A stretch of 64,000 nt of DNA from an uncultured Clostridia bacterium. Lineage in GTDB: Bacteria; Bacillota; Clostridia; Christensenellales; Pumilibacteraceae. The position numbers were made by a program, and so were the translations under genes. The stretch covers positions 17,421 through 81,420 of the forward strand of contig CAMWXP010000002.1 of NCBI GenBank assembly GCA_947178255.1. Direction: 5' to 3'. Below are positions 1-64,000 of the stretch, one piece after another; the stretch's first letter is position 1; every line of letters starts with the position of its first letter. Below the pieces are notes generated by a model that did no database searches, had not been told where the DNA came from, and saw nothing but the letters and a program-made list of their open reading frames with translations.

Positions 1-18
1 CGCTTTTTTGAACTTCAT
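1..18 (-). CDS. 5' end of a gene running off the window (MKFKKA...)
   Basis: ATG at 18 with GGAGG 5 nt upstream and a consensus promoter at 51-80; only 6 codons visible. Confidence 0.4.
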
Positions 19-50
19 CATTTCCTCCGTTGGGAATTTTAGTAATAGTT

Positions 51-80
51 ATTATACACTATAAAATATATGTTTGTCAA
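51..80 (-). promoter_or_regulatory. sigma-A promoter
   Basis: TTGACA-N18-TATAAT with extended -10 TG on minus strand. Confidence 0.7.
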
Positions 81-129
81 TACTTTTTGTAAAGTAATAT
101 GGTAATATACGTCGCAATACTTTTTACAC

Positions 130-175
130 AAAAATAAATCACCGTATTGAAAGGGGGGAACAATACGGTGATTTA
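130..175 (-). terminator. intrinsic terminator-like hairpin with C-rich loop
   Basis: 15-bp perfect stem 135-149/161-175, loop UUCCCCCCUUU, U-tract follows on minus strand. Confidence 0.55.
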
Positions 176-344
176 CCAAAGGAAGAAAAAGATTGCAAAG
201 AGTAACTCTTTACGTTTGTAATTGTACTACACAAATTTGTTGGTTTTGTGAAAACCGTAAAGAAAGTTCGACTTTTTTTCGTTTTTTTATACTTTTGCGG
301 GCGTTTTTGTGCAAAACGCAGTTTTTTCGTTTTTTGCGTAAACA

Positions 345-374
345 AATAAGGACCGCGTAAGCGCAGTCCTTATT
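345..374 (-). terminator. terminator of amylase gene
   Basis: AATAAGGAC...GTCCTTATT inverted repeat 34 nt past the stop. Confidence 0.6.
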
Positions 375-407
375 CTTACTTATTCACTATTCACTATTAC
401 CTATTAC
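375..407. repeat. variant heptamer array (TATTCAC/CTATTAC)
   Basis: short tandem units directly after the amylase stop codon. Confidence 0.5.
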
Positions 408-3368
408 TTATTTCACTATCGCCGTGCCGTATGCGGGTACGGTATTGCTGCCGAACACAACGTTTCCGCTAACCGTCTTGCTGCCGCCCGAAAAGTTGTG
501 GTACACGGTATAAGTTTTGCCGCCGCCCGTCACTACTATTTTGAGCATGCCGTTATCCTCCGAACAAGTGGCGGTGCCGTTGATTAGCGTCGGGTTGTCG
601 TTACGGAACTTGGTCAGGCTCTTTACGTAGCTAAGCAACGAGTTGCTGTCGTTTAGCTGGTCGGCAACGCTCTTGGTGTTGTTGTTTGCGCCGTTGTCGT
701 AAATGGCGGTACACTTATTAGCCCAGCTGCTAGTCCACTTCATGGACTGGCGCAAATCGTCGTCGCCTCCCTTTTTGCCGACAAGCCCTATCTCGTCGCC
801 GTAGTAGATCCAAGGAAGTCCGGGCATAGTCATTATTACAGCCATGTACAGCTTGGCTTTTTCGGTGCTGCCGCCGATTTGGGCGTTAAGCCTGTTAATG
901 TCGTGGTTGGAGCTTATCATGCTGTTGATAGGTCGGTCACCCCTATTGGTCAAGTATTTTTGCGCGTTGCTGTTGAATTCATTCGCCGCTGCCGCCGCCC
1001 CGCCGTCAAGCCTACCGGGCAAATTGTAATACGTGTTAAAGTCAAACAGCGAATCCATGCCTTGATAGAACGGCGAAACGTCGGTTGTGTTGCCGCTCAG
1101 CTGTTCGCCCAAAAGATAGCAGTGCGGGTATTTGGTTTTCAGCTTGTAATTGAATTCCTTAAAGAACTCGACGTTTTTGGTAAGATTGTAATTGTACGGA
1201 CTGTCGTTTGCGCCGCCCTCGACGTCGCCCTGCGCGTTGTCGCTTTCGTCCCACATGAATACGTGCTTTATGGCGTCCATGCGGAAACCGTCCAGTCCGT
1301 AGCTCATCCAGTACGCCGCAACGTCCACCATGGCGTCGCGCACCGGCTGATAGTCGTAGTTAAGCTCGGGCATGCCGCCGCCGAAGGACGAATAGAAATA
1401 CCAGCCGTCCGAGCTATGCATGCGGTTGCCGCCGCTTTGTTTCCAGCGGTAAAAGTCGCGGTACTTGACGGTCGCCTTGGTGCCGTCTTGGTACGTCACC
1501 TCTTCGACTACGCCGTTTTTGGATTTTTGGAACCACTCGTTTTGCTGCGAAGTGTGGTTTACGACCAAGTCCATTATTATCTTCATGCCGCGGCTGTGCG
1601 CCTCGGACACCAGCCTGCGGTAGTCGGCATTGGTGCCGAACTTGGGATCTATGCTGTAATAATCGTAGCAATCGTAGCCGTGATACGAATCGCTGCTTTG
1701 TATGGGGGTCAGCCAAAGCACGTCCACGTTAAGACCTTGCAAATAATCGAGCTTGCTAGTAATGCCGTTAAGGTCGCCGCAACCGTCGCCGTCGCTGTCG
1801 CAGAACGACGCCACAAAAATTTGATAACCAACGCCCATCTCGTCCCAGCCGTTTACCGTGCTCATAACGGGCAAGTTCTTGGCGTATTGGCGGTTTACGT
1901 TGCTTATGCTTTCGCGCTTAGGTTCGGTGGTGCTGTTTCCGCCGCCGATAGGCGCCGCCGCAACAGGCTTGTTTCCGCCGCTCGACGTGCTGCCTTGCGT
2001 AACGTACCAGTGATAACTGCCGCCCACCTTTTGCGCTTGGGACAGCGTGACGGTATTATCGCCGCCGTCCTTTTCCCAATTAGGCCGCGTTACGATAAAG
2101 TTGATTCTGTTAAGCCCGTTATTGATAGAATCTTTAAGATTGATAGCAAACACCGCGCCCGACGCGTCCTTTGCCACAGTGTTCTTAATTTCCTGATCGT
2201 TGTTGCCGTTCCAGTTGTATATATACCAACCGTCGTAGTCGCCGTTGCTGCGCAAATAGTGTATGTACAGCGTGTCGGAGTCCTGCATGGTCGGCGTGTA
2301 TTCTATTGAAACACCACCGCCCGCCGTCCACTTGGCAAACAGCGTGGTATTTTCCGTTACCGTGTCGACGGCGAAGTTCCATTGTTTTGCGGCGTCCTCT
2401 TCCACGTACCAGCCGCTTACCTCGTATCCGCTGCGCGTCAGCTGCGGCTCGGTTATGGTACTGCCCGCCTTTACGGTTACGGCAGCAGGATTATACGTGC
2501 CCGCCTTGCGCGCGTCAAGTCCTACGTTAAACGTTACGGTAACGTCATTACCCGTGCCGACCACCGTCCAGCGCGCGGAAAGCGTAAGCGTTGCGCCGCT
2601 TACGGTATCGGTATCGAAATTCCACTTGGTGCTGCCGTTGTACCAACCGTCCAGAGTATAGCCCCCGTTTGTTATATTAGGCATTTGCACCTTGCCACCC
2701 TCGTCGATCGTCTGTTGCGGCACGGTCGCCGAACAGTTGGTAACAAACACGACCGTGCATTTGTTGGGCGTGACTTGAATTTTGGTCCACTGCGCACGTA
2801 AAACAAGCGTTTTGCCGCTTACCGTGTCGGTATCGAAATTCCATTTGGTACTGCCGTTGTACCAGCCGTCGAGAGTATATCCCTCGTTGGTTACGCTGGG
2901 CTGTTGTACCTTGCCGCCGACGGTTATCACCTGCGACGCCACGACAGCGGAACAGCCGGTTATAAAGGTGACCGTAGTAGATTCGGGTATTGGTTCGGGC
3001 GGACCGCCTTGCACCGGCGTCCACTTGGCGTACAGCACAAGCGTATCGCCGCTTACGGTATTTACGTCGAAGTTCCATTCGTTTTGCAAATCGGAGTCGG
3101 AGTACCAGCCGCCGAAAACGAAGTCCGTGCGCGTGGGAGATGCGGGGCGTGCTACAAGCTCGCCCTCCTTTATGCTTTGCGACTGCACTTTGCTACCCTC
3201 GCCCACGTAAAACACGACGGAGCAGTACTTATCGTTATTTTCGGGCTCCTTACCGTTGTCGCCCGACGGAGTGCTGATACTACCGCAAGCCGTAAGGCAA
3301 GCGACAACAACCGTTATGACGGCAATAAGCAACGCCGTAAATGCAATAGACCTTTTTCGATTTCTCAT
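408..3368 (-). CDS. lipoprotein alpha-amylase (GH13) with four InlB B/Flg_new-type repeats and a pullulanase-associated (CBM41-like) domain
   Basis: lipobox LTAC; 4 repeats with GWY...W.F.T motif; YIHYLRSNGDYDGW CBM-like motif; GH13 motifs DSDGDGCGD, DLVVNH, GFRMDAIKH, GEQ, NHD; RBS AGAGGG before ATG 3368. Confidence 0.9.
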   Translation of the reverse strand: MRNRKRSIAFTALLIAVITVVVACLTACGSISTPSGDNGKEPENNDKYCSVVFYVGEGSKVQSQSIKEGELVARPASPTRTDFVFGGWYSDSDLQNEWNFDVNTVSGDTLVLYAKWTPVQGGPPEPIPESTTVTFITGCSAVVASQVITVGGKVQQPSVTNEGYTLDGWYNGSTKWNFDTDTVSGKTLVLRAQWTKIQVTPNKCTVVFVTNCSATVPQQTIDEGGKVQMPNITNGGYTLDGWYNGSTKWNFDTDTVSGATLTLSARWTVVGTGNDVTVTFNVGLDARKAGTYNPAAVTVKAGSTITEPQLTRSGYEVSGWYVEEDAAKQWNFAVDTVTENTTLFAKWTAGGGVSIEYTPTMQDSDTLYIHYLRSNGDYDGWYIYNWNGNNDQEIKNTVAKDASGAVFAINLKDSINNGLNRINFIVTRPNWEKDGGDNTVTLSQAQKVGGSYHWYVTQGSTSSGGNKPVAAAPIGGGNSTTEPKRESISNVNRQYAKNLPVMSTVNGWDEMGVGYQIFVASFCDSDGDGCGDLNGITSKLDYLQGLNVDVLWLTPIQSSDSYHGYDCYDYYSIDPKFGTNADYRRLVSEAHSRGMKIIMDLVVNHTSQQNEWFQKSKNGVVEEVTYQDGTKATVKYRDFYRWKQSGGNRMHSSDGWYFYSSFGGGMPELNYDYQPVRDAMVDVAAYWMSYGLDGFRMDAIKHVFMWDESDNAQGDVEGGANDSPYNYNLTKNVEFFKEFNYKLKTKYPHCYLLGEQLSGNTTDVSPFYQGMDSLFDFNTYYNLPGRLDGGAAAAANEFNSNAQKYLTNRGDRPINSMISSNHDINRLNAQIGGSTEKAKLYMAVIMTMPGLPWIYYGDEIGLVGKKGGDDDLRQSMKWTSSWANKCTAIYDNGANNNTKSVADQLNDSNSLLSYVKSLTKFRNDNPTLINGTATCSEDNGMLKIVVTGGGKTYTVYHNFSGGSKTVSGNVVFGSNTVPAYGTAIVK

Positions 3369-3443
3369 AATAATCCCTCTCTGTGAATTATTTAGATACA
3401 ATATAACACCAATCATCCGTTTTGTCAACAACCAACAGTGCGA

Positions 3444-4151
3444 CTACTGCCCGAGCAACGCGGTTTTTCGCATTTTGTGTCGGCGCGCAAGATACAGTAT
3501 GGGCGTATCCAGCAGCGACGTGAACACGAAAATAACATACCCCGACCCGAAAATCGACATGAGCGTAGCAAAGTCGTAAGTCCCCGCAAACGCCAACACG
3601 GTAAACAACAGCGAGTTTATAAGCTGGCTTACCAGCGTCGAGCCGTTGTTGCGCAGCCACAAAAATTTCTTTTTGTCGCCAAACTTCTTTTCGGTAAAAC
3701 TCCACCACTTGTGGTACAGCCATACGTCGAATATTTGACTGACAACGTACACTATGAGCGACGCGCACACTATGCGCGGGGTGGCGGTAAATATCGCGCG
3801 GAATGACGGTAACAGAGTGTCGTTTTCACTCGGCACATAACACAGCCAGCTTGCCGACAAACCCAAAAAGAACAGCGTGGCGAACAATCCTATGTACACC
3901 GCCTTGTTGGCAGCCTTTTTGCCCTCGCACTCGGAAAGTATGTCGGTTATGAGGAATGTGGAAGCAAACAGCACGTTGCCGAGAGTCTGCTCCAAGCCGA
4001 ACGCCTTGACGAGAATAAGCACCTCGATATTGGCAAACACAGTAGCGACGGCGGACACGGCGTACAATCCCGACTTGCCGAACAGCATGTAAGCAAGCAA
4101 CACCACGCCGTAAATGAACACGACGGAAATAATCAACAACAGCTCGTTCAT
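3444..4151 (-). CDS. yhhQ: queuosine-precursor transporter (YhhQ/VUT family)
   Basis: TLGNVLFASTFLITDILSECEG and WLRNNGSTLVSQLI motifs; under a preQ1 riboswitch. Confidence 0.88.
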   Translation of the reverse strand: MNELLLIISVVFIYGVVLLAYMLFGKSGLYAVSAVATVFANIEVLILVKAFGLEQTLGNVLFASTFLITDILSECEGKKAANKAVYIGLFATLFFLGLSASWLCYVPSENDTLLPSFRAIFTATPRIVCASLIVYVVSQIFDVWLYHKWWSFTEKKFGDKKKFLWLRNNGSTLVSQLINSLLFTVLAFAGTYDFATLMSIFGSGYVIFVFTSLLDTPILYLARRHKMRKTALLGQ

Positions 4152-4843
4152 TCGCCCACCCCGAAATCTGTATTGTTAAGCAGTATATCCACCCGCTCGT
4201 CATCCTTATATATAGGATATATGCGGGTGCGGAATGTGTCTATAACGGAACGGTCGGGCTTGACGGCAGTCGAGTTGTCGCACATTATATTTATGCAAAT
4301 GCGTTCGAAGTTGTTTAGCCCCAATTCAATATCACGGAGCATGCTTTGCTCGGTCTGCCCAATAATGCCGAACAGAAAATTCGCTTCGTCAAAGCCGTCC
4401 GCTATTACGGCGGGGTCGGCGTCCTTTATGCCTTTCAGCAAAATGCGCTCGCGCAGGTCGTAGTCGAAGGTCTCCAAGCCCAGCTTGAATTTGATTGTAA
4501 ACTCGTCAAACTCCCGTCGAAGCGCTGCAAGCCTATCCTTATATATATAATGCACTTCGAAGTGAATAACGGAAATGCCCTTGTCGCGGCAAGTCGATTT
4601 GATAAGATCGAGCGTGCGATTGTCCAGCTCGAACACCGACCCGCTGTTTATAACTTCCAGCTCGCCGTACTCGCCCGTCACGTGGGACAACACCTCGGCG
4701 TTGAGCGCAAAGTTGTCGTCGTCGGACGGCGAACAGTCCAAGTGATAGTCGCAAAAGGTGCACCGCTTATACGCACACCCGCGCCCGCGCAGCAACACTA
4801 TTTCGCGCTTGCGCTTTTCCGTAATAACAGAATATCTATCCAT
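4148..4843 (-). CDS. queL: radical SAM enzyme, probable queuine lyase
   Basis: CxxxCxFC (CAYKRCTFC) in REIVLLRGRGC N-terminus; between preQ1 riboswitch and yhhQ. Confidence 0.78.
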   Translation of the reverse strand: MDRYSVITEKRKREIVLLRGRGCAYKRCTFCDYHLDCSPSDDDNFALNAEVLSHVTGEYGELEVINSGSVFELDNRTLDLIKSTCRDKGISVIHFEVHYIYKDRLAALRREFDEFTIKFKLGLETFDYDLRERILLKGIKDADPAVIADGFDEANFLFGIIGQTEQSMLRDIELGLNNFERICINIMCDNSTAVKPDRSVIDTFRTRIYPIYKDDERVDILLNNTDFGVGE

Positions 4844-4850
4844 AGTAAAT

Positions 4851-4882
4851 AAAAAGGGCGTTTGCAACCATCACAAACGCCC
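4851..4882 (-). terminator. riboswitch-controlled terminator
   Basis: GGGCGUUUG/CAAACGCCC stem followed by UUUUU. Confidence 0.8.
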
Positions 4883-4899
4883 GAACCTATCGGTTCATG

Positions 4900-4958
4900 C
4901 CTCCATAGTTTTGATTTAGCGGAATAATCCGCACGGCAGGATGGTTACGAACTGCCTA
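4900..4958 (-). ncRNA. preQ1 class I riboswitch (type I-like) with extra hairpin in L3
   Basis: GGCAG-UUCGUAACCAUC-CUGCC P1/L1, inserted GCGGA-UUAU-UCCGC hairpin, A-rich tail AAAUCAAAACUAUGGAGG; upstream of Q-salvage genes. Confidence 0.88.
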
Positions 4959-4974
4959 ATATTAAATTAAATAC

Positions 4975-5003
4975 ATTATATATAACACTCGCCTGCTTGT
5001 CAA
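4975..5003 (-). promoter_or_regulatory. sigma-A promoter of preQ1 leader
   Basis: TTGACA-N17-TATAAT. Confidence 0.75.
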
Positions 5004-5031
5004 TCGTTTGAGAGGTACCGACACAGTAATA

Positions 5032-5730
5032 TTACTTTACTTTTAGTGTGTTTAGGTACGCTTTGGTGTCGGGCGAAACGCGGAAGCTTTCCCTCGCCTT
5101 TTGGATAGCCTTGTTGTGCACGAACTTGGGAAAGGTTTGATTTGTGAACAACGGCAGCGTTTTGTCGTAATACTTTACAATACATTCGGCAAGCAGCCAC
5201 GCCGCCGCCATATCCACGTAATACTGACCGTAGGTCACGTTATGCCGCAATGTTTCCAAAATTCTGTCTATATACTCGTCGCAAAGACAGCAGGAAAACA
5301 TAATCATTATATAGAACCGCTTTTCGTACTGACCGTCGCTGTCTAAAAGATAACGAAAATCATTCCACACCGTTTGCTTATCCGCCCAATCCAAACAGGG
5401 CGTAACACAGTCGACGTGCGCCCACGAACGGAACATCGGGACAAGCCGCGACAAATATTCGCGCGACTTTTCGTAATCCCCCTTGCGCGCGGCAAGCGCG
5501 CCCGCAAACAGCACCGTATCGTACGACAAATCTTTATCGGCAAAAAATCCGCTAAGCACCTCGTCCCGCGCCGCAATCGGCACCGACTTTGCCAACTTTT
5601 TTATTACGGGCGTGCGTATACCGAGCGTTGGATATCCCTCGCAATTAACTATCGGGTTGTTGAAGTCGTCGTACTTTTTGTCGACGTTTTTCAGTAATTC
5701 GGCTTTGCACTGTTCGTAAGTTTCGTACAT
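5032..5730 (-). CDS. DNA alkylation repair protein (AlkD-like HEAT repeat)
   Basis: LGIRTPVIKKLAK, WAHVD, YYVDMAAAWLLAEC, HNKAIQKARES motifs. Confidence 0.8.
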   Translation of the reverse strand: MYETYEQCKAELLKNVDKKYDDFNNPIVNCEGYPTLGIRTPVIKKLAKSVPIAARDEVLSGFFADKDLSYDTVLFAGALAARKGDYEKSREYLSRLVPMFRSWAHVDCVTPCLDWADKQTVWNDFRYLLDSDGQYEKRFYIMIMFSCCLCDEYIDRILETLRHNVTYGQYYVDMAAAWLLAECIVKYYDKTLPLFTNQTFPKFVHNKAIQKARESFRVSPDTKAYLNTLKVK

Positions 5731-5741
5731 GGTTTATCCTT

Positions 5742-8700
5742 TTACTGCACTTGTGTTAAGTAGCGCAACAAATTCTTTACGTTGTCGAATATGATAAGCG
5801 GGGCTTTGACGGCGGTAAAGGTGCCGCCGAAATTTTCGAACCCGTCCTTGACGTCCTGCACGTCGGTGAACTCGATTTTCGCGCCCGAGCGAAGCAGCGT
5901 AACCGTCGCCGCATTCATAGCGGCGGCAAGGTTTTTTATTAAACCTACGTTGGCGAGGTTACGTATTTCCACGGGAACCGTTTCGTACGCGTCTTTAAGA
6001 CCGTTCAGCAGCTCGTCACGCTCGGCCTCCGACTTCAACTGCGATATTCGCTTGTACAATTCGACGCGCATTGCGCTGTCGCAGTAGTCCTTGGGAATGA
6101 CGGCGGTAAAGTCCACCTTCATTACGGGGTCCTTGTGCTTGGCTATCGCCTGACCCTTGATTTCCGCAACCGCTTCGTTGAGCAGCTTGCAGTACATATT
6201 ATACCCGACGCTTACCATATGCCCATGCTGTTCGGCGCCGAACACGTTACCCACGCCGCGTATGCGCATATCCTGTTCGGCTATCTTTACTCCGCTGCCG
6301 AGGTCGGTGTACCGCGACACGGCGGTAAGCCGTTCGAGCGCCGCGCCGGCAAGATTGCTTTCGCTGCCGTAGGTAAAGTACACCTGCGCCACCCTGTCCG
6401 ACCTGCCTACACGGCCTTTAAGCTGGTACATTTGGCTGAGCCCCATGTTTTCCGCGCCGTACACTATCATCGTGTTGGCGTTGGGTATATCTATGCCGTT
6501 TTCTATAATGGTGGTCGCAACAAGCACGTCCGCCTTGTTTTCGGCAAACTTTTCCATTGCGGCGTTCATAAGCTTTTTGTCCATCTGCCCGTGCGCGTAG
6601 GTAAAGCGTATCTCGGGCATGAGCGATTGAAGCCGCGCGGTATATTCGTCAATCGACGGGCGCGACCCGCCGTTGACGTAGTTGTACACTATAAACGCCT
6701 GCCCGCCGCGCGCGATCTCGCGGGTGACGGCATCGACAATAAGCGCGTCCGAATATTCTGTAACGTACACCTGCGCGGGCAATCTACCCGTGGGCGGCGT
6801 TTCCAGCATGGACACGTCGCGTATGCCCGACATTGCCATATGCAGCGTGCGCGGTATGGGGGTCGCTGACAGCGTGAGCACGTTTATATCCGTTTTCAGA
6901 TTTTTTATTTTTTCCTTGTCGGACACGCCGAACTTTTGTTCCTCGTCGAGAATAAGCAATTCCAGGTTTTTAAACCTGACGGAATTGCCCAAAAGCTTGT
7001 GCGTGCCGCAAACTATATCCACCGAACCGTCGGCAATGCCCTTTAAGGTTTTTGCAGTGTCGCTCTCGGCGCGGGATAATGCTGCGACTTTTACGCCGAA
7101 CTTTTCCATTCTCGCCTTGGTCGTGTTGAAATGCTGGCGGCAAAGCACGGTGGTGGGCGACATAAACGCTACCTGCCCGCCCTGCGCTATCACCTTGAAC
7201 GCGACGCGAAGCGCCACCTCGGTTTTGCCGAAGCCGACGTCGCCGCAAACAAGCCTGTCCATAATTTTGCCGCTTGTCAAATCGTGGAAGCACGCGTCGA
7301 TTGCCGAAAGCTGGTCGGGCGTTTCCGTATACGGAAAGTCGGATGCAAACTCGTCCTCCATTTCCCCGCCGTCGTCGTAAATCTTGCCCTTTACGGTTTC
7401 GCGCCGCGCGTACAACGCCAAAAGGTCGAACGCCATCGCTTTGAGCCGCGACTTGACATTGGCCTTTACTCTTTCGAATTCGGCGCCGCCTATCTTGCTC
7501 AGCTTGGGCGGGTTGTCGGCAAAGTCGTATTTGCTCAACCTGCTCATGTTTTCCACGGGCACGTACAACGTGTCGCCGCCCGCGTATCTTACCGTTATAT
7601 AATCGCGCTCGTAGTCGCCGAAATCGACTGCGCCCACCGCCTCGCAAATGCCTATGCCGTGCGTTTCGTGTACGACGTAGTCGCCCGCCTTGGGCAGCTC
7701 CACCAGACCGACGCGCTTGACCGAGGTGAACGGATCGCGCTTTTTGCCGACGTTGCGCATGCCGATGATTACGGTATTGCCGTCAAAAAACACGCCGCCG
7801 TCCGAAACGGGCTGTATGTACTCGACGTCGTAGCACTCCACGCTTTCCAGTCCTTCGCGCACGTCGGCGCCGACAAGCACCCTTATACCGCGGCTGTTCC
7901 ACGTGGCTATATCGTCTTTTAACTGGTTGAAGTTTTTGCCGTACAGCGGCAGGTCTATGCTTTTCTGCTTGAACACGCAGTCGGGCGAAAAGAATCGGTT
8001 GTTGCTGTCCACCGCGTGGAAGCACAGTCGAAGCCCTTGCGTGGGCGGAACGGACACAAGGTTGTCCGCCGCACAGAACGGCGCTTCGCCCGCCTCGATA
8101 AGCCGCTTAGCGCGCGAGGCGTGTTCGCGGTATGCGAATATGCAGTTGTCGTAAACCGCCTTGGCGTCCTCGGCTATTACAAGCCCGCCGAAAAACTTAT
8201 CCACCGTGGTGTGCGGAAACAAAGAAATGAGCGTTTGCTCGCCGTCGGTGTCGCCCGTTGTAAGCCGTTCCGCCATGCGGTGCTCTATTGGCACGCCCGC
8301 GGTTTTGCGCTTTTCGCCCGCTTTGAGCAGCTGAACGATGACAGGCGCAACGTTTCCGAACACCGTTTCGGTCGCGGGGTACGCGGTAAAGGAAGTCAGC
8401 TTATCCCCCGCGCTTTGCGTGCCTATATCCAATGTGCGTATGCTGTCGCACTCGTACCCGAAAAATTCGATACGCGCGGCGTTGCCGTCGGGCGCGCACA
8501 CGTCCACAATATCGCCGCGCACGGCAAACTGCGCAGGCTCGTCCACGTGCCCGACGCGGGTATACCCCGCCGTAGTCAGTTTAGTTAAAAGCTCGTCGGT
8601 GGGAATGGACTTACCCACTTCAAAGTTCACTGTGGCATTCAAAACAAGCTCTGGGGGCGGTAATAATTGCATAAAGGCTTCGGCGGTTGTTACAACCACG

Positions 8701-9017
8701 TCGCACTTTCCGCTTGCCATGTTGTACAGGGCGCGCGCTCGGTCTCCCGACCTATCGCTACCCGAAACGAGTATAACGTTGTTTTTGGGCAGCAGCAATT
8801 CCACCGCGTTATAGTGCATGGACAGCTCGGTATACGCGGCGCGAGCGGACAAAACGTCGGCGCACACGTACATATATTTATTGAACGCACAGCAAAAAAG
8901 TCGGACGTCCGACTTTGTCATGCCGAACACCGACGCGCGTTTTCCGCCGTTCACCGCCGATATAATATCGGAAGTAACGCCGTTCATGTCGTTTATTACA
9001 CGACCTATACTCCGCAT
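5742..9017 (-). CDS. mfd: transcription-repair coupling factor
   Basis: CarD-like domain (GDYVVHETHGIG), GDVGFGKTEV, DEEQKFGV, SATPIPRTL, QLKGRVGRS, TRCF C-terminus; start uncertain (9017 or 8987). Confidence 0.92.
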   Translation of the reverse strand: MRSIGRVINDMNGVTSDIISAVNGGKRASVFGMTKSDVRLFCCAFNKYMYVCADVLSARAAYTELSMHYNAVELLLPKNNVILVSGSDRSGDRARALYNMASGKCDVVVTTAEAFMQLLPPPELVLNATVNFEVGKSIPTDELLTKLTTAGYTRVGHVDEPAQFAVRGDIVDVCAPDGNAARIEFFGYECDSIRTLDIGTQSAGDKLTSFTAYPATETVFGNVAPVIVQLLKAGEKRKTAGVPIEHRMAERLTTGDTDGEQTLISLFPHTTVDKFFGGLVIAEDAKAVYDNCIFAYREHASRAKRLIEAGEAPFCAADNLVSVPPTQGLRLCFHAVDSNNRFFSPDCVFKQKSIDLPLYGKNFNQLKDDIATWNSRGIRVLVGADVREGLESVECYDVEYIQPVSDGGVFFDGNTVIIGMRNVGKKRDPFTSVKRVGLVELPKAGDYVVHETHGIGICEAVGAVDFGDYERDYITVRYAGGDTLYVPVENMSRLSKYDFADNPPKLSKIGGAEFERVKANVKSRLKAMAFDLLALYARRETVKGKIYDDGGEMEDEFASDFPYTETPDQLSAIDACFHDLTSGKIMDRLVCGDVGFGKTEVALRVAFKVIAQGGQVAFMSPTTVLCRQHFNTTKARMEKFGVKVAALSRAESDTAKTLKGIADGSVDIVCGTHKLLGNSVRFKNLELLILDEEQKFGVSDKEKIKNLKTDINVLTLSATPIPRTLHMAMSGIRDVSMLETPPTGRLPAQVYVTEYSDALIVDAVTREIARGGQAFIVYNYVNGGSRPSIDEYTARLQSLMPEIRFTYAHGQMDKKLMNAAMEKFAENKADVLVATTIIENGIDIPNANTMIVYGAENMGLSQMYQLKGRVGRSDRVAQVYFTYGSESNLAGAALERLTAVSRYTDLGSGVKIAEQDMRIRGVGNVFGAEQHGHMVSVGYNMYCKLLNEAVAEIKGQAIAKHKDPVMKVDFTAVIPKDYCDSAMRVELYKRISQLKSEAERDELLNGLKDAYETVPVEIRNLANVGLIKNLAAAMNAATVTLLRSGAKIEFTDVQDVKDGFENFGGTFTAVKAPLIIFDNVKNLLRYLTQVQ

Positions 9018-9052
9018 TTCGCCCAAACCGTTATACCGTAAATCTTGCTGTC

Positions 9053-9628
9053 TTATGTATCGCTTTCTACCGTTTTTGTCAAATCCTGCCACGGCTTGCC
9101 GTTTGCCCAGTCGTCTGCAAACGCCGCCGCCAAGCCGCACGCCTTGTCCATAACGCTTTTGAACGCAGCGGGAATTTTGGACAACACGTAATCGGCAAGC
9201 CCCATATAGTTGGGCTTGGGCCCTATGCCTATACGCACCCGCGCAAATTCGGTCGACCCCAGCTTAGCCACAATATCGCGCATGCCGTTGTGCGTACCCG
9301 CGCTGCCGCTAAGCCGCGCACGGACAACGCCCTTACTCATATCTATATCGTCGTACATGACAAGAATGTCTTTGGGCTCTATCTTGTAGTACCGCGCGAT
9401 AAAGCTCACCGCGTCGCCCGAAAGATTCATGTACGTGTTCGGCTTGACAAGCAAAACCTTTTGCCCGCATATATTGCAATCGGATATATACGCGTTGCTC
9501 TTTTTGTCCAACGCAAAATCGGGCGCACGGAACAAGGCCGCAACCTTGTCCGCCGCCATAAATCCGATATTGTGGTAAGTGTCCGAATAATCGTTACTCG
9601 GATTGCCCAAGCCGACAATAAGCTTCAT
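9053..9628 (-). CDS. pth: peptidyl-tRNA hydrolase
   Basis: LIVGLGNP, TYHNIGF, KPNTYMNLSG, GTHNGMRDI. Confidence 0.96.
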   Translation of the reverse strand: MKLIVGLGNPSNDYSDTYHNIGFMAADKVAALFRAPDFALDKKSNAYISDCNICGQKVLLVKPNTYMNLSGDAVSFIARYYKIEPKDILVMYDDIDMSKGVVRARLSGSAGTHNGMRDIVAKLGSTEFARVRIGIGPKPNYMGLADYVLSKIPAAFKSVMDKACGLAAAFADDWANGKPWQDLTKTVESDT

Positions 9629-9631
9629 AAA

Positions 9632-9841
9632 TTAGTCGATAACGGCGTTAAGCTTTTCGACCAAATCATTTACATCATTTCCGTGCGCGGCGGCAGCTTC
9701 CGCAACCGTCTCCCCGCGCGAAATGGGGCAACCCAAGCAGTGCATGCCCATGTCGAAAAACACCTGTGCCACCTTTTCGTTTTCGGGCGCCAAGCACAGT
9801 ACGTCGTAAATAGTCATATCGGGTGTAACTTTATTAGCCAT
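9632..9841 (-). CDS. DUF1858 domain protein
   Basis: GMHCLGCP...ETVAEAAAAHG; RBS AGGAG. Confidence 0.8.
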   Translation of the reverse strand: MANKVTPDMTIYDVLCLAPENEKVAQVFFDMGMHCLGCPISRGETVAEAAAAHGNDVNDLVEKLNAVID

Positions 9842-9880
9842 GATAATTCTCCTTGCGTTTAGTATGTTCGTAACGGTTTA

Positions 9881-9909
9881 AGTATACACGGGTAAATGAT
9901 GTTTGTCAA
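9881..9909 (-). promoter_or_regulatory. sigma-A promoter of DUF1858-pth-mfd-alkD operon
   Basis: TTGACA-N17-TATACT. Confidence 0.7.
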
Positions 9910-9937
9910 ATAAATTGACTAAGACGTATTATGGTCG

Positions 9938-10052
9938 CCCCTCATCCACCGCAAGCGGTCCCCCTTCCCCCACGGGGAAGGTTATCACACCGCAAAGCTT
10001 AACCACTGAATACCTTCCCTCGGGGGAAGGTGCCCGAAGGGCAGATGAGGGC
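9938..10052. repeat. REP-like inverted doublet (CCCTCATC...CCTTCCCCC..GGGGAAGG family)
   Basis: two inverted copies, each with internal hairpins; related half copy at 60276-60318. Confidence 0.7.
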
Positions 10053-10084
10053 AATTCTTAATTCTGCATTCTTAATTCTTAATT
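10053..10084. repeat. heptamer array (AATTCTT/AATTCTG/CATTCTT)
   Basis: overlaps stop of RadC-like gene. Confidence 0.8.
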
Positions 10085-11047
10085 ATCTTTTAGCACTGCG
10101 CAAAGCTGCGCGGCAAAATCGGAAAGCTCCTCGGCGGTTTCCCTGCCTGCGTACATCGACCCGTCCGACGTGACAATGTTCCACACCATATCGGGCGAAC
10201 GCAAATACTTTACCGCTGGCACAAAAATATACAGCGGGTACCAGCCTTTTTCTCGCGGCGGAGTGCCGATTGTGTAATAGCCGTAATCGCCGAAAATAAG
10301 ATAGTCGAGCATAGTCACGTTTACGTCACCGAGCATATCCGCAAGCTCGGCAACCGCTTGTGCTATATTATAGGTTTGCGGGAACATATCGGGTTCGCGC
10401 CGCGCGATAAAAACGTACTTGCAGCGGTGCTTGCACGCCGAACTCAATATATCGCGCGTAGGCACGCCGTCCGAGCAATAACATTCTATCGCCCGAACGT
10501 TAAACTCCCCGTCCATAAACGCCGCATACGTGCCCGTCGTAAGCTTGCCGAAATACGCGATACCGAAAAAGTCCGCCGCTTCCTGCCTGTTCCTAAACCT
10601 AACCGATCTTTGTCCGCTTGCCAGGCAAAGCCCGAACAGCGCCGGCAGCATTGCCGCCGCCTGCGCCGTTATGTGCGACACCTCCATAAGCTCGGACTGC
10701 GGCGCGCAAAGCACTCCCGCCACCGAGCCGTACCTGTCAATCAGCTTGTGCGAAATAACGTTGGTATCCTTTTGCGGAATAAAAAAGGACAACAGCAGTT
10801 CAACCAGCTCGATATCGCTCAACCCCGTCAAGTCGACGTCGTTCTTGGCGGAAGTGCGCAGCCGCTCCCTATGCCCCTCGTGCGCGTTTTGACTTCCGTT
10901 GCGCTCATCAAGACGACGGCGCAAATATCTTTCCAAATACGGCGCTATCGGAAGTACGTGAGGTGCGCTTTGCTCTGCGACCGCCCCAACCTCGTCCGAA
11001 CATTCTTCCGTATTCGTCTTGTTTTTCGGTTCTTTACCCCTTTCCAT
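10079..11047 (-). CDS. RadC-like protein with degenerate JAB domain
   Basis: HEGHRERLR...ELVELLLSFFIPQKDTN HhH N-terminus; HNHP replaced by RREP, LDH by LDY. Confidence 0.75.
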   Translation of the reverse strand: MERGKEPKNKTNTEECSDEVGAVAEQSAPHVLPIAPYLERYLRRRLDERNGSQNAHEGHRERLRTSAKNDVDLTGLSDIELVELLLSFFIPQKDTNVISHKLIDRYGSVAGVLCAPQSELMEVSHITAQAAAMLPALFGLCLASGQRSVRFRNRQEAADFFGIAYFGKLTTGTYAAFMDGEFNVRAIECYCSDGVPTRDILSSACKHRCKYVFIARREPDMFPQTYNIAQAVAELADMLGDVNVTMLDYLIFGDYGYYTIGTPPREKGWYPLYIFVPAVKYLRSPDMVWNIVTSDGSMYAGRETAEELSDFAAQLCAVLKDN

Positions 11048-11145
11048 AAGTTAATATGAATTTACTGATATTATATTGTTTTCCTTAAATTCAATATATA
11101 CTTTTTATTGTTGCTCGTCAAGTCCTTACAAAAAATTAACGCAAC

Positions 11146-11170
11146 AAAAAAAGGGCGCCCATTCGCCCTT
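11146..11170 (-). terminator. terminator after loaP
   Basis: AAGGGCG/CGCCCTT stem plus U-tract on minus strand. Confidence 0.65.
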
Positions 11171-11172
11171 GT

Positions 11173-11197
11173 AATTCTGCATTCTTAATTCTGAATT
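11173..11197. repeat. heptamer array
   Basis: AATTCTG CATTCTT AATTCTG AATT just past loaP stop. Confidence 0.75.
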
Positions 11198-11199
11198 TT

Positions 11200-11748
11200 C
11201 TACTTCTTTTCCACTATTTCCAGCGCAACCCTTGCCTTGGCCTTGCTGCCGAACATATCGATTTCTATATCTGCGTAGCGGTTGTGGCGGTTGATGTAGG
11301 TAATCATTCCCTCGCAGCCCATAAGCGCGCCCGCCGTAATCGTTACTTTATCGCCGTTGATAAAGCCGATTGAATGCTCCACGCACCGCTTGCCGCGCAG
11401 CAAAAATTCCAGCCGCGCACGCTCGCCGTCGGGCAATGCTATATTGTCCTTTCCGCTGGAAAGCAAGCGTATAATGTCCTGCGACGAGTACACAAACGAC
11501 CCGAACTCGGCAATAAACGTTTTGGGATCAAGACGCGTTTCCACAAATACGTAGCTCGTAAACAGCGGGCGTTTTTGGTATCGTTTTACGCCGCCCGCGC
11601 GGTAGTACGTTTCCGTTTGCGGACAAAAGGGCTCTAACACTTCCGCGGTAAAACCCTTAGTATCGGCAAACCGCGCGATATCCTGTACCACGCGGTTTTC
11701 CTTGCCTGTTCTTACGTAAAACACATACCAATAGTACGGTTCTTGCAT
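11200..11748 (-). CDS. loaP: NusG-paralog antiterminator, LoaP type
   Basis: WYVFYVRTGKE, LFTSYVFVET NGN domain; KOW GDKVTITAGALMGCEGMITYINRHNR. Confidence 0.8.
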   Translation of the reverse strand: MQEPYYWYVFYVRTGKENRVVQDIARFADTKGFTAEVLEPFCPQTETYYRAGGVKRYQKRPLFTSYVFVETRLDPKTFIAEFGSFVYSSQDIIRLLSSGKDNIALPDGERARLEFLLRGKRCVEHSIGFINGDKVTITAGALMGCEGMITYINRHNRYADIEIDMFGSKAKARVALEIVEKK

Positions 11749-11764
11749 TTATCACCTACAAAAA

Positions 11765-12640
11765 TTATATATCGCGTTCTTTGTCGCTGACGAAAGTAAC
11801 GCCCACCATGCCCGCGCCGGTGTGCGCACCGATTACGGGGCCGACCCAGCCGATAATTACTTCGCAGTCGGGACGGATTTCCAAAATTTTGGCTTTGAGC
11901 GTTTCGGCTACTTCTTGGTTGTCCGCACAGGGCAAGTAAACCCTTTTGGTGCAAGCCGCATTGAACTGCTTAAAGAAGTCGGCCATATACGACACGCCCG
12001 CAGCCACGCCTATCTTTTTGGTGACGACGGACAAGCCGCCCTCTTTGTTTATGCACAGTATGGGTTTTATGCGCAGCGCCGTGCCTATTACCGCCGACGG
12101 GCCGGACACCCTGCCGCCACGTTTAAGGTGCATAAGGTCGGTGGGCATAAATCTGACCGCGATATGCTTGGTAATATAATTCATTTTTTCCAGCGCTTCG
12201 GCAGCCGACAGTCCCTCGTCGCGCAGCTTTTCCGCTTCGTCTACGACGATACGCTGTACGCTGGTTGCCGCAAGCGAGTCCAGCACGTACACGCGAGTTT
12301 TGCCCAACTTTTCGTTTACGTTGGCGGCTGCGGTAAGCGCGCTCTGGTACGTGGACGACAAGCCCGACGACAGCGTAATGTGCAGTAAGTCGCCTTCGCA
12401 TTCGCTAAGCACTTTTTCGAAAAATTCTTCGTGCTCGGCAATGTTTATCTGCGACGTCGTGGGCATTTTGCCCGCGCGGATAAGGTCGTAAAAGCCTTTG
12501 TATTGTCCGTCGTTGTCAAAGTCGTCAATGTGCGGTACTTCGTCTATTGTATATACCTGCGATATGTATTTGATGCCACGGTTGTCGAGGTCGCTGCAAA
12601 ATATATCGCACGAACGGTCTGTAGAAAGTGTAAAAGCCAT
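11765..12640 (-). CDS. DegV family fatty-acid-binding protein
   Basis: PTTSQ, ITLSSGLSSTYQSA, HLKRGGRV, GPVIGAHTG. Confidence 0.92.
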   Translation of the reverse strand: MAFTLSTDRSCDIFCSDLDNRGIKYISQVYTIDEVPHIDDFDNDGQYKGFYDLIRAGKMPTTSQINIAEHEEFFEKVLSECEGDLLHITLSSGLSSTYQSALTAAANVNEKLGKTRVYVLDSLAATSVQRIVVDEAEKLRDEGLSAAEALEKMNYITKHIAVRFMPTDLMHLKRGGRVSGPSAVIGTALRIKPILCINKEGGLSVVTKKIGVAAGVSYMADFFKQFNAACTKRVYLPCADNQEVAETLKAKILEIRPDCEVIIGWVGPVIGAHTGAGMVGVTFVSDKERDI

Positions 12641-12676
12641 TTTTGTTCTCCTTAATAAATCATTAGTATGTTGGGA

Positions 12677-13549
12677 TTAGATTTCGCTGCGAAGCTTGTC
12701 AGATATAAAGGTTATGCCTACGGCATTGGCGCCGGTGTGCGCGCCGATAACAGGCCCTATCATGGCGACCTCTATGTCGCAGTCGGGGCGCGCAAGCTTT
12801 GCCTTTTTGAGCATGCCATCGGCAAGATCGCTGTCCGCACTTGCTATGTATACCTTGTGCGGCTTTGCCGCGCTGTCGCGTTTAAAGATGTTTATCATTT
12901 CGGCAACGCCCTTGCTCGCGCCTATCTTCTTTTGCATAACGACAAGCGCACCCGCCGGATCGAACCGAAGTATGGGCTTGATGTTGAGCGCCGTGCCTAT
13001 GTACGCCGAAGGCCCCGATACCCTGCCGCCGCGCTTTAAGTGCATAAGGTCGGTGGGCATAAACCATGTATGAATGTGGTTGACAAAGTCATCCAAAAAC
13101 GCTACCGCTTCCTCGGCGGACACGTCCTCGTCGCGCAAGCGCTCCGCTTCGTCTACAACAAGCCTTGTAGCAATGGTCGCGGCAAGCGAGTCGACTATGT
13201 AAATATGCCGCCCCGTTTCCTGTAATATCTGCTCGGCAACATGGCGCGCCGCAAGCGGCGATGTGGTAAGCCCCGACGATATGGTGACATGCACTATATC
13301 GCCCTCGTACTTCTTTATCATCTCGCCGAAAAATTCTTCGTAGTCGTTTTGCGTAACCTGCGAGGTGGTGGGCATTTCGCCGTCGCGGATTTTGGCGTAA
13401 AAATCTTTAAGCTCGTCGTCGCGCGTAATCTCGTCCTTATGCTCGCACCCGTCGATGGTGTAGTAAGTGGATATGTAATCTATTCCGCGCTCACGTAGCT
13501 CGCTTTTGTATACGTCGCAAACGGTGTCGGTAGATAAATGAAATTTCAT
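12677..13549 (-). CDS. DegV family protein (tandem paralog)
   Basis: same DegV motifs; GGAGG RBS. Confidence 0.92.
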   Translation of the reverse strand: MKFHLSTDTVCDVYKSELRERGIDYISTYYTIDGCEHKDEITRDDELKDFYAKIRDGEMPTTSQVTQNDYEEFFGEMIKKYEGDIVHVTISSGLTTSPLAARHVAEQILQETGRHIYIVDSLAATIATRLVVDEAERLRDEDVSAEEAVAFLDDFVNHIHTWFMPTDLMHLKRGGRVSGPSAYIGTALNIKPILRFDPAGALVVMQKKIGASKGVAEMINIFKRDSAAKPHKVYIASADSDLADGMLKKAKLARPDCDIEVAMIGPVIGAHTGANAVGITFISDKLRSEI

Positions 13550-13796
13550 GTTTTGTCCTCCGATTGACTGCTTTTATTATACTACTTAACTCTAATTTTA
13601 TATAGATGTGAAAGACAAATTACACACTTATACCACACACCACGCCAAAAAGTACACACTTATGGGTGTAGTGTGTCATTTTTATTTTACCCCCGAATCG
13701 GAATATTTCCGACCCTTCAAACAAGCATTTCGCTATTTTACGGCACGAATCGGCTTTATTAGTGTCGATTTGACTTTTTACGCATGTATGCGAAAC

Positions 13797-13825
13797 TTGA
13801 ATATTAACGGTGAAAATGGTATAAT
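13797..13825 (+). promoter_or_regulatory. sigma-A promoter upstream of spo0A
   Basis: TTGAAT-N17-TATAAT; 0A-box-like TGTCGAT at 13763-13769. Confidence 0.55.
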
Positions 13826-13874
13826 TTTCTTAAATCAACAAGAAAAAAATCGGTGATAAAAGGAGTTACTTCTT

Positions 13875-14603
13875 ATGAAAATCAGGGTTATGGTATGTGA
13901 CGACAACGCGGAGTTTACGGCGAGCATAAAAGCGCACTTTGCCACTTCGGACAAGATAGAGCTGGTGGACGTAGCGTCCGACGGCAAGCAGGCTTTGGAC
14001 AAGCTGGTAACGGTGCGACCGGACGTACTTTTGCTCGATTTGGTCATGCCCAACCTCGACGGATTTTCGGTGCTGGAGCGCGTAAACAAGGGCAATATGA
14101 AAATAATAATCGTGTCGGCACTCAGCCAGGAAGCGTTTATTTCCAAGGCGATGGGGCTTGGCGCGGACTTTTATATGATGAAACCGATATCGTTCGGCGT
14201 GCTGGACGAGCGCATAATAGAAGCGTTCAACAACAAACGCCCGTCGGCAAAAAACCGGTCTATGGACGAAAAAATAAGCAATATCTTTATAACCGTCGGC
14301 ATTCCCGCGCACATTAAGGGGTATCAGTACCTGCGCGAGGCGATAAAGATGACGATAGACAATCCCGAAATAATCAATTCCATAACCAAAAAGCTGTACC
14401 CCGAAGTAGCCGATCACTTTAAGACCAGCCCCAGCAAGGTGGAGCGCGCCATTCGCCACGCCATAGAGGTTGCGTGGAACCGCGGAAAGATAGAAAACAT
14501 CAACACCCTGTTCGGCGTGCGCGTGTACAACCATAACGAAAAGCCGACCAACGGCGAATTCATTGCGCTAGTCGCCGACAAAATGCTGTTAGAGAGCGTT
14601 TGA
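13875..14603 (+). CDS. spo0A: sporulation master regulator Spo0A
   Basis: receiver domain (DDN, LLLDLVMP) plus GIPAHIKGYQYLR...SKVERAIRHAIEVAWNRG, KPTNGEFIA. Confidence 0.97.
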   Translation: MKIRVMVCDDNAEFTASIKAHFATSDKIELVDVASDGKQALDKLVTVRPDVLLLDLVMPNLDGFSVLERVNKGNMKIIIVSALSQEAFISKAMGLGADFYMMKPISFGVLDERIIEAFNNKRPSAKNRSMDEKISNIFITVGIPAHIKGYQYLREAIKMTIDNPEIINSITKKLYPEVADHFKTSPSKVERAIRHAIEVAWNRGKIENINTLFGVRVYNHNEKPTNGEFIALVADKMLLESV

Positions 14604-14606
14604 TTG

Positions 14607-14638
14607 AATTCGGAATTCGGAATGCGGAATTCGGAATT
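14607..14638. repeat. heptamer array (AATTCGG/AATGCGG)
   Basis: immediately after spo0A stop; inverted relative to array at 14733. Confidence 0.8.
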
Positions 14639-14664
14639 AAGGGTGGTTATTGCCGCCCTTTTTT
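14639..14664 (+). terminator. spo0A terminator
   Basis: AAGGGTGG/CCGCCCTT stem plus T-tract. Confidence 0.7.
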
Positions 14665-14732
14665 AATGCGGATTTTTGTTGCGCATAAACGCGCTTTACA
14701 ATATTTAATAAGGGCGCGAAGCGCAGTCCGAC

Positions 14733-14765
14733 AATTCCGAATTCATAATTCCGCATTCCGAATTC
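14733..14765. repeat. heptamer array (AATTCCG/AATTCAT/CATTCCG)
   Basis: abuts the -35 box at 14768. Confidence 0.8.
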
Positions 14766-14767
14766 AC

Positions 14768-14796
14768 TTGACACCGTTTTTTGTATTTGCTAAAAT
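14768..14796 (+). promoter_or_regulatory. sigma-A promoter
   Basis: TTGACA-N17-TAAAAT. Confidence 0.7.
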
Positions 14797-14833
14797 ACGT
14801 ATATAAGTACATATATAATAAAGAAAAGAACAA

Positions 14834-15418
14834 ATGAAAAGACTCATTTTGGTATCGTCGCCGCCCGCGTGCGGCAAAACGTTCATATCCAAGCAGTTGG
14901 CAAAAAACCTGCGGCATGTGGTGTACCTGGACAAGGACACGCTTATTCCTCTATCCAAGCAAATATTTCGCGTGGCAAAAAAGCCGTACGACCGCAGCTC
15001 GGACTTTTTTGAAGAACAAATACGCGACTACGAATACGACGTTATACTCGACCTCGGCTTCGAGGCCTTGCAGTACGACGACACCGTGCTTATTAACGCG
15101 CCTTTCACGCGCGAAGTGCGCGACCCCGACTACATAGCGAACTTGCGAAAAAAGCTTGCCGACAATGACGCCAAGCTGACTATAATTTGGGTGGTCACCT
15201 CGCCCGAGGTTTGCCACGCGCGCATGCTGCGCCGCAACTCCGACCGCGACACTTACAAAATCAAGCATTGGGACGAATACATAAAGGGCATCGACTTTTC
15301 CGTTCCGCAAAACGTAGACGGCGGCGAAAAAGACGGACTGATGCTGTTTTACAACTCGTCCGAAGCGGAATTCGTCAAGTCCATGCACGACGTGCTGGCT
15401 GTGCTCGATCCGCAATAA
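14834..15418 (+). CDS. P-loop ATPase/kinase (AAA_33-like)
   Basis: Walker A SSPPACGKT, YLDKDTL. Confidence 0.75.
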   Translation: MKRLILVSSPPACGKTFISKQLAKNLRHVVYLDKDTLIPLSKQIFRVAKKPYDRSSDFFEEQIRDYEYDVILDLGFEALQYDDTVLINAPFTREVRDPDYIANLRKKLADNDAKLTIIWVVTSPEVCHARMLRRNSDRDTYKIKHWDEYIKGIDFSVPQNVDGGEKDGLMLFYNSSEAEFVKSMHDVLAVLDPQ

Positions 15419-15436
15419 TCCGAACTTAATTCGATT

Positions 15437-16195
15437 ATGACAGAAAACACCGAACAGAATTCAATACCCGAACAGCCCGAGCAATATGCCGACTTTAAGT
15501 CCACATTTGCTTCGGTGCCGCAGCAGGACAAGCGCCGCGCATACACGCTGCTTATAGCGGCGGGGGTAACGCTTGCCGTGCTGTTTTTGTCGCGGCTGTT
15601 TTGGCTGTTCAAGCCGGTATTCGACCTTGTGTACTACGGCACTCTGCCTATAATCCTATATTATATCCTTATCGGTATCGTGTTTACTGTGTTTATAATT
15701 CTGCTCAACCGCTATCTGAAAAAGCACTGCGACTGCCGATTGTTTTTGCCGCAAAAGCAGCAAATGGACGTGCCGCGCACGCTGGCTGTTATAATCGTCG
15801 GCGCAATAGCCATGCTGTGCGTAAGCGCGGGCTTTAAGTTCAAAGTAAAAATTCAAGTGGAAATGGGCTCGGGCGTCACTATGGCTACCGCGCTTATCAA
15901 CCTTGCAATATACATTTATTACGGACTGCATTTGTGGCTGGGGCTTACCGCCGCCGCGCTTGTGCAGCGCGCGCTTACCGTATTGCTCCCCACCAAGTAT
16001 TCTGTGCCGTGGGGCGCGATATTTTTGGTCACGGTGTTCGGGCTGATAGAATTCGCGCTGGAAGCGTGGACGACGACGCACTTGTATCCGTGGCTGTACT
16101 ATATACTCACCTACGCGTACGCCTTGGTGTACGAGCTGACAAACCGCAGCTTCCACCTTACGTACTGGGCGTGTATAATAATTTTGGTGCTGTGA
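15437..16195 (+). CDS. multi-pass membrane protein, unknown function
   Basis: about 7 hydrophobic segments; translationally adjacent to next gene. Confidence 0.7.
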   Translation: MTENTEQNSIPEQPEQYADFKSTFASVPQQDKRRAYTLLIAAGVTLAVLFLSRLFWLFKPVFDLVYYGTLPIILYYILIGIVFTVFIILLNRYLKKHCDCRLFLPQKQQMDVPRTLAVIIVGAIAMLCVSAGFKFKVKIQVEMGSGVTMATALINLAIYIYYGLHLWLGLTAAALVQRALTVLLPTKYSVPWGAIFLVTVFGLIEFALEAWTTTHLYPWLYYILTYAYALVYELTNRSFHLTYWACIIILVL

Positions 16196-16196
16196 T

Positions 16197-18269
16197 ATGT
16201 CGTTTAAGCAAGTCGCAAAAACCGCGGGGAAAACATTTCTCCGCTTTATAAAGATAAACTACCTAATGGTCGCATATATATTCGCTTCCGTGCTGATTGA
16301 GCTTACCGGCATAGCTGTTACGGCGGGCAAGTTCTACATGACGTCGCCGTGGCTGTTCCTGTCGTTCTTAGCGCTCGCCTGCCTTATTTCGCAATACATT
16401 CCCAACCACAAGGCGCGGTACGCGTACTTTATGTGCCTTATACTGGCAAACTTTATTCTCGACTTCGTGTTCATAGTTATATTCGACAGCACGGGCGGCA
16501 CGATATTCGAATACGCAATGCTCAGCCTGCGCCGCGACGCTATGATAATAGTGGAAGTTATACCTATGAGCTTTACGTTCATATTCGTATCGGGCATTGT
16601 TATAGCGCTGTACGGCACGCTCGGCTTTATGTTTACCAAGCGTATCGAGCGCCCCAACGTAGCGTTTTCGGCCAAGATAACTACGGCGGCGCTCGGCTTG
16701 CTCGTAATAGTGGGCAATACTCTTCTCGCCTTTTTCGGCAACTACCGCTTCGATTCCAACGACCTTACGTACAAGCTGCACCAGCAAGAAACGGGCACGT
16801 ATGCCAACAAAGGAATTGTGGGCAATATGTACAACGAGCTTGTGCGCGGGCTGTGGTTTTCCGACATCGACGTCGGCGACACTAAGGAACTGCACGACTT
16901 TATTTACAGTCACACCACCGAGCCGACTCCGCTCACGGGCAGAGCCGACGGCTTTAACGTGGTGACCATTCTTTGCGAAAGCTTCGAGTGGTTCACATTC
17001 CTTTACGACGCCGACAAATTTCCCAACGGCTTTGCGCGTCCTATCGACGGCGACGAACGCTCCGCGGACGAAATTAAATCAGCGTTAAAGCAGCTTTACC
17101 CCAATTTTTACAGAATGTACGAAAGCAAGTCCACCGTTATACTCAACAACGCGCACTCGCTGGAAAAGACCGACATTTCGGAAAACAAGTCGATACTGGG
17201 CAACTATCCGCTGTTGTACCAATACGTAAACTACGGATATCCCGAAAACTCTCTGCCGTACAGCATGCCCAACGTGCTAAAAACGCTGTTCGGCGTGGAA
17301 AGCAATTCCTTCCACAACGGCGACAAAACCTTTTACAACCGCGACATTCACCATACCAATGCGCTCGGCTTTAACAGCTACACAGCGGGCGAGGATATTT
17401 ATCCCCCCGACGAGGATGGCGGCGGCTTGGGCGAACGCCGACTGGACTCGGTAATGTTCGATACGTGCAAGGAACAAATGTTCCCTGAGGGTCGCAGATT
17501 CAACACTTATATAACCACCATAACCCAGCACGGTCAGTACGCCGAACGCGAAAACCTGCAAGACAACTATGCAAAAATGGACGAGTACGGTATTCTCCCC
17601 TTCGACGAGGACGACGAAGACGCCAACGCGCTGCGCTACTACTGCGCCGCGGGCATGGATACCGACAAGGCAATAGGCATTATGCTCGACTATTTGGACG
17701 AGCACGACTTGGCGAACAAAACGCTTATAACGATGTTCGGCGACCACAACGCTTACTATCAAGGCATAAGCAACTATGCCAAAAACATTTACTTTACAGA
17801 CACTGCCGACTACACCGAGCTGTACCGCGTGCCTGTAATGATTAAGGTGGGCAACAGCGACTTGGGCAATCCCGTAGTAAACAAGTTCACCTGCACAAGC
17901 GATATTTACCCGACAATACTCGACCTTTTGGGCGTAACCGTGTTTTCCAACCTGACATACGGCGTGACCGCATTTTCACCGCAGGAGTCCATACTGTACT
18001 CCCGCGCCTACGACAAATTCCTTACCGACAAGATTTACTTTAACAGCCTTAGCAATATCATATACAAAGCGCCCGACGTGGACGAGGAGTATTTGACGGA
18101 CATAGAACAGCGCGCCACTGTGCTGCTCGACAAAATTTCGCACCTTAACCGCATTTTTGCGACAGACTACTTTAAGGGCGGCAACACAACCGAATTCAAC
18201 ACACTGCTTAAAGCGGTAAACGAGCAACCGATAAGCGCAAGCAAGGAGGTAACAAGCTATGCGGCCTAA
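16197..18269 (+). CDS. LTA synthase family / sulfatase-fold membrane protein
   Basis: 5 N-terminal TMs, CESFE metal site, KTDISE (catalytic Thr), TITQHGQY, FGDH. Confidence 0.8.
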   Translation: MSFKQVAKTAGKTFLRFIKINYLMVAYIFASVLIELTGIAVTAGKFYMTSPWLFLSFLALACLISQYIPNHKARYAYFMCLILANFILDFVFIVIFDSTGGTIFEYAMLSLRRDAMIIVEVIPMSFTFIFVSGIVIALYGTLGFMFTKRIERPNVAFSAKITTAALGLLVIVGNTLLAFFGNYRFDSNDLTYKLHQQETGTYANKGIVGNMYNELVRGLWFSDIDVGDTKELHDFIYSHTTEPTPLTGRADGFNVVTILCESFEWFTFLYDADKFPNGFARPIDGDERSADEIKSALKQLYPNFYRMYESKSTVILNNAHSLEKTDISENKSILGNYPLLYQYVNYGYPENSLPYSMPNVLKTLFGVESNSFHNGDKTFYNRDIHHTNALGFNSYTAGEDIYPPDEDGGGLGERRLDSVMFDTCKEQMFPEGRRFNTYITTITQHGQYAERENLQDNYAKMDEYGILPFDEDDEDANALRYYCAAGMDTDKAIGIMLDYLDEHDLANKTLITMFGDHNAYYQGISNYAKNIYFTDTADYTELYRVPVMIKVGNSDLGNPVVNKFTCTSDIYPTILDLLGVTVFSNLTYGVTAFSPQESILYSRAYDKFLTDKIYFNSLSNIIYKAPDVDEEYLTDIEQRATVLLDKISHLNRIFATDYFKGGNTTEFNTLLKAVNEQPISASKEVTSYAA

Positions 18270-18840
18270 CGTTAATATCCTGTGCGCAAACGAGTTTGCA
18301 CTCGCCATTGCGCTGACCGTGTTTATACTGCTCACAGCAATCCTTACGCTGCTGCTTACTGCGCTTGCCGCAAGCAAAAACTTCCGTGCGGTATTCTTCC
18401 GCGAAAAATCATCGCGCAAAAAGAAATCGGCAAAAAAACAGCCTGCCGCGGTATCCGAGCCCACGCCCGTAATGCCGCACGGCGGCGTTGACACAATACC
18501 CATCGACCCGCCCAAGGCGGCGCGCCGCACGGGTACGCGCAAAACGGCGGAAGACGACGTTCCCGAATTTTTAAACGCTATCCCCACCGTGCCGCTTGGC
18601 GGCTTTCCCCAAGCAGCGCCCACCCCGCGCGGCAAAGGGCGGCAGAGCATGCGCATAGCGGAAATTCCCGATGAAACCGAAGACGGCGGCACGTACGTCG
18701 CCCGCTCCGTAACGATAACGCGCGCACGGCCGGTTACACCGACAAAGCCGGACAACAAGTCCGTCAAGGACAGCAAAACCGAAAAGACGGACAAGGCGGC
18801 AACAAGCACTGCGCGTACGCCCAAAAGGGATAAAAAATAA
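18259..18840 (+). CDS. hypothetical protein (single TM plus K/P/T-rich tail)
   Basis: AGGAGG RBS; operon packing. Confidence 0.55.
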   Translation: MRPNVNILCANEFALAIALTVFILLTAILTLLLTALAASKNFRAVFFREKSSRKKKSAKKQPAAVSEPTPVMPHGGVDTIPIDPPKAARRTGTRKTAEDDVPEFLNAIPTVPLGGFPQAAPTPRGKGRQSMRIAEIPDETEDGGTYVARSVTITRARPVTPTKPDNKSVKDSKTEKTDKAATSTARTPKRDKK

Positions 18841-18843
18841 ACA

Positions 18844-20421
18844 ATGAAACGTTCGAAGCTGTTACACAATTTGCAGCCGCTATTGTTCGGCTGTATCACG
18901 GGCATAGTGTGCGGCGCGGTAATCGCGCTGTTTTTGGTATGCTCGCGCATTGTAATAAGCTTTGCTTTTTCGGTATATTCGCTTGAACGCACGGTACTTG
19001 CCGTAACCTGCACGCTTATATTAGTCATTTTGTGCTGCTTGATAACGGCAGTACTGCAAATACTTGTGCCTGCCGCCAAGGGCAGCGGCATACCGCTTGC
19101 CGAGGGCTGCGCACGCGGTATGCTCAGAGTTAAATGGCTGCGCACGTCGGCGGCGCTGATTGCCGGGAGCCTGTTGGCATTCCTGTCGGGCATGCCGCTG
19201 GGCAGCGAAGGCCCGTCCATAGGCGTGGGCGGTCTTATAGGCGAAGGCGTAGGGCGCATTGCTAAAAAGCCTGTGCAGTTTAGGCGGTACTTGATAACGG
19301 GCGGAGCAAGCTCCGGCCTTGCGGTAGCGTTCAACGCGCCGCTTACCGGCGTGGCGTTCGCCTTGGAGGAAACTCACCGCAAATTTTCGCCCGGCATACT
19401 GCTTGCGGCGTTCAGCTCGGTAGTGCCCGCAATAATGGTATCCCAGCTTTTGTTTTGGGGCTTCGGGCATATATCCTACCTTAACAGCTTGGGCATAGGC
19501 TACGGAATGACCGTGCTCCCCTTTTTGGCACAGGTCAAGTACACCTCGGTAGGCGCACTGTTTACGGTATGCGGCATTGCCGCAGCAAGCGGAATACTGT
19601 GCGCGTTGCTTGCCGCGGCGTTCAACTGCTGTATATTCCTATTCGGCAAGCTGTTCGGAAAAATAAACAACGCGGCGCTCAGATTGCTCCCCGCCTTTAT
19701 GCTGACGGCGGTATGCGGACTTTGCATATATTCGGTTATCGGCACAGGCGAACGCACCTTCGAACACGTATCGGTAAACACCGCGGCGGGCATGCTTATA
19801 CTGCTTGTCGTACTGCGCTTTGCAATGACGGCGACGGCAAGCGGCAGCAGCGCAACCGGCGGACTGTTTTTGCCGATGATAGCGATTGGCGGCATACTCG
19901 GCACGCTTATCGCCAAAGCCGCTATGGCAATGGGCATGAGCGCGGAATATGCGCCCAATGTGATAATGCTGACTGTTTCGGCGTTTTTTGCCGCGTCGGT
20001 GCGTGCGCCTATAAGTGCGCTTGCAATGTCGGTGGAGCTTACGGCAAGCTTTGCCAACCTTTTGCCGTGCGCGGTGGCCGTAGGGATCGCAACAGCCATT
20101 GCTGCGGTATTGCGCTCGGCGCCGTTGTACGACAAGATGATGGAAGACCTGTACAACAATACCGTTACGGACAGCGACGACGTCACGCTCAAAGGCATAG
20201 TACATGCCAAATCGTTTATCTGCGGCAGGCGCATACGCGACGTGCTGTGGCCGCACAACTCGCTTGTTACCGATCTTTGCCGCGACGGCCGCGACCTCGT
20301 GCCCGACGGCGAGACCGTTTTGCAGGAAGGCGACGAGCTTACCGTTCGCGCCGAGCTTGTCAATAAAGACGCATTTATAGAACAAATGCAGGACTACATT
20401 ATTACGCGCAATCGAAATTGA
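18844..20421 (+). CDS. ClC family Cl-/H+ transporter with C-terminal RCK_C (TrkA-C) domain
   Basis: GSGIP, GSEGP, GGLFLP, LYD motifs; VPDGETVLQEGD. Confidence 0.9.
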   Translation: MKRSKLLHNLQPLLFGCITGIVCGAVIALFLVCSRIVISFAFSVYSLERTVLAVTCTLILVILCCLITAVLQILVPAAKGSGIPLAEGCARGMLRVKWLRTSAALIAGSLLAFLSGMPLGSEGPSIGVGGLIGEGVGRIAKKPVQFRRYLITGGASSGLAVAFNAPLTGVAFALEETHRKFSPGILLAAFSSVVPAIMVSQLLFWGFGHISYLNSLGIGYGMTVLPFLAQVKYTSVGALFTVCGIAAASGILCALLAAAFNCCIFLFGKLFGKINNAALRLLPAFMLTAVCGLCIYSVIGTGERTFEHVSVNTAAGMLILLVVLRFAMTATASGSSATGGLFLPMIAIGGILGTLIAKAAMAMGMSAEYAPNVIMLTVSAFFAASVRAPISALAMSVELTASFANLLPCAVAVGIATAIAAVLRSAPLYDKMMEDLYNNTVTDSDDVTLKGIVHAKSFICGRRIRDVLWPHNSLVTDLCRDGRDLVPDGETVLQEGDELTVRAELVNKDAFIEQMQDYIITRNRN

Positions 20422-20454
20422 GATTGGGCAGTTTTCGTAAGGAGTAAAACACTA

Positions 20455-21981
20455 ATGACTACGGTAGCTATAACAGGAATAACCGGCAACATGGGTCAAG
20501 CGACCTTCGAGGCGCTTAACGGCCTGGAAGTGGACGAGATACGGCTTTTGATCCGCACCCCCAAACGCTTTAAAAAGCTTTTAAAGGCGAACAAGGCGTT
20601 GGAAGGTAAGGTGACGGTGATAAACGGCGGTATGACCGACGTCGAGGCGATAAAGCAGCTGGTTACGGGCGCCGATATAGTCATTAACATGGCGGCGGTA
20701 ATTCCGCCCCGCTCCGACCAAGACCCCAACGCGGCAGTAGCGTGCAATCAAGTTGGCACCGAGCTTTTGGTGACGACAATAGAAAATATTAAGGACAGTC
20801 AGCCCGCACTTATTCACGTATCTTCGGTGGCTGTGTACGGCAACCGCACGGGCGCTCACCCCTTCGGGCGTGTGGGCGATCCGTTGCTTGCAAGCCCGCT
20901 GGACGTGTATTCGGCAACCAAGGTGCGCGGCGAATTTCGCGTACTGGAAAGCAAAATAGAAAAGTGGGCGATACTCCGCCAATCGGCAATGCTCCACCCG
21001 CAGATGATAACGGACAACATTCACGACGGACTGATGTTCCACACTGCGTACAACGCACCGCTGGAATGGGTTACGGCGCACGACAGCGGCGTGCTTATCC
21101 GCAATATTATACAACAATATATAGACGGGAGTATGCCCGAAAAGTTTTGGAAGCGCTGCTACAACATAGCGGGCGGAAAGCTTAACCGCCGCTACGGTAT
21201 TCAGACGTTTGACGAGGGCTTTGCCGTAATGGGCGGCAGCTCCAAACATTTTTTCAAGCCTGTGTACAACGCGACGCGCAACTTCCACGGCGTGTGGTAT
21301 TTGGACGGCGACGAGCTCAACAATATGTTCGACTTCCAAAGCCAAACGACAGAACAGTACTGGCAGCAGGTCTTTAAGGCACATCCCGTTTTCAAGCTGG
21401 GCAAGCTCGTGCCAAAAGGCTTGATACACTTCTTTTTGTTCCGCAAGCTGTTAAAGGACAAAAACGCGCCGTCGTACTGGGCAAAGCATAACGACGAGGC
21501 GCGAATGATAGCATACTTCGGCGGCAAGGCCGAGTACGACAAGCTTAAATCGGTCAAGTGGTCGGAATTCCCGCTGCTCGACCCCGCGCAAATACAAAAT
21601 CTTAACGACAACGATTCCCCCGTGTACTACGGCTACGATATAAATAAGTCGGACGACGAAATAACAAACGCCGACGTCAAGGCAGTTGCGGAAGCGCACG
21701 GCGGCAAGCTGCTGTCCGAGTTTGACGGCGATATGTACAAAAAGCTGGACTTCGAAACACAGGACGGCGAAAAGTTTACGGCAAGCGCGTATACGGTGTT
21801 GCGCGCCGGACACTGGTACAATCCCATATACGACAAGTTTGTTTGGGACTTTGACAGGCTTTCCAAAAAGGACAAGATTTTCGCGTCGATATGGTACGAC
21901 ACCCACGACAAGGACGAGGACTACGTTTACTCGTTTGACGCCAACTTTGTCGCTCACGCAAACAAGATAGAAAAGAAATGA
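20455..21981 (+). CDS. NAD-dependent epimerase/dehydratase family protein with C-terminal extension
   Basis: GITGNMG Rossmann motif, SSVAVYG, YSATK. Confidence 0.8.
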   Translation: MTTVAITGITGNMGQATFEALNGLEVDEIRLLIRTPKRFKKLLKANKALEGKVTVINGGMTDVEAIKQLVTGADIVINMAAVIPPRSDQDPNAAVACNQVGTELLVTTIENIKDSQPALIHVSSVAVYGNRTGAHPFGRVGDPLLASPLDVYSATKVRGEFRVLESKIEKWAILRQSAMLHPQMITDNIHDGLMFHTAYNAPLEWVTAHDSGVLIRNIIQQYIDGSMPEKFWKRCYNIAGGKLNRRYGIQTFDEGFAVMGGSSKHFFKPVYNATRNFHGVWYLDGDELNNMFDFQSQTTEQYWQQVFKAHPVFKLGKLVPKGLIHFFLFRKLLKDKNAPSYWAKHNDEARMIAYFGGKAEYDKLKSVKWSEFPLLDPAQIQNLNDNDSPVYYGYDINKSDDEITNADVKAVAEAHGGKLLSEFDGDMYKKLDFETQDGEKFTASAYTVLRAGHWYNPIYDKFVWDFDRLSKKDKIFASIWYDTHDKDEDYVYSFDANFVAHANKIEKK

Positions 21982-22886
21982 AAATACTGTTGATATACTT
22001 TTCGGGTACCGGCAATACAAAACGCATATCCGATTTATACAAAGCTGCATTCGAGGAGCGCGGCGCCGAGGTGGACGATTTAGCATTACCCCTAACAGCC
22101 CCGCTGCCGAACATAGCCGACTACGACATGATAGGACTGGGCTATCCCATACACGGGTTCAACGCGCCCAAGCTGCTTTTAACGCTTTGCAAACAACTTC
22201 CCAAGCGCAATAAAAAGACGGACGCATATAAAAAGGCGTTTATATTCAAAACGTCGGGCGAGCCCGTGCGTATGAGCGACGTGTCGTCGCTGAAAATGCG
22301 CAAGATATTAAAGCGGCGCGGATACGCCGTAAACAACGAATACCAATACGTAATGCCGTACAATATAATATTCCGCCACACCGACAGCCAAGTATACAAA
22401 ATGTGGACGGTCGCGCAAAAGCTTGTCCCAGCCGACGTAAATGAAATTTTGCAGGGCGGCACTCACCTGCCCAAAAAGCTGTTTATGGGCGGATTCTTGG
22501 CGTGGGTGTTGCGCTGCGAACACTGGGGCGCACACATAATCGGCAAAACGTACAAGGCGAAAAAGGCTTGCGTAAAGTGCGGCAAGTGCGTAAAGCTGTG
22601 CCCTATGGGCAATATCCGCACAAACAAAAAAGGCAAGATAAAGTTCGGCGGCAAGTGCATAATATGCATGCGTTGCGTACAAGCCTGCCCCAAAGCAGCT
22701 ATAAACATGGGCTTACTTAACAGCTGGAAGGTAAACGGCGCGTACAGTTTTGCCGAGCCCGACGAGCCGTCACTCCCTACCAAGCACGACAAATATTGCA
22801 AAAAGGCGTACGACAGATATTACGCCGACGCCCAAGCGCGCATAGACTTATTCGACAAAAACTCGACAAACAGTGATAATTCTTGA
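21978..22886 (+). CDS. EFR1 family flavodoxin-ferredoxin
   Basis: YFSGTGNT flavodoxin loop; two CxxCxxCxxxCP motifs. Confidence 0.88.
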   Translation: MKILLIYFSGTGNTKRISDLYKAAFEERGAEVDDLALPLTAPLPNIADYDMIGLGYPIHGFNAPKLLLTLCKQLPKRNKKTDAYKKAFIFKTSGEPVRMSDVSSLKMRKILKRRGYAVNNEYQYVMPYNIIFRHTDSQVYKMWTVAQKLVPADVNEILQGGTHLPKKLFMGGFLAWVLRCEHWGAHIIGKTYKAKKACVKCGKCVKLCPMGNIRTNKKGKIKFGGKCIICMRCVQACPKAAINMGLLNSWKVNGAYSFAEPDEPSLPTKHDKYCKKAYDRYYADAQARIDLFDKNSTNSDNS

Positions 22887-22950
22887 CAAAAGTATTGACA
22901 GAAAATACACATAGTGATATTATTAGCATATAATCATTTGGAGGTAAATC

Positions 22951-23451
22951 ATGGCTAAAAAACTCAACGTGATCGGCTTGGTATTTACATGCCTTGCAGT
23001 GGTCGGACTTGTACTCGCAATAGTGGGTATGTGCACAGGTGTTGTTTCAATAGAGGGCGAAACCGCAACCTTATTTGACGACAGCTGGGATGCCCCCGGA
23101 ATGCCCAGCACTGCGTTCACTCTTGTAGCGTTCATCGTAGCGCTTATCGGTGCGCTTATTGTGCTTGCAAACGGCGTTCTCGGCTTCCTCGGCAAGGACA
23201 TCAAAATCCTTGGCCTTGTGGGCGGAGCGGTTGCAATCGTAGGCGGCATACTTGTCCTTGTTGCAGGTCTTGTCCTTGCCGGCGATGTGAGCGACATTGT
23301 CAACGCGATTGGCAACTTAGCAGGCTCTATGGGTGTGGAAGTACCGAAGGCCAGCGTAAATGCAGGCATCGGTATTTGGCTCGGCGCTATCGGCGGTATT
23401 CTTGCCGGTGCTGCAGGTCTTTTGGGCGCTCTTAAAGTCGGACAGAAATAA
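22951..23451 (+). CDS. Gly/Ala-rich 4-TM membrane protein
   Basis: own promoter TTGACA-N17-TATTAT, GGAGGT RBS, own terminator. Confidence 0.7.
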   Translation: MAKKLNVIGLVFTCLAVVGLVLAIVGMCTGVVSIEGETATLFDDSWDAPGMPSTAFTLVAFIVALIGALIVLANGVLGFLGKDIKILGLVGGAVAIVGGILVLVAGLVLAGDVSDIVNAIGNLAGSMGVEVPKASVNAGIGIWLGAIGGILAGAAGLLGALKVGQK

Positions 23452-23464
23452 CAACTACTTAAAC

Positions 23465-23492
23465 AAAAAAACGGGCCTATGCCCGTTTTTTT
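23465..23492 (+). terminator. bidirectional terminator
   Basis: AAAAAAACGGGC-CTAT-GCCCGTTTTTTT. Confidence 0.8.
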
Positions 23493-23535
23493 GTTGCCGT
23501 TTTTCTTTTTTATAAGGTTGAGAATAAGAATATTG

Positions 23536-23658
23536 TGCGGCTGCGCCTAGATTTCTCCGCTCCGCGCTAACGCGCTTCGGTCGAAATGATGGGGATACGT
23601 GTTAGGCTTTTCTCCCATCACCCCGAGCAACGCCGAGGGGTCTAGGCGAACCGCCGCA
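23536..23658. repeat. REP-like palindromic element (GTCA/ATCA-tagged type)
   Basis: outer arms TGCGG..CGCCTAGA / TCTAGGCG..CCGCA; inner ATCACCCCGAGCAACGCCGAGGGGTCT resembles element at 55285. Confidence 0.6.
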
Positions 23659-23683
23659 TACATGTTTTGCTATTACTAAATTT

Positions 23684-23715
23684 AATTCTTAATTCTGCAT
23701 TCTTAATTCTTAATT
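23684..23715. repeat. heptamer array
   Basis: AATTCTT AATTCTG CATTCTT AATTCTT AATT next to GH36-like stop. Confidence 0.8.
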
Positions 23716-23718
23716 AAA

Positions 23719-25308
23719 TTACCAGTCCGCCACTTGCAGGATATGAAACACGCTCGTGCCCTCGCTCACGGCAATGCCGCAGTGAATAAGCGCCGCGCCG
23801 GAGAATGTTTTGTTCAGCTCTCGCACGTGGTACAGATTGTGCTCGTCCAGTCCGAAAAGCTTTATGCGTTCGCCCTTTGAAACGCACACCGTATACGCGC
23901 GCGACTTATCCTTGTTCACAACCATCGAGCACCCGCCGTTACTGTAAACGTCGCCGCGCAGTACGCACCTCGCGTCGTCCTGATACGATAATATCTGCGC
24001 GCGCACCGCGCGTTTGATTCCGTCCGACAGCTCCATTGGATTAAGCTCGTAGCCGAGCGCGCCGAGCGAAGCAACGTCAAACCGCGTTTTAAAGTTTTCG
24101 GGCGGGTCGAGATTTACTATATTGCGAATAAACCCGAGCGGATAGTACGCAGTGTACGCTTTGACGTCGTCGAGCAGCAATCCAAAATCCACGCGAATGC
24201 CGTCGAATTCGTTTTTTATCATGTTCTTTATTGCGAACATGCCGCGTGCGACGTCGCTGCTTGTCGCGTTTTTGGGCGCGTCTATCATTACGTACTTGAT
24301 ATCATAGTTAGACAAAGAATAGCGTACTGCGTGATACAGCATAGCCGTGTGCTTGTCCGAATTGTCGTATTTGTATATGCCGTCGGACGCCTTGCAGATA
24401 TTGGTACGCAACGCGCTTGTTTCTTGTATACACTCGCGGTTTATGCGCAAGCCTGCAATCAACCCGTTTTCACTGCACGCTTCGCTCAGCGTACTTATTT
24501 CGTCCCTTGTATGCCTGCCGCCGTCAAGCGCAACGATGCCGAACCCCAGCTCGCCCGCCGCCTTGACCGCCGCAACAATTTCCTTCCATTCCATTTTGGG
24601 TAAAAACAAGACGGCGGCACGCTCGGACACGTCGGAGTTATCCTCGCGCAGTATGTCGTGGAATACCCGCGACACCCCGCCCCTGCCCATATCCGAATAC
24701 ACGCAAAGTAATTCGTGGCACTCTACGTCGCCGTTAATTTCATATAACGTTACCGCGTCCGTTGTATCGCACGTAACGGTATCTCGGACGGTAATATTGC
24801 CTTCGCCGTTGGGGCACAAAAATCCGTACGCGTCGCCGCTATCGCCGCCGCAGGTCGCAAAAAATCCGTCAGGCTTACAGTCGGCGTTTTGAACGTTACA
24901 ACCTACCGATTGCCGCACAAGCGCAAGCTTTAACTCCTCGCTGCCCTCGTGCTTTATCGTAACACGCCGGTATATTCCGCCGCGCGGGTGCGGTGTGTAA
25001 TACATAGTCGCTTTCAGCTTTTCTTTTACAGCGCACAGCTCCACGACGAGCGACTTGTTGTTACCGTCGTCGTCCGTCATGATCCACGCTTCCGTAACCG
25101 TGAAATCTACGTCCTTCTTTTTGCCGCCCTCTACCGCTTGCACGCAAAGTTCTTTTACGTTGCCACCCAGTCCGAGCGCGGCAAGGTCGTCCTCCGGCTC
25201 GACGCGCTTGCCGAAGTATACGTGCATAGGCACACCGTCCGCTATTGTGAATATATAGCAAACCTCGCCCGCAGAAATATAGCAAATATCGTTATCGATT
25301 TTAATCAT
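23719..25308 (-). CDS. alpha-galactosidase (GH36)-like protein, strongly degenerate
   Basis: HVYFGKRV N-terminus, ALDGG (cf. VLDDGW), GALGYELNP, GLDEHNLY GH36C-like end; about 200 aa shorter than typical. Confidence 0.65.
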   Translation of the reverse strand: MIKIDNDICYISAGEVCYIFTIADGVPMHVYFGKRVEPEDDLAALGLGGNVKELCVQAVEGGKKKDVDFTVTEAWIMTDDDGNNKSLVVELCAVKEKLKATMYYTPHPRGGIYRRVTIKHEGSEELKLALVRQSVGCNVQNADCKPDGFFATCGGDSGDAYGFLCPNGEGNITVRDTVTCDTTDAVTLYEINGDVECHELLCVYSDMGRGGVSRVFHDILREDNSDVSERAAVLFLPKMEWKEIVAAVKAAGELGFGIVALDGGRHTRDEISTLSEACSENGLIAGLRINRECIQETSALRTNICKASDGIYKYDNSDKHTAMLYHAVRYSLSNYDIKYVMIDAPKNATSSDVARGMFAIKNMIKNEFDGIRVDFGLLLDDVKAYTAYYPLGFIRNIVNLDPPENFKTRFDVASLGALGYELNPMELSDGIKRAVRAQILSYQDDARCVLRGDVYSNGGCSMVVNKDKSRAYTVCVSKGERIKLFGLDEHNLYHVRELNKTFSGAALIHCGIAVSEGTSVFHILQVADW

Positions 25309-25316
25309 TGTTGTTC

Positions 25317-26093
25317 CTAAAAAATTTTAGCGGTAATATCAAGCATCAGCTTTTGCGGCAGTATATGCCGTAGGAAATTAAGCGCCTTGTACTTGAAGCC
25401 TATTATATACAGCGGCTTTTTACCTTTTTTGCAACATTTATAAATCTTTTTTACGGCGGGCTTTAGCTTCATTCTCTTATGCTCTCGCCCGTCTATTTTT
25501 TGCGCCGAAACCAAAGGCGCGTCGCCGTAGCGCTCGCCGCCGTCACCGTACTTTATACGGTTGGCGGTAAAGCTTGTTTGAATATCGCCCGGGCAAACAG
25601 AGCTTACGCGTATGCCGTGGCGCTTTAATTCCATGTACAATCCGTACGCCGCCATGTTCACCGCCGCCTTGCTCGCGCAATACATGGCGCGGTACGGCAG
25701 TGCAAACAGCGCGCACGCCGACGAAATAAACACGGCGTTGCTACCCGCTTGCATATACGTCAAGGCACACCGCACAAGGTTGAGCGCGGCGGTAAAGTTT
25801 AGGTCTATTTGCTTTTGCACTTGCTCGATAGGCAGTAGCTCGGTCGCGCCCGACAGCCCGCCGCCCGCATTGGCTATTACCGTATCAATCCGTCCGTAAC
25901 GCGCGTACACTTCGTCCACAATGCGCTTTACGGCTTCGAGGTCGGTTACGTCCGCCGCAATATCGGGCTCGACAGCGGTGCGGGCAATGCCCACCACTAC
26001 GTGGCCGTCCGCGCGGTAAAGAGCGCAAAGCTCCTTGCCGATACCCGAAGTGCAGCCCGAAATTATTACTATCTTTTGTTTATTATTCTTCAT
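25317..26093 (-). CDS. short-chain dehydrogenase/reductase
   Basis: SGCTSGIG, NAGGG, YCASK. Confidence 0.88.
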   Translation of the reverse strand: MKNNKQKIVIISGCTSGIGKELCALYRADGHVVVGIARTAVEPDIAADVTDLEAVKRIVDEVYARYGRIDTVIANAGGGLSGATELLPIEQVQKQIDLNFTAALNLVRCALTYMQAGSNAVFISSACALFALPYRAMYCASKAAVNMAAYGLYMELKRHGIRVSSVCPGDIQTSFTANRIKYGDGGERYGDAPLVSAQKIDGREHKRMKLKPAVKKIYKCCKKGKKPLYIIGFKYKALNFLRHILPQKLMLDITAKIF

Positions 26094-27939
26094 TTTTTTT
26101 GGCGGTCTTTTTGGTCGCAGACTTATTGGCAGCGGGCTTTTGCTCGCCTGCAAGCAGCCTGTTTATTGCCGCCAAAAACTCGGGCTCGGTCTTGTAGCCC
26201 TCGGCAATAAGCGCCTCGTTGTACAGCACTGTCACCGTGTCGTCAAACGCTCCGTCGGTAAGGTTTTCCATGCCGAGTATAATCGGGTGCGCCATGTTCA
26301 CCTGCAACACGCGCTCGGCTTTGACGCCGCCGCCCATCGCTTGCATTATGCGCTCCATTTCCAGCGACACGTCGCCCTTGGCGGCAAGGCACACGGGGTA
26401 AGATTTCAGTTTGTCCGTAGCAGTAACCGTCGCTTTGCCTTTCAGCTTTTCCTCTATGCGTTTGAGCAAATCCTTATGCTCTTGCTTTTCGGTCTTTACT
26501 TCCTCGCTGCCCGACGCAATATTTTCAAACTTGTGTCCGTCGTACTCTTCCAGCATGCGCGCGACAAATTCGTCCACGGGATCGACAAAGTACAGCACGT
26601 CGTCGCCCTTATCCCGCGCGACTTCCAGCTGCGGAAGCATGGAAATTTTTTCTATCGTTTCGCCGCAAGCGTACAGCACGGGCGCTTTTTCTTTAAGCTC
26701 CGCCGTGTATTCCTTGTACGTTGTAAGCTTTTTGTTCTTGTCCGAATAGTACAGCAACAGGTCTTTAAGCTTGTCCTTGTCGGCGCCGAAGTTGTTGTAC
26801 GCGCCGAATTTTATCGCCTTGCCGAACTGAGTGAAAATCTTTTCGTATTTTTCTCTGTCGTTTTTGAGCAGCTTATCGAGCTCGGAAAGAATTTTCTTTT
26901 CCAAGCCGTTTGCTATCGCTTTAAGCCGCCTGTCGTGCTGCAACGTTTCGCGCGAAATGTTGAGCGCAAGATCGGGCGTATCCACCACGCCGCGCACAAA
27001 GCCCAAGTATTCGGGCAGCAGCTCGGCGCACGTGTCCATAATAAGCACGCCGTTGCAGTACAGCGACAGTCCGCGCTTATAATCCTTGGTGTAGTAGTCG
27101 TACGGCGGCTCGGACGGAATAAACAGCAACGCCGTGTAGTCCACAGCGCCCTCGACGCGCGTCATAATGTTGTACAGCGGGTCGCGGTAATCGCGGTAGG
27201 TGTGCTTGTAAAACTCGTCCAGCTCGTTTTCGCCGAGCTCGGACTTTTGTTTTTTCCACACGGGGATCATCGAGTTGAGTATGGTCATCTCGTCCGCTTT
27301 TTGCCTGTCCTCGGTGTACATTTCGGTCATCATGCGTATGGGATAACGAATATAGTCCGAATACTTTTTGACAAGCGTGGTCAGCCGATAGCTCTCCAAA
27401 TATTCGGAATACTTGTCGTCGTCGCCGTCCGGCTTGAGCGATATAATTACGTCGGTGCCCGCGTCGGCGCGTTCGGCGTCCGTTATGTCAAAGCCTTCCA
27501 CGCCGTCCGACGTCCACTTATATGCGCGGTCGCTGCCCACCTTTTTGGTGACGACGGTAACTTGCTGCGCAACCATAAACGCCGAGTAGAACCCTACGCC
27601 GAACTGGCCTATGAGCTCGGCGTTCTCCTTGACGCCCTGCTCCTTTTTGAACGCTTCCGTGCCGCTTGCCGCAATTACGCCGAGGTTGTCCTCCAACTCC
27701 TTGTCGGTCATGCCCACGCCGTTGTCGCTTATGGTAAGCGTGCGCGCCGTCTTGTCCACCTTTATTTCTATGCCGAAGTCGGCGGCAAGGCTGCTGTCGG
27801 TAAGGGACATAAACCTGCGCTTATCTATGGCGTCCGACGCGTTGGATATAAGCTCGCGCAAAAATATTTCGCGGTTGACATATATCGAATTTACAACCAA
27901 ATCGAGTAGCTTTTGTGACTGTGCTTTGAACTTTTTCAT
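26083..27939 (-). CDS. htpG: Hsp90 chaperone HtpG
   Basis: IFLRELISNASDA, DNGVGM, IGQFGVGFYS, LNISRETLQ. Confidence 0.97.
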   Translation of the reverse strand: MKKFKAQSQKLLDLVVNSIYVNREIFLRELISNASDAIDKRRFMSLTDSSLAADFGIEIKVDKTARTLTISDNGVGMTDKELEDNLGVIAASGTEAFKKEQGVKENAELIGQFGVGFYSAFMVAQQVTVVTKKVGSDRAYKWTSDGVEGFDITDAERADAGTDVIISLKPDGDDDKYSEYLESYRLTTLVKKYSDYIRYPIRMMTEMYTEDRQKADEMTILNSMIPVWKKQKSELGENELDEFYKHTYRDYRDPLYNIMTRVEGAVDYTALLFIPSEPPYDYYTKDYKRGLSLYCNGVLIMDTCAELLPEYLGFVRGVVDTPDLALNISRETLQHDRRLKAIANGLEKKILSELDKLLKNDREKYEKIFTQFGKAIKFGAYNNFGADKDKLKDLLLYYSDKNKKLTTYKEYTAELKEKAPVLYACGETIEKISMLPQLEVARDKGDDVLYFVDPVDEFVARMLEEYDGHKFENIASGSEEVKTEKQEHKDLLKRIEEKLKGKATVTATDKLKSYPVCLAAKGDVSLEMERIMQAMGGGVKAERVLQVNMAHPIILGMENLTDGAFDDTVTVLYNEALIAEGYKTEPEFLAAINRLLAGEQKPAANKSATKKTAKKNEE

Positions 27940-28012
27940 AATTTTAATTTACTCCTTATGCATTGAAAAACGCGACACGGAGTCTGTATCGCCTCGTGCC
28001 GCGCGGATATTA

Positions 28013-29044
28013 CTAATAAAACTTGCCAAGCACCTCGCTTGTGCTTGTTACATATGCGAAGGTGTTGTCGTACTTTTTGAGTATCTTGTTGAACTCGCTG
28101 ACTTGGCGTTTATGTATTACGCAGATGAGCAACGCCTTGTCGCTGTGCGCGTACATGCCCATAGCGTCGATTTTGGTAACGCTGTGCCTAAGCTTGGCAA
28201 TAAGCTCGGCGGAAAGCTCCTCGGGGCTGTCGGTGATTATCTCGTACTTGATAGCCGACTTGAAGCCCGTAAGAATTACGTCGCCTACCATTGCGCTGCT
28301 GAACTGCTGCGTGAACGACATAAACACCGGCGTCATACCGTTTTTGTACACAAAGTACGACGCCAAAACGACTATCGCGTCCAAGCCCATTATGAACCAC
28401 GTTATGCCAGCAGCTTGATACTTGCGCTGTATAAGCGCGGCTATTATATCGGTGCCGCCGTTGCTGGCGCCCGCGCGAATCATAATGGCAACAGCAATGC
28501 CGCCAAGCACGCCGCACGCGATTGCGCCGAGAACGGGCTCAACGTTAGGCCCGCTGTACTGCGGAAAGTTGAACTCCTTCATAAGCACCATGCCGCCCGA
28601 GGACAATCCAACCGCGCATGCCGTTTTAATGGCAAAGCCCTTGTTCAAAAATATAAATGCAATAATAATAAGCGGTATGTTGATTAAGATATTGGTATAA
28701 CCTGCGGAAAATTTGTCGTTGGTCATAAACTGAACCATAGTGCCTATACCTGTAACGCCGCCGGGTGCAAAGTTAAGCTCGGGCGACGTCATAAACACCT
28801 GTACGCAAAATGAGCGTATAAATGACGCGACGAGTATCATTATCGGCACGATAACGAAGTTACGTATACGCTTCTTTTTTTGCTCGGGCGTAAGCGGCTT
28901 TTTTTCCTTTTTGGTTTTGGATTTTTTACCGTCGGCTTTGGGTTGCGAATCTACTACCGCGGCAGTCGCCGCAGCGGTTTCAGTCTGCGCCGTTTGACCG
29001 TTTTCCGCAGCCTCGATATTTTCGTTTTGTTGGGTTTCGCTCAT
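28013..29044 (-). CDS. YitT family membrane protein (DUF161 plus DUF2179)
   Basis: APGGVTGI, GASNGGTDI, C-terminal GMYAHSDK...AFAYV. Confidence 0.88.
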   Translation of the reverse strand: MSETQQNENIEAAENGQTAQTETAAATAAVVDSQPKADGKKSKTKKEKKPLTPEQKKKRIRNFVIVPIMILVASFIRSFCVQVFMTSPELNFAPGGVTGIGTMVQFMTNDKFSAGYTNILINIPLIIIAFIFLNKGFAIKTACAVGLSSGGMVLMKEFNFPQYSGPNVEPVLGAIACGVLGGIAVAIMIRAGASNGGTDIIAALIQRKYQAAGITWFIMGLDAIVVLASYFVYKNGMTPVFMSFTQQFSSAMVGDVILTGFKSAIKYEIITDSPEELSAELIAKLRHSVTKIDAMGMYAHSDKALLICVIHKRQVSEFNKILKKYDNTFAYVTSTSEVLGKFY

Positions 29045-29129
29045 AAAATTATATGACCTCTATATGAGTTATAACAAACTGCAAAAAATTAATCAAGTAT
29101 TTTAAGACAGTAAAAGATTAACAATTTTT

Positions 29130-29162
29130 AATTCCGAATTCATAATTCCGAATTCTGAATTT
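29130..29162. repeat. heptamer array
   Basis: supplies last codons (QNSEL) and TGA stop of psd. Confidence 0.8.
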
Positions 29163-29997
29163 TCTGTCCTATTTTCTCGCCGCACTTGACAACCGTTTCC
29201 AAATCCTTGGCAGTGTTGATAAAAAACTCGTCGTCAAGCTCCGCCCTGTCCTTTTCCAGCAACAGTATTACGGTGGAGCCGCCGAACTCGAACTTGCCCT
29301 TTTCCTGACCGCGCTCGAAGCGGCCGTCCTTGACGGCGTTGACTATGCGCCCCACCATCATTGCGCCCACTTCCACCATCACCGCCTTGCCGAAGTTGTC
29401 GGTGTCCAGCACGGTGTATTCCCGACAGTTTTCGGTGAACACTCTGCGGTTTTCCAGCGCGACTGGCTGGACGGTGTGCAGCCGACCTTTGATAAAGGTA
29501 TTGCCGCTTGCCGTGCCGCCGTCGAAAAAGTGGTATCTGTGGTAATCGGTTACGCACAGCCTAAACACAATACACAGCCCGCCGCGGTAATGTTCGGCAA
29601 GCTCGGCATTCTTTAACAGCGTTTCCACCGTATAGTCGTAACCCTTTACGTTAAACTTTAACTCGTCGTCTATCCTGTACGCCGACACCTTACCGTCGCA
29701 CGGACTGCACAGTGCGTCGGGCTCCGTATCAAACGGACGAAGCTCGGGCTTGATGTGCCGAGTGAAAAAAGCGTTAAAGCTTTTGTAATCTTCCTCTATA
29801 AATTCCGACATGTCAATGCCGTTCTTTTTGATATACTTCTTTATTTTGCGGCGGGAAAGCTTGCCGTCGAGGTGATGTCCGACCAGCTTGCTAAGCCACC
29901 GCCGATTAATAAGGCGCAAGCACAGCCCGCCGAACCTTGTGTAATACAAAAATCTCAGCGATTTGGGAACCTGCGGCTTTTCTACTATTTCTCTCAT
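29140..29997 (-). CDS. psd: phosphatidylserine decarboxylase proenzyme
   Basis: FNAFFTR, SPCDG, DYHRYH, EVGAMMVGRI, FEFGGST cleavage motif. Confidence 0.92.
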   Translation of the reverse strand: MREIVEKPQVPKSLRFLYYTRFGGLCLRLINRRWLSKLVGHHLDGKLSRRKIKKYIKKNGIDMSEFIEEDYKSFNAFFTRHIKPELRPFDTEPDALCSPCDGKVSAYRIDDELKFNVKGYDYTVETLLKNAELAEHYRGGLCIVFRLCVTDYHRYHFFDGGTASGNTFIKGRLHTVQPVALENRRVFTENCREYTVLDTDNFGKAVMVEVGAMMVGRIVNAVKDGRFERGQEKGKFEFGGSTVILLLEKDRAELDDEFFINTAKDLETVVKCGEKIGQKIQNSEL

Positions 29998-30002
29998 TCC
30001 GG

Positions 30003-30872
30003 TTATATACCCATAGGCGTTCTTGTAAGCGGCGCAAACAGCACGACGCCGCACACGTAATAGCGAATGAGCGCAAGGCTTATTACAAGCACCGTTATGG
30101 TGACGACCGTTATTATAAGACCTTTAACGCGCGCCTTGAACATTTTGAACTTGAACACAAACAGGAACGCGCAAAGCAAATAGCACGTCATCATTATTAC
30201 GCTTTGGTAAATTATTATCGTATCGGAGTTGAGTCCTATCCATTCGGGATGGACGTCGAACATTGTTGCAAACAAATAGAACACGGGCAGCGCCAACGAC
30301 ACGTTGGTTATGGGCAAGCCCTCGTAGCTGTCCCGTCTTGTCGAAGTGGGATCTTTAAGTCTGTTGACTTCGCTGACGTCGTAGTACGCAAGCCGTACAA
30401 GTCCGCAAAGCGCAAAAATAACGTAAACAATGCAGTAATACCAACGCGTCATGCCCATAGCCACGCCTACCATTATCGGCGCAATACCAAACGACACCAT
30501 GTCGCTTAGCGAGTCTATGTTCATGCCGAACAGCTTGTCGTTGTCCGAACGGTGCTTGCGCGTTTTGGCGACCATGCCGTCAAAGGCGTCGCAAAGCCCT
30601 GCAAGCAAAAGGAAAAACGCCGCAATATCGTCCCTGCGCGGGCCGCCGTACGCCGCAGCAAAGCATATGCCGCAAATGGATAACGCGAGTGAAAGATATG
30701 TAAGTATGACGCCGTAGTGCCAATACCCCACAAAGTGTTTAAGCACAGGGTCGCGGTGAGGTTTTTGTCCTTCCGTTTGCGTGGTGGCGGGGGCGCTGTT
30801 TTGCTCGACCGTATCGTCCGGTCTTTCAGTTGTTTCCGTCATCTTGGGGTTCATCCTTTGACTGTTCGTCAT
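30003..30872 (-). CDS. pssA: CDP-alcohol phosphatidyltransferase (phosphatidylserine synthase)
   Basis: DAFDGMVAK...FGMNIDSLSDMVSFG, RLAYY, GLP; start may be 30842. Confidence 0.85.
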   Translation of the reverse strand: MTNSQRMNPKMTETTERPDDTVEQNSAPATTQTEGQKPHRDPVLKHFVGYWHYGVILTYLSLALSICGICFAAAYGGPRRDDIAAFFLLLAGLCDAFDGMVAKTRKHRSDNDKLFGMNIDSLSDMVSFGIAPIMVGVAMGMTRWYYCIVYVIFALCGLVRLAYYDVSEVNRLKDPTSTRRDSYEGLPITNVSLALPVFYLFATMFDVHPEWIGLNSDTIIIYQSVIMMTCYLLCAFLFVFKFKMFKARVKGLIITVVTITVLVISLALIRYYVCGVVLFAPLTRTPMGI

Positions 30873-32148
30873 ATTGAATTTGTGCCGATTGTTCGGCGGG
30901 ATTGTCCGATTGAGCTTGTGCCGATTGTTCTACCGGCTGCTCGACCTCGTTTTCCGCATTGGCGGACTTTTTGTGCTTTCTGGGCGCCGACGGCACAGAC
31001 TGTTCCTCGTCGGCAATCGATTTTATAACCGAATCGCTTTTCAGCGCGGTGTACACGTCCACGTCCTCGGGTATATCGGGAGGCGGAGCGCCCACCTCGG
31101 CTTTTATCTTTTTAATGCCTACCGCGTGGTATACCAGCGTGTACAGCCCTGTAACGATCATGCTTATATAGAACGAAATTGCGCGCGACACCATCATTGC
31201 CGAAAGCACAAAGGTCATGTCGGGGAAGCCTATGCCAAACACGTTGGGATACAAATATTCGTACACGCCCGTGCCGCCGGGAAGCGGTATGGAGTTGTAC
31301 CCGATCATCACGTATGCCTGCATGCAGAACAGTTCCAAAAAGCTTACGTCGACCTTGCCGAACAGCGGCGACGCCATTATTACAAAGCACGGAATCAACG
31401 TTTGCGACACACGCTGCGCCACGTTTAGCAGCAACGAGTTTACAAAAAGCATGGGGTGTTTTTTTATTACGGTGCGGCAGGAACGGTATTTGGTTACAAC
31501 GCCTTCCAGCTTACCGCGCCACTTGTCCGTCTTTTTTACAATGTGCATTTTGGAGAGCAGCGTTATGCCCCAGTTGCCTATTTTGAGTATCACCCTCGCG
31601 CGGAACAAGCAAAGCAGCAATAATGCGAGCAGTGCAAGCTGAATAACAAACCCGACTATAACAAGCGTTTTGGCCAACCAGTGCCCTATCTGACCGAACA
31701 TGCCGGGGCAAGCCACAACGCCGAACAATCCGACAAGTATCGTTGCCATCGTGTACGCTATTATGTTGAACAGTACGGTAAAGCCCGCCGTGCCGCCGCT
31801 CATGCCGTCGCGCATCATATAGAACGCGGAAGCGGGTTGTCCGCCGCTTGCCGACGGCGTGATTGCCGAGTAGTACAGGTCGGCGGTGGAATACGCTACC
31901 GACGATGTGAACTTGCTTTTGCGGCCGAGCGCGTGCGCTATTATGTGCAGGCTTATCGCCTCGAAAATAATATAGCCAAAAAGCCCGCCGAACGCGCCGA
32001 CGATAAACCACGGATTGCAGTTATAAAGGAATTGACCTATATCGTGTATGTTAATATCCTGACTGACAAAAATCACGATAAACGTAACGCTTATCAAAAC
32101 GATAAGGAACGCTATGTTTATTATTTGTTTTTTTGCCTTTTTTGTCAT
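30826..32148 (-). CDS. lysylphosphatidylglycerol synthase TM region / UPF0104 flippase-like protein
   Basis: AITPSASGGQP, IPLPGGTG motifs; acidic disordered tail. Confidence 0.8.
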   Translation of the reverse strand: MTKKAKKQIINIAFLIVLISVTFIVIFVSQDINIHDIGQFLYNCNPWFIVGAFGGLFGYIIFEAISLHIIAHALGRKSKFTSSVAYSTADLYYSAITPSASGGQPASAFYMMRDGMSGGTAGFTVLFNIIAYTMATILVGLFGVVACPGMFGQIGHWLAKTLVIVGFVIQLALLALLLLCLFRARVILKIGNWGITLLSKMHIVKKTDKWRGKLEGVVTKYRSCRTVIKKHPMLFVNSLLLNVAQRVSQTLIPCFVIMASPLFGKVDVSFLELFCMQAYVMIGYNSIPLPGGTGVYEYLYPNVFGIGFPDMTFVLSAMMVSRAISFYISMIVTGLYTLVYHAVGIKKIKAEVGAPPPDIPEDVDVYTALKSDSVIKSIADEEQSVPSAPRKHKKSANAENEVEQPVEQSAQAQSDNPAEQSAQIQYDEQSKDEPQDDGNN

Positions 32149-32333
32149 ACACTCTCACTTTTTGTGACAATTTTAGGTCACACTATTTACATATTACCAC
32201 AAGAGCGCAATTTAGTCAAGCAATGCGCGCGATATAGCACGCAATCAACCTTTTTTACCGCAAAAAAACACGACGGACCAAGTCCGCCGCGGTTTTTGTA
32301 CAGGATAGTTACAATATATATATATCAGCTTGT

Positions 32334-33389
32334 CTACTTGTCGTCCGCAGCCTTAGCTGTGGAATTGGGAAAGCCTGCCTCCTCGGCGAGTTTTTTATAC
32401 TTTTCGGCAAGCGCCTCGTCCACCTTTGTGCCTATGCCGCGCGCGTAGCAATCGGCAAGGTCGGCGTATGCGACGGGAAAGCTTTGTTCGGCGGCACGCT
32501 TAAACAGGGAGAAGGCACGCCGTTCGTCCGCTTTTATTCCCACGCCGTCGCGCAGGCATTTGGCAAGGTTGTACTGCGCAGGGGCGCTGTCCGCATCGGC
32601 GGCTATTGTGTACAGCTGTACCGCCTTTTCCTCGTTCTTCTCCAACCCCCTGCCTGTTTCGTAGCAAAAGCCGAGGTTGGCGACAGCTACGGGATTGCCC
32701 AACTTACCCGCCTGCTCGAACCAATGCACAGCCTGGGCATAGTCCATTTTTACACCCCTGCCGTTAAGATAGCACATACCGACGTTGTTTTGCGCAATCG
32801 GATATCCGTTTTGCGCGGCGCGGTAATAGTACAAATACGCCTTTTCACCGTCCGCCTTGACGCCGCGCCCAAAGTTGTAGCAATCGCCCACATTGTTTTG
32901 CGCCGCGGCAAAATCGTTCTCCGCCGAACGCATAAAGCAATCGAACGCCTTTTCCAAATCGACTTCCACACCCAGTCCGTGCTGGTAGCAAAAACCGAGG
33001 TCGTTAAGTCCGCCCGGGTGATTTTTATCCGCGGAGGCTTGGAATATTTCCACAGCCTTATTGTAGTCGCGCTCGACAACCTGACCCTCGAAATAGAAGT
33101 GCCCCATAGTGAACTGCGCGTCAAGGTTTCCCATTTCCGCCGCTTGGCTGATAAGCTCGTACGCCTTTTTCTCGTCGTGCTCCACGCCTAAGCCGCGTAT
33201 ATAACATACGCCCAGCGAGAATATGGCGGGCGCGTATCCCAGCCTTGCACTCTGCTCGTAGCCGTCTACCGCTTTTTTAAAGTCCACCGGCATGCCGTCG
33301 CCGGTAAAATGCTTTTCTGCTTGGTCGAAGTACTTCTTCGCCAAAAATTCGGTGGGCGAAAGCCCGCTTTGATTGTTGTTTTTTGCCAT
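32334..33389 (-). CDS. Sel1-like repeat protein (about 9 repeats)
   Basis: repeated A..nLG.cY..G.GV..d..kA..wy..aA. Confidence 0.92.
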   Translation of the reverse strand: MAKNNNQSGLSPTEFLAKKYFDQAEKHFTGDGMPVDFKKAVDGYEQSARLGYAPAIFSLGVCYIRGLGVEHDEKKAYELISQAAEMGNLDAQFTMGHFYFEGQVVERDYNKAVEIFQASADKNHPGGLNDLGFCYQHGLGVEVDLEKAFDCFMRSAENDFAAAQNNVGDCYNFGRGVKADGEKAYLYYYRAAQNGYPIAQNNVGMCYLNGRGVKMDYAQAVHWFEQAGKLGNPVAVANLGFCYETGRGLEKNEEKAVQLYTIAADADSAPAQYNLAKCLRDGVGIKADERRAFSLFKRAAEQSFPVAYADLADCYARGIGTKVDEALAEKYKKLAEEAGFPNSTAKAADDK

Positions 33390-33466
33390 ATTAACCTCTC
33401 GGTATTACATTAGTATGCAATGCCATTGAAAATATTTTAACATAGAAAAAAGAAAATTGCAAGTAC

Positions 33467-33484
33467 AATTCATAATTCCGAATT
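33467..33484. repeat. short heptamer array
   Basis: AATTCAT AATTCCG AATT overlapping the DJ-1 stop. Confidence 0.6.
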
Positions 33485-34031
33485 AGTATTGTATTGCCGC
33501 TTTTACCTTTTGCGCAACGTCATCGCCTTTGAGCAAACGTATAAGCTCCAAACCCAAATCGACGGCGCAGCCCGGTCCGCGCGAAGTAGTTATGTTTCCG
33601 TCCGTTACAACGCGTGCGGTCATATCCATGCTCGCGCCTATGCAACCGCCCTCGAAGCCGGGAAAGCACGTCGCTTTTTTGCCGCGCAAGTAACCGTTGG
33701 CGCCAAGCACAACCGCAGGCGCCGCGCAAATCGCCGCGACGCGTTTGCCTGACTTGATTTGCTTATCTATCGCCGACATAAGCGGAACGCAAGAGGCAAG
33801 ATGCTCCGACCCCGGCATGCCGCCCGGAAGGAAAATCAAGTCTGCGTCCGACAAGTCCGTTTCGCTCACGGTCAAGTCCGCTTGGATTTTTATTTTGTGC
33901 GAGCCGACGATCTGCTTTCCGTCCACCGATACGAGCGCAGTGTCTATTCCCGCGCGGCGCAATAGGTCCACAACGGCAAGGCACTCCACCTCCTCTGTGC
34001 CGTCGGCTATCATAGCGTAAACCTTTGACAT
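33483..34031 (-). CDS. DJ-1/PfpI (YajL/ThiJ) family protein
   Basis: GTEEVE, LPGGMPG, AAICAAP, TSRGPG; GGAGG RBS. Confidence 0.92.
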   Translation of the reverse strand: MSKVYAMIADGTEEVECLAVVDLLRRAGIDTALVSVDGKQIVGSHKIKIQADLTVSETDLSDADLIFLPGGMPGSEHLASCVPLMSAIDKQIKSGKRVAAICAAPAVVLGANGYLRGKKATCFPGFEGGCIGASMDMTARVVTDGNITTSRGPGCAVDLGLELIRLLKGDDVAQKVKAAIQY

Positions 34032-34133
34032 AGTAACCTCCACAAATCTATCTATATTATATATCATTATTATATATCAATCGGCGCGCAATGTAAAGTT
34101 GATTTTTTAGACAAATAATGTTACAATTACTGT

Positions 34134-34748
34134 ATGGAAAAACTGTGCGTAATTTTCGGCGCGGGCGAAACGTATTCGCCGCGCAAGCATTTTTCAAAGG
34201 ACGACCTTATCATAGCCGCCGACGGTGGGTACGCCGCGGCAATCACAGCGGGGCTGGAACCTAACGTCGTAATCGGCGACTTCGATTCGGGCAACGTACC
34301 GGAAGCCGCCGCGCATGTGATTAAGCTAAACCGCGACAAGGACGACACGGACATGCTCGCCGCCGTCAAACTGGGACTACGCCGCGGGTACAAAACGTTC
34401 GTACTGTACGGCGGCACGGGCGGGCGACCCGACCATACATATGCCAATATTTCCACGCTGGCGTACCTAAACGCATACGACGCGCGCGGCTTTTTGGTGG
34501 ACCAATCGGCAATAGCGACGGTAATAACCGACGGCGATATAACGTTGCCGAAGACGGCGCACGGCACTGTTTCCGTATTCGCGTACGGTGGCACGGCAAG
34601 CGGCGTGACATATAAAAACCTGAGCTATATCCTAAACGACGTAGAACTCACTCCCGATTTTCCGCTCGGCGTATCCAACGCCACAACGGACAAGCCCGCC
34701 AAAATAAGCGTAAAGCACGGCTCGCTGCTTATTTACTTCCCGCGGTAA
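34134..34748 (+). CDS. thiN: thiamine pyrophosphokinase
   Basis: AADGG, GDFDS, KDDTD, GGRPDH, LGVSN. Confidence 0.92.
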   Translation: MEKLCVIFGAGETYSPRKHFSKDDLIIAADGGYAAAITAGLEPNVVIGDFDSGNVPEAAAHVIKLNRDKDDTDMLAAVKLGLRRGYKTFVLYGGTGGRPDHTYANISTLAYLNAYDARGFLVDQSAIATVITDGDITLPKTAHGTVSVFAYGGTASGVTYKNLSYILNDVELTPDFPLGVSNATTDKPAKISVKHGSLLIYFPR

Positions 34749-34774
34749 ACTCACGACAATATTTATATACAATC

Positions 34775-34803
34775 AAAAAGGGACGGTGCAAACCGTCCCT
34801 TTT
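34775..34803. terminator. bidirectional terminator
   Basis: AAAAAGGGACGG-TGCAAA-CCGTCCCTTTT between convergent genes. Confidence 0.8.
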
Positions 34804-34830
34804 GTAGTGTTACAACCGTATCAATTATGT

Positions 34831-35394
34831 TCAGAAAAGTATTTGAATTGTGCCGCTAGCGACCTCGGGAGAACAATAAACCGGAATTTTACTGCTCTTT
34901 ATTTCAAATAGACTTATTGTGCAAGTATAAGTGCTGCCTTTTTTTACTTTGCCGATGCTTTTTGTTATTTCATATATTTTGGAATGATTGCTGTCATAGA
35001 AGAAAAATTTAATATCCAAATCATCGATATCTTCGCGCGGCTTTATACTGCATTCCACCCCTATGGTTGCAAAATTGGCGCTATAATCAAGACTGACATC
35101 TTCGTTTGTTGCTTCTCTTTTTGCAAATAAATGCACACCCAAAGCAAAAAGCCCTATTGCTACCAATTCCGTAATTAATATAATAAGAAAGCCGTTCGTT
35201 TTTTTCGGGCAGTGATTTTCCGTTATTTCTTCATTGCCGTTACTGCAAAAGTCATTGTAGCGTTTCAGTTTCAGTTTTGCCGATATTATTCGCGCTACAA
35301 TAAAAGCCAATATAATCACAACTATAAAGGCTATTAAAACGTAGCCGAGTTCTTCACTTCCGTTATTCGAATAGTTTACAGGCGGCGATACCAT
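34831..35394 (-). CDS. AT-rich hypothetical membrane protein
   Basis: two TMs plus beta-rich C-terminus; GAGG RBS. Confidence 0.55.
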   Translation of the reverse strand: MVSPPVNYSNNGSEELGYVLIAFIVVIILAFIVARIISAKLKLKRYNDFCSNGNEEITENHCPKKTNGFLIILITELVAIGLFALGVHLFAKREATNEDVSLDYSANFATIGVECSIKPREDIDDLDIKFFFYDSNHSKIYEITKSIGKVKKGSTYTCTISLFEIKSSKIPVYCSPEVASGTIQILF

Positions 35395-35419
35395 GTTAAT
35401 ATCCTCAGTTATCGGGGTT

Positions 35420-37108
35420 TTATTGTCCTTGTTTTTTCATTTCTTTTTGCGCGGGCTTGGAACCGAGCTTGGCGGCTTGGCGGATAAAGCCTTGGCCGTT
35501 AGTTTCGTTCTTTTCCGTGCCGTGACCGTTTAGATAGCACAGGCCCAAATAGTACATGGCGTCGGCGTGCTTTTGCTTTGCCGCCTCCTTGAACCAGAAA
35601 TACGCTTGGTCGTAGTCGATGTCGATATCCTCGCCGGAGTAATATAACGTACCCAGCGTGTACTGCGATTCGGCGTCGCCTTCCATTGCCGCGGCGGTAA
35701 GCTCGTCAAACTTCATCCAGAATTCTTTGTTGGCAAGCTGGCTGCGGTATTCGTCCATGATTTTTTCGTTTTCCGCAATGAGCTTGCGCTCCGCTTCGAT
35801 ACGTTCCTCGGTTATGTTTATGCTCGCGTTGTATTCCTTGCGCTTTTGGGCGTCGCCCAGCACGTCGTACGCCGCCTGCACCTTTTGCAGCTTGGCTACT
35901 ATCGCGTCGCCCGACTTGCCGGCATAGCGCTTGTGCAGCTTGTTGTACGTTTCCTCGATTTCCTCGTCCGTCGCCCAAATGAGCACGCCCAAATCGCCGT
36001 AAAGCGTGGGCTTGGCAAGGCGCTTGTCGGCATTGGTCTTTTTGGTCCACGCCTCAATACGCTTTTCGGTATCGGACAAAAACTCCTCGCTCTTGGCGTA
36101 CTGTTGCCACTGCTCGTTTTCGGCGCGCAACGTTTCCACCTCGGCGGTGAGCTCCTCTATCTTTTTGTTGAGCGCGTCTATTTCGTCTTGGAGCTGTCTG
36201 CGCTTGTCTTGTTGAAGCCTGATCTGCGCGGAGTTCTTCAAGTCATATTGCTTGTTGTCGCGTTCGAGCTTGCTCACGTTGTCGGACAAATCGGACTTTT
36301 CTTTTTCTATCTTTTCCTTTTCCGATTGGATAGCCGACTTTTCGCGTTCCAGTTCTTTTATCGTCTTTTTGGCTTTGTCAAGCTCGGCTTTGAGCTCGGA
36401 GTTTTCGTTTCTGGCACGCTTAGCCGCGTTGCCGCCCTGCTCGGACAGCGCTTCTTCCAATTCCTTTATACGGGTGTTGGCAAGCGTGTTTTCGCGGTCG
36501 CGGTTGAACAGCTCCTGCTCCAAATCGCGCCTGTCGTCCTCGGCGTCGCGCAGCTTGCGTTTAAGCTCCGCTTCGCTGTCTTGGAGCGGTTTGATTTTTT
36601 TGTTTTCGGCAACTGCCGTTGCAAGCGCCGCTTTAAGCTTTTTGATTTCCGCGTCCATTTGCGCACGCGCTTCGGCTACGCCTTGCTGGTACGCCTGGTT
36701 GACCAAGGCTTGTATCTGCGCTTGCGCCATGTTCGCTTGCACTTGCGCACGCATACGCGCCGCGGTCATAGAATCATGTCGGCCGCCCATGTTCATATTC
36801 ATGTTCATGTTGCGGAATGCCGCCTGCCGCGCCGCTTCCTGGGCCTGTGCGCGCTGGCGTGCAATAATCTCTTCCTGGCTGGGATGAGGAGCACTCGCCT
36901 CTCTCAGCTTGGCATCGTATTCCGCGCGAGACTGCGGGTCGGACAACACCGCGTTCGCTTCGTTTATGTCCGCAAACTTGCTTGCCGCCGACGCGTCGTC
37001 GGGGTTTACGTCGGGATGGTATTTTTTGGCGAGCACGCGGTAGCTGCTTTTTATCTCCGCTTCCGTCGCCGTCGGCTTTACGCCCAAAATCTGATAGTAG
37101 TTTTTCAT
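35420..37108 (-). CDS. J-domain protein with coiled coil, second HPD-less J-like domain and Sel1 repeats
   Basis: NYYQILGV...KKYHPDVNP; long heptad region; LYGDLGV...[19 protein letters not shown]; two Sel1 repeats. Confidence 0.8.
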
Positions 37109-37145
37109 ACGACTTAATTGTACAATAAGGCGCGAATTTTGTCAA

Positions 37146-37172
37146 CTTACTTCTTTTGAAAAAAGAAGTAAG
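37146..37172. repeat. AT-rich palindrome CTTACTTCTTT/AAAGAAGTAAG
   Basis: 11-bp perfect stem directly upstream of a -35 box. Confidence 0.5.
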
Positions 37173-37326
37173 CAAGAAAATTTTAATGTTGTGTGTTTGC
37201 TAACGCGTAATTATTGCTTTTCACCCAATTAATTATTTCTCATTATTTATTGCTGAACGCCACTCTTTCGGTATTTGCGAAATACATTTTGTCTTTTTAT
37301 ACAGCGCGATAACCTCTGCGCTTTTA

Positions 37327-37358
37327 AATTCTGCATTCTGCATTCCTAATTCTGCATT
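37327..37358. repeat. heptamer array (CATTCTG/AATTCTG)
   Basis: supplies last codons (MQN) and stop of the bsh-like gene. Confidence 0.75.
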
Positions 37359-38320
37359 AATATATGCTCGCCCTTAATCATGGGATAGCGCACTAATGCT
37401 GTGCCGTCAAGGTTGACCTTGTTCATATCCACGGCGGTTATTTGGCGATTGTCGTAGCTTGTATAGTACAGCACGCCCTTATCAACGTTATAGCATGTAG
37501 TATATATAGTCGTTTCGCAATGCCCGTTGTCCAGTATGCAGCAGCCGCGTGTTTGATCGACCGTACCCATTATGTGAAAATACTGACTGACGCTATGCTC
37601 GCAGTCCTCGCACACCGGCGAATTGAGCGCGGTAAACGCCGCGCGCACAAACCGCGACTGCGACGACAAATCACCCGGCAATCCCAGCGCGCCCATACCA
37701 CGGCTGTACTTGTTAAATTCCAGCTTATCGGAAAACCCGACGGTGGGCGGCTTGGGCGTAAGACTCATGTAATTGTTAAGGCAAAACATTTGCGTGGGGA
37801 ACGGCGGATTGTTGGTAAGCACGCCAACATTGTTGTCGTACACGTGCATGCCGTCCTTGTCGCATTCGACGACGATTGCCGCGGTTTTATCGGCAATCAT
37901 CCAGTGCAGCTCGGCGGCCGGCAAGGTGTCGCTGAACGGCGTATCGGTCAGGTTTATGCGGTCCAGCAATCGCTTGGCTTGCTCGACTGTCGCGCATTGA
38001 CACAGTATCCACGGAATGAACTCGAACGTGGCGACGTTGTCCTTGCCGCACTCGGGCTTGCAAAACGTCGCGTTGCCGACGTAGTTAAGTCCCGCCATGG
38101 CGAGCCCCTTGTCGTTGCAGGCGTCGTAGTACAGCGGCGTGCCGTCCACCACGTACGCCACACCGATAATGGCATGGTGCGCAGGAATAGTGCCCATCTC
38201 GCGGAAGTAAAGCTTGCGCCGCCGCGGCGTAATTACTATCTCCTCTTTGTACGCGCAATCGTTGTCGAGCGTACGCCCGAAAAAGAAATTATTGGAATTA
38301 TACTTTAACGCAGTGCACAT
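37346..38320 (-). CDS. choloylglycine hydrolase family Ntn-hydrolase (bile salt hydrolase / penicillin V acylase)
   Basis: N-terminal nucleophile Cys2 (MCTA), GRTLD, VLTNNPPF, PGDLSSQSRFVRA. Confidence 0.9.
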   Translation of the reverse strand: MCTALKYNSNNFFFGRTLDNDCAYKEEIVITPRRRKLYFREMGTIPAHHAIIGVAYVVDGTPLYYDACNDKGLAMAGLNYVGNATFCKPECGKDNVATFEFIPWILCQCATVEQAKRLLDRINLTDTPFSDTLPAAELHWMIADKTAAIVVECDKDGMHVYDNNVGVLTNNPPFPTQMFCLNNYMSLTPKPPTVGFSDKLEFNKYSRGMGALGLPGDLSSQSRFVRAAFTALNSPVCEDCEHSVSQYFHIMGTVDQTRGCCILDNGHCETTIYTTCYNVDKGVLYYTSYDNRQITAVDMNKVNLDGTALVRYPMIKGEHILMQN

Positions 38321-38462
38321 AGTTTACTCCTTTAATCGGCGTTTCGCCGTAATTTAAATATTAACTCAATATAAATTGTTTATGCTGTATGTATAGAAAA
38401 AGCAACAACAAGCCATGGATATTTCCACGGCTTGTCGTGCATTGTTATTTTGATTATTCGAT

Positions 38463-39638
38463 TTACGGGTTAACGCTTGTGTTAGGCGCGGGTATCAAGA
38501 TCGTAGCCGAATCACCCGTCATTACGTCGGGCAGCTCGCCGTTCCACTTGGACAGATACTCGATATATTTAAGGTACTCGGATATTACGGCGATTTCCGC
38601 GGCACTCTTGCCCTCGAAATTAATTTCGTACTCCGCCTCGGTAACAACGTTGCCGGCCTCGTCCGTCGTTGCCGCAGTTACTTCCTTAACCTCGAATCCG
38701 AGCATACGCGCAACCTCGAGCGATTTCAGTTTGGTGGCACGCGCTTCGGCTTTGGCGATAGCGATCTGCGCTTTGGCGTCACCCTCGGCGGCGGCAATGC
38801 GCGCCTCGGCGGCAAGCTTGGCAACTGCAAGTTCGGCTTTCGCTTTGGTTTCCGCAACACTCGCGGCAGCGGCAGCTTCTATCTTGGCCTTTTCAGCCTC
38901 GTACTCCGCCTTTTTCTGTTCCTGCTCGGCTATCATCTTTTGCTCGACGGTCTGCTCGAACGCATCCGAAAAGTCGATGTTGGTAAGAACAGCGGTATTG
39001 ATCGTTACGTAGTAGCTTTCCGAAATAGCGCCCTGTATAGCTTCCTCCACTTTGGGCGAAATGCTTGCGCGCGTTTCGATAATAGTCATAGCCGAATCGC
39101 TGGACAGAACGGACTTGGCACGCTCTATGGATACGCTACGAATTTTTGCGGACAAAGCTTCCAGCGAGCCGTAGGTCGTGGCTATTTCTTTAACCTTGCT
39201 CGTATCTATCTGATACTGCACGGTCATGCAAATATCCATGGTTTGCGCGTCCTTGCTGTACGCGTTGTCGCGGATATCCAGCGTTTGCACCTTGGCGTCG
39301 TAATAATCGTATTTTTCTGTGATCCAAAAATCGAAGTACGTGCCGGCGGTGCGGACTTCCCTTATTTCACCCAAATGTTTTACAACTGCGATTTCGCCTG
39401 CATTGACGGTGTGGAAGCTGCCTGGGATAAAGAACACCAACAGCGCAAACAACACGCCGCAGCCCAAACCGACCCAGCGCAAAATTTTCCACAGCGGTTT
39501 TACCTCACCTTCGCGCGGAACGACGCGATTGCCTGCGCGCACCGTTTTGCTCGTCTTTTTTGTGGCGAGAACAAATGCGACTGCGCCCGCTACCATAAGC
39601 GCCGCGAAAAGCAGTCCCAATACTACACCGATTGCCAT
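38463..39638 (-). CDS. SPFH/band-7 (prohibitin-like) membrane protein
   Basis: SKDAQ, NIDFSDAFEQTVEQKMIAEQ, KWNGELP. Confidence 0.85.
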   Translation of the reverse strand: MAIGVVLGLLFAALMVAGAVAFVLATKKTSKTVRAGNRVVPREGEVKPLWKILRWVGLGCGVLFALLVFFIPGSFHTVNAGEIAVVKHLGEIREVRTAGTYFDFWITEKYDYYDAKVQTLDIRDNAYSKDAQTMDICMTVQYQIDTSKVKEIATTYGSLEALSAKIRSVSIERAKSVLSSDSAMTIIETRASISPKVEEAIQGAISESYYVTINTAVLTNIDFSDAFEQTVEQKMIAEQEQKKAEYEAEKAKIEAAAAASVAETKAKAELAVAKLAAEARIAAAEGDAKAQIAIAKAEARATKLKSLEVARMLGFEVKEVTAATTDEAGNVVTEAEYEINFEGKSAAEIAVISEYLKYIEYLSKWNGELPDVMTGDSATILIPAPNTSVNP

Positions 39639-39821
39639 AATTACATATTCTCCTTTTTGTATGTATTCTTATTTGTGCGGGGCGCCCCGCGATTTACAAA
39701 TATATAGTAACACATTTGCATATGCTTTTCAATACGATTTGCATACAATTTTTGCAAAATACTTGTAAAAATTACAAGAAAAAGATTCCCCGCCAAATCA
39801 GTGAGGAATCTTATCTTTTTT

Positions 39822-39853
39822 AATTCCGAATTCATAATTCCGAATTCCGAATT
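39822..39853. repeat. heptamer array
   Basis: AATTCCG AATTCAT AATTCCG AATTCCG AATT overlapping stop at 39852. Confidence 0.8.
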
Positions 39854-41231
39854 ACTTATATATTTCTATTTCCTCGTCCACCGCCCGCCGGTTGCAAACA
39901 AAGTAAGAAATCGGTATAGTAACCGCAGCCGCGACAAACATTGTTATGCCGACGCCCGCAATAATGTATTCTACCATATTGTTATGTTCGCGGCTTTTAA
40001 CGTAATCCTCATACGTAAAATATTCCTTTCTGTACGTCGACAAATAATAAAAAGAATTCCACTGATTTTTGCTTACGCCGCGCAACGAAAACTCGCGGTC
40101 TTTATCGTTGTCTACGTAAATCGTAACTTTATCGCCTACTTTTACTTCTTTGAAAAACGAATAGTCGAACTCGTCTAAATATATTGAATCCAATCGGTAT
40201 TCCGTCGGCATATCATAAAAGCCTATTGCTATATATCTGTACTTGCCCGTTTGTTCGCGGCAATATTCGATACGTCCGGTCACGGGAGTATACTCGTCAT
40301 AGTTGGGTTCTTCGCTAAACACACCCAAAAAAGCAAACATTAACGTAGCGCCTAAAAACATAAAGCAAGCGCAAAATATACATATCATTTTGAATTTGTG
40401 TTTACTCGCGCCTTTCACCTTTTTGTTTGTGTACTTGTATTTATCGCCAAGCCAAGCGTCATCCTTGCTTAATTCGGTTTTCATATTGTTAAGACACATC
40501 AATAAACTAATCACCAAAGCAAAGGCATACAGTACACCTATGAATATAATTTGAGCAGTATAAGAACCGATAAAGTACATCAGCAACAAGAGAGCCGGCA
40601 AAAACAGTATGCTAAACACCGAAAAGTTTCTTAAAAATTTTTTTCGTCTTACGGGGTAGCTTGCTCGGTATTCACGCCCAAGCTTTTCCAAAACGGCATT
40701 TTCTTGAACGCGGGTTTCTTTTTGGTTTTCGTTTTCCGCGTTCGATTTTCTTTCATTTATAAGTCCGATCAATACTGTGATACCGTTCGTCATCGCATCG
40801 GCAAGAAACAGACGTTTATTGTATTCATCGTAAAACCCGATATACAGTTGCCCGTTGTGAATACGCCGAATGTCGTTTACGTTTATTATTTTGATTTTGA
40901 AAAACCTGCGAACGTATACCTCGTCGCCCTTGATTGCCTCGTAATCAAAATACAAATCGCAAAGCATAAGAAGACAAATAACAGCAAAGGACAAAAATAT
41001 GCCGTATATCGCCCAAAGCGAGGTTTGGTCGTTCCAAGTATAATAACCGATTATTCCCGACGCGACAAACAAAAAAGAAATGCAAAACCCTACGTGTCCG
41101 AAAATCAACAATGGCTTTGTCGCGCCCGTCGAAAAATCGAAATCGGGTCTTTTCATTTTTTTATTGCAAATATTAATCAGTAAATACAAACCCGCCAATA
41201 TCACAGTAGTAACTATAAAAGTAATCAGCAT
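39852..41231 (-). CDS. AT-rich hypothetical multi-pass membrane protein
   Basis: 459 aa ORF, about 7 TMs, GAGG RBS, visibly lower GC than flanks. Confidence 0.65.
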   Translation of the reverse strand: MLITFIVTTVILAGLYLLINICNKKMKRPDFDFSTGATKPLLIFGHVGFCISFLFVASGIIGYYTWNDQTSLWAIYGIFLSFAVICLLMLCDLYFDYEAIKGDEVYVRRFFKIKIINVNDIRRIHNGQLYIGFYDEYNKRLFLADAMTNGITVLIGLINERKSNAENENQKETRVQENAVLEKLGREYRASYPVRRKKFLRNFSVFSILFLPALLLLMYFIGSYTAQIIFIGVLYAFALVISLLMCLNNMKTELSKDDAWLGDKYKYTNKKVKGASKHKFKMICIFCACFMFLGATLMFAFLGVFSEEPNYDEYTPVTGRIEYCREQTGKYRYIAIGFYDMPTEYRLDSIYLDEFDYSFFKEVKVGDKVTIYVDNDKDREFSLRGVSKNQWNSFYYLSTYRKEYFTYEDYVKSREHNNMVEYIIAGVGITMFVAAAVTIPISYFVCNRRAVDEEIEIYK

Positions 41232-41356
41232 TGCTATAATCCTCTTACTAATATATTAACATGAGTATTTGCACCATTCAATGCCGTTTGCCGACAGTTT
41301 TTACAAGTTTTATGTAATTTTTACAAATCAAAAGAGGACGGCTTATCGCCGTCCTC

Positions 41357-41388
41357 AATTCTTAATTGTGCATTCTTATTTCTTAATT
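41357..41388. repeat. heptamer array
   Basis: overlaps last codons (IKK) and stop of gpmI; followed by GAGGACGGC/GCCGTCCTC hairpin. Confidence 0.7.
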
Positions 41389-42896
41389 ATAATGCTCTCG
41401 CCCGTCATTTCCTCGGGTTTTTGTACGCCCATAATGTCGAGCAACGTGGGGGCTACGTCGCAAAGCGCTTTGCCCTCTTTGAGCTTGGCGCCCAAATACT
41501 TGTCGCCCGCAACGACGAGCGGAACGACGTTGGTGGTGTGCGAGGTGCAAGGCGAGCCGCCCTCGAACTTCATAACTTCGGCGTTGCCGTGGTCGGCGGT
41601 AACTATTGCAGTGCCGCCGCTCTTCCAAATCGCTTCCACTACCTTTTTCAAGCACTCGTCAACGGCTTCCACAGCTTTGACTGCGGCGTTCATGACGCCG
41701 GTATGTCCTACCATGTCGCAGTTGGCAAAGTTGAGTATAAGCACGTCCTTGCCGCTTTCCACTTGCTCCACCGCTTTGTCGGCTACTTCGTATGCGCTCA
41801 TCTCCGGTTGAAGGTCGTAGGTAGCGACCTTGGGACTTGCAACAAGCACGCGCGTTTCGTTGTCGTTGGGTTTTTCCACGCCGCCGTTAAAGAAGAAGGT
41901 AACGTGCGCGTACTTTTCGGTTTCGGCAACGCGCGCCTGCGTGTAGCCCTTAGCCGCAAGGTATTCGCCGAGCGTGTTCTTTAAGTGGCGCGGCGGGAAC
42001 GCCGTAAGTATATTTTTGAGCGTAACGTCGTACTGGGTCATGCCGACGTACGTGATAGGCTTATAGCCGCCCATGCGCTCGAAGCAATCAAACTCAGGCT
42101 CGGTTATGGCGCGGGAAATTTGGCGTGCGCGGTCGGCGCGGAAGTTGTAGAATATCATGCCGTCGCCCGCGTTCAAGCCCTTGTAGTCGCCTATAACGAC
42201 GGGCTCGACAAACTCGTCCATAGTGCCTGCGGCATAGCTGGACGCTATTGCCGAATCGGCTGTGGAAAAGTGCTTGCCCGACGCGGCGAACACCGCGTTG
42301 TAGCCGCGCGCCACGCGCTCCCAACGGTTGTCCCTATCCATATAGTAATATCTGCCGACAACGGTCGCTATCGCGCCCACGCCGACCTCTTTCAATTTTT
42401 CTTCAAGCTCGCGTATGAACGCTCTGCCCGAATCGGGCGGAACGTCGCGGCCGTCGGTAATGCAATGCACGTACACCTTTTTCACGCCGCGCGCCTTGCA
42501 CAGCTCGAGCAGTGCGTAGAGGTGTGTGTTCATGCTGTGAACGCCGCCGTTGCTCAAAAGTCCGACCAAGTGCAGCGCCGCGCCGTCCTTGGCGTTGACC
42601 GCGTCGATAACCGCATTGAACGCAGAGTTCTTGCCGAACGAGCCGTTTTTGATGGCGTCGTCGATTGTGGTGATATCCTGGTACACAACCCGACCTGCGC
42701 CGAGGTTGAGGTGACCGACCTCGCTGTTGCCCATCTGCCCTTCCGGCAAGCCAACGGCGTAACCCGACGCGTTGATATACGTGAGCGGGTACTTATTCAT
42801 GAGCATATCGATAAACGGCTTTTTAGCCTTTTTTACCGCGTTGCCGTAGTCGTCGGGGTTGTAGCCGAATCCGTCGAGAATAATAAGTGCGTTCAT
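41376..42896 (-). CDS. gpmI: 2,3-bisphosphoglycerate-independent phosphoglycerate mutase
   Basis: ILDGFG, QMGNSEVGH, NFRADRA, ETEKYAHVT, DMVGHTG, TADHGN. Confidence 0.97.
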   Translation of the reverse strand: MNALIILDGFGYNPDDYGNAVKKAKKPFIDMLMNKYPLTYINASGYAVGLPEGQMGNSEVGHLNLGAGRVVYQDITTIDDAIKNGSFGKNSAFNAVIDAVNAKDGAALHLVGLLSNGGVHSMNTHLYALLELCKARGVKKVYVHCITDGRDVPPDSGRAFIRELEEKLKEVGVGAIATVVGRYYYMDRDNRWERVARGYNAVFAASGKHFSTADSAIASSYAAGTMDEFVEPVVIGDYKGLNAGDGMIFYNFRADRARQISRAITEPEFDCFERMGGYKPITYVGMTQYDVTLKNILTAFPPRHLKNTLGEYLAAKGYTQARVAETEKYAHVTFFFNGGVEKPNDNETRVLVASPKVATYDLQPEMSAYEVADKAVEQVESGKDVLILNFANCDMVGHTGVMNAAVKAVEAVDECLKKVVEAIWKSGGTAIVTADHGNAEVMKFEGGSPCTSHTTNVVPLVVAGDKYLGAKLKEGKALCDVAPTLLDIMGVQKPEEMTGESIIIKK

Positions 42897-42939
42897 TATT
42901 TTAACCTCTTGGTAAATTACAAAGTTTATATATTATATA

Positions 42940-43692
42940 TTATTTTGCAGCATTGACGATATATGCGAAATCGTCCGGTTTTAAGCTTGCGCCGCCTATA
43001 AGTCCGCCGTCGATTTGGTCTTGCGCCATAAGTCCGTCGACGTTCTTTGCGTTCATGCTGCCGCCGTACTGGATGCGCATGCCGTCGGCGATTTTCGCGC
43101 CGTACAGCTCTTTAACGACCGAGCGGATATAGCCGATAGTCTCGTTAGCCTGCTCGTCGGTAGCCGTCTTGCCCGTGCCGATAGCCCAAACGGGTTCGTA
43201 CGCTATTACGACCTTTGCGGCGTCCTCGGCGGTTATTCCCTCGAATGCGCCCACAACCTGCGTGCGGCACACAGTTTCGGTCTTGCCGCCCTCACGCTCT
43301 GCGAGCATTTCGCCCACACACACGATAGGGTTAAATCCGTTTTTAAGCGCCTGAACAAGCCTTGCGTTGACCGTCTTGTCCGTTTCGCCGAAGTACTGGC
43401 GGCGTTCGCTGTGACCGATAATAACGTAGGTCGCGCCAGCTTCATTTAACATCGCCGCGGAAATCTCGCCGGTAAACGCGCCGTTGTCCGCCCACGCAAT
43501 ATTCTGCGCACCGACAGCAATGTTGGTGCCTTTGGTAAGCTCGGCGGCAAGCGCGATATCGGTAAACGGCACGCACACCACCACGTCGCATTTGGCGTCC
43601 TTTACTTTGGGCGCAAGCGCGGTTATAAGCTCGCGGCACTCCGCCGCCGTCTTGTTCATTTTCCAGTTTCCCGCAATGATGGGTTTTCTCAT
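42940..43692 (-). CDS. tpiA: triosephosphate isomerase
   Basis: IAGNWKMN, GHSERR, AYEPVWAIGTG, YGGS. Confidence 0.97.
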   Translation of the reverse strand: MRKPIIAGNWKMNKTAAECRELITALAPKVKDAKCDVVVCVPFTDIALAAELTKGTNIAVGAQNIAWADNGAFTGEISAAMLNEAGATYVIIGHSERRQYFGETDKTVNARLVQALKNGFNPIVCVGEMLAEREGGKTETVCRTQVVGAFEGITAEDAAKVVIAYEPVWAIGTGKTATDEQANETIGYIRSVVKELYGAKIADGMRIQYGGSMNAKNVDGLMAQDQIDGGLIGGASLKPDDFAYIVNAAK

Positions 43693-43811
43693 AATATCTC
43701 CTTTTTGATAAAATGAATTGTTATTTGTTCTTAATGTTCGGCGTACCGCCGAACATATCACGCGCCAAGGCGCATATCACAACCGCGATAGCGGTTATTT
43801 AACAAATTCGT

Positions 43812-44540
43812 TTACGAATTTATATCGTCGTGCGCTATACGCGCATATATTCCGAGCGCCGCCGCCACCGAAGCGTTGAGCGAATTTATCTTGCCGCGCA
43901 ACGGTAATGACAGTACGCCGTCGCAAAGCTGTTTTGTGAGCTTCGATACGCCCTTACCTTCCGCGCCTACAACCAGTGCTACCGCGCCCGATAGATTAGC
44001 TTTGTAAATGTCCTCACCGCCCATGTCGAGTGCGTACACCCACACGCCGCGGTCTTTAATCTCGCGTATGGCGTCGTTTACGTTTACCACCCGCGCGACC
44101 TTAACGTATTCCGCCGCGCCCTCCGCCACCTTGATTACGGTGTCGGTTACGGCTACCTGCCTGTTCTTGCCGATTATTACGCCGTGAACGCCGCCGCACT
44201 CGCACGACCGAAGTATGCTGCCGAGGTTGTGCGGATCCTCTATGCCGTCGGGAATTACGATAAACGGCTGCTCGTTTCGGCTTTCGGCTAGCGCAAAAAT
44301 GTCGTCGATATCGCAGTATCGGAAGTCGGACGCGTAGCCGATACAGCCTTGATGAACGGCGCCCTCCGCCGCCCTGTCCAAGCTCTTTTTGTCGCAAAAC
44401 CGATAGGGCACGCCCGCGCGTTTGGCGAGCGTAACTATTTCGGTGGTGCGCTCGTCCGCGCTTTCCCTAAGCTCTATGCGGATGAATCCGCCGCCGCTTT
44501 TAAGCCGTTCTATAACGGCGTTTTTGCCGAAAATTTTAAT
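43812..44540 (-). CDS. rlmB: 23S rRNA (G2251) 2'-O-methyltransferase; apparent ATT start
   Basis: HQG, DPHNLGSILRS, GAEGKG, SLNAS; open frame IKIFGKNAVIE begins 2 codons after an in-frame TAG, first ATG/GTG only at codon 44. Confidence 0.88.
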   Translation of the reverse strand: MKIFGKNAVIERLKSGGGFIRIELRESADERTTEIVTLAKRAGVPYRFCDKKSLDRAAEGAVHQGCIGYASDFRYCDIDDIFALAESRNEQPFIVIPDGIEDPHNLGSILRSCECGGVHGVIIGKNRQVAVTDTVIKVAEGAAEYVKVARVVNVNDAIREIKDRGVWVYALDMGGEDIYKANLSGAVALVVGAEGKGVSKLTKQLCDGVLSLPLRGKINSLNASVAAALGIYARIAHDDINS

Positions 44541-44553
44541 ATGCTACCGCCGT

Positions 44554-45294
44554 TTATTTGTTGTCTGTGTTTATGCTTTTCAGCATTTCGCTGTGTTGCT
44601 TTTTCACTTCCGCCGCCCTGCCGCACGACTTGGCGCCTTCCGGACAGCCGCCGTTGACGCAGCCCGGGCCGCAATGACTGAAAAGATTGGGCGCAACCTT
44701 GATAGCCTCCTCCAGCATCATCCATGCCACGGCGCGAATTTCCCACTGCGCACGGTTGCAGCAGCGCAGCTCGAAAAAGTGCATAAGCTCGCGCGCGTTC
44801 ATCGTAACTATCATTTTTGTTTCGCAAGCGTTGGGGAGAACGAACCGCGCGTCCTCGTTGGACGATTCGCCGTGACCGAGCGCGCTTTGCCAGTCGCGGT
44901 ACCAGTTCATCATGGTAGCCATTTGTCCCTCGTACCGCGCGACCGCCGCCGCGCCCATAGCCTCTATCGCGGGCGGTATAATATAGTTAAACGCGCTTTC
45001 CGACACGTAACGCTGTGAACGCACCGAAAACGACGCTATCCTGTGCCGCGTGATTTGCGCCAAAAACGCGCGCGACACGCCCTCTATCGAAAACGTGAAC
45101 GACGCATGCTCTACCGGCGACAAGTGTCCCATGTCCATAAGACGGGCTATGAACTTGCTGTTGTCCTTGGCCATGATGTTTTCCGTCAAATCGTCCAGCT
45201 CTTTGTCGGAATAGCAAAGCCTTGCGGCAAGCGCGACCGTCGCTTCGGGATCGGCTGTGTAGCGTATCAATTTGACCTTGGGTTTGACTTGCAT
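44554..45294 (-). CDS. thyX: FAD-dependent thymidylate synthase
   Basis: GHLSPVEH, RHRIASFSVRSQRY, EDARFVLP, AQWEIR. Confidence 0.96.
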   Translation of the reverse strand: MQVKPKVKLIRYTADPEATVALAARLCYSDKELDDLTENIMAKDNSKFIARLMDMGHLSPVEHASFTFSIEGVSRAFLAQITRHRIASFSVRSQRYVSESAFNYIIPPAIEAMGAAAVARYEGQMATMMNWYRDWQSALGHGESSNEDARFVLPNACETKMIVTMNARELMHFFELRCCNRAQWEIRAVAWMMLEEAIKVAPNLFSHCGPGCVNGGCPEGAKSCGRAAEVKKQHSEMLKSINTDNK

Positions 45295-45344
45295 GATCGT
45301 TCCTTATTAGTGTATTGCTTATTTAGCAACAAAAGTCTATTATT

Positions 45345-45752
45345 TCACGGCTTTACCGTTACTCTTAAACCTATATCGACGCATTGCCGAAGCAGCTCGC
45401 GCTCGCGCTCCCCGTCGCCCGACATGTGCACGTACCCGATAACCGCCTCTAACGCCGTAGCTTTGTGGTAATCGTCGGGCGAAGCCGTTTTGGCGCGGGA
45501 ATGTAGGTGCGCGTTTTTGGCTCGCCGCGCTATGTCCGCTTCGCCCGCGGTGAGCGCATTAGCCTTGATAAGCTCGTCCAGCACTGCGGCTTGACACTTG
45601 GCATTGACCAGTCGCGACGCCGCGGTGTGTAGCGTTCCCACAACGCCGTCGCTCGCCGCCGTAACGTATTCCCTGACGTACAGCGTATGAACCGCGTCGC
45701 CTATAAACGCCAGCCCGACGGGCGTCAGCCTTTGCACAGTCGTGTTTTCCAC
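45345..45752 (-). CDS. mrnC: Mini-ribonuclease III
   Basis: LAFIGDAV, YHKATALEAVIGY; GTG start 6 nt after -10 box. Confidence 0.88.
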   Translation of the reverse strand: MENTTVQRLTPVGLAFIGDAVHTLYVREYVTAASDGVVGTLHTAASRLVNAKCQAAVLDELIKANALTAGEADIARRAKNAHLHSRAKTASPDDYHKATALEAVIGYVHMSGDGERERELLRQCVDIGLRVTVKP

Positions 45753-45925
45753 ATAATCATTATACATTTTGTCGAAAAAGAAGTCAAACATTTTAGTATG
45801 AGTGTGCTCCTTTTGTGTTCGGCAAATTGCCCGACAAGAAATTGAGTATTAAGTCGAAAAAATACTTGAATTATGACTTTTGACATGATATAATGTATAT
45901 AGTAATCAATAGCACGAGGAATAGA

Positions 45926-46543
45926 ATGACTAAAACCGTTTCTTTTAAATGCGCCAAATGCGAAAAGACCCACACCTTTACGATAGGCGCGCAGGACATG
46001 CCGATGCTGCAAGACGCAATGGCAAAGATGCCCGAGCGCGACGCGGATAAGCTGTTGGAAGCAGTAAACCGCATGCTTATGAACAAAAACGAGGCGCAGC
46101 GTACGGCGTTCATGATGAACAACGCCGACGCAATGTCTATGATAAACTACGACGTGTGTGCCCAGTCCATAAACCTGTTCGACGCGGAAGATATCCGCAC
46201 CATTTACGGCAAGTACACGCAGGATCAAATAGACAGACTTAACAAGAGCATGGGACTGTGGGCAGCCGCGCAAATGTCCGAAGGCTTTATGGCGTTCAAC
46301 TGCATATTCTATTGCAGAAAGTGCAAAAAACTCACTCAGGGCATGTTCTTAAAGGTTCGCTCGGTGGAAGACAAAAAAGAACGCACCTTCCTTTACACCC
46401 CTAAATGCCCCAACTGCAACAGCGAGCTCGCTTTGGTAAACGACGCGAATATGGGCTATATGTTCGACGGGCTCACCGCCCGCGCGCCCTGCCCCGACTG
46501 CGGTGGCAAAATATCCGTAGTTGACGTCCGCTTCAAACCGTAA
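45926..46543 (+). CDS. hypothetical protein with four CxxC motifs (putative zinc ribbons)
   Basis: CAKC, CRKC, CPNC, CPDC; GAGGA RBS; own terminator. Confidence 0.7.
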   Translation: MTKTVSFKCAKCEKTHTFTIGAQDMPMLQDAMAKMPERDADKLLEAVNRMLMNKNEAQRTAFMMNNADAMSMINYDVCAQSINLFDAEDIRTIYGKYTQDQIDRLNKSMGLWAAAQMSEGFMAFNCIFYCRKCKKLTQGMFLKVRSVEDKKERTFLYTPKCPNCNSELALVNDANMGYMFDGLTARAPCPDCGGKISVVDVRFKP

Positions 46544-46556
46544 AAAATCGAAACTC

Positions 46557-46589
46557 AAAACGGCGCATACAATATGCGCCGTTTTTTTT
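46557..46589. terminator. bidirectional terminator
   Basis: AAAACGGCGCATA-CAA-TATGCGCCGTTTT. Confidence 0.8.
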
Positions 46590-46604
46590 GTGCTTAATCT
46601 TTTT

Positions 46605-47204
46605 CTATTCAACAATATCCGCGTTTTGCAAAATAAACTCCCGCGTATATACCTTTGGCAAATCGGAATCGCGCAGCCTTGCCCAAAACAAGCTCGCCGC
46701 TTTGAACCTATCCGCAAAGCGCGCGGTGTAGTCGTCGGCGCAAAAATCATGCAAAAATTTGTTCCACTGGCAGCTTGACTTGTCGTACTCGGCGTACTTT
46801 CTTTTGCCGAGCTTGACATCCAACAGGTCGCCCAACGTAAAATTGCCGTCGCCGTTTTGCTTGACCGCCTTTGCAGTGGCGACGGTGTCGGCGGTGAATT
46901 TAAAGTTTTTGTCGCCCGTCACCCGGATATAAAAATCCCGAAACTTGGGACCGAACGAAAAGCCGCAAGCGATAAGCGGAGTATCTAAAGTCAGCTCGCA
47001 AGCAACAGGCTTAATACGCGCTTTGGGTTTGTGCAAAATGCGCTCGCCGTCGAAGTATGCGCGTATAATTTCGTTAAGCTCGCTTTTGCCGCCGACGTAT
47101 TCCAGCCCAAGACTTTTGCATATCGCTACCAGCTCGTCACGATACCAATAGTACTTGCAAAACTCGGCGTACGATTTTATTTGCGTGAAATTCGGTCGTT
47201 CCAT
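46605..47204 (-). CDS. SAP-domain-containing protein
   Basis: YYWYRDELVAICKSLGL...GGKSELNEII SAP-like helix pair; CQWNKFLHDF. Confidence 0.7.
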   Translation of the reverse strand: MERPNFTQIKSYAEFCKYYWYRDELVAICKSLGLEYVGGKSELNEIIRAYFDGERILHKPKARIKPVACELTLDTPLIACGFSFGPKFRDFYIRVTGDKNFKFTADTVATAKAVKQNGDGNFTLGDLLDVKLGKRKYAEYDKSSCQWNKFLHDFCADDYTARFADRFKAASLFWARLRDSDLPKVYTREFILQNADIVE

Positions 47205-47256
47205 ATACTTATTATACCACAGCTACCACGATTGTGCAAATCCTAATTTAAGGCAA

Positions 47257-47284
47257 AACAAAACCGCCGTACGGCGGTTTTGTT
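47257..47284 (-). terminator. terminator
   Basis: AACAAAACCGCCG-TA-CGGCGGTTTTGTT. Confidence 0.7.
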
Positions 47285-47296
47285 GAAATATCTATT

Positions 47297-47779
47297 TTAT
47301 ATTGCGGCTAAAATGGCAATGGCTATTCCGTAGCAAATTGCGATTGTAATAGCAAGGCTGCCGAACGCAATAAGCAATTTGAGCCAAATGGGTTTTACGC
47401 TCTTCATACCCCAAAGCCCAAGTACGCTGAACAAGCCGCTTATACCGCCGCCTATCGCGCCGCCAACTATGGGAATAATCCTGCACAGTGCGGTTACGTT
47501 GCCCCATATCATTACAAACAAAAACGGCAATATACACAGCGCAATCTCGTACCATTTTACTCGCGGTGTCAACGCTATGTTTTCACCTTTAATGTTGAGG
47601 TTGGCACCCTGTAAAAATCCGCCGTTGACGGTAACGGTAGTACCGTCCTGCATTTTGAATTCCTTTTTGGAAAGCTTTTCAAGCTGCGCACCGCCGATCG
47701 ACACCGACTTTTTACCCGTCCAAGCGCCTTCGTCGTAAACGATTTCGCCGTACGTTTCGTGTTGAATGACTGTCTTCAT
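47297..47779 (-). CDS. small membrane protein (soluble N-domain plus 3 TMs)
   Basis: AGGAG RBS; GGAIGGGISG helix. Confidence 0.65.
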   Translation of the reverse strand: MKTVIQHETYGEIVYDEGAWTGKKSVSIGGAQLEKLSKKEFKMQDGTTVTVNGGFLQGANLNIKGENIALTPRVKWYEIALCILPFLFVMIWGNVTALCRIIPIVGGAIGGGISGLFSVLGLWGMKSVKPIWLKLLIAFGSLAITIAICYGIAIAILAAI

Positions 47780-47793
47780 GACTATCTCCTTTT

Positions 47794-47841
47794 GATACAT
47801 TTACTGTATCTGTACACAATTCATTATACATAAACTGTATA
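47794..47841. promoter_or_regulatory. two palindromic operators NATACA-N5-TGTATN
   Basis: GATACA-TTTAC-TGTATC (47794-47810) and TATACA-TAAAC-TGTATA (47825-47841) between divergent genes. Confidence 0.65.
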
Positions 47842-47869
47842 ATATTGTCAAATAATTTTAGGTAATATT

Positions 47870-48091
47870 ATGCAAAAAAATTTGAAAAATGACGTTGGAA
47901 TCAGATTAAAAGAGCGGCGGCAACAGTTGAACATGACTCAACGGGACGTAGCCAAAGCGATAGGCGTTGCTCAACCGGTTTACCAACGTTTTGAAAAAGG
48001 CATTTTCGAGTGTAACTATTCGCAGTTGTTTGCATTGTGCAAGCTGTTCGATATTTCCGCCGACTACCTACTGGGTCTGACGGACTATTAG
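47870..48091 (+). CDS. XRE-family HTH regulator
   Basis: LKERRQQLNMTQRDVAKAIGV...ISADYLLG. Confidence 0.88.
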   Translation: MQKNLKNDVGIRLKERRQQLNMTQRDVAKAIGVAQPVYQRFEKGIFECNYSQLFALCKLFDISADYLLGLTDY

Positions 48092-48171
48092 AATTATATA
48101 CCACGCGCTGACAACAGTCAATACCTTTTATAAAAAATGTTATAGCTTTACATAGTTAAATACTATTTTTT

Positions 48172-49572
48172 TTAGTTTGTATCGATTATTATTTTTATCT
48201 TTTTATTATATGCCGTTACGCATATCAATACAGAAACAGCCGCCGTGCAAATTTCGGATATGGGAAACGCCCACCACACATACGATTGCGGAGTTTGCGT
48301 CAGCGTAAACAGCCACACCACCGGCAACACGATAACCGCAAGACGCAGCGCGGAAATAATCAACGGGCTTACCGCATAGCGCAATGCTTGCAAAACACCT
48401 TGAACCGAGATACTGATTGCCATGAACAAATAACCTATACTTGCAATTCGGATAGCCGTTATTACTACTTTGGTAATGTCGCTTCCGCTTTCGCCGCTTG
48501 CCATACCGAAAAGATTTGCAAGAGGTCCCGCAAGGCTTTCAAAAAGCACAGTTATCACAAGCGCAACTATGGCTGTATCTATTAATCCCCATTTTATACA
48601 GTCCATCGAGCGCTGCTTGTTACCCATACCGTAATTATAAGAAAGCACGGAAATTATAGTATTGGACAATCCAAAACAAGCAAATAATGCGAATTGCATG
48701 ATTTTATAATATATGCCGAAGCTGCCTTGCAAAAGAGTGGCATTGTATTTCGCTGTGCCCAATATTAGATTTACGCCAAGCATCATTACAGACAAAAGCC
48801 CTTGCATTAACGCGGCCGATAATCCGATATGATAGATTTCTTTTATTATTTTTCCGCTCGGTCTAATATTTTTTACGTTGTTTCTGATTTCCCTATTTGT
48901 GCAGTAATGGAAAAGCATAGCAATAGCAAGCGATAAGATTTGACCTATTACCGTCGCCCACGCCGCGCCGGCAACCCCCATATTTAACGGATATATAAAT
49001 ACGTAATCGAGAACAATATTCGCTACTGCGCCTGCAATTTGGGAAAGCGTTGAATATAGCGTTCTGCCCGTGCTTTGTAAAAAACGCTCGTATATAGTAA
49101 ACCCGATTGCGCCGAACGATAAAATACAACATATGCTTAAATACTCGCCGCCCATTTGCGCAACAAGTCCGTTGCCTTTTGACTGGAACGCAATAAACGG
49201 TTTTGCGCCAAATAGACCGAATAGCAAAAATACCGCGTATATACAAATGCCCAAAAATATTCCGTTGCCTACGACCCTGTCTGATTTTTCTTTATTATTC
49301 TCCCCCAAGGATTTGGACAAAAGCGCGTTTATCCCAACGCCTGTGCCTACTCCGATTGCAATAATCAAAAGCTGTATCGGGAACGCGTATGTAAGAGCAA
49401 GATTGCCGGCAACGCCGTCCTCGCCCATGTTAATAACAAATGCAGTATCGACTATATTGTAAACGGCTTGCAAAATCATAGAAACAATCATGGGCAAACC
49501 CATCTTCCAAATCAGCTTGCCAATCGGCGCTACTGCCATCTTGTTTTGCGGTTCGGCAATTTCTTGTTGCAT
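48172..49572 (-). CDS. MATE family efflux transporter
   Basis: PMIVSMILQAVYNIVDTAF, NIVLDYVFI, GVAGAAWAT; AAAGGAG RBS; AT-rich. Confidence 0.92.
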   Translation of the reverse strand: MQQEIAEPQNKMAVAPIGKLIWKMGLPMIVSMILQAVYNIVDTAFVINMGEDGVAGNLALTYAFPIQLLIIAIGVGTGVGINALLSKSLGENNKEKSDRVVGNGIFLGICIYAVFLLFGLFGAKPFIAFQSKGNGLVAQMGGEYLSICCILSFGAIGFTIYERFLQSTGRTLYSTLSQIAGAVANIVLDYVFIYPLNMGVAGAAWATVIGQILSLAIAMLFHYCTNREIRNNVKNIRPSGKIIKEIYHIGLSAALMQGLLSVMMLGVNLILGTAKYNATLLQGSFGIYYKIMQFALFACFGLSNTIISVLSYNYGMGNKQRSMDCIKWGLIDTAIVALVITVLFESLAGPLANLFGMASGESGSDITKVVITAIRIASIGYLFMAISISVQGVLQALRYAVSPLIISALRLAVIVLPVVWLFTLTQTPQSYVWWAFPISEICTAAVSVLICVTAYNKKIKIIIDTN

Positions 49573-49584
49573 AACTCTCCTTTC

Positions 49585-49627
49585 AAAACAAAAACGGCGT
49601 AAATCCGCAATTGGACTTACGCCGTTT
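49585..49627 (-). terminator. terminator-like hairpin in MATE 5' leader (attenuator candidate)
   Basis: 15-bp stem plus UUUUGUUUU, between promoter 49649-49677 (TTGACA-N17-TATAAT) and the RBS. Confidence 0.65.
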
Positions 49628-49769
49628 AAGCAACTCATTGATACGATTATTATATGCTTTTGATTGCAAAATGTCAAGCAATTTAAAATTCACAATAAAT
49701 TCTTTTTCGACGGTGCGTATATTGTGAGTTACTGTGCGCCGTTTTTCGTGCCGCACTACTCATCTGTGT

Positions 49770-49829
49770 GCCACTTCGACCAAAGCAAAAGACCACCTTA
49801 TAGGTGGTCCTTGCTTTGGTCGAAGTGGC
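49770..49829. repeat. 28-bp inverted repeat including the tRNA 3' end
   Basis: GCCACTTCGACCAAAGCAA..GACCACCT / AGGTGGTC.TTGCTTTGGTCGAAGTGGC. Confidence 0.9.
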
Positions 49830-49892
49830 GAGACTCGAACTCGCGGCCTCATGGTCCCGAACCATGCGCGCTACCAACTGCGCTACACCTCG
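49817..49892 (-). tRNA. tRNA-Pro (CGG), CCA encoded
   Basis: 76-nt cloverleaf; anticodon arm CATGG-TTCGGGA-CCATG; T-loop GTTCGAG; promoter TTGACA-N17-TAAAAT at 49913-49941. Confidence 0.96.
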
Positions 49893-49978
49893 ACGGCATT
49901 TAACGTAACAATATTTTACAACATAGTATTGATTTTGTCAAATGCTTTATCGGGAATTATTTAAACAGTAATTATCTT

Positions 49979-50731
49979 TTACTTTAAGTTCTTTTCTATC
50001 GCGTGCGCCACAACCGCGGTATAGTAGTCTGAAATATCGCCGTTCACCGTTTTCCACGGCGTTACTTTTTCCGCTTTGGCGTCGAAAACGTGATACAGTC
50101 CGATATTCCCGCCTATCGCGCGCCGCAGTGAAAAGAAAGTGCTTTGATAATATTCCACGTAGTCCACAAACTCTATGCCGAGCGCGCTCGTCAGCTTGGT
50201 CATTTTTATCAGCAGCTTCAACCTATCCGGCGACGGCAAAGTCTTTTGAGTGTTAAGTCGCGGCTCTAACCGCATAAGCACAATCTTTTGCGCATTGCGC
50301 CTGCACGCGATAGACGCAAGCTCTCTTATGCGCTCGTCCATACCCAGTCTTTCCGCGTGGTACACTCTGTACTTTTTATCCAAGCACACGCACACGTCGG
50401 ATGGGTTGTATTCGTTCATAAAGTACACTGCGGCGTACTCCGCAATTTCGCGCTCGGTCGTCAGAGCTAAGCCTTTTACCGCGCGAAGCTGGGCTTGGCG
50501 TTGCAGCGGGCGCATGACCGTAAAGAACGTCGCAACTCTATCGGTCATACCGTCTATCTGCATCAGCTCCTCGTGCGACGCCGAAAATATGCCCGATACG
50601 CTGCCGAACCGCTCGACAAGCCGCCAAGCCAAGTCGTCGCTTTCGTGTTCGTACAGCACCTTCAAGCAAAACTGCAACATGCCGATATCGCTGTTTTCTA
50701 TTTGAATAAGCTGTTTTTCGCTTTTACTCAT
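49979..50731 (-). CDS. second RadC-like protein with degenerate JAB domain
   Basis: LVERFGSVSGIFSASHEELMQIDG HhH; HNHP replaced by RLEP, LDH by VDY. Confidence 0.65.
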   Translation of the reverse strand: MSKSEKQLIQIENSDIGMLQFCLKVLYEHESDDLAWRLVERFGSVSGIFSASHEELMQIDGMTDRVATFFTVMRPLQRQAQLRAVKGLALTTEREIAEYAAVYFMNEYNPSDVCVCLDKKYRVYHAERLGMDERIRELASIACRRNAQKIVLMRLEPRLNTQKTLPSPDRLKLLIKMTKLTSALGIEFVDYVEYYQSTFFSLRRAIGGNIGLYHVFDAKAEKVTPWKTVNGDISDYYTAVVAHAIEKNLK

Positions 50732-50740
50732 TCACCGTCC

Positions 50741-50900
50741 TGAGCTGCCGATTAAGTGACGCGAGAAAAATTGCGTCGGAAATTTTTGTGATACGAAGGA
50801 TATGCATTGTGGTCGTAGCGGCGCTACGTCCGCAATGCATAGACGCGCGTAGCGCGAAAATTTACAGCAAGTTTGCCGCACGAACTTAATCGGCAGCTCA
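50741..50900. mobile_element. 160-bp nested palindrome (MITE/REP-like), non-autonomous
   Basis: perfect 17-bp terminal inverted repeats TGAGCTGCCGATTAAGT; symmetric inner stems; overlaps dnaB stop. Confidence 0.55.
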
Positions 50901-52454
50901 ATCCAACAATCCCGCATCGGTAGGGTCAAAGTCACCGTCTCCGACACCGCCTTTCGGGTCGTCGTAGTCGTACACAGAATCGGACGGCGGGGGCGCGGAT
51001 TCCTCGAAGCCGGAGTCCCTGCCCGAATAATATGCGGGCATTTCGGGCGTACCCTTGTCGTCGGGCGAAGTAAACGTGGTGGTAGCGGCGTGCCACAGCA
51101 GCTTGACGTTGCCCGTTTCGCCGTTGCGGTGCTTTGCTATATTCAGGTACACCTCGCTTGTTGCAGGCTTTTCGCCGTTATTGTTGCCGCCGGGAACCTC
51201 CTTGCGGTCGATGAACAAAACGATATCCGCGTCTTGCTCGATAGCGCCCGAATCGCGCAGGTCGGACAGCTTGGATTCCTTGTCCGCGCCCTTGCGCTGT
51301 TCTATACTACGCGACATTTGAGAAAGCAACAGTATGGGCACGTTAAGCTCCTTTGCCGCCAGCTTTAACGCGCGCGTGATTTCCGCGATTTCGCGTACAA
51401 AGTTATCTACCTTTTTGCCGCTCTGCATTAATTGAAGGTAGTCTATCATTATAAAGTCCAGACCCTTGGAATGTTTGAGCGCGCGGCACTTGCTGAGTAT
51501 TTCCGCGGGCGTGATGTTGCCCGATTCATCTATGTAAAGATTGGTCCTTACCAGCTCGTCGCGAGCGGAATACAACCGGTCCCACTCCTGCTCGTTGACT
51601 ACGGCGCGGTTAGCGCGCGACATGTCGTAGTTACCCACCGAGCAAAGTATACGCTTGGCAAGCTGAGTCGCGCTCATTTCGAGCGAGAACACCGCAACAG
51701 AGTACGGCTTGCCCGTATCGGGCCGCCTACGCCGCGCTGCGTTTACCGCGCAGTTCATTGCAAAGCTGGTCTTGCCCTGACCGGGACGGGCTGCCAGGAT
51801 AATAAGGTCGCTGTTTTGAAAGCCGCCGCCGAGTATGCTGTCCACCTTGGAAAATCCTGTCGGCACACCGCGGTACGCAGTCGTTTCGGTGGCGCGCTGT
51901 TTAAGGTCTTCCAGCACTGTTTGTACGTAGCCTTCAAGCCGCTCGGGCTTGCCGCGCCTTGTCGATTCCGCCAGTCCGTACAGCGACGCTTCCGCGCGGG
52001 CAAGCGCACTGTCGTCGGGATCGAGGGCGTATGCCTCGTCCGCCATTTTGCGCGCAATGTCTATAATGGCACGAAGCCGCGCCGTCTTTTTTACAATATC
52101 AAAGTAATACTCGGAGTTGGCAACCGACGGCACCGCCGCTATCATCTTGGAAAGATAATCTACGCCACCTGCGCGTTCCAGCGTGCCGCTGTTTTCCAGC
52201 GCACCCACGACGGTTACAAAGTCGATAGGCTTTGCCGCGTTAAAAAGATCGGCCAGCGCCTCGTACACATGCTTGTGCGCGGGCGTGTAAAAATCGTCGG
52301 CACTGAGCTGCGGCATAAACTTGCTTGCCGTCTGCCCGTCGATGAGCATGCCGCCGATAAGCGCAATCTCCGCCTCGTAATTATTGGGCGTTTCGCGCGC
52401 CACTACGTGCGGGTGGTTCTTTATAAATTCTTCTCTATCGTCTTTTTTAGGCAT
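50898..52454 (-). CDS. dnaB: replicative DNA helicase
   Basis: AARPGQGKT, FSLEM, IDYLQLM, LSQMSR, SDLRDSGAIEQDAD, KHRNG. Confidence 0.96.
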   Translation of the reverse strand: MPKKDDREEFIKNHPHVVARETPNNYEAEIALIGGMLIDGQTASKFMPQLSADDFYTPAHKHVYEALADLFNAAKPIDFVTVVGALENSGTLERAGGVDYLSKMIAAVPSVANSEYYFDIVKKTARLRAIIDIARKMADEAYALDPDDSALARAEASLYGLAESTRRGKPERLEGYVQTVLEDLKQRATETTAYRGVPTGFSKVDSILGGGFQNSDLIILAARPGQGKTSFAMNCAVNAARRRRPDTGKPYSVAVFSLEMSATQLAKRILCSVGNYDMSRANRAVVNEQEWDRLYSARDELVRTNLYIDESGNITPAEILSKCRALKHSKGLDFIMIDYLQLMQSGKKVDNFVREIAEITRALKLAAKELNVPILLLSQMSRSIEQRKGADKESKLSDLRDSGAIEQDADIVLFIDRKEVPGGNNNGEKPATSEVYLNIAKHRNGETGNVKLLWHAATTTFTSPDDKGTPEMPAYYSGRDSGFEESAPPPSDSVYDYDDPKGGVGDGDFDPTDAGLLD

Positions 52455-52468
52455 AATATCCTCCGGAT

Positions 52469-52503
52469 AATTAAGAATTCGGAATTCGGAATTCGGAATT
52501 ATG
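52469..52503. repeat. heptamer array (AATTAAG/AATTCGG x3/AATTATG)
   Basis: between upstream stop and dnaB RBS; flanked by a GGATAATTA direct repeat. Confidence 0.8.
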
Positions 52504-52508
52504 GATAA

Positions 52509-53420
52509 TTAATTTAATTTACTTGGCAGGTTACTGTCGTAATCGCGGTACTGTTCGGGGTTGTACGGAAATCTGTCGAGCAGCGTGGGCTTTTGTTTTT
52601 TGGTGCGGGTAATAAGTATTATGAGCCCGAACACCAGCGCACCCGCCGCAATCGCGACCATGTACCAGCCGTACGGCACAGCGCCCTTGTACTTGTATTG
52701 AATATACGTGTCGGTGTCGTCGAAGTACCGCGAAAACACGTACGCCGTACCCCTATCGTCTTTTACCTTTTGCCCCGAGCTTTCCATTCGGTCCGAGCCG
52801 TACCGCACGTAATTGAGCAGCAATCCGTCGGGGTTGACGCTTTTAAGATAGGGAAACGCTTCGTCTATCGCGTGAAGGGACACCACCGTTTCGCCGTGTT
52901 CATTGCGAGCGACCGCGCCGTTTTTTATCCGTTCGAGGACTGTGGACGAGCGCAGCGGCTGAACGTTGTCGTAGTTTTCGCGCACGCCGTTGAACGGATT
53001 TGCCGACGTTGCGGTATACGTGCGTATAAACGGATTTTCCGTGTGCGTTGTGGTAAAGTCAACTTTGGTGCCGAGCGCTACAAGCTCGCCGCCGTCAGTC
53101 ACCTGCTTGCGGTAACGCACGACGTACTTTCCGTCGGTATTCGACGCGCTTACCAACGTATAGTCGTAATCGGCGAACAGTCGCGCAAAATAGCCCTGCA
53201 CGGTATACTTGTTGCCGTTTACGTCGTTAATAGCAGAGCGCTCCATGCCTTCCTTTGTTTGGTTGTCTATACTGAGCTCGTACATATGGTAACGCACGCC
53301 GTCCTCGGTATAGTCGTAGACCGAAAGGGTCGCGCTGCAGCCCGTTAGCAGCAGCGCGCAAAAGCAAACCGCGATAAGCATTATTATCCGCTTGGATTTT
53401 TTAATTCGGTCAAAAAGCAT
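52509..53420 (-). CDS. hypothetical lipoprotein with C-terminal TM anchor
   Basis: lipobox LTGC; TAATG coupling to pepF; C-terminal hydrophobic helix. Confidence 0.65.
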   Translation of the reverse strand: MLFDRIKKSKRIIMLIAVCFCALLLTGCSATLSVYDYTEDGVRYHMYELSIDNQTKEGMERSAINDVNGNKYTVQGYFARLFADYDYTLVSASNTDGKYVVRYRKQVTDGGELVALGTKVDFTTTHTENPFIRTYTATSANPFNGVRENYDNVQPLRSSTVLERIKNGAVARNEHGETVVSLHAIDEAFPYLKSVNPDGLLLNYVRYGSDRMESSGQKVKDDRGTAYVFSRYFDDTDTYIQYKYKGAVPYGWYMVAIAAGALVFGLIILITRTKKQKPTLLDRFPYNPEQYRDYDSNLPSKLN

Positions 53421-55192
53421 TAAGCGAGTTTTTCCAATTCGTCGAGCGCATCGTTGAAGAACTTGAACGCGTCGTCGTACGGCTTGGGTTGCGCCAAATC
53501 GACCTGCGTGTCGCACAGAATGTCGTACGGCGATTTATGCCCGCCAGCGCTGAGGAACTTGGTCTTGTAAATATCCACGTAACCGTCGCGCGACAAAATG
53601 TTGTGCGCAATGCTGGTTGCCGCAGTCATGCCGGTGGAATACTTGTACACGTAAAACGCCTTGTAGAAGTGCGGGATACGCGCCCACTCATAAGCGATTT
53701 TGTCGTCGGAAACAACATGCTCGCCGTAGTACTTTTTGTTAAGCTCCAAGTACATTTCGCTGAGGTTATCCACCGTGAGCGGCGTGCCCTCCAAATCCAT
53801 CTTGTGCGCGTTGTACTCGAACTCGGCAAACATAGCCTGACGGAATACCGTCGTGCGGAACCTGTTCAGTCTAAGGCTGAGCAAATATTTTTTGACGTTG
53901 TCGTCCTTTACGTTTTTGGTCAGGTAGTCGTCAAGCAGCGTTTCGTTGCAAATGGACGCGACCTCGGCTACGAAAATCCTGTAATCCCACTTGGAATACG
54001 GCTGGTTGTTTTGCGAATAGTAGGAATGCATGCAGTGTCCTAACTCATGCGCCAGCGTAAAGATATCCTCGGTAGTGGGTGCATAGTTTAAAAGCACATA
54101 CGGGTGCGCGCTGTAAGCCGACCAGCTGTACGCGCCGCCGCGCTTGCCGTCGTTGGGCATGACGTCTATCCAGCCCTCGGTCATTGCACGGTTGAGCAGC
54201 TGTACGTAGTCCTCGCCCATCGGCGCCATTGCCGCCTTGACCATATCGCATGCCTTTTCGTACGGAAGCTTCATTTCGGCGTTCTCGACAATAGGCACGT
54301 ACAAGTCATACATGTGCTGGTCTTTAAGCCCGAGTATCTTTTTGCGCAAGCCGATATAACGGTGCAACGGCGCAAGATTGCGGTTTACCGCCTCAATAAG
54401 ATTGGTGTATACCGACGTGGGCACGCCGTCGCCGAAAAGCGATTGCTCCAAGCAGTCGCCGTAGCCGCGCGCCTTGGCGTAAAAGTTGTCCGCCTTGACG
54501 TTGCCCGCATAGTTGGCGGCAAACGTGTTGATGTGCGCGATATATCCGTCGTAAAGATTGTTGAACGCCTTTTTGCGCACGGCACGGTCGGAGTCGGACA
54601 ACAGCTCGCCGTAGCTGCCGTTGTTAAGCTCTATCTTTTTGCCGTCCTTGGTGACCGGCTTGAATTTTAAATCGGCGTCGTACAGCATGTGCGCTACGTT
54701 GTAAGTGGCGTTGAGCGCCTCGCCCGCCATGGCGAGAAGCTTCTCCTCCTTGTCCGAAAGTATGTGCGCCTTTTGCCGCACTACCTCTTTAAGCATAAAG
54801 TCGAAGTCGGAAAATTCGGGGTCGGCAATGTACGCGTCCAGCACCTTTTGGTCGAGCGCGCCGAGCTCGCTGCTTATGAACGACGCCGCCGCGCCGTACT
54901 TGCCCGCCAAGCCCTCCGTGCGCGAAGCCAAGCCGACGGCACCGCCGTTGGTGGAATCCTCGTCGCGGTACATATGCGAATAGATATATATAAGCTCGAA
55001 CTTTTTGGACACCTCGGCGTCCAGCTTTAAACAGCCGAGTGCGTCGTCGCGGTTATTCAGCTTGCCCTTGTACGCCTCGATTTGCGAGAGCGCACCCTCT
55101 ACCTCGCCGTACAGCTTTTCAAAAGTCTCGACACTGTCCACCATGGCAGACAAATCCCAATGATACTTCTTTTCCACTTCGTTTCTTTTCAT
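53420..55192 (-). CDS. pepF: oligoendopeptidase F
   Basis: GKRGGAYS, HELGHCMH, VAEVAS, IPHFYKAFYVYKY. Confidence 0.95.
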   Translation of the reverse strand: MKRNEVEKKYHWDLSAMVDSVETFEKLYGEVEGALSQIEAYKGKLNNRDDALGCLKLDAEVSKKFELIYIYSHMYRDEDSTNGGAVGLASRTEGLAGKYGAAASFISSELGALDQKVLDAYIADPEFSDFDFMLKEVVRQKAHILSDKEEKLLAMAGEALNATYNVAHMLYDADLKFKPVTKDGKKIELNNGSYGELLSDSDRAVRKKAFNNLYDGYIAHINTFAANYAGNVKADNFYAKARGYGDCLEQSLFGDGVPTSVYTNLIEAVNRNLAPLHRYIGLRKKILGLKDQHMYDLYVPIVENAEMKLPYEKACDMVKAAMAPMGEDYVQLLNRAMTEGWIDVMPNDGKRGGAYSWSAYSAHPYVLLNYAPTTEDIFTLAHELGHCMHSYYSQNNQPYSKWDYRIFVAEVASICNETLLDDYLTKNVKDDNVKKYLLSLRLNRFRTTVFRQAMFAEFEYNAHKMDLEGTPLTVDNLSEMYLELNKKYYGEHVVSDDKIAYEWARIPHFYKAFYVYKYSTGMTAATSIAHNILSRDGYVDIYKTKFLSAGGHKSPYDILCDTQVDLAQPKPYDDAFKFFNDALDELEKLA

Positions 55193-55249
55193 GTTAAATA
55201 CTCCTTGTCAAAATAGTATAGCATAACGACAAGGATAAGGCAAGTATTC

Positions 55250-55281
55250 AATTAAGAATTAAGAATGCAGAATTAAGAATT
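55250..55281. repeat. heptamer array (AATTAAG/AATGCAG)
   Basis: just upstream of pepF promoter TTGCCT-N17-TATACT (55215-55243). Confidence 0.8.
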
Positions 55282-55284
55282 AAA

Positions 55285-55372
55285 AATAAGGTTGAGATTC
55301 TTCACTGCGTTCAGAATGACAAAATTAAATTTTTTTGTCATTCCGAGCAACGCGAGGAATCTCATCCTTATT
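55285..55372. repeat. REP-like inverted doublet (TGTCATTCCGAGCAACGCGAGGAATCTC type)
   Basis: long imperfect hairpin; half copy at 57390-57416. Confidence 0.7.
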
Positions 55373-56337
55373 TATTTCAACATACTAATCAGCTTCAACC
55401 GACGGAAGGGCGAAAAGTCCATGCTTATAAGCGCGTGCGAGCAAAGGGACGCGCACACCGAATAGCCCTGCTCATGCTCGAAGTAATGGCAGCCCGCGTA
55501 CTTGGGCAGCGTGTGTGCGAGCGGCGGACGAATAACGTCAAACCCCGCCGCTTCGATAGTTTTTGCTTTGTCCGTTTTGCACAACGCAAAAAACGATGCG
55601 TCGCCCTTGACGGGCGGCATAACGCAGTCGAGCGCCGAGAGCAGCGCCGAAAGATTGGCTTTGTTTCGCTCGTGAATTTTGGGCAATACCGACATGTACG
55701 CGCAAGCGAGCGCCGCCGAATAATTGTTAAGCCTGTAATCGTGGTTTTCGCCGTCGGTATATTCGTAGCGCGCAAACTGCCGCGCCGCAGTATAATCGTC
55801 GCCGCACGCCACGGCTCCGCCGCCGCCCTCCGACCCGAAGCCGATAACCGCGTAATCGCCGTCGTACCGTCCGCCGCACAATACATGTGCGCACAGCTCG
55901 ATTGTCGGCACGTTCCACGCCTTACACATGGGGATGAGCTTGTCGTAGTCGGCTACGCTGCCGAACGCGTTGTCTATAATTACCGCTTTTGGCGGCTTGT
56001 TTTGCAGGCTCGCCCAAACAAGCGCCGTTTCCAATGCAAGCGGCGAAACGCACCGCGTTTCGGGATCGCAATCCAAAAACACAGGCACCGCGCCCATGTT
56101 CGTCACGGGCGCAAGATACGAATAAAATGTGAACGTGGGTACAAAAACGTAGTCGCCGCTTTGTACGCCGCAAAGGTGCAACGCCGTATGCACCCCGCCG
56201 TCAAACGTGCTTACCGCCACGGCGCTCTTTCCCGTCGCGGCAGACAGCTCACGCTCCAACCTAGACACGTAGTCCGTGCCGCCCAGCGCGTCGTTTATCG
56301 CCGCCGCCGCTTCCCCTTGTCTGTCTATGAAAATCAT
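55372..56337 (-). CDS. DegT/DnrJ/EryC1 aminotransferase-like protein, catalytic residues apparently lost
   Basis: ALHLCGVQSGDYV, GAVPVFLDC, YRLNN; IEDAA replaced by IELCA; no SFxxxK lysine. Confidence 0.7.
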   Translation of the reverse strand: MIFIDRQGEAAAAINDALGGTDYVSRLERELSAATGKSAVAVSTFDGGVHTALHLCGVQSGDYVFVPTFTFYSYLAPVTNMGAVPVFLDCDPETRCVSPLALETALVWASLQNKPPKAVIIDNAFGSVADYDKLIPMCKAWNVPTIELCAHVLCGGRYDGDYAVIGFGSEGGGGAVACGDDYTAARQFARYEYTDGENHDYRLNNYSAALACAYMSVLPKIHERNKANLSALLSALDCVMPPVKGDASFFALCKTDKAKTIEAAGFDVIRPPLAHTLPKYAGCHYFEHEQGYSVCASLCSHALISMDFSPFRRLKLISMLK

Positions 56338-56352
56338 AGATATAGTATGTAC

Positions 56353-56384
56353 AATTATGAATTCGGAATTCGGAATTAAGAATT
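56353..56384. repeat. heptamer array
   Basis: AATTATG AATTCGG AATTCGG AATTAAG AATT in a 63-bp intergenic gap. Confidence 0.8.
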
Positions 56385-56400
56385 GAAAATAAGGTTTAGG

Positions 56401-57159
56401 TTAAAACACAAATTTTCTTAGCAGGGCGAATGTGACAAGCAGCGCGACGATAGCGACGCCCACGCAAATAAATATAATGGTCGTCTTTTTGGACTTTTGC
56501 TCGTCATGGCCCTCTTTACCGTAAATCTTGCGGTTGACCGAATTTATCATTCGGGATATGCGCTTGTACACCAACAGCGTTACCACTATCGCCACTAAGC
56601 AGCGCAAAAGGTTGAACGGTAGCACCGACACCCACAAATAAAAATTGTAAAAGGTTTCCTTTGTGCATGCGGGGAACAGCGGCTTCATCATGCCGATAAG
56701 CCCCTCCCAATTCCCGCCGAAAAACAATTGAAGGTAAAACGGCACAAGCACCAGCCAATTTATGAGTATAGCGACGGTAACCTCCACCGCCGTGCCTATT
56801 GCCATAGCGACAAGTGCGCCCTTAAAGGTGCGGTGTCTTTTGTATATTATGCCTGCGGTGACGGCGAACGCGCACGAAGTAATGAGGTCGGACAACTCGC
56901 CCACGAACATTGTGGTAGTGCCATCGATTACGAGCTTGATAAGTATTTCCACCACCACTATTACCCCACCCGACATCGGCCCGAGCGTGAACGAGCCTAT
57001 AAGTATGGGAATGTCGGACAGCTTGAACTCCAAAAAGCTCGGAAAGGCAAACGGCAGTTTAAAATTGAGTATATACAACACCCCCGCGACGCTGGCAAAC
57101 ATTGCGATAAACGCTATATGCGTTGAGCTTATACCTTGCTTTGTGTTTTGATTTGACAT
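56401..57159 (-). CDS. ribU: ECF transporter S component, riboflavin-specific
   Basis: FLEFKLSDIPILIGSFTLGP, GELSD, LPFNLLR; FMN riboswitch upstream; extra C-terminal TM. Confidence 0.85.
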   Translation of the reverse strand: MSNQNTKQGISSTHIAFIAMFASVAGVLYILNFKLPFAFPSFLEFKLSDIPILIGSFTLGPMSGGVIVVVEILIKLVIDGTTTMFVGELSDLITSCAFAVTAGIIYKRHRTFKGALVAMAIGTAVEVTVAILINWLVLVPFYLQLFFGGNWEGLIGMMKPLFPACTKETFYNFYLWVSVLPFNLLRCLVAIVVTLLVYKRISRMINSVNRKIYGKEGHDEQKSKKTTIIFICVGVAIVALLVTFALLRKFVF

Positions 57160-57165
57160 AATAAA

Positions 57166-57189
57166 ACTCCCCAATACGCTTTGGGGAGT
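57166..57189 (-). promoter_or_regulatory. expression-platform hairpin sequestering the GGGGAG RBS
   Basis: ACUCCCCA/UGGGGAGU stem followed by UUUU. Confidence 0.65.
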
Positions 57190-57211
57190 ACGCAATACTA
57201 ACATCATACAA

Positions 57212-57334
57212 AATCCTTTTATCATCCGGACTGTACCGTCGGTTTGGGAATTTCACCCAATCGGGAACGCCTATATCGGCGTTCTTAGTGGACTTTTACC
57301 ACCGGTGGGGAATTTCACCCCGCCCCAAAGAATA
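57212..57334 (-). ncRNA. FMN riboswitch
   Basis: GGGGCGGGGUGAAAUUCCCCACCGGUGG...GGGUGAAAUUCCC AAACCGACGGUACAGUCCGGAUG; promoter TTGACA-N17-TATAAT at 57345-57373. Confidence 0.93.
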
Positions 57335-57430
57335 CTGTAAAATTATTATATATAATGGGTTACGCATTGTCAAGCATATTTAAGGTTAAGACTCTTCGCT
57401 TTGCTCAGAATGACAAAAAATTTGACAAGC

Positions 57431-57462
57431 AAAAACCGCTACGCAAGTTGCGTAGCGGTTTT
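57431..57462 (-). terminator. terminator
   Basis: AAAACCGCTACGCAA-G-TTGCGTAGCGGTTTT. Confidence 0.8.
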
Positions 57463-57486
57463 GAAAGTTGATGTTGCAAAAAGTTA

Positions 57487-60216
57487 TTATGCTTGTTGCA
57501 TAGTGAACGTGTAGACCGTATCGTCCATGTCTTCTTGTTGCAATGTAACGGTGACAACGCCTTGTGCATAGTTTGCGGTTATTTCGTACTCATAGCCGTC
57601 GGCTACCGTTATGCCGGAAATCGTCACGTTGCCGTCTTGCTCGGAGTCCCACGATGCCGTAGCAATCTTTACATATGCGTTACCCCTGTATTGCCAAAGC
57701 ACACATTTGCCGTCATTATACAACCCAAGTCTTGCCAAAGAAATGGTGGGATCTACGACCCATGTTTCTTCGCTTAAAAGGTCGGCAAAGTCAGGGTCAC
57801 CGTCTTCTTCCTCGCCTGCGGGCGTAAACGTATATGCAGGCGCAAAAGCGTCGGGATCGTTAAAAAATTCAAGAACGCCTTCATTGACATATACATCGTA
57901 CTCGACTTCATTATCATCGTCCAAGAGCGCGATAAACGTATAATTATCGCCGTTCTTTTCCCACAGTCCTGCTTCGACGCCTTGATCAGTAATCCATATA
58001 AACGTTCCATCGTCATAGACGGCAAGTGTATCGCCATTCTCCGCTTCGTACTCGCCGACGATGGGATCGGCGGGAACCTCAAACGTAAGGTCGCCCATCC
58101 AATCGGAATATATAAAGCTACCGTCTACATAGATCATTTCGCCGTACTGACCTTCAAATAAATATTCGCCATCTGACTTAGTCCATGTTCCCAATTCATA
58201 ATACGACAAAGCGTCATCTTTGTCTATGATAGTAAATTCACCGAACTTCTGTATTGTAAGGACAAACTGTCCGTCTTCCGTTTCGTACTCGCCTACAATG
58301 GCATCGGGTTCGGCATAGTCCGTGTAGTAGTAGCAAGCAAACAGCCACTCAGTGCCGAGCTCAGGCGCTGCAAGCTCCAAGTACTCTTTGAGCGTATCGT
58401 CAAGCGGATATACGTCGTCGCTGTTTACATTTTTGGCGTAGTAATTTTCGGCAAGGTCGACAGGAATGGATAGATTGTTGCCTTCAATCTTGTAATCATC
58501 AAAGCCCCTAAGCGCTATGCGGAAATCCTTGTAGGTATTGCCCTTGTCGGTTGCCGCTTTATCCGCGTCGCTTGTTGTATCAAAAACGAAATACGAAGGA
58601 TGTACTTCGACTGCCTGCTCCATATAGACAAGCGGCCTATTGTTAAACTGATATCTGACGGGACTGATTGCTCCCATAAGATTTACGTAAACCACGGGGC
58701 CGGTCTCGCTGCCGAGGTGATATTTGCCGTCGGTACCCTTTACAACGGTCGCGTCCAACGCTACCGGAGCAAGTTCCTTAAAGAAATCATCATTATCTGC
58801 GGTTTTCGTAAGATTGGTGGGGTTCACAACAATCGTATTGTTGGTGTGTGTGCCTATCTTTTCGATTTTCACTTCTACCGCCGCGGGATAACTGTCAGCC
58901 TTGACCGATACCGCAAAGTAAAGATTGCCCTGCATTTCCTCGGTGTACTTGACGGTTACCTCTTTGCTGTCGGTGTAATCGGCATCATCGAATTCAGTGT
59001 ATTCCACCATAGTTTCGCTATCCACTTGTTTGATAGCGCCGTTGCCGTTAACGGTCAGCTTATAGGTGGAGCCGGCTGTGGGGTCAAGTTCTATAGTTGC
59101 ATTCTTGCCCTGCTTATTTGATTCGGCCTTGACCGTGCCCGCTCCGGTTACGGTCGTATAGGTGGCGTACGGAGTTGACAATATCGTTTCGGCGGTCACT
59201 TTTTCATCGCCGTTGTTGGTAACGTTAAGGTAGTACTTTTTACCCTTTTCCAACGTTACAGGCGGGTTAAACATGCCGTTGCCCGACAAATGGCTGTCAC
59301 CGAGCAAGAACGACTCGTTCAGCTTGCAAGTCAACTCATCAGGCTTATCGGAATAGAAATAGTAATCGCCGCTGTAATCCGCCGTATACTCGTAGTAAAC
59401 AGTGGAATTTGCCTCAACCGCGATATCCATCTTGTATGCCGCCATGCCGTCCACATACCAATAATCGCTTTCAAGCTCCGCGTCGGAAATCTTTATATCG
59501 TCGGTAAGCTTTATGACGTTGACGGGATAAATTTTTATTGTTTGTTCTACAACGGTGTCGGTAAGCTCGGTATATACGGGTACCATTGCCGTTCCGTTCG
59601 ATTGAGTATAGTTGCCGCTTGCATTTTGATGTATGGCATAAGTGCCGTCGCTCTCAAAAGCGTAGCCTGCGGGAAGACCTTTGATTTGGATGTGGTAATC
59701 GGTCTTAGTCGCGTCGTAAATTTTGACGATACCGTTTGCGTCGGGCTCCACAAGTTCGAGACAGTTGTTGCTCTCTACCGTGCAAATGCCCACCAATACG
59801 CCCGCCGCCGTGTACGCGGTGTTATCGTAATTGACAAGCTTGATCGTGTACGACGCAGGCATTTCCTCCAACGTGACCGTAAGATTGCGTCCGTCGAATT
59901 TGAGTTCGGCGCCGTCCGCTACCTTGTAGCCTCTGGGAAGGTCGTCCAATGTGACCGTATAGCCGGCGTCCTCGGCAAGAGAAAATTCCGCCTTGCCGTC
60001 GACGCCTGTTGTTACGGGCTTACCGAGTATGGTCGAGCCCTTTTTGACCGTAACCTTTACACCCTCCGCAGCGGAATCCCCCGCCTTGACTGTGACAGTG
60101 TATGTAACAGAGTTGTCCTGGGGCGTGTCGCCGCCGCAAGCCACAAACAGCCCGGCGCACACGGCAAGACAAAGCGCCAAAAGTACAAGCACTATTTTGT
60201 TACGCAGTTTTGTCAT
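57487..60216 (-). CDS. 909-aa acidic lipoprotein: Ig/prealbumin-like N-domains, unnamed central domain, C-terminal short beta repeats
   Basis: lipobox FVAC; GVKVTV..TTGVDGKAEF; repeated IVGEYE motif; GGAGG RBS. Confidence 0.75.
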   Translation of the reverse strand: MTKLRNKIVLVLLALCLAVCAGLFVACGGDTPQDNSVTYTVTVKAGDSAAEGVKVTVKKGSTILGKPVTTGVDGKAEFSLAEDAGYTVTLDDLPRGYKVADGAELKFDGRNLTVTLEEMPASYTIKLVNYDNTAYTAAGVLVGICTVESNNCLELVEPDANGIVKIYDATKTDYHIQIKGLPAGYAFESDGTYAIHQNASGNYTQSNGTAMVPVYTELTDTVVEQTIKIYPVNVIKLTDDIKISDAELESDYWYVDGMAAYKMDIAVEANSTVYYEYTADYSGDYYFYSDKPDELTCKLNESFLLGDSHLSGNGMFNPPVTLEKGKKYYLNVTNNGDEKVTAETILSTPYATYTTVTGAGTVKAESNKQGKNATIELDPTAGSTYKLTVNGNGAIKQVDSETMVEYTEFDDADYTDSKEVTVKYTEEMQGNLYFAVSVKADSYPAAVEVKIEKIGTHTNNTIVVNPTNLTKTADNDDFFKELAPVALDATVVKGTDGKYHLGSETGPVVYVNLMGAISPVRYQFNNRPLVYMEQAVEVHPSYFVFDTTSDADKAATDKGNTYKDFRIALRGFDDYKIEGNNLSIPVDLAENYYAKNVNSDDVYPLDDTLKEYLELAAPELGTEWLFACYYYTDYAEPDAIVGEYETEDGQFVLTIQKFGEFTIIDKDDALSYYELGTWTKSDGEYLFEGQYGEMIYVDGSFIYSDWMGDLTFEVPADPIVGEYEAENGDTLAVYDDGTFIWITDQGVEAGLWEKNGDNYTFIALLDDDNEVEYDVYVNEGVLEFFNDPDAFAPAYTFTPAGEEEDGDPDFADLLSEETWVVDPTISLARLGLYNDGKCVLWQYRGNAYVKIATASWDSEQDGNVTISGITVADGYEYEITANYAQGVVTVTLQQEDMDDTVYTFTMQQA

Positions 60217-60275
60217 GTTTTTGCCTCCTGAAAAAATTTTTTTACGTCCATATATTCAGACGATAATAACTTATT

Positions 60276-60318
60276 GCCCTCATCTGGTGCTACGCACCAC
60301 CTTCCCCCAAGGGAAGGT
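60276..60318. repeat. REP-like half element (family of 9938-10052)
   Basis: GCCCTCATCTGGTGCTACGCACCACCTTCCCCCAAGGGAAGG. Confidence 0.65.
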
Positions 60319-60331
60319 CGACTACGGTTTT

Positions 60332-60363
60332 AATTCCGAATTCATAATTCCGAATTCCGAATT
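60332..60363. repeat. heptamer array
   Basis: AATTCCG AATTCAT AATTCCG AATTCCG AATT 3 nt past stop. Confidence 0.8.
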
Positions 60364-60366
60364 ATC

Positions 60367-63300
60367 TTAGGGGTTTTGCTCGTTGTACACTCTGTCATAC
60401 CAGCACAGTCTAAGCCACTCGTTGTCGAGCGCCTTATCGTATTCGATAGTGCCGTTGTCGTAAACGTTGAGCGGGTTGACGCGCGTTTCTATAAACAGAG
60501 TGAGCATGTCTTTGATTTCGTCGTTGACTTTGACAAGTCCGTCGGTAGACGCGGACGCGGTGATATAGCCATTTACTATATCCGTGTAATCCTTATAATC
60601 CCTGCCCTCGATGCCGTGGTTTGGTTGCGTCAAGTCATAGTCTATAACGTAACCGAGTAACGACGCCTCCACGTTAGCGCCGTTATACTGGTAGCTGTAT
60701 GCTATTCTGTAACGGAAATCGAAAGTACCAAAATCGCAATATTTGTTTTGGAACGGAACCTTTACGTTTTGTTTAGCAAGCGCCGTGAACGATAACGAGA
60801 CCGACGTGGGGTACTTGACGTCAAGGTAAATATACGGATCGTCGTCATGCTTGTCGTTTTCGTCGCCGACGCGGTAGTAGCCGTCGCTGTCCTTGTAGTA
60901 CGTAACCGCATACGAAAGCTCGTGGCCGATTATGGATTCGCCGTCCGGACCGAGTATGCCTATGAAGTCGCTCGACGAGCACGGCACCAGCTCGGTTGCC
61001 GACTGCCCGACTTTGGTTACCTTAAAGTTTAGCTCGCCCATCTCCTGCATGAGGAATGCTACTTCTATATAGTACTTGTGCCCGGCGGTCAAGTATCTGT
61101 ACACGACAAAGTTATGTTCGTTCACTCCGTCGCGCACCATGCGATTGTCACCGCTGTAAACAAGCGCGTGGTCGGGGTCGGTGCCGTCGTCGTACAGCCA
61201 GACCTGCGTAGCCTGCTGGCTGTCCGCGGGCAACAACGACTCTATTCTGTACACCGCACTCTCCGCGGGCGTGAACGTGTAAATAAGCGTGGGGAACGGC
61301 GCCATTTCTCGAGTAAGGGCAGCCGTGGTTTCGGTAGCCGACTCGACGGGAATTGCCGTTTTGGTGGTAAGTCCGATTATGGGATTACCTATATACTCGC
61401 CCTCGCCGTAGTGCGAATAGAAGCTGCACAGCTCCAACCACGCATTGGCGCGCGCCGAGCTGCCTTCTACTTCGGCGGTAAACGCTTTGAGCATTGCGCT
61501 AAGCTCCTCGTCTACCGGCACAAATCCGGGTATATCCGACGCGGTTGCGGCGCGGCAGTAAGTTATAAGGTCGTTGCGATAGTTGTATGTTTGACCGTTC
61601 TTGGTCATGTTGCATTTGTATGCATATCCGCCTTTTACCGCGTCCTCTGCATATACAAGCTCCGAAATGGAATTTATGCTCCAATTAGTTACGCCCGTCA
61701 TGTTGGCAAACAGCATGGGCTTTTCGTCGTCTCCGGCATACTGACTGTTTTCCAATTCGTCGAGCTTTACGTGATAGTAGCCGTCTACAAGCTCAACACC
61801 CACGTAGTGCGGATACTCGGTATCGTCCTCGTCGGGTGTGCCGTATGCCGCATAGCGCAACATATCCACACCGTCCATTGCGGACACGTTCTCAAACCGA
61901 ACGTTGCGAATATATACGTTGTCCAAGCCGATATCTCTGGTATTGTTTTTGATATACGACAAGCCCAAACCGTGCTCGTCCTCGGTAAGCTCGGCATACA
62001 AGTAGCATGTTTTCCAGCCGCCGGACGTGCCCGATATTTGCTTAACTATCATCCTGCCGTCCCAAACCGCCGACAAAATATCGGTGTCCGTTTCGGTTTG
62101 GCTGTAATAATCAAACGCAAGCACCTTGCCTGCCGGCATTTTGACGGTGGCGTACAGCGCGGACATCGAGTTGGGTTTTTTGGAGTTGGACGAACACAAA
62201 ACCTCATCGGTATCCGACACGCCTTCCTCCGTTTTGAGTATAAACGGCCACATCATATCGTTTTTCGTTTCGCCGTACCAGTTGACGTACATATCGTCGG
62301 TCGCCGTAAAGTTGTTGATTGCCGCAGCCACCTTTTCGTAATGGTCGGCGGGCACGGTTATGTCGGGTCTTGACATTTCGGTGTTGATCGATTCGCTCAC
62401 CTTGTCGCCGGGCGTGAACGTTTGCACGTAGTTATCGCCGATGAATTTGTTGATTAACCGCTCCCATACTTCCGCCGCGGTAACCGCGCCCGATTCGACA
62501 TGAGCAATCGCGCCGTAACGGTCGATTATGATAGTCGTGGGGAAGCCTGTTATTTGGAACCGCAATGCAAACGAGTTGTAGTCGCGCATCATCGGGAACG
62601 AATAGCCGTTGGCGTTGCGATAATTGACTATTGTCGCTTCAGAATCGCCGCCCTGATAATTGCTTATGGCCAGCAACTCGATTTTGTCCTTTAACTTATC
62701 GTACACTTCCTCCATAGCCGGCATTTCTTTAACACACCATGAGCATTCCGTGCCCCAGTTGTTTATGACAACCGCTTGCTTGGTTTCCAAAATCTTGGCA
62801 ATGGAATACGTTTCCTTGCGGCCGTCCACCTCGTACGGCGTGGTCCACTCGTAGTCGTGAATTATGTCGCCTATAACATAGGTCGCCGCGGTGGCGCTGG
62901 GCGCAGGCGGAGTGTCGAGTATTACCTCGGACGTAAGCACCACCTCGCCTTGCCGCACCGTCGACGTCAGAGTGGGTGTGGAAGTTACGGTATATCCTTC
63001 CTGAACGTTAGGTATGCGCACGGTATAATTGTCCGCAGGCAAATCGAATGCAAGAATGCCGTTATCGTCGGTCTTGTTCGAATAAATAGGTCTCGTGCCG
63101 CTGTATACAAAAACCGTCACGTCTTTAAGTTTAAGCCCGCCCGCGCTGCGCACGGTTACGGTATAGCTATCCGCCGTGCCGTCGCGCAATTCTATTACGG
63201 CGGTCGGCGCTTTGCCAGTTACCGTCTTGGTGTCGGTATAAATATTGCCGTTGGGAAGATTAGACACGGTAACGGTGTACTCGTCGTAATTGAGCTCACA

Positions 63301-63765
63301 AGCAGCATTGCCGTCCGCGCCGGTTACGGCCGTACCGCCTATGCCGTTGTCGTTAGCCCATGTCACGGTAACGCCGGCAGCCGGCGCGCCCGTTTTGTCC
63401 ATTACGGTAGCGGTATACGTAATCTTTACAGCCTGAAGCTGGAGAGTAATCTCACGCATCGAGGAAGTAACGGATATATCGTCATAGGACAAACCGTCGC
63501 CCATACCCGACAGCACCACCTTGTACGTGCCTGCGGGAACCATAGCCGTTGCAACTCCGTCCTCACCCGTAACGGCGCCGCCATGCGTCTTGCCCGACTG
63601 CTGCCACGATACGGTTACGTCCTTTTGCGGATTGCCGTCGGGCGCAAGCACAGTTACGCTGTACTCCAGCTTTTCAGCATCCGAGCCGCAACCTACCATG
63701 GCGAATGCCGCCGTGCAAAGCAACATAATTGCCGCCGTTATAAATACTAAAAGACGTTTTTTCAT
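60367..63765 (-). CDS. 1132-aa lipoprotein: 3 carboxypeptidase-regulatory-like Ig domains, TlpA-like thioredoxin domain, two copies of an unnamed domain
   Basis: lipobox MVGC; three GxxVTW..TGxDGxA repeats; NNWGTECSWCVKEMP CxxC and cis-Pro GFPTT; alternative leaderless ATG at 63819. Confidence 0.78.
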   Translation of the reverse strand: MKKRLLVFITAAIMLLCTAAFAMVGCGSDAEKLEYSVTVLAPDGNPQKDVTVSWQQSGKTHGGAVTGEDGVATAMVPAGTYKVVLSGMGDGLSYDDISVTSSMREITLQLQAVKITYTATVMDKTGAPAAGVTVTWANDNGIGGTAVTGADGNAACELNYDEYTVTVSNLPNGNIYTDTKTVTGKAPTAVIELRDGTADSYTVTVRSAGGLKLKDVTVFVYSGTRPIYSNKTDDNGILAFDLPADNYTVRIPNVQEGYTVTSTPTLTSTVRQGEVVLTSEVILDTPPAPSATAATYVIGDIIHDYEWTTPYEVDGRKETYSIAKILETKQAVVINNWGTECSWCVKEMPAMEEVYDKLKDKIELLAISNYQGGDSEATIVNYRNANGYSFPMMRDYNSFALRFQITGFPTTIIIDRYGAIAHVESGAVTAAEVWERLINKFIGDNYVQTFTPGDKVSESINTEMSRPDITVPADHYEKVAAAINNFTATDDMYVNWYGETKNDMMWPFILKTEEGVSDTDEVLCSSNSKKPNSMSALYATVKMPAGKVLAFDYYSQTETDTDILSAVWDGRMIVKQISGTSGGWKTCYLYAELTEDEHGLGLSYIKNNTRDIGLDNVYIRNVRFENVSAMDGVDMLRYAAYGTPDEDDTEYPHYVGVELVDGYYHVKLDELENSQYAGDDEKPMLFANMTGVTNWSINSISELVYAEDAVKGGYAYKCNMTKNGQTYNYRNDLITYCRAATASDIPGFVPVDEELSAMLKAFTAEVEGSSARANAWLELCSFYSHYGEGEYIGNPIIGLTTKTAIPVESATETTAALTREMAPFPTLIYTFTPAESAVYRIESLLPADSQQATQVWLYDDGTDPDHALVYSGDNRMVRDGVNEHNFVVYRYLTAGHKYYIEVAFLMQEMGELNFKVTKVGQSATELVPCSSSDFIGILGPDGESIIGHELSYAVTYYKDSDGYYRVGDENDKHDDDPYIYLDVKYPTSVSLSFTALAKQNVKVPFQNKYCDFGTFDFRYRIAYSYQYNGANVEASLLGYVIDYDLTQPNHGIEGRDYKDYTDIVNGYITASASTDGLVKVNDEIKDMLTLFIETRVNPLNVYDNGTIEYDKALDNEWLRLCWYDRVYNEQNP

Positions 63766-63885
63766 GACCCTCTCTCTAAAAAAAACGCGCCGAAAAACCC
63801 TTCTCGACGCCGTTGTCATACTTTATTATAGCATATGCAAAATTGAATTGCAAGTGTTTAAGGTAATTATTTTTTTATTCACAAC

Positions 63886-63912
63886 AAAAGCCCTTGATAA
63901 TCAAGGGCTTTT
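63886..63912 (-). terminator. terminator
   Basis: AAAAGCCCTTGA-TAA-TCAAGGGCTTTT. Confidence 0.8.
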
Positions 63913-63940
63913 GTTTGATTAGCATTATTTAATTAAAGAC

Positions 63941-64000
63941 TTATTTAGCAAGGCTGACAGCAACTGCGCAAGCAACCGTAGCGCCGACCATGGGGTTGTT
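63941..64000 (-). CDS. C-terminal end of GGGtGRT protein (partial)
   Basis: NNPMVGATVACAVAVSLAK* matches my recollection of the family C-terminus. Confidence 0.65.
   Translation of the reverse strand, partial: NNPMVGATVACAVAVSLAK

Follow-up and report, generated by a model that had tools for sequence, protein, structure and literature searches.

Gene-polarised heptanucleotide arrays in an uncultured Clostridia genome belong to a known class of intergenic repeats and may be arms of IVS-like hairpin cassettes

The window, a 64,000-nt stretch of the genome of an uncultured Clostridia bacterium (1.9 Mb; designated G000), carries short tandem arrays of heptanucleotide units at the borders of genes including spo0A, psd and gpmI. 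The arrays and the elements associated with them are as follows.

375..419, minus strand: array of a second heptamer family, GTGAATA, overlapping the stop codon of the minus-strand gene 408-3431
10053..10085, minus strand: type-B array with its G strand on the minus strand; the minus-strand ORF 10079-11047 ends inside it
11171..11198, minus strand: four-unit array beginning 1 nt past the stop of the minus-strand NusG-like gene 11200-11748
14606..14640, plus strand: five-core array 2 nt past the stop of spo0A (13875-14603), with a terminator following immediately
14641..14730, no strand: interior between convergent arrays, containing a terminator and a GGGCGCGAAGCGCAGTCC hairpin module
14731..14765, minus strand: five-core array, convergent partner of the 14606 array
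23682..23716, minus strand: canonical type-B array 2 nt past the stop of the minus-strand gene 23719-25308
29128..29162, minus strand: array supplying the last codons and stop of psd
33465..33485, minus strand: 2.5-unit array; the minus-strand DJ-1 gene 33483-34067 stops at its first TAA
37325..37359, minus strand: AATGCAG-type array containing the stop of the minus-strand choloylglycine-hydrolase gene 37346-38320
39820..39854, minus strand: canonical type-A array; the minus-strand gene 39852-41231 stops at its first TAA
41357..41388, minus strand: degenerate type-B array containing the gpmI stop
52468..52502, plus strand: array directly adjoining tccGGAGGatattATG, the ribosome-binding site of the minus-strand gene 50898-52454
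55249..55287, plus strand: type-B array separated by 5 nt from TTGCCT, the -35-like sequence of the minus-strand gene 53420-55192
55288..55375, no strand: palindromic element of about 88 nt, AAGGTTGAGATTC...GTCATTC...GAATCTCATCCTT
56353..56384, plus strand: array lying upstream of the minus-strand gene 55372-56337, about 15 nt from its called start
60330..60364, minus strand: canonical type-A array 2 nt past the stop of the minus-strand gene 60367-63819, followed by a hairpin

Tandem Repeats Finder recovered period-7 arrays at 10053, 11173, 14606, 14733, 23682, 29130, 37328, 39822, 52469, 55250, 56353 and 60332, together with the variant at 376-419, and the arrays at 33467 and 41357 were read directly from the sequence; all 15 arrays of a preliminary description of the window lie where it had placed them. 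Its statement that psd (29140-30054), the bsh-like choloylglycine-hydrolase gene (37346-38320) and gpmI (41376-42896) end inside arrays is likewise correct. A terminator hairpin directly follows the array at 11171..11198, and the GGGCGCGAAGCGCAGTCC hairpin module recurs beside arrays at other places. At 14731..14765, 2 nt separate the G-strand 5' end of the array from the -35 box (TTGACA) of the plus-strand gene 14834-15418, and for the array at 52468..52502 the mRNA sense strand is the C strand. The 3' end of the array at 55249..55287 enters the long palindrome beyond it, which represents a separate repeat family often found 3' of arrays.

Across the genome, a scan for at least three units of GAAT[TG][CAT][GAT] returned about 165 arrays, compared with 1, 1 and 6 matches in three second-order Markov copies; a stricter scan returned 104, compared with 0, 0 and 0. 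The arrays are discrete modules of about 32 nt, comprising five AAT[T/G] cores and four 3-nt spacers, and five cores (32 nt) are present in 105 of the 165, rather than the free mixtures of 2.5-5 units originally perceived. Exact 32-mers repeat within the genome (AATTCGGAATTCGGAATTATGAATTCGGAATT 16 times, AATTAAGAATTAAGAATGCAGAATTAAGAATT 11 times), and because such clonal 32-mers dominate, the earlier characterization of the units as mixed and not clonal was mistaken. The deviant unit is position-specific, being unit 3, the termini read T-AATT...AATT-A, and an exact 32-mer is common to at least 24 species-level metagenome-assembled genomes (MAGs). Type A is an imperfect palindrome that folds at -13 kcal/mol, whereas type B is not palindromic and does not fold, so RNA structure was ruled out as the feature that the arrays share; no Rfam family matching them was found. 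Some array and hairpin modules recur as units of 60-100 nt.

Genes were called with a crude caller of our own, and start codons are therefore approximate. Only 11 of the 153 arrays having two neighbouring genes fall inside a called coding sequence, in a genome that is 86.6% coding (p ~1e-108), and most of these 11 represent mis-called starts or weak three-unit chance matches. The proposed polarity relative to the adjacent gene is borne out. In 120 of 142 arrays, a gene lies closer to the 5' end of the G strand than to its 3' end (p 1.6e-17), arrays within 10 nt of a stop codon number 75 in sense and 4 in antisense, and 70 arrays start no more than 4 nt past a co-oriented stop, against a permutation null with a mean of 3.8 and a maximum of 11 (1000 runs). 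Other arrays directly adjoin a -35 box or ribosome-binding site, and in these the sense strand is the opposite one. Replichore is not the explanation: stop-adjacent arrays are distributed as 59 on the leading and 13 on the lagging strand, a lagging share of 18% that equals that of all genes. Where two arrays occupy one intergenic gap, 20 pairs are convergent, none divergent and 4 tandem, with 15-578 nt between the members of a convergent pair; 121 of the 165 arrays have no partner in the same gap. The polarity was replicated in other MAGs, where a frame of at least 100 codons precedes a type-A array in 46 of 105 cases with the G strand as sense versus 8 of 92 with the C strand.

Several repeat families provide a context for these observations. 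The STRR sequences of heterocystous cyanobacteria, reportedly described by Mazel and colleagues in 1990, are said to be tandem heptamers in non-coding DNA near gene ends, of unknown function, with variable lengths and words that differ from those of the arrays here. REP and BIME elements with RAYT transposases occur outside genes in hundreds of copies of about 35 nt, mostly downstream of genes and often as inverted pairs, together with a single-copy gene flanked by repeats; REPs lack a 7-nt periodicity and are palindromes marked by a conserved 5' tetranucleotide. Unlike this system, type B is not a palindrome and the gene flanked by arrays in relatives encodes a PF05635 protein, not a known nuclease. 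The closest precedent is provided by the heptamers GGGAATC of Xanthomonas and GGGGAYT of Nostoc, which prefer four units (Rehm et al. 2015, PMC4692102). These lie near the 5' neighbouring ORF in either orientation, in sense after or over its stop codon and in antisense upstream of its start (PMC4692102), so the earlier remark that no gene-polarised pattern of this kind had been described, although made for Clostridia, is wrong for the class. Since this rule, together with a preference for about four units, has already been published, the arrays are assigned to a known, unexplained class of bacterial intergenic heptanucleotide repeats, of which they are AAT[T/G]-core members. Like the Rehm repeats, they are tandem 7-nt units found genome-wide, depleted in coding sequences and not tied to known mobile elements, and the Xanthomonas unit, written GAATCGG, has the GAAT core in common with them. 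Unlike those repeats, they lack G tracts and hence G-quadruplex potential, have an AT-rich core, combine several unit types in fixed 32-mers and reside in gut Clostridia; furthermore, genomic stability is raised near the Rehm repeats, whereas here the arrays are themselves subject to very rapid turnover. Also intergenic and phylogenetically sporadic are the direct repeats TAACTGA (MacGregor 2015, PMC4679880), which occur in marine Beggiatoaceae and in some Cyanobacteria and Bacteroidetes, with about 170 sets per genome and 2-6 copies per set; their function is unknown, and a binding protein has been suspected. These repeats use a single word located mostly a few nt upstream of start codons, whereas the arrays here mostly follow stop codons and have a mixed vocabulary.

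The comparison of orthologous loci proposed in the preliminary description was performed against the closest relative, G008, whose flanks are 92-98% identical; at 9 of 10 loci the array had been exchanged for another, changed in size, gained or lost. Only the 39822 array is conserved, with one mismatch. At 23684, a type-B array in G000 corresponds to a canonical type-A array at the identical place in G008; at 41357, G008 likewise has canonical type A, with both the gene and terminator flanks conserved. The 33467 locus in G008 carries 3.5 units and a 100-nt insert bearing a second, convergent array, and arrays at 29130, 33467, 34068-34133, 35420 and 37327 have been gained, lost or resized. At the psd site, relatives have only a 1.5-unit seed (AATTCGGAATTAG/A), to which G000 has 21 nt more. 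The spo0A array position is kept in 7-9 congeners, with different unit content in each. Within the genus, unit vocabulary is species-specific, arrays are absent from 9 of 31 congeners, and counts range from 0 to about 190 per genome for a four-unit pattern and up to about 570 for a looser one; within the order, occurrence is sporadic across many families, with the five-core layout retained. G018 alone has AGTT cores (145 pattern hits versus 1-9 in four relatives), and these occur in its dispersed arrays, in orthologous arrays and in the arms around its PF05635 gene, indicating a concerted change. No reverse transcriptase (PF00078) was detected in the 13 array-rich congeners searched, leaving the earlier suggestion that the arrays are scars of a terminal-addition mechanism without support.

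The sole recurrent protein link that we found is PF05635, a small pentameric family and not a nucleoid protein. In G009, G012, G013, G018, G042, G001 and L122, a PF05635 gene is bracketed by convergent arrays built from words of that same genome, and period-7 arrays flank 15 of 20 such loci from array-rich genomes of other families. Each paralog bears its own heptamer word, and the three words tested are all abundant in their own genomes (262, 761 and 308 pattern hits). PF05635 is carried by 12 of 18 array-rich genomes versus 59 of 283 others (odds ratio 7.6, p 7e-5), in a test that treats related genomes as independent and counts only AATK-type arrays. Upstream of one gene, read as gpsA, the arrangement arm-gene-arm is present in G009, G042 and G018, while in G000 the sole arm retained is the one towards the ribosome-binding site. 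The G012 protein matches PDB 2RLD (E 1e-36), an entry of five chains. However, no PF05635 gene with AATT arms is present in the assemblies of G000 or G008 (94-96% complete), the richest in AATT arrays; G011, with about 230 pattern hits, lacks PF05635 altogether; and PF05635 also occurs in array-free congeners.

These data suggest a reading to which we give an even chance, namely that each array is an arm or a gene-less copy of an IVS-like hairpin cassette. In this gut Oscillospirales-type lineage, the arrays would form the outer, inverted arms of small hairpin cassettes occupying the gaps between neighbouring genes. A gene-bearing cassette would encode a PF05635 four-helix-bundle protein, from the family of the diversity-generating retroelement (DGR) protein Avd and the ORF of 23S rRNA intervening sequences (IVS), and most copies in this genome would be gene-less arm pairs or single arms. 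The precedent is found in the ORF-bearing 23S rRNA IVS of Coxiella and Leptospira, where S23p is PF05635 (Warrier et al. 2016, PMC4990558) and the gene lies within a long stem; in the relatives studied here, the stem arms are heptamer arrays. Such IVS are regarded as selfish elements (PMC4990558). The arrays would be selfish or neutral modules rather than host signals. Unlike IVS, the cassettes lie between protein genes, not in rRNA, and most arrays are gene-less. The outer arm end, the 5' end of the G-rich strand, would always face the flanking gene, which may be the cause of the polarity, and copies probably survive only in the exact position that separates a stop codon, -35 box or ribosome-binding site from the remaining spacer. 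Turnover is fast and occurs at the DNA level, through gain, loss, whole-unit resizing and canonical-32-mer replacement, with junctions at AATT cores; the modules are presumably copied in this manner. Against the cassette reading, no enzyme, target duplication or movement was observed, and because no PF05635 pseudogene fragments lie beside G000 arrays, most single arrays are not simple wrecks of gene-bearing cassettes. Nor does the cassette idea by itself account for arms starting 0-3 nt from a stop codon. Both the sharp length of five cores and the presence of one exact 32-mer in at least 24 species-level genomes look like constraint, and in this respect they fit a bound factor better than neutral junk.

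A tentative alternative, with a minor but real share of the probability, takes that factor to be PF05635 itself. The arrays would be putative cis-acting platforms in which five cores at 7-nt spacing bind one five-subunit ring, as RNA or single-stranded DNA, with each paralog reading its own word and the complex marking or processing transcript ends at gene borders. Avd forms a positively charged pentameric barrel (PMC6182149), PF05635 resembles Avd (PMC10053308), and the five chains of 2RLD are consistent with a pentamer. Five cores (29-35 nt) is the most frequent array length next to PF05635 genes, even where the words are quite different, and it is the length of 105 of 165 arrays here; Rehm 2015 (PMC4692102) likewise reports a preferred number, four units. 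The paralog-specific words abundant in their own genomes, the concerted core change in G018 and the 32-mer kept across species also favour the platform. It is opposed by the array-rich G000, G008 and G011, which have no PF05635 gene bearing matching arms, and by the array-free congeners that have the protein; moreover, the papers that we read report no sequence-specific binding by a member of the family, and a match between arm and word would also arise from a gene that does no more than reside in a repeat element.

It is unlikely that the arrays are ordinary long simple-sequence repeats, made by slippage and cleared from coding and regulatory DNA by selection, with no dedicated factor. In many prokaryotes, long simple-sequence repeats are most often of the heptanucleotide class, for which slippage has been proposed (Mrazek 2007, as relayed in PMC4679880); orthologous arrays differ by whole units (1.5, 2.5, 3.5, 4.6, 5.5), and the psd array resembles growth from its native seed. 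Slippage does not predict the five-core peak, the position-specific third unit, recurring exact 32-mers, the exchange of canonical 32-mers within conserved flanks, the genome-wide core shift in G018, or strict strand polarity with convergent pairing. The preliminary description had argued against simple slippage, and the fixed length, the recurrent canonical 32-mers and the sharing of one among at least 24 MAGs uphold this judgment.

Less probable still is a function for the host, with the arrays as candidate sites for a nucleoid-associated or insulator protein or as 3'-UTR termination or decay signals. Placement in the interval between stop codon and terminator and beside -35 boxes is precise, AATT cores every 7 bp would yield a regular series of narrow minor grooves, and ribbon-helix-helix proteins that bind heptad operators are known, such as omega of pSM19035. 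Yet the 9 array-free congeners and the range from 0 to several hundred copies within one genus imply that a conserved housekeeping role is not required, orthologous genes freely lose or swap their arrays, either array strand can be the mRNA sense strand, and a common RNA fold and an Rfam family are both absent. Finally, REP- or MITE-like elements moved by a transposase (RAYT/IS200-type or other), with arrays as terminal inverted repeats, are highly improbable: convergent pairs do bracket a spacer of 15-578 nt, type A is an imperfect palindrome, array and hairpin modules recur and the termini read T-AATT...AATT-A, but pair interiors are heterogeneous, most arrays are partnerless, type B is non-palindromic, no target duplication is evident when filled and empty sites are compared, and no transposase is among the genes lying between pairs.

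The second heptamer family, GTGAATA, is present in about 10 copies in this genome, and in relatives its word occurs in hairpins adjoining another PF05635 lineage.

Tandem Repeats Finder (TRF) returned period-7 rows wherever the preliminary description had located arrays in the window, and the sequence letters agreed. In the source genome as a whole (G000, a draft MAG of 1.9 Mb in 110 contigs with 48% G+C, the window occupying C2:17421-81420), TRF reported 232 period-7 rows, the second commonest period, with 250 rows for period 9. A strand-aware scan for at least three units of GAAT[TG][CAT][GAT] identified 165 arrays, compared with 1, 1, and 6 in Markov copies, and a stricter scan identified 104, compared with none; tandem 7-nt units therefore occur well above chance, as is characteristic of the heptamer-repeat class. 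Five cores were present in 105 of the 165 arrays, corresponding to four full units followed by a fifth core (4.6 copies, 32 nt), which is in line with the preference for about four units among intergenic heptanucleotide repeats (Mrazek 2007 LSSR; Rehm 2015). The arrays are discrete modules rather than open-ended repeats. The columns of the 105 five-core arrays read T(71/105)-AAT-[T/G]-NN-G ×4, then AATT-A(80/105)-[A/T]. The deviant unit is the third, being AATTATG in 29 arrays and AATGCAG in 27, and cores ending in G number 39 at this unit versus 10–19 at the other positions. Two exact 32-mers recur across the genome, namely type A, AATTCGGAATTCGGAATTATGAATTCGGAATT, with 16 copies, and type B, AATTAAGAATTAAGAATGCAGAATTAAGAATT, with 11; two array types are juxtaposed at some sites.

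As RNA, type A forms a predicted hairpin (−13 kcal/mol, z −5.9), whereas type B has no fold (−0.3 kcal/mol, no better than shuffles), indicating that the feature common to the arrays is the periodic core and not structure. A shared RNA hairpin was accordingly rejected, folding being confined to CGG-type arrays, and the family-wide imperfect palindrome of REP/RAYT elements is missing, since type B is unfolded. No Rfam family matched the arrays, and the sole matches in the window at gathering score were an FMN riboswitch and a tRNA.

Genes of G000 were called with our own codon-bias caller (1475 genes, 86.6% coding), which gives exact stops and approximate starts. The placement of arrays at gene boundaries was upheld: only 11 of 153 arrays fall within called coding sequences despite the 86.6% coding density, most of these 11 being artefacts, and the resulting non-coding over-representation is a further property of the heptamer class. 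Among 142 intergenic arrays, 96 have a co-oriented gene lying 5′ of their G strand (the strand with G-ending units), and more than half of these begin between −3 and +4 nt relative to the stop codon's end, the first TAA of the array's TAATT often being the stop codon itself. Array starts at most 4 nt past a co-oriented stop number 70, against an average of 3.8 for random placement and orientation in the same gaps; within 10 nt of a stop codon, 75 arrays are sense and 4 antisense. The remaining 46 arrays face a divergent gene, with the C strand (the complement) as sense, and adjoin its −35 box (2–14 nt off) or its ribosome-binding site. Overall, the G-strand 5′ end is the end closer to a gene in 120 arrays versus 22 arranged the other way, and array pairs sharing a gap are convergent in 20 cases, tandem in 4, and divergent in none. 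These counts of position and orientation at stops, −35 boxes, and ribosome-binding sites, together with the convergent pairs, show that the preliminary description was right in having the G strand point away from the adjacent gene. Replichore is not the cause of this polarity. Stop-adjacent arrays follow leading-strand genes in 59 cases and lagging-strand genes in 13, matching the genes' own ratio of 1083:237, and replichore was rejected because the lagging-strand share (13/72) is as expected and because the two arrays of a pair sharing a gap face opposite directions. The ends of psd, a choloylglycine-hydrolase (bsh-like) gene, and gpmI do fall inside arrays, as had been proposed, so that arrays rewrite the ends of ordinary genes, both the C-terminal codons and the stop.

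That such a gene-polarized pattern was previously undescribed, as the preliminary description held, is incorrect for the class. Rehm 2015 (PMC4692102) documents a four-unit preference in the GGGAATC heptamers of Xanthomonas and the GGGGAYT heptamers of Nostoc, as well as the same strand and neighbor rule, including overlap with the stop codon. The G000 arrays share with these heptamers both the number of about four units and the rule itself (near the 5′ ORF, sense past a stop, antisense before a start), but they lack the G4-capable G tracts of the heptamer subclass in Rehm 2015, their units holding GG at most instead of providing four G tracts. About 170 TAACTGA sets are reported in MacGregor 2015 (PMC4679880), which also summarizes the long simple-sequence repeats surveyed by Mrazek. 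The arrays belong to this known heptamer-repeat class as members with an AATT core; the array sequence GAATTCGGAATTCGGAATT had no match in a literature text search.

Orthologous loci reveal how the arrays change between species. The gene preceding the 14606 array is spo0A, which places the organism in a spore-former lineage:

Window 13875-14603: spo0A, immediately preceding the 14606 array.

Of the 30 loci retrieved, 29 have the spo0A stop in the same position. An array begins 0–2 nt past it in G000, in the closest relative (G008), and in five further relatives (G013, G011, G042, G018, and G024), while the array is truncated in G009, degenerate in G045 and G017, and absent from the remaining loci. 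Across species, these spo0A-side arrays are equal in length and cores and unequal in unit content. The terminator past the 14606 array is wholly different in G000 and G008, though coding identity is 97%.

Turnover can be measured against G008, another species, with flanks 92–98% identical: only one of ten array loci (39822) is conserved. At 23684 and 41357, G000 carries type B where G008 carries canonical type A, and at 41357 the same gene and the same terminator lie on either side in both genomes. Differences at the remaining loci consist of whole units or of presence, with junctions at AATT. At psd, the last codons and stop of the gene in relatives are formed by a native seed of 1.5 units, and G000 has an additional 21 nt. 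An AGTT core is private to G018 (145 pattern hits versus 1–9 in four relatives) and is present in its orthologous spo0A-side arrays too. Point mutation cannot yield the swaps, the whole-unit changes, or the core shift of G018; some copying or replacement process works on the arrays in place.

Within the genus (31 species genomes, 25 searched), the four-unit GAATK pattern gave from 0 to about 190 hits per genome, with zero hits in 9 well-completed genomes. The looser AATK pattern revealed that other congeners use vocabularies of their own, e.g., AATTAGG/AGT/AGA and AATGCGT in G001. In 300 genomes from across the order, the five-core pattern, counting AATK-type arrays alone, is sporadic, yet it occurs in many families; the words are again particular to each array-bearing genome, and the third unit is often the deviant one, as in AATTCTG ×2-AATTATG-AATTCTG (G242) and AATTAAT ×2-AATGAAT-AATTAAT (G152). 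The exact type-A 32-mer was found in at least 102 stretches from at least 24 species-level MAGs, titled Acutalibacteraceae, Oscillospiraceae, Ruminococcaceae, or Clostridia bacterium and derived from the gut of goat, sheep, horse, mouse, and human. In these MAGs, type-A arrays follow a frame of at least 100 codons in 46 of 105 cases with the G strand as sense versus 8 of 92 in the opposite sense (p = 2e-8). The exact type-A 32-mer also lies on L135 (JAKSTL010000023.1), a contig of a horse-faeces MAG titled Treponema sp., which points either to mis-binning of a contig from Clostridia or to transfer.

Arrays of this kind enclose genes of PF05635, the Avd/23S-IVS protein family. In seven relatives (G009, G012, G010, G013, G018, G042, and G001) and at one further locus (L122), a PF05635 gene lies between convergent arrays of its own genome's words, the left arm beginning 0–3 nt past the upstream stop and the right arm running up to the ribosome-binding site or −35 box that follows. 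Convergent arms adjoining the flanking genes likewise characterize the array pairs of G000. In array-rich genomes of other families, TRF period-7 arrays flank 15 of 20 PF05635 loci, mostly as inverted pairs of 29–35 nt with a separate word for each PF05635 paralog; three of these arm words gave 262, 761, and 308 pattern hits in their own genome and are absent or rare in most other genomes. Among 301 genomes, PF05635 is carried by 12 of 18 array-rich and 59 of 283 other genomes (odds ratio 7.6, p = 7e-5, with kin treated as independent and AATK-type arrays alone counted). In the genus, PF05635 occurs in 19 of 31 congeners, and its gene count does not track array number and is a poor predictor of it. 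GTGAATA, the variant at window position 375, and AGATAAG each accompany another PF05635 lineage in the genus. Upstream of a shared gene, read as gpsA, an arm-gene-arm arrangement is present in G009, G042, and G018, species that span the clade, whereas G000 has the ribosome-binding-site-side arm alone, which means that at least one of the "single" arrays represents a remnant arm.

The arrays are best seen as arms, and gene-less arm copies, of IVS-like hairpin cassettes. This reading explains why pairs converge and why 5′ ends face outward, but it leaves the start of the arms at the stop codon, the copying agent, and the number of five cores unaccounted for. PF05635 resembles the Avd protein of DGRs (PMC10053308), and Avd is a positively charged pentamer (PMC6182149); the PF05635 protein of G012 matches the five-chain PDB entry 2RLD (E 1e-36). 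The length of five cores, the separate word of each paralog, and the concerted change leave room for a bolder idea, improbable on our estimate, that heptamer arrays and PF05635 proteins are cognate pairs in which a pentamer reads the arrays. An Avd-like pentameric ring would recognize five heptamer cores along a single RNA or DNA strand, each PF05635 paralog having its own word. The universal length, four to five units, would then be fixed by this pairing rather than by slippage, and the pairing would also homogenize the dispersed arrays of a genome. If true, one explanation would serve for heptanucleotide repeats, which are plentiful across many bacterial phyla and for 35 years have lacked an explanation, for rRNA intervening-sequence proteins, the PF05635 "23S IVS protein" family being equally without explanation, and for the nucleic-acid role of DGR Avd. 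This lineage provides a clean system, in which discrete 32-nt five-core modules, strict border polarity, turnover, species-specific vocabularies, and relatives' PF05635 genes with arms of the same words make direct binding between pentamer and five cores a testable question.

Two findings run counter to a simple "wreck" model, in which the arrays are what remains of PF05635 cassettes: neither the G000 nor the G008 assembly contains an AATT-armed PF05635 gene, and no PF05635 gene or pseudogene fragments were found beside G000 arrays. No PF05635 gene is enclosed by an array of the window or by any AATT array of G000. The only PF05635 gene of G000 (C69:6862-7164, minus strand) has arms of inverted GTGATAT/ATATCAC words at spacings of 17–21 nt, with small GC hairpins between them; this layout differs from tandem heptamers and recurs with ATGAAAT words in G008 and in four other relatives (G009, G043, G021, and G046).

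Origin from a reverse transcriptase or retroelement, DGR-like or other, was rejected, as was the suggestion that the arrays are scars of terminal addition, because PF00078 reverse transcriptase is absent from all 13 array-rich congeners; array copying is thus not reverse transcription. PF00078 is found in seven species of the genus, all of them array-poor, and this mutual exclusion with AATT arrays is probably a split between two subclades. The arrays are not MITEs either, as interiors differ, most arrays are single, and no target-site duplication was detected at the filled and empty sites compared. Nor do the convergent pairs of G000 enclose an autonomous element, the enclosed genes being ordinary and none recurrent (a glycogen-branching-like enzyme, an ABC transporter, an XRE regulator, and a tyrosine recombinase operon). 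At G000 C1:1068-1925, the cargo of a convergent GAAAGCGG-type pair is not PF05635 but a small HTH gene of XRE type together with a Cys-rich ORF of 81 aa, so that arms can hold other genes. CodY, Spo0A, and Fur boxes, the CsrA GGA motif, a C-strand Rho rut site, and CRISPR-like repeats were considered and dropped on spacing or sequence.

MAG assemblies are probably broken by the arrays, which should be masked before intergenic motifs are mined. Several other small elements occur nearby. A palindromic repeat family, AAGGTTGAGATTC..CGCT..GAATGAC / GTCATTC..GCG..GAATCTCAACCTT, with arms of about 40 nt, often lies directly 3′ of arrays, with half copies found alone as well, and is an element separate from the heptamers. 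Copies of this family, and array fusions of a hairpin module, AATAAGGGCGCGAAGCGCAGTCCG, are located as follows:

Window 55288-55375: copy of the palindromic family.
G000 C3:33761-33906: copy of the palindromic family in the gyrB-gyrA gap.
G000 contigs C69, C6, and C4, and also G008: fusions of the AATAAGGGCGCGAAGCGCAGTCCG module with arrays.

In these fusions, the AATAAGGGCGCGAAGCGCAGTCCG module (window 14665-14730) is attached on the 3′ side of an array, and the two recur together as a 60–100-nt unit. A small hairpin element, CCTACTTCTTTTGAAAAAGAAGTAGGCAAGAAAACTTTA, is present at about 37130-37180 of the window, on L018 (a locus of the relative G003), and at loci of G008, G013, and G024; it is inserted right after stop codons in several congeners, array-free ones included, and in this genus small elements in general seem to land just past stop codons.

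Follow-up and report, generated by a model that had tools for sequence, protein, structure and literature searches.

Transfer RNA genes are classic landing sites for phages and genomic islands, and to our knowledge every tRNA-targeting element described so far comes with an integrase of its own and is confined to a single tRNA. The DNA analysed here (the window) is a stretch of 64,000 nucleotides from an uncultured Clostridia bacterium, and its sole tRNA, on which ARAGORN and Rfam agree, is tRNA-Pro(CGG). Classical integrase genes adjoin tRNA-Pro in four related genomes (G021, contig C22, 64829-75885; G011, C5; G015, C25; G002, C8), and in G021 a 45-nt direct repeat of the tRNA-Pro 3′ part lies 11 kb away. 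These islands indicate that tRNA-Pro is also used by ordinary integrative elements, and they look quite different from the structure found in the window, where the gene is followed by a long hairpin that includes an inverted copy of its own 3′ end. We consider it probable (roughly 0.7) that this hairpin represents the remaining front half of a single member of a genus-wide family of small tRNA-3′-part cassettes.

The tRNA-Pro(CGG) locus

tRNA-Pro(CGG) is the gene to which the window cassette is attached. A RadC-like gene lies upstream, and a MatE transporter gene (Pfam MatE; 48172-49572, minus strand) lies downstream. The features between the tRNA and the transporter, in the order in which they are read on the minus strand, are as follows.

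49817..49892, minus strand: tRNA-Pro(CGG), 76 nt, with CCA encoded (ARAGORN; Rfam tRNA, 68.2 bits, E 1.2e-14)
49783..49816, minus strand: terminator module consisting of an A-rich run, a GC hairpin (49791-49809) and a U-rich run (terminator-like site and sequence reading)
49770..49782, minus strand: inverted copy TGGTCGAAGTGGC of the last 13 nt of tRNA-Pro, the first cassette segment (repeat search)
49756..49769, minus strand: linker that closes with the GAGTAG motif, immediately ahead of the long stem's 5′ strand (motif position across copies)
49712..49755, minus strand: interior of the long-loop ("type B") variant (match to contig C82; alignment)
49690..49711, minus strand: last recognisable cassette sequence, with the purine-rich GAAAAAGAA motif at 49700-49708 (motif conservation; alignment)
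49649..49677, minus strand: sigma-70-type promoter TTGACA-17-TATAAT for the downstream MatE gene, outside the cassette (12/12 score; conserved in G024)

A repeat search delimits perfect 19-nt inverted arms at 49770-49788 and 49811-49829, which together with an inner 8-bp GC hairpin (49791-49798 paired with 49802-49809) make up a hairpin of ~28 bp with one bulge. Folding of this hairpin gave z scores of -8.9 and -9.3 for the two strands. The inner hairpin is followed by UUUUGCUUU on the minus strand and has the features of an intrinsic terminator. Comparison of 17 related tRNA-Pro loci revealed terminator modules of the same architecture and wholly different sequence. An inverted copy at tRNA-Pro was found in ~15 species and tracks the tRNA variant, such that a tRNA reading GCCGC is accompanied by a copy reading GCGGC or by a partial form (G017, G003, G002).

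On the minus strand between 49677 and 49592, a 15-bp terminator-like hairpin and its U-run come after the MatE promoter, ending ~10 nt before the MatE ribosome-binding site. This hairpin is also conserved in G024 and might act as an attenuator or as a small leader switch.

A family of cassettes behind tRNA genes

A preliminary description of the locus had reported the inverted 13-nt copy of the tRNA 3′ end and the ~28-bp hairpin, held the copy to be neither chance nor an ordinary integrase scar, and proposed a survey for inverted copies of tRNA 3′ ends. The copy at 49770-49782 is an exact reverse complement, and the hairpin is present with the perfect arms and inner GC hairpin given above. The survey, run on other tRNAs and genomes, revealed the cassette family. 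Within the genome of the window (G000), the 3′ end of each ARAGORN tRNA (n = 38) was sought in inverted orientation up to 150 nt downstream of the gene. An inverted copy of the gene's own tail, 12-14 nt long and 30-43 nt downstream, was found for five of these tRNAs (Ile-GAU, Ala-GGC, Val-GAC, Pro-CGG and Thr-CGU). With a chance expectation of roughly 1e-6 for an inverted copy of a 13-mer within ~100 nt, and with own-tail copies behind other tRNAs as well, chance is not an adequate explanation. The inverted arm is always the first segment of a longer repeat element, and the family to which this element belongs has no recombinase gene inside or adjoining its units. The earlier distinction from an ordinary integrase scar also stands.

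Read on the tRNA strand, a full unit starts with a spare tRNA copy that runs from T-loop A58 to CCA, followed by its own terminator hairpin. The reverse complement of the same tRNA tail comes next, then a GAGTAG linker or a T-loop complement, then a long GC-clamped stem around an AT-rich loop of ~70 nt. The unit ends in a 58-nt, three-helix, GC-rich core which abuts the displaced original tRNA tail, again from A58. Units measure ~180-250 bp and are usually gene-less. The core follows the sequence pattern GTTCGCTAGGCGC ... CGCCCGCG-loop-CGCGGGC, the purine-rich GAAAAAGAA motif is located in the loop 37-46 nt before the core and is conserved in 28 full copies, and the GAGTAG motif has the equivalent position in copies downstream of Ile, Val, Arg, Ala, and Met tRNAs. 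Two other readings of short motifs were rejected: a hammerhead-like GAUGAG...GAAA, because the second block in full copies is CAGUUCG rather than CGAAA, and a micro-ORF ending at the TAG in GTTCGCTAGG, because it is in frame in only some copies.

This layout was detected behind 16 tRNA species (counted by anticodon), with copies listed for Thr (2 anticodons), Arg (4), Ala (2), Glu (2), Pro, Gln, Met, Trp, Val, Tyr, Ile, and Lys. At readable loci the core always has the orientation of the tRNA and lies 97-163 nt, mostly 133-143 nt, after a tRNA on the same strand. The direct copy begins at A58 in 21 of 36 copies and at position 60 in a further 10, where A58 is kept with a mismatch at 59 in the rows read. 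Full members therefore carry the direct repeat expected of tRNA islands (attL/attR), starting at A58 or 60 in 31/36 copies. Given the start of the direct copy at A58, the insertion point, or right-hand junction, is placed between G57 and A58. The direct repeat is 5-19 nt long and in several copies runs through CCA into the terminator; often it is decayed or shortened to 5-11 nt. At Ala-GGC, Ile, and Val the inverted copy is perfect relative to the upstream tRNA tail while the distal direct copy is decayed.

Twelve tRNA genes of the G000 genome have a unit containing the core or its last hairpin, and two further core-less remnants, at Pro-CGG in the window and at Ala-GGC on contig C11, bring the total to 14 of the 38 tRNA genes. 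Two full cores in the same genome (C4:62554-62688 and C5:10469-10527) have matching inverted and direct copies and no ARAGORN tRNA upstream. The sequence upstream of the C4 core ends in ...CTCTACCA and that upstream of the C5 core pairs with the inverted copy; these may be decayed tRNA or tmRNA-like ends.

Core structure, covariation and distribution

A covariance model of the core, built from nine copies in the G000 genome, detected 15 sites in that genome. Among the 31 genomes of the genus, which are related and thus not independent, 28 contain the core with 1 to 14 matches each, and it was absent from a sample of 150 genomes of other genera of the order searched with stricter filters. Across 66 distinct core sequences, 97.8% of cells are paired and 12 of the 15 pairs change on both sides. 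Slid controls yielded at most five two-sided pairs, and no shuffle attained the observed values. The long stem covaries too. G-U cells are few in the core (12/943), and on the tRNA strand the counts of G-U relative to A-C cells are 12 vs 5 in the core and 34 vs 11 in the stem, a balance compatible with either an RNA or a folded DNA strand. Judged by this covariation, the core is a real structured element.

Rfam searches with five full copies (E up to 1) returned nothing above threshold except tRNA, and the window region (E up to 10) matched tRNA only; no T-box match was obtained for either. A YrlA match was rejected (23.6 bits vs a threshold of 69), being driven by the real T-arm, as were matches to RNAI and tmRNA_permuted that fell far under threshold. 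The core pattern had no match in viral contigs and only two in JGI metagenomes. An initial genome-wide pattern was discarded as too GC-rich: it gave mostly chance matches in GC-rich genomes, and only those in uncultured Clostridia MAGs were real. We found no description of the cassette family in a full-text literature search, and no Rfam 15 family corresponds to it.

Insertion-like behaviour across genomes

Comparison among genomes revealed tandem copies, gene-bearing units and turnover at individual tRNA genes. Three identical tandem units, 176 nt apart, lie behind tRNA-Tyr in G003, and three identical tandem units 245 nt apart were detected in G016 as core-model matches. A unit in the G000 genome (L194; C5:28004-29256) consists of tRNA-Ala(CGC), a terminator, a full-length Mrr-type restriction nuclease gene (assigned by Pfam Mrr_cat), the core, and a 13-nt direct copy from A58. 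Two copies in relatives contain ORFs of unknown function. The ORFs of cargo units comprise the Mrr-like nuclease and one other with no Pfam match.

At tRNA-Ala(CGC), flanks that are 91-97% identical enclose a compact gene-less unit in G008 and the Mrr unit in G000, and the content is different again in G009, G011, and G024. At tRNA-Arg(ACG), G000 has one unit, and G008 has a different complete unit adjoining the tRNA, then a decayed unit of the G000 type, then the identical distal flank. The arrangement shows newer units sitting tRNA-proximal to older ones. The same tRNA gene is followed in G002, G004, G005, and G020 by a plain terminator with no inverted copy. Plain terminators in these four genomes, together with the turnover of units, imply that the inverted copy belongs to the unit and does not accompany tRNA terminators of the genus in general. 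At tRNA-Thr(GGU), four species have a common upstream flank and an identical tRNA 3′ region followed by four different terminators and unit variants.

The tRNA-Arg(ACG) unit of G024 (L233; G024:C1) has lost its core by a deletion exactly between two CAGTTCG repeats. One of these is positioned at the start of the core and the other in the loop of its last hairpin, and such short repeats appear from these sequences to be deletion hot spots.

An exact empty site was sought at the tRNA-Trp locus, where only occupied sites were found. Among the compared genomes we saw neither an excised circle nor an exact empty site with both flanks, and movement is therefore inferred from comparison only. On that comparison, the units behave as insertion cassettes.

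The window copy as a relic

The interior of the window copy is shared with other members of the family over a short stretch of 28-30 nt: positions 49712-49741 match contig C82 of the same genome (5597-5626) at 97% over 30 nt, and also the tRNA-Pro copy of G008. Past the GAAAAAGAA motif the window sequence runs into the MatE promoter, and the copy has no 3′ stem strand, no 58-nt core, and no direct tRNA copy. Having lost these parts, it is no longer capable of moving. Complete, core-containing units at tRNA-Pro are found in G002, G003, G009, G011, G013, G018, and G022. In G024 the syntenic locus, ~80% identical and followed by the same gene, shows the same truncation and an even shorter interior.

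Within the relic the inverted arm is intact, with 13/13 positions matching in G000 and 12/13 in G024, while the surroundings are only ~80% identical. This suggests that the arm is still maintained, either by selection or by palindrome correction. The remaining part of the window copy, upstream of the MatE promoter, most likely has no role other than terminating tRNA-Pro transcription.

Search for candidate enzymes

The G000 genome, which is 96% complete, contained no match to reverse transcriptase (PF00078), to IS110-type DEDD recombinase (DEDD_Tnp_IS110, PF01548) or to Y1 (HUH) transposase (PF01797). No site-specific recombinase gene was found inside or adjoining the units (180-250 bp), and typical units have no ORF. 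The genome also encodes seven large serine recombinases.

XerS-like protein is the only tyrosine recombinase found in every genome of the genus, apparently with one each. In seven genomes of the genus only one Phage_integrase match was obtained, XerS-like in six of them and a partial match at a contig edge in G018. Genomes with XerS-like protein as their single match contain 5-14 core matches (G003, G022, G023, G042, G046) or four (G024). In seven genomes the XerS-like gene lies 4-6 kb from a cassette, but this seeming association was rejected, as it reflects the syntenic tRNA-Trp locus.

Three paralogous Xer-like tyrosine recombinases are present in the G000 genome (L203-L205; C27:146-1033, C72:1174-2061, and C26:22363-23262). 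They are 83-90% identical, have similar upstream regions and lie near contig ends. As the cassette enzyme they were rejected, since they occur in one of five sampled genomes of the genus whereas cassettes occur in nearly all. They are sporadic in the family, found only in G041 and G210 among 60 other sampled genomes, and probably belong to a different multi-copy element or to an invertible system. The four Xer-type recombinases gave only partial matches to the NCBIfam models of integron integrases (~43-100 bits vs cut-offs of 265-435).

Proposed explanation and its alternatives

In the proposed mechanism, a unit would insert site-specifically into the T-loop between G57 and A58 and supply its own replacement tRNA tail together with a terminator. 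Pairing of the inverted copy with this tail would allow a single DNA strand to fold into a duplex image of the target, by analogy with integron attC sites or the folded attP of the CTX phage. The enzyme would act in trans. The perfect match of the inverted copy to the upstream tail and its tracking of the tRNA-Pro variant support the proposed pairing. Template switching against a constrained tRNA arm, known as quasi-palindrome mutation or palindrome correction, can produce or conserve a matching arm, and it could also explain both the perfect arm and the tracking of variants. We put forward more tentatively, at odds well short of even, that the family represents an undescribed class of mobile DNA: enzyme-less cassettes in which one strand contains both strands of the T-loop target and folds to recreate it. 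A host enzyme acting in trans, perhaps the housekeeping XerS-like protein, would insert them at G57/A58, and exchanging both target copies would retarget them.

Two alternatives, both raised in the preliminary description, are confined to RNA made at the window locus. The inverted arm might work in cis as a trailer, pulling the acceptor strand away from read-through pre-tRNA-Pro and so controlling its 3′ maturation or termination. The 28-bp hairpin is very stable, and the arm is conserved, follows the tRNA variant across species and remains intact in a relic with ~80% identical surroundings. However, the arm comes only after the U-tract, and transcripts ending at the terminator would not reach it. 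The tRNA-Arg(ACG) genes of four other genomes of the genus have plain terminators and do without the arm, which itself belongs to a larger repeat with features unrelated to processing, and template-switch correction against the constrained tRNA arm can give rise to the same conservation. We regard trailer control as quite improbable. The second proposal was a functional or decayed tRNA-like RNA encoded convergently on the plus strand (49708-49782), sharing the hairpin as a bidirectional terminator. Its literal details are present: CGACGGTG at 49708-49715 matches the 5′ strand of the tRNA at 7/8 positions, the stretch ends in CACTTCGACCA, a weak promoter-like box (TTGATT-18-TAAAAT, 49660-49689, plus strand) scores 9/12 upstream, and the 75-mer folds better than its shuffles (z = -2.9). 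The tRNA mimic drawn from them fared badly. In the folding and covariance-model check that had been proposed for this region, the minimum-energy structure was a rod and not a cloverleaf, and no RF00005 match was obtained from Rfam even at E up to 10; ARAGORN likewise called no tRNA on the plus strand. The promoter-like box overlaps the perfect 12/12 promoter of the minus strand (49677-49649). Alignment places CGACGGTG across the point at which the window copy departs from both the G008 tRNA-Pro copy and contig C82, and because it spans this truncation the 5′ match is incidental. We give such an RNA hardly any credence.

The remaining alternatives concern the family as a whole. The units could be small-RNA genes tied to each tRNA, with DNA copies spread by duplication. 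The inverted and direct copies would then pair into a helix resembling the acceptor and T-stem with a 3′ CCA, and the RNA would either be processed by RNase P and the tRNA 3′-end machinery or act as an antisense partner of the tRNA. Strong covariation in the core and long stem is consistent with this, as are the slight excess of G-U over A-C cells on the tRNA strand, the units that end in a complete tail with CCA and then a terminator, and the fixed distance of the purine-rich motif in the loop. Yet every unit begins just after a terminator, and no consistent promoter was seen. The direct copy is often decayed where the inverted copy is perfect relative to the upstream tRNA (Ala-GGC, Ile, Val), which implies that the helix being kept is the one formed with the tail of the tRNA gene itself and not a closing helix internal to an RNA. 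Gene-bearing units and tRNA-proximal stacking also fit DNA cassettes better, and we think a small-RNA function unlikely to account for the family. A retroelement-like origin, in which units are copied through RNA primed by a tRNA tail or by a terminated transcript, would explain why the order of repeat, PBS-like complement of the tRNA tail, body, and repeat resembles R-PBS-body-R, why TGG, the complement of CCA, is often the exact start of the inverted copy, and why copies end in the T-loop. Because the 96%-complete genome contains no reverse transcriptase match, we consider this origin very improbable.

Implications

If units move in the manner proposed for the cassettes, their movement would point to recombination machinery that recognises structure or base pairing instead of one set sequence. 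It would also provide a route for slotting small defence genes, such as the Mrr-like nuclease, behind tRNA genes. For genome annotation, the cassettes account for many of the unusual "tRNA-like" fragments, tandem repeats, and long palindromes found beside tRNA genes in gut Clostridia.

Comparison with known systems

The nearest parallels are the integrative elements that target tRNA genes and their integrase-less derivatives (genomic islands, CIME-type elements, tandem accretion). Like these, the cassettes are associated with insertion in the 3′ part of the tRNA with a crossover in the T-loop, bring a replacement tail and leave the old tail as a direct repeat, stack in tandem and may carry cargo. 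They differ in having no integrase inside or beside the unit and in measuring only ~180-250 bp. Moreover, one cassette core is found behind 16 tRNA species, with copies matched to the tRNA at hand, and the unit holds an additional, inverted copy of the target.

Integron cassettes with their attC sites, and the attP of the CTX phage folded from single-stranded DNA, offer a second parallel. These too are small and often gene-less or single-gene, with the newest member nearest the entry point, and they possess an imperfect palindrome that can rebuild a duplex from one strand and whose structure is conserved more than its sequence. In contrast to integrons, no IntI-type integrase, attI site or cassette promoter was found with the cassette family; its entry point is the tRNA T-loop, its palindrome is made from the sequence of the target, and it has a conserved 58-nt core.

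Guide-carrying mobile elements (IS110 with its bridge RNA; IscB/TnpB with omega RNA) resemble the cassettes in combining a conserved, folded scaffold with a variable segment complementary to the target. The G000 genome, however, has no DEDD or Y1 transposase, the cassettes match neither HEARO nor other Rfam families, and their complementary segment is separately encoded instead of being read from the flank. REP/BIME sequences mobilized with RAYT are likewise short, gene-less, strongly folded intergenic repeats with a GTAG-type motif just 5′ of a GC-rich stem. The cassettes differ from them in the absence of a Y1 (RAYT) gene, and also in being strictly linked to tRNA 3′ ends and carrying copies of their target.
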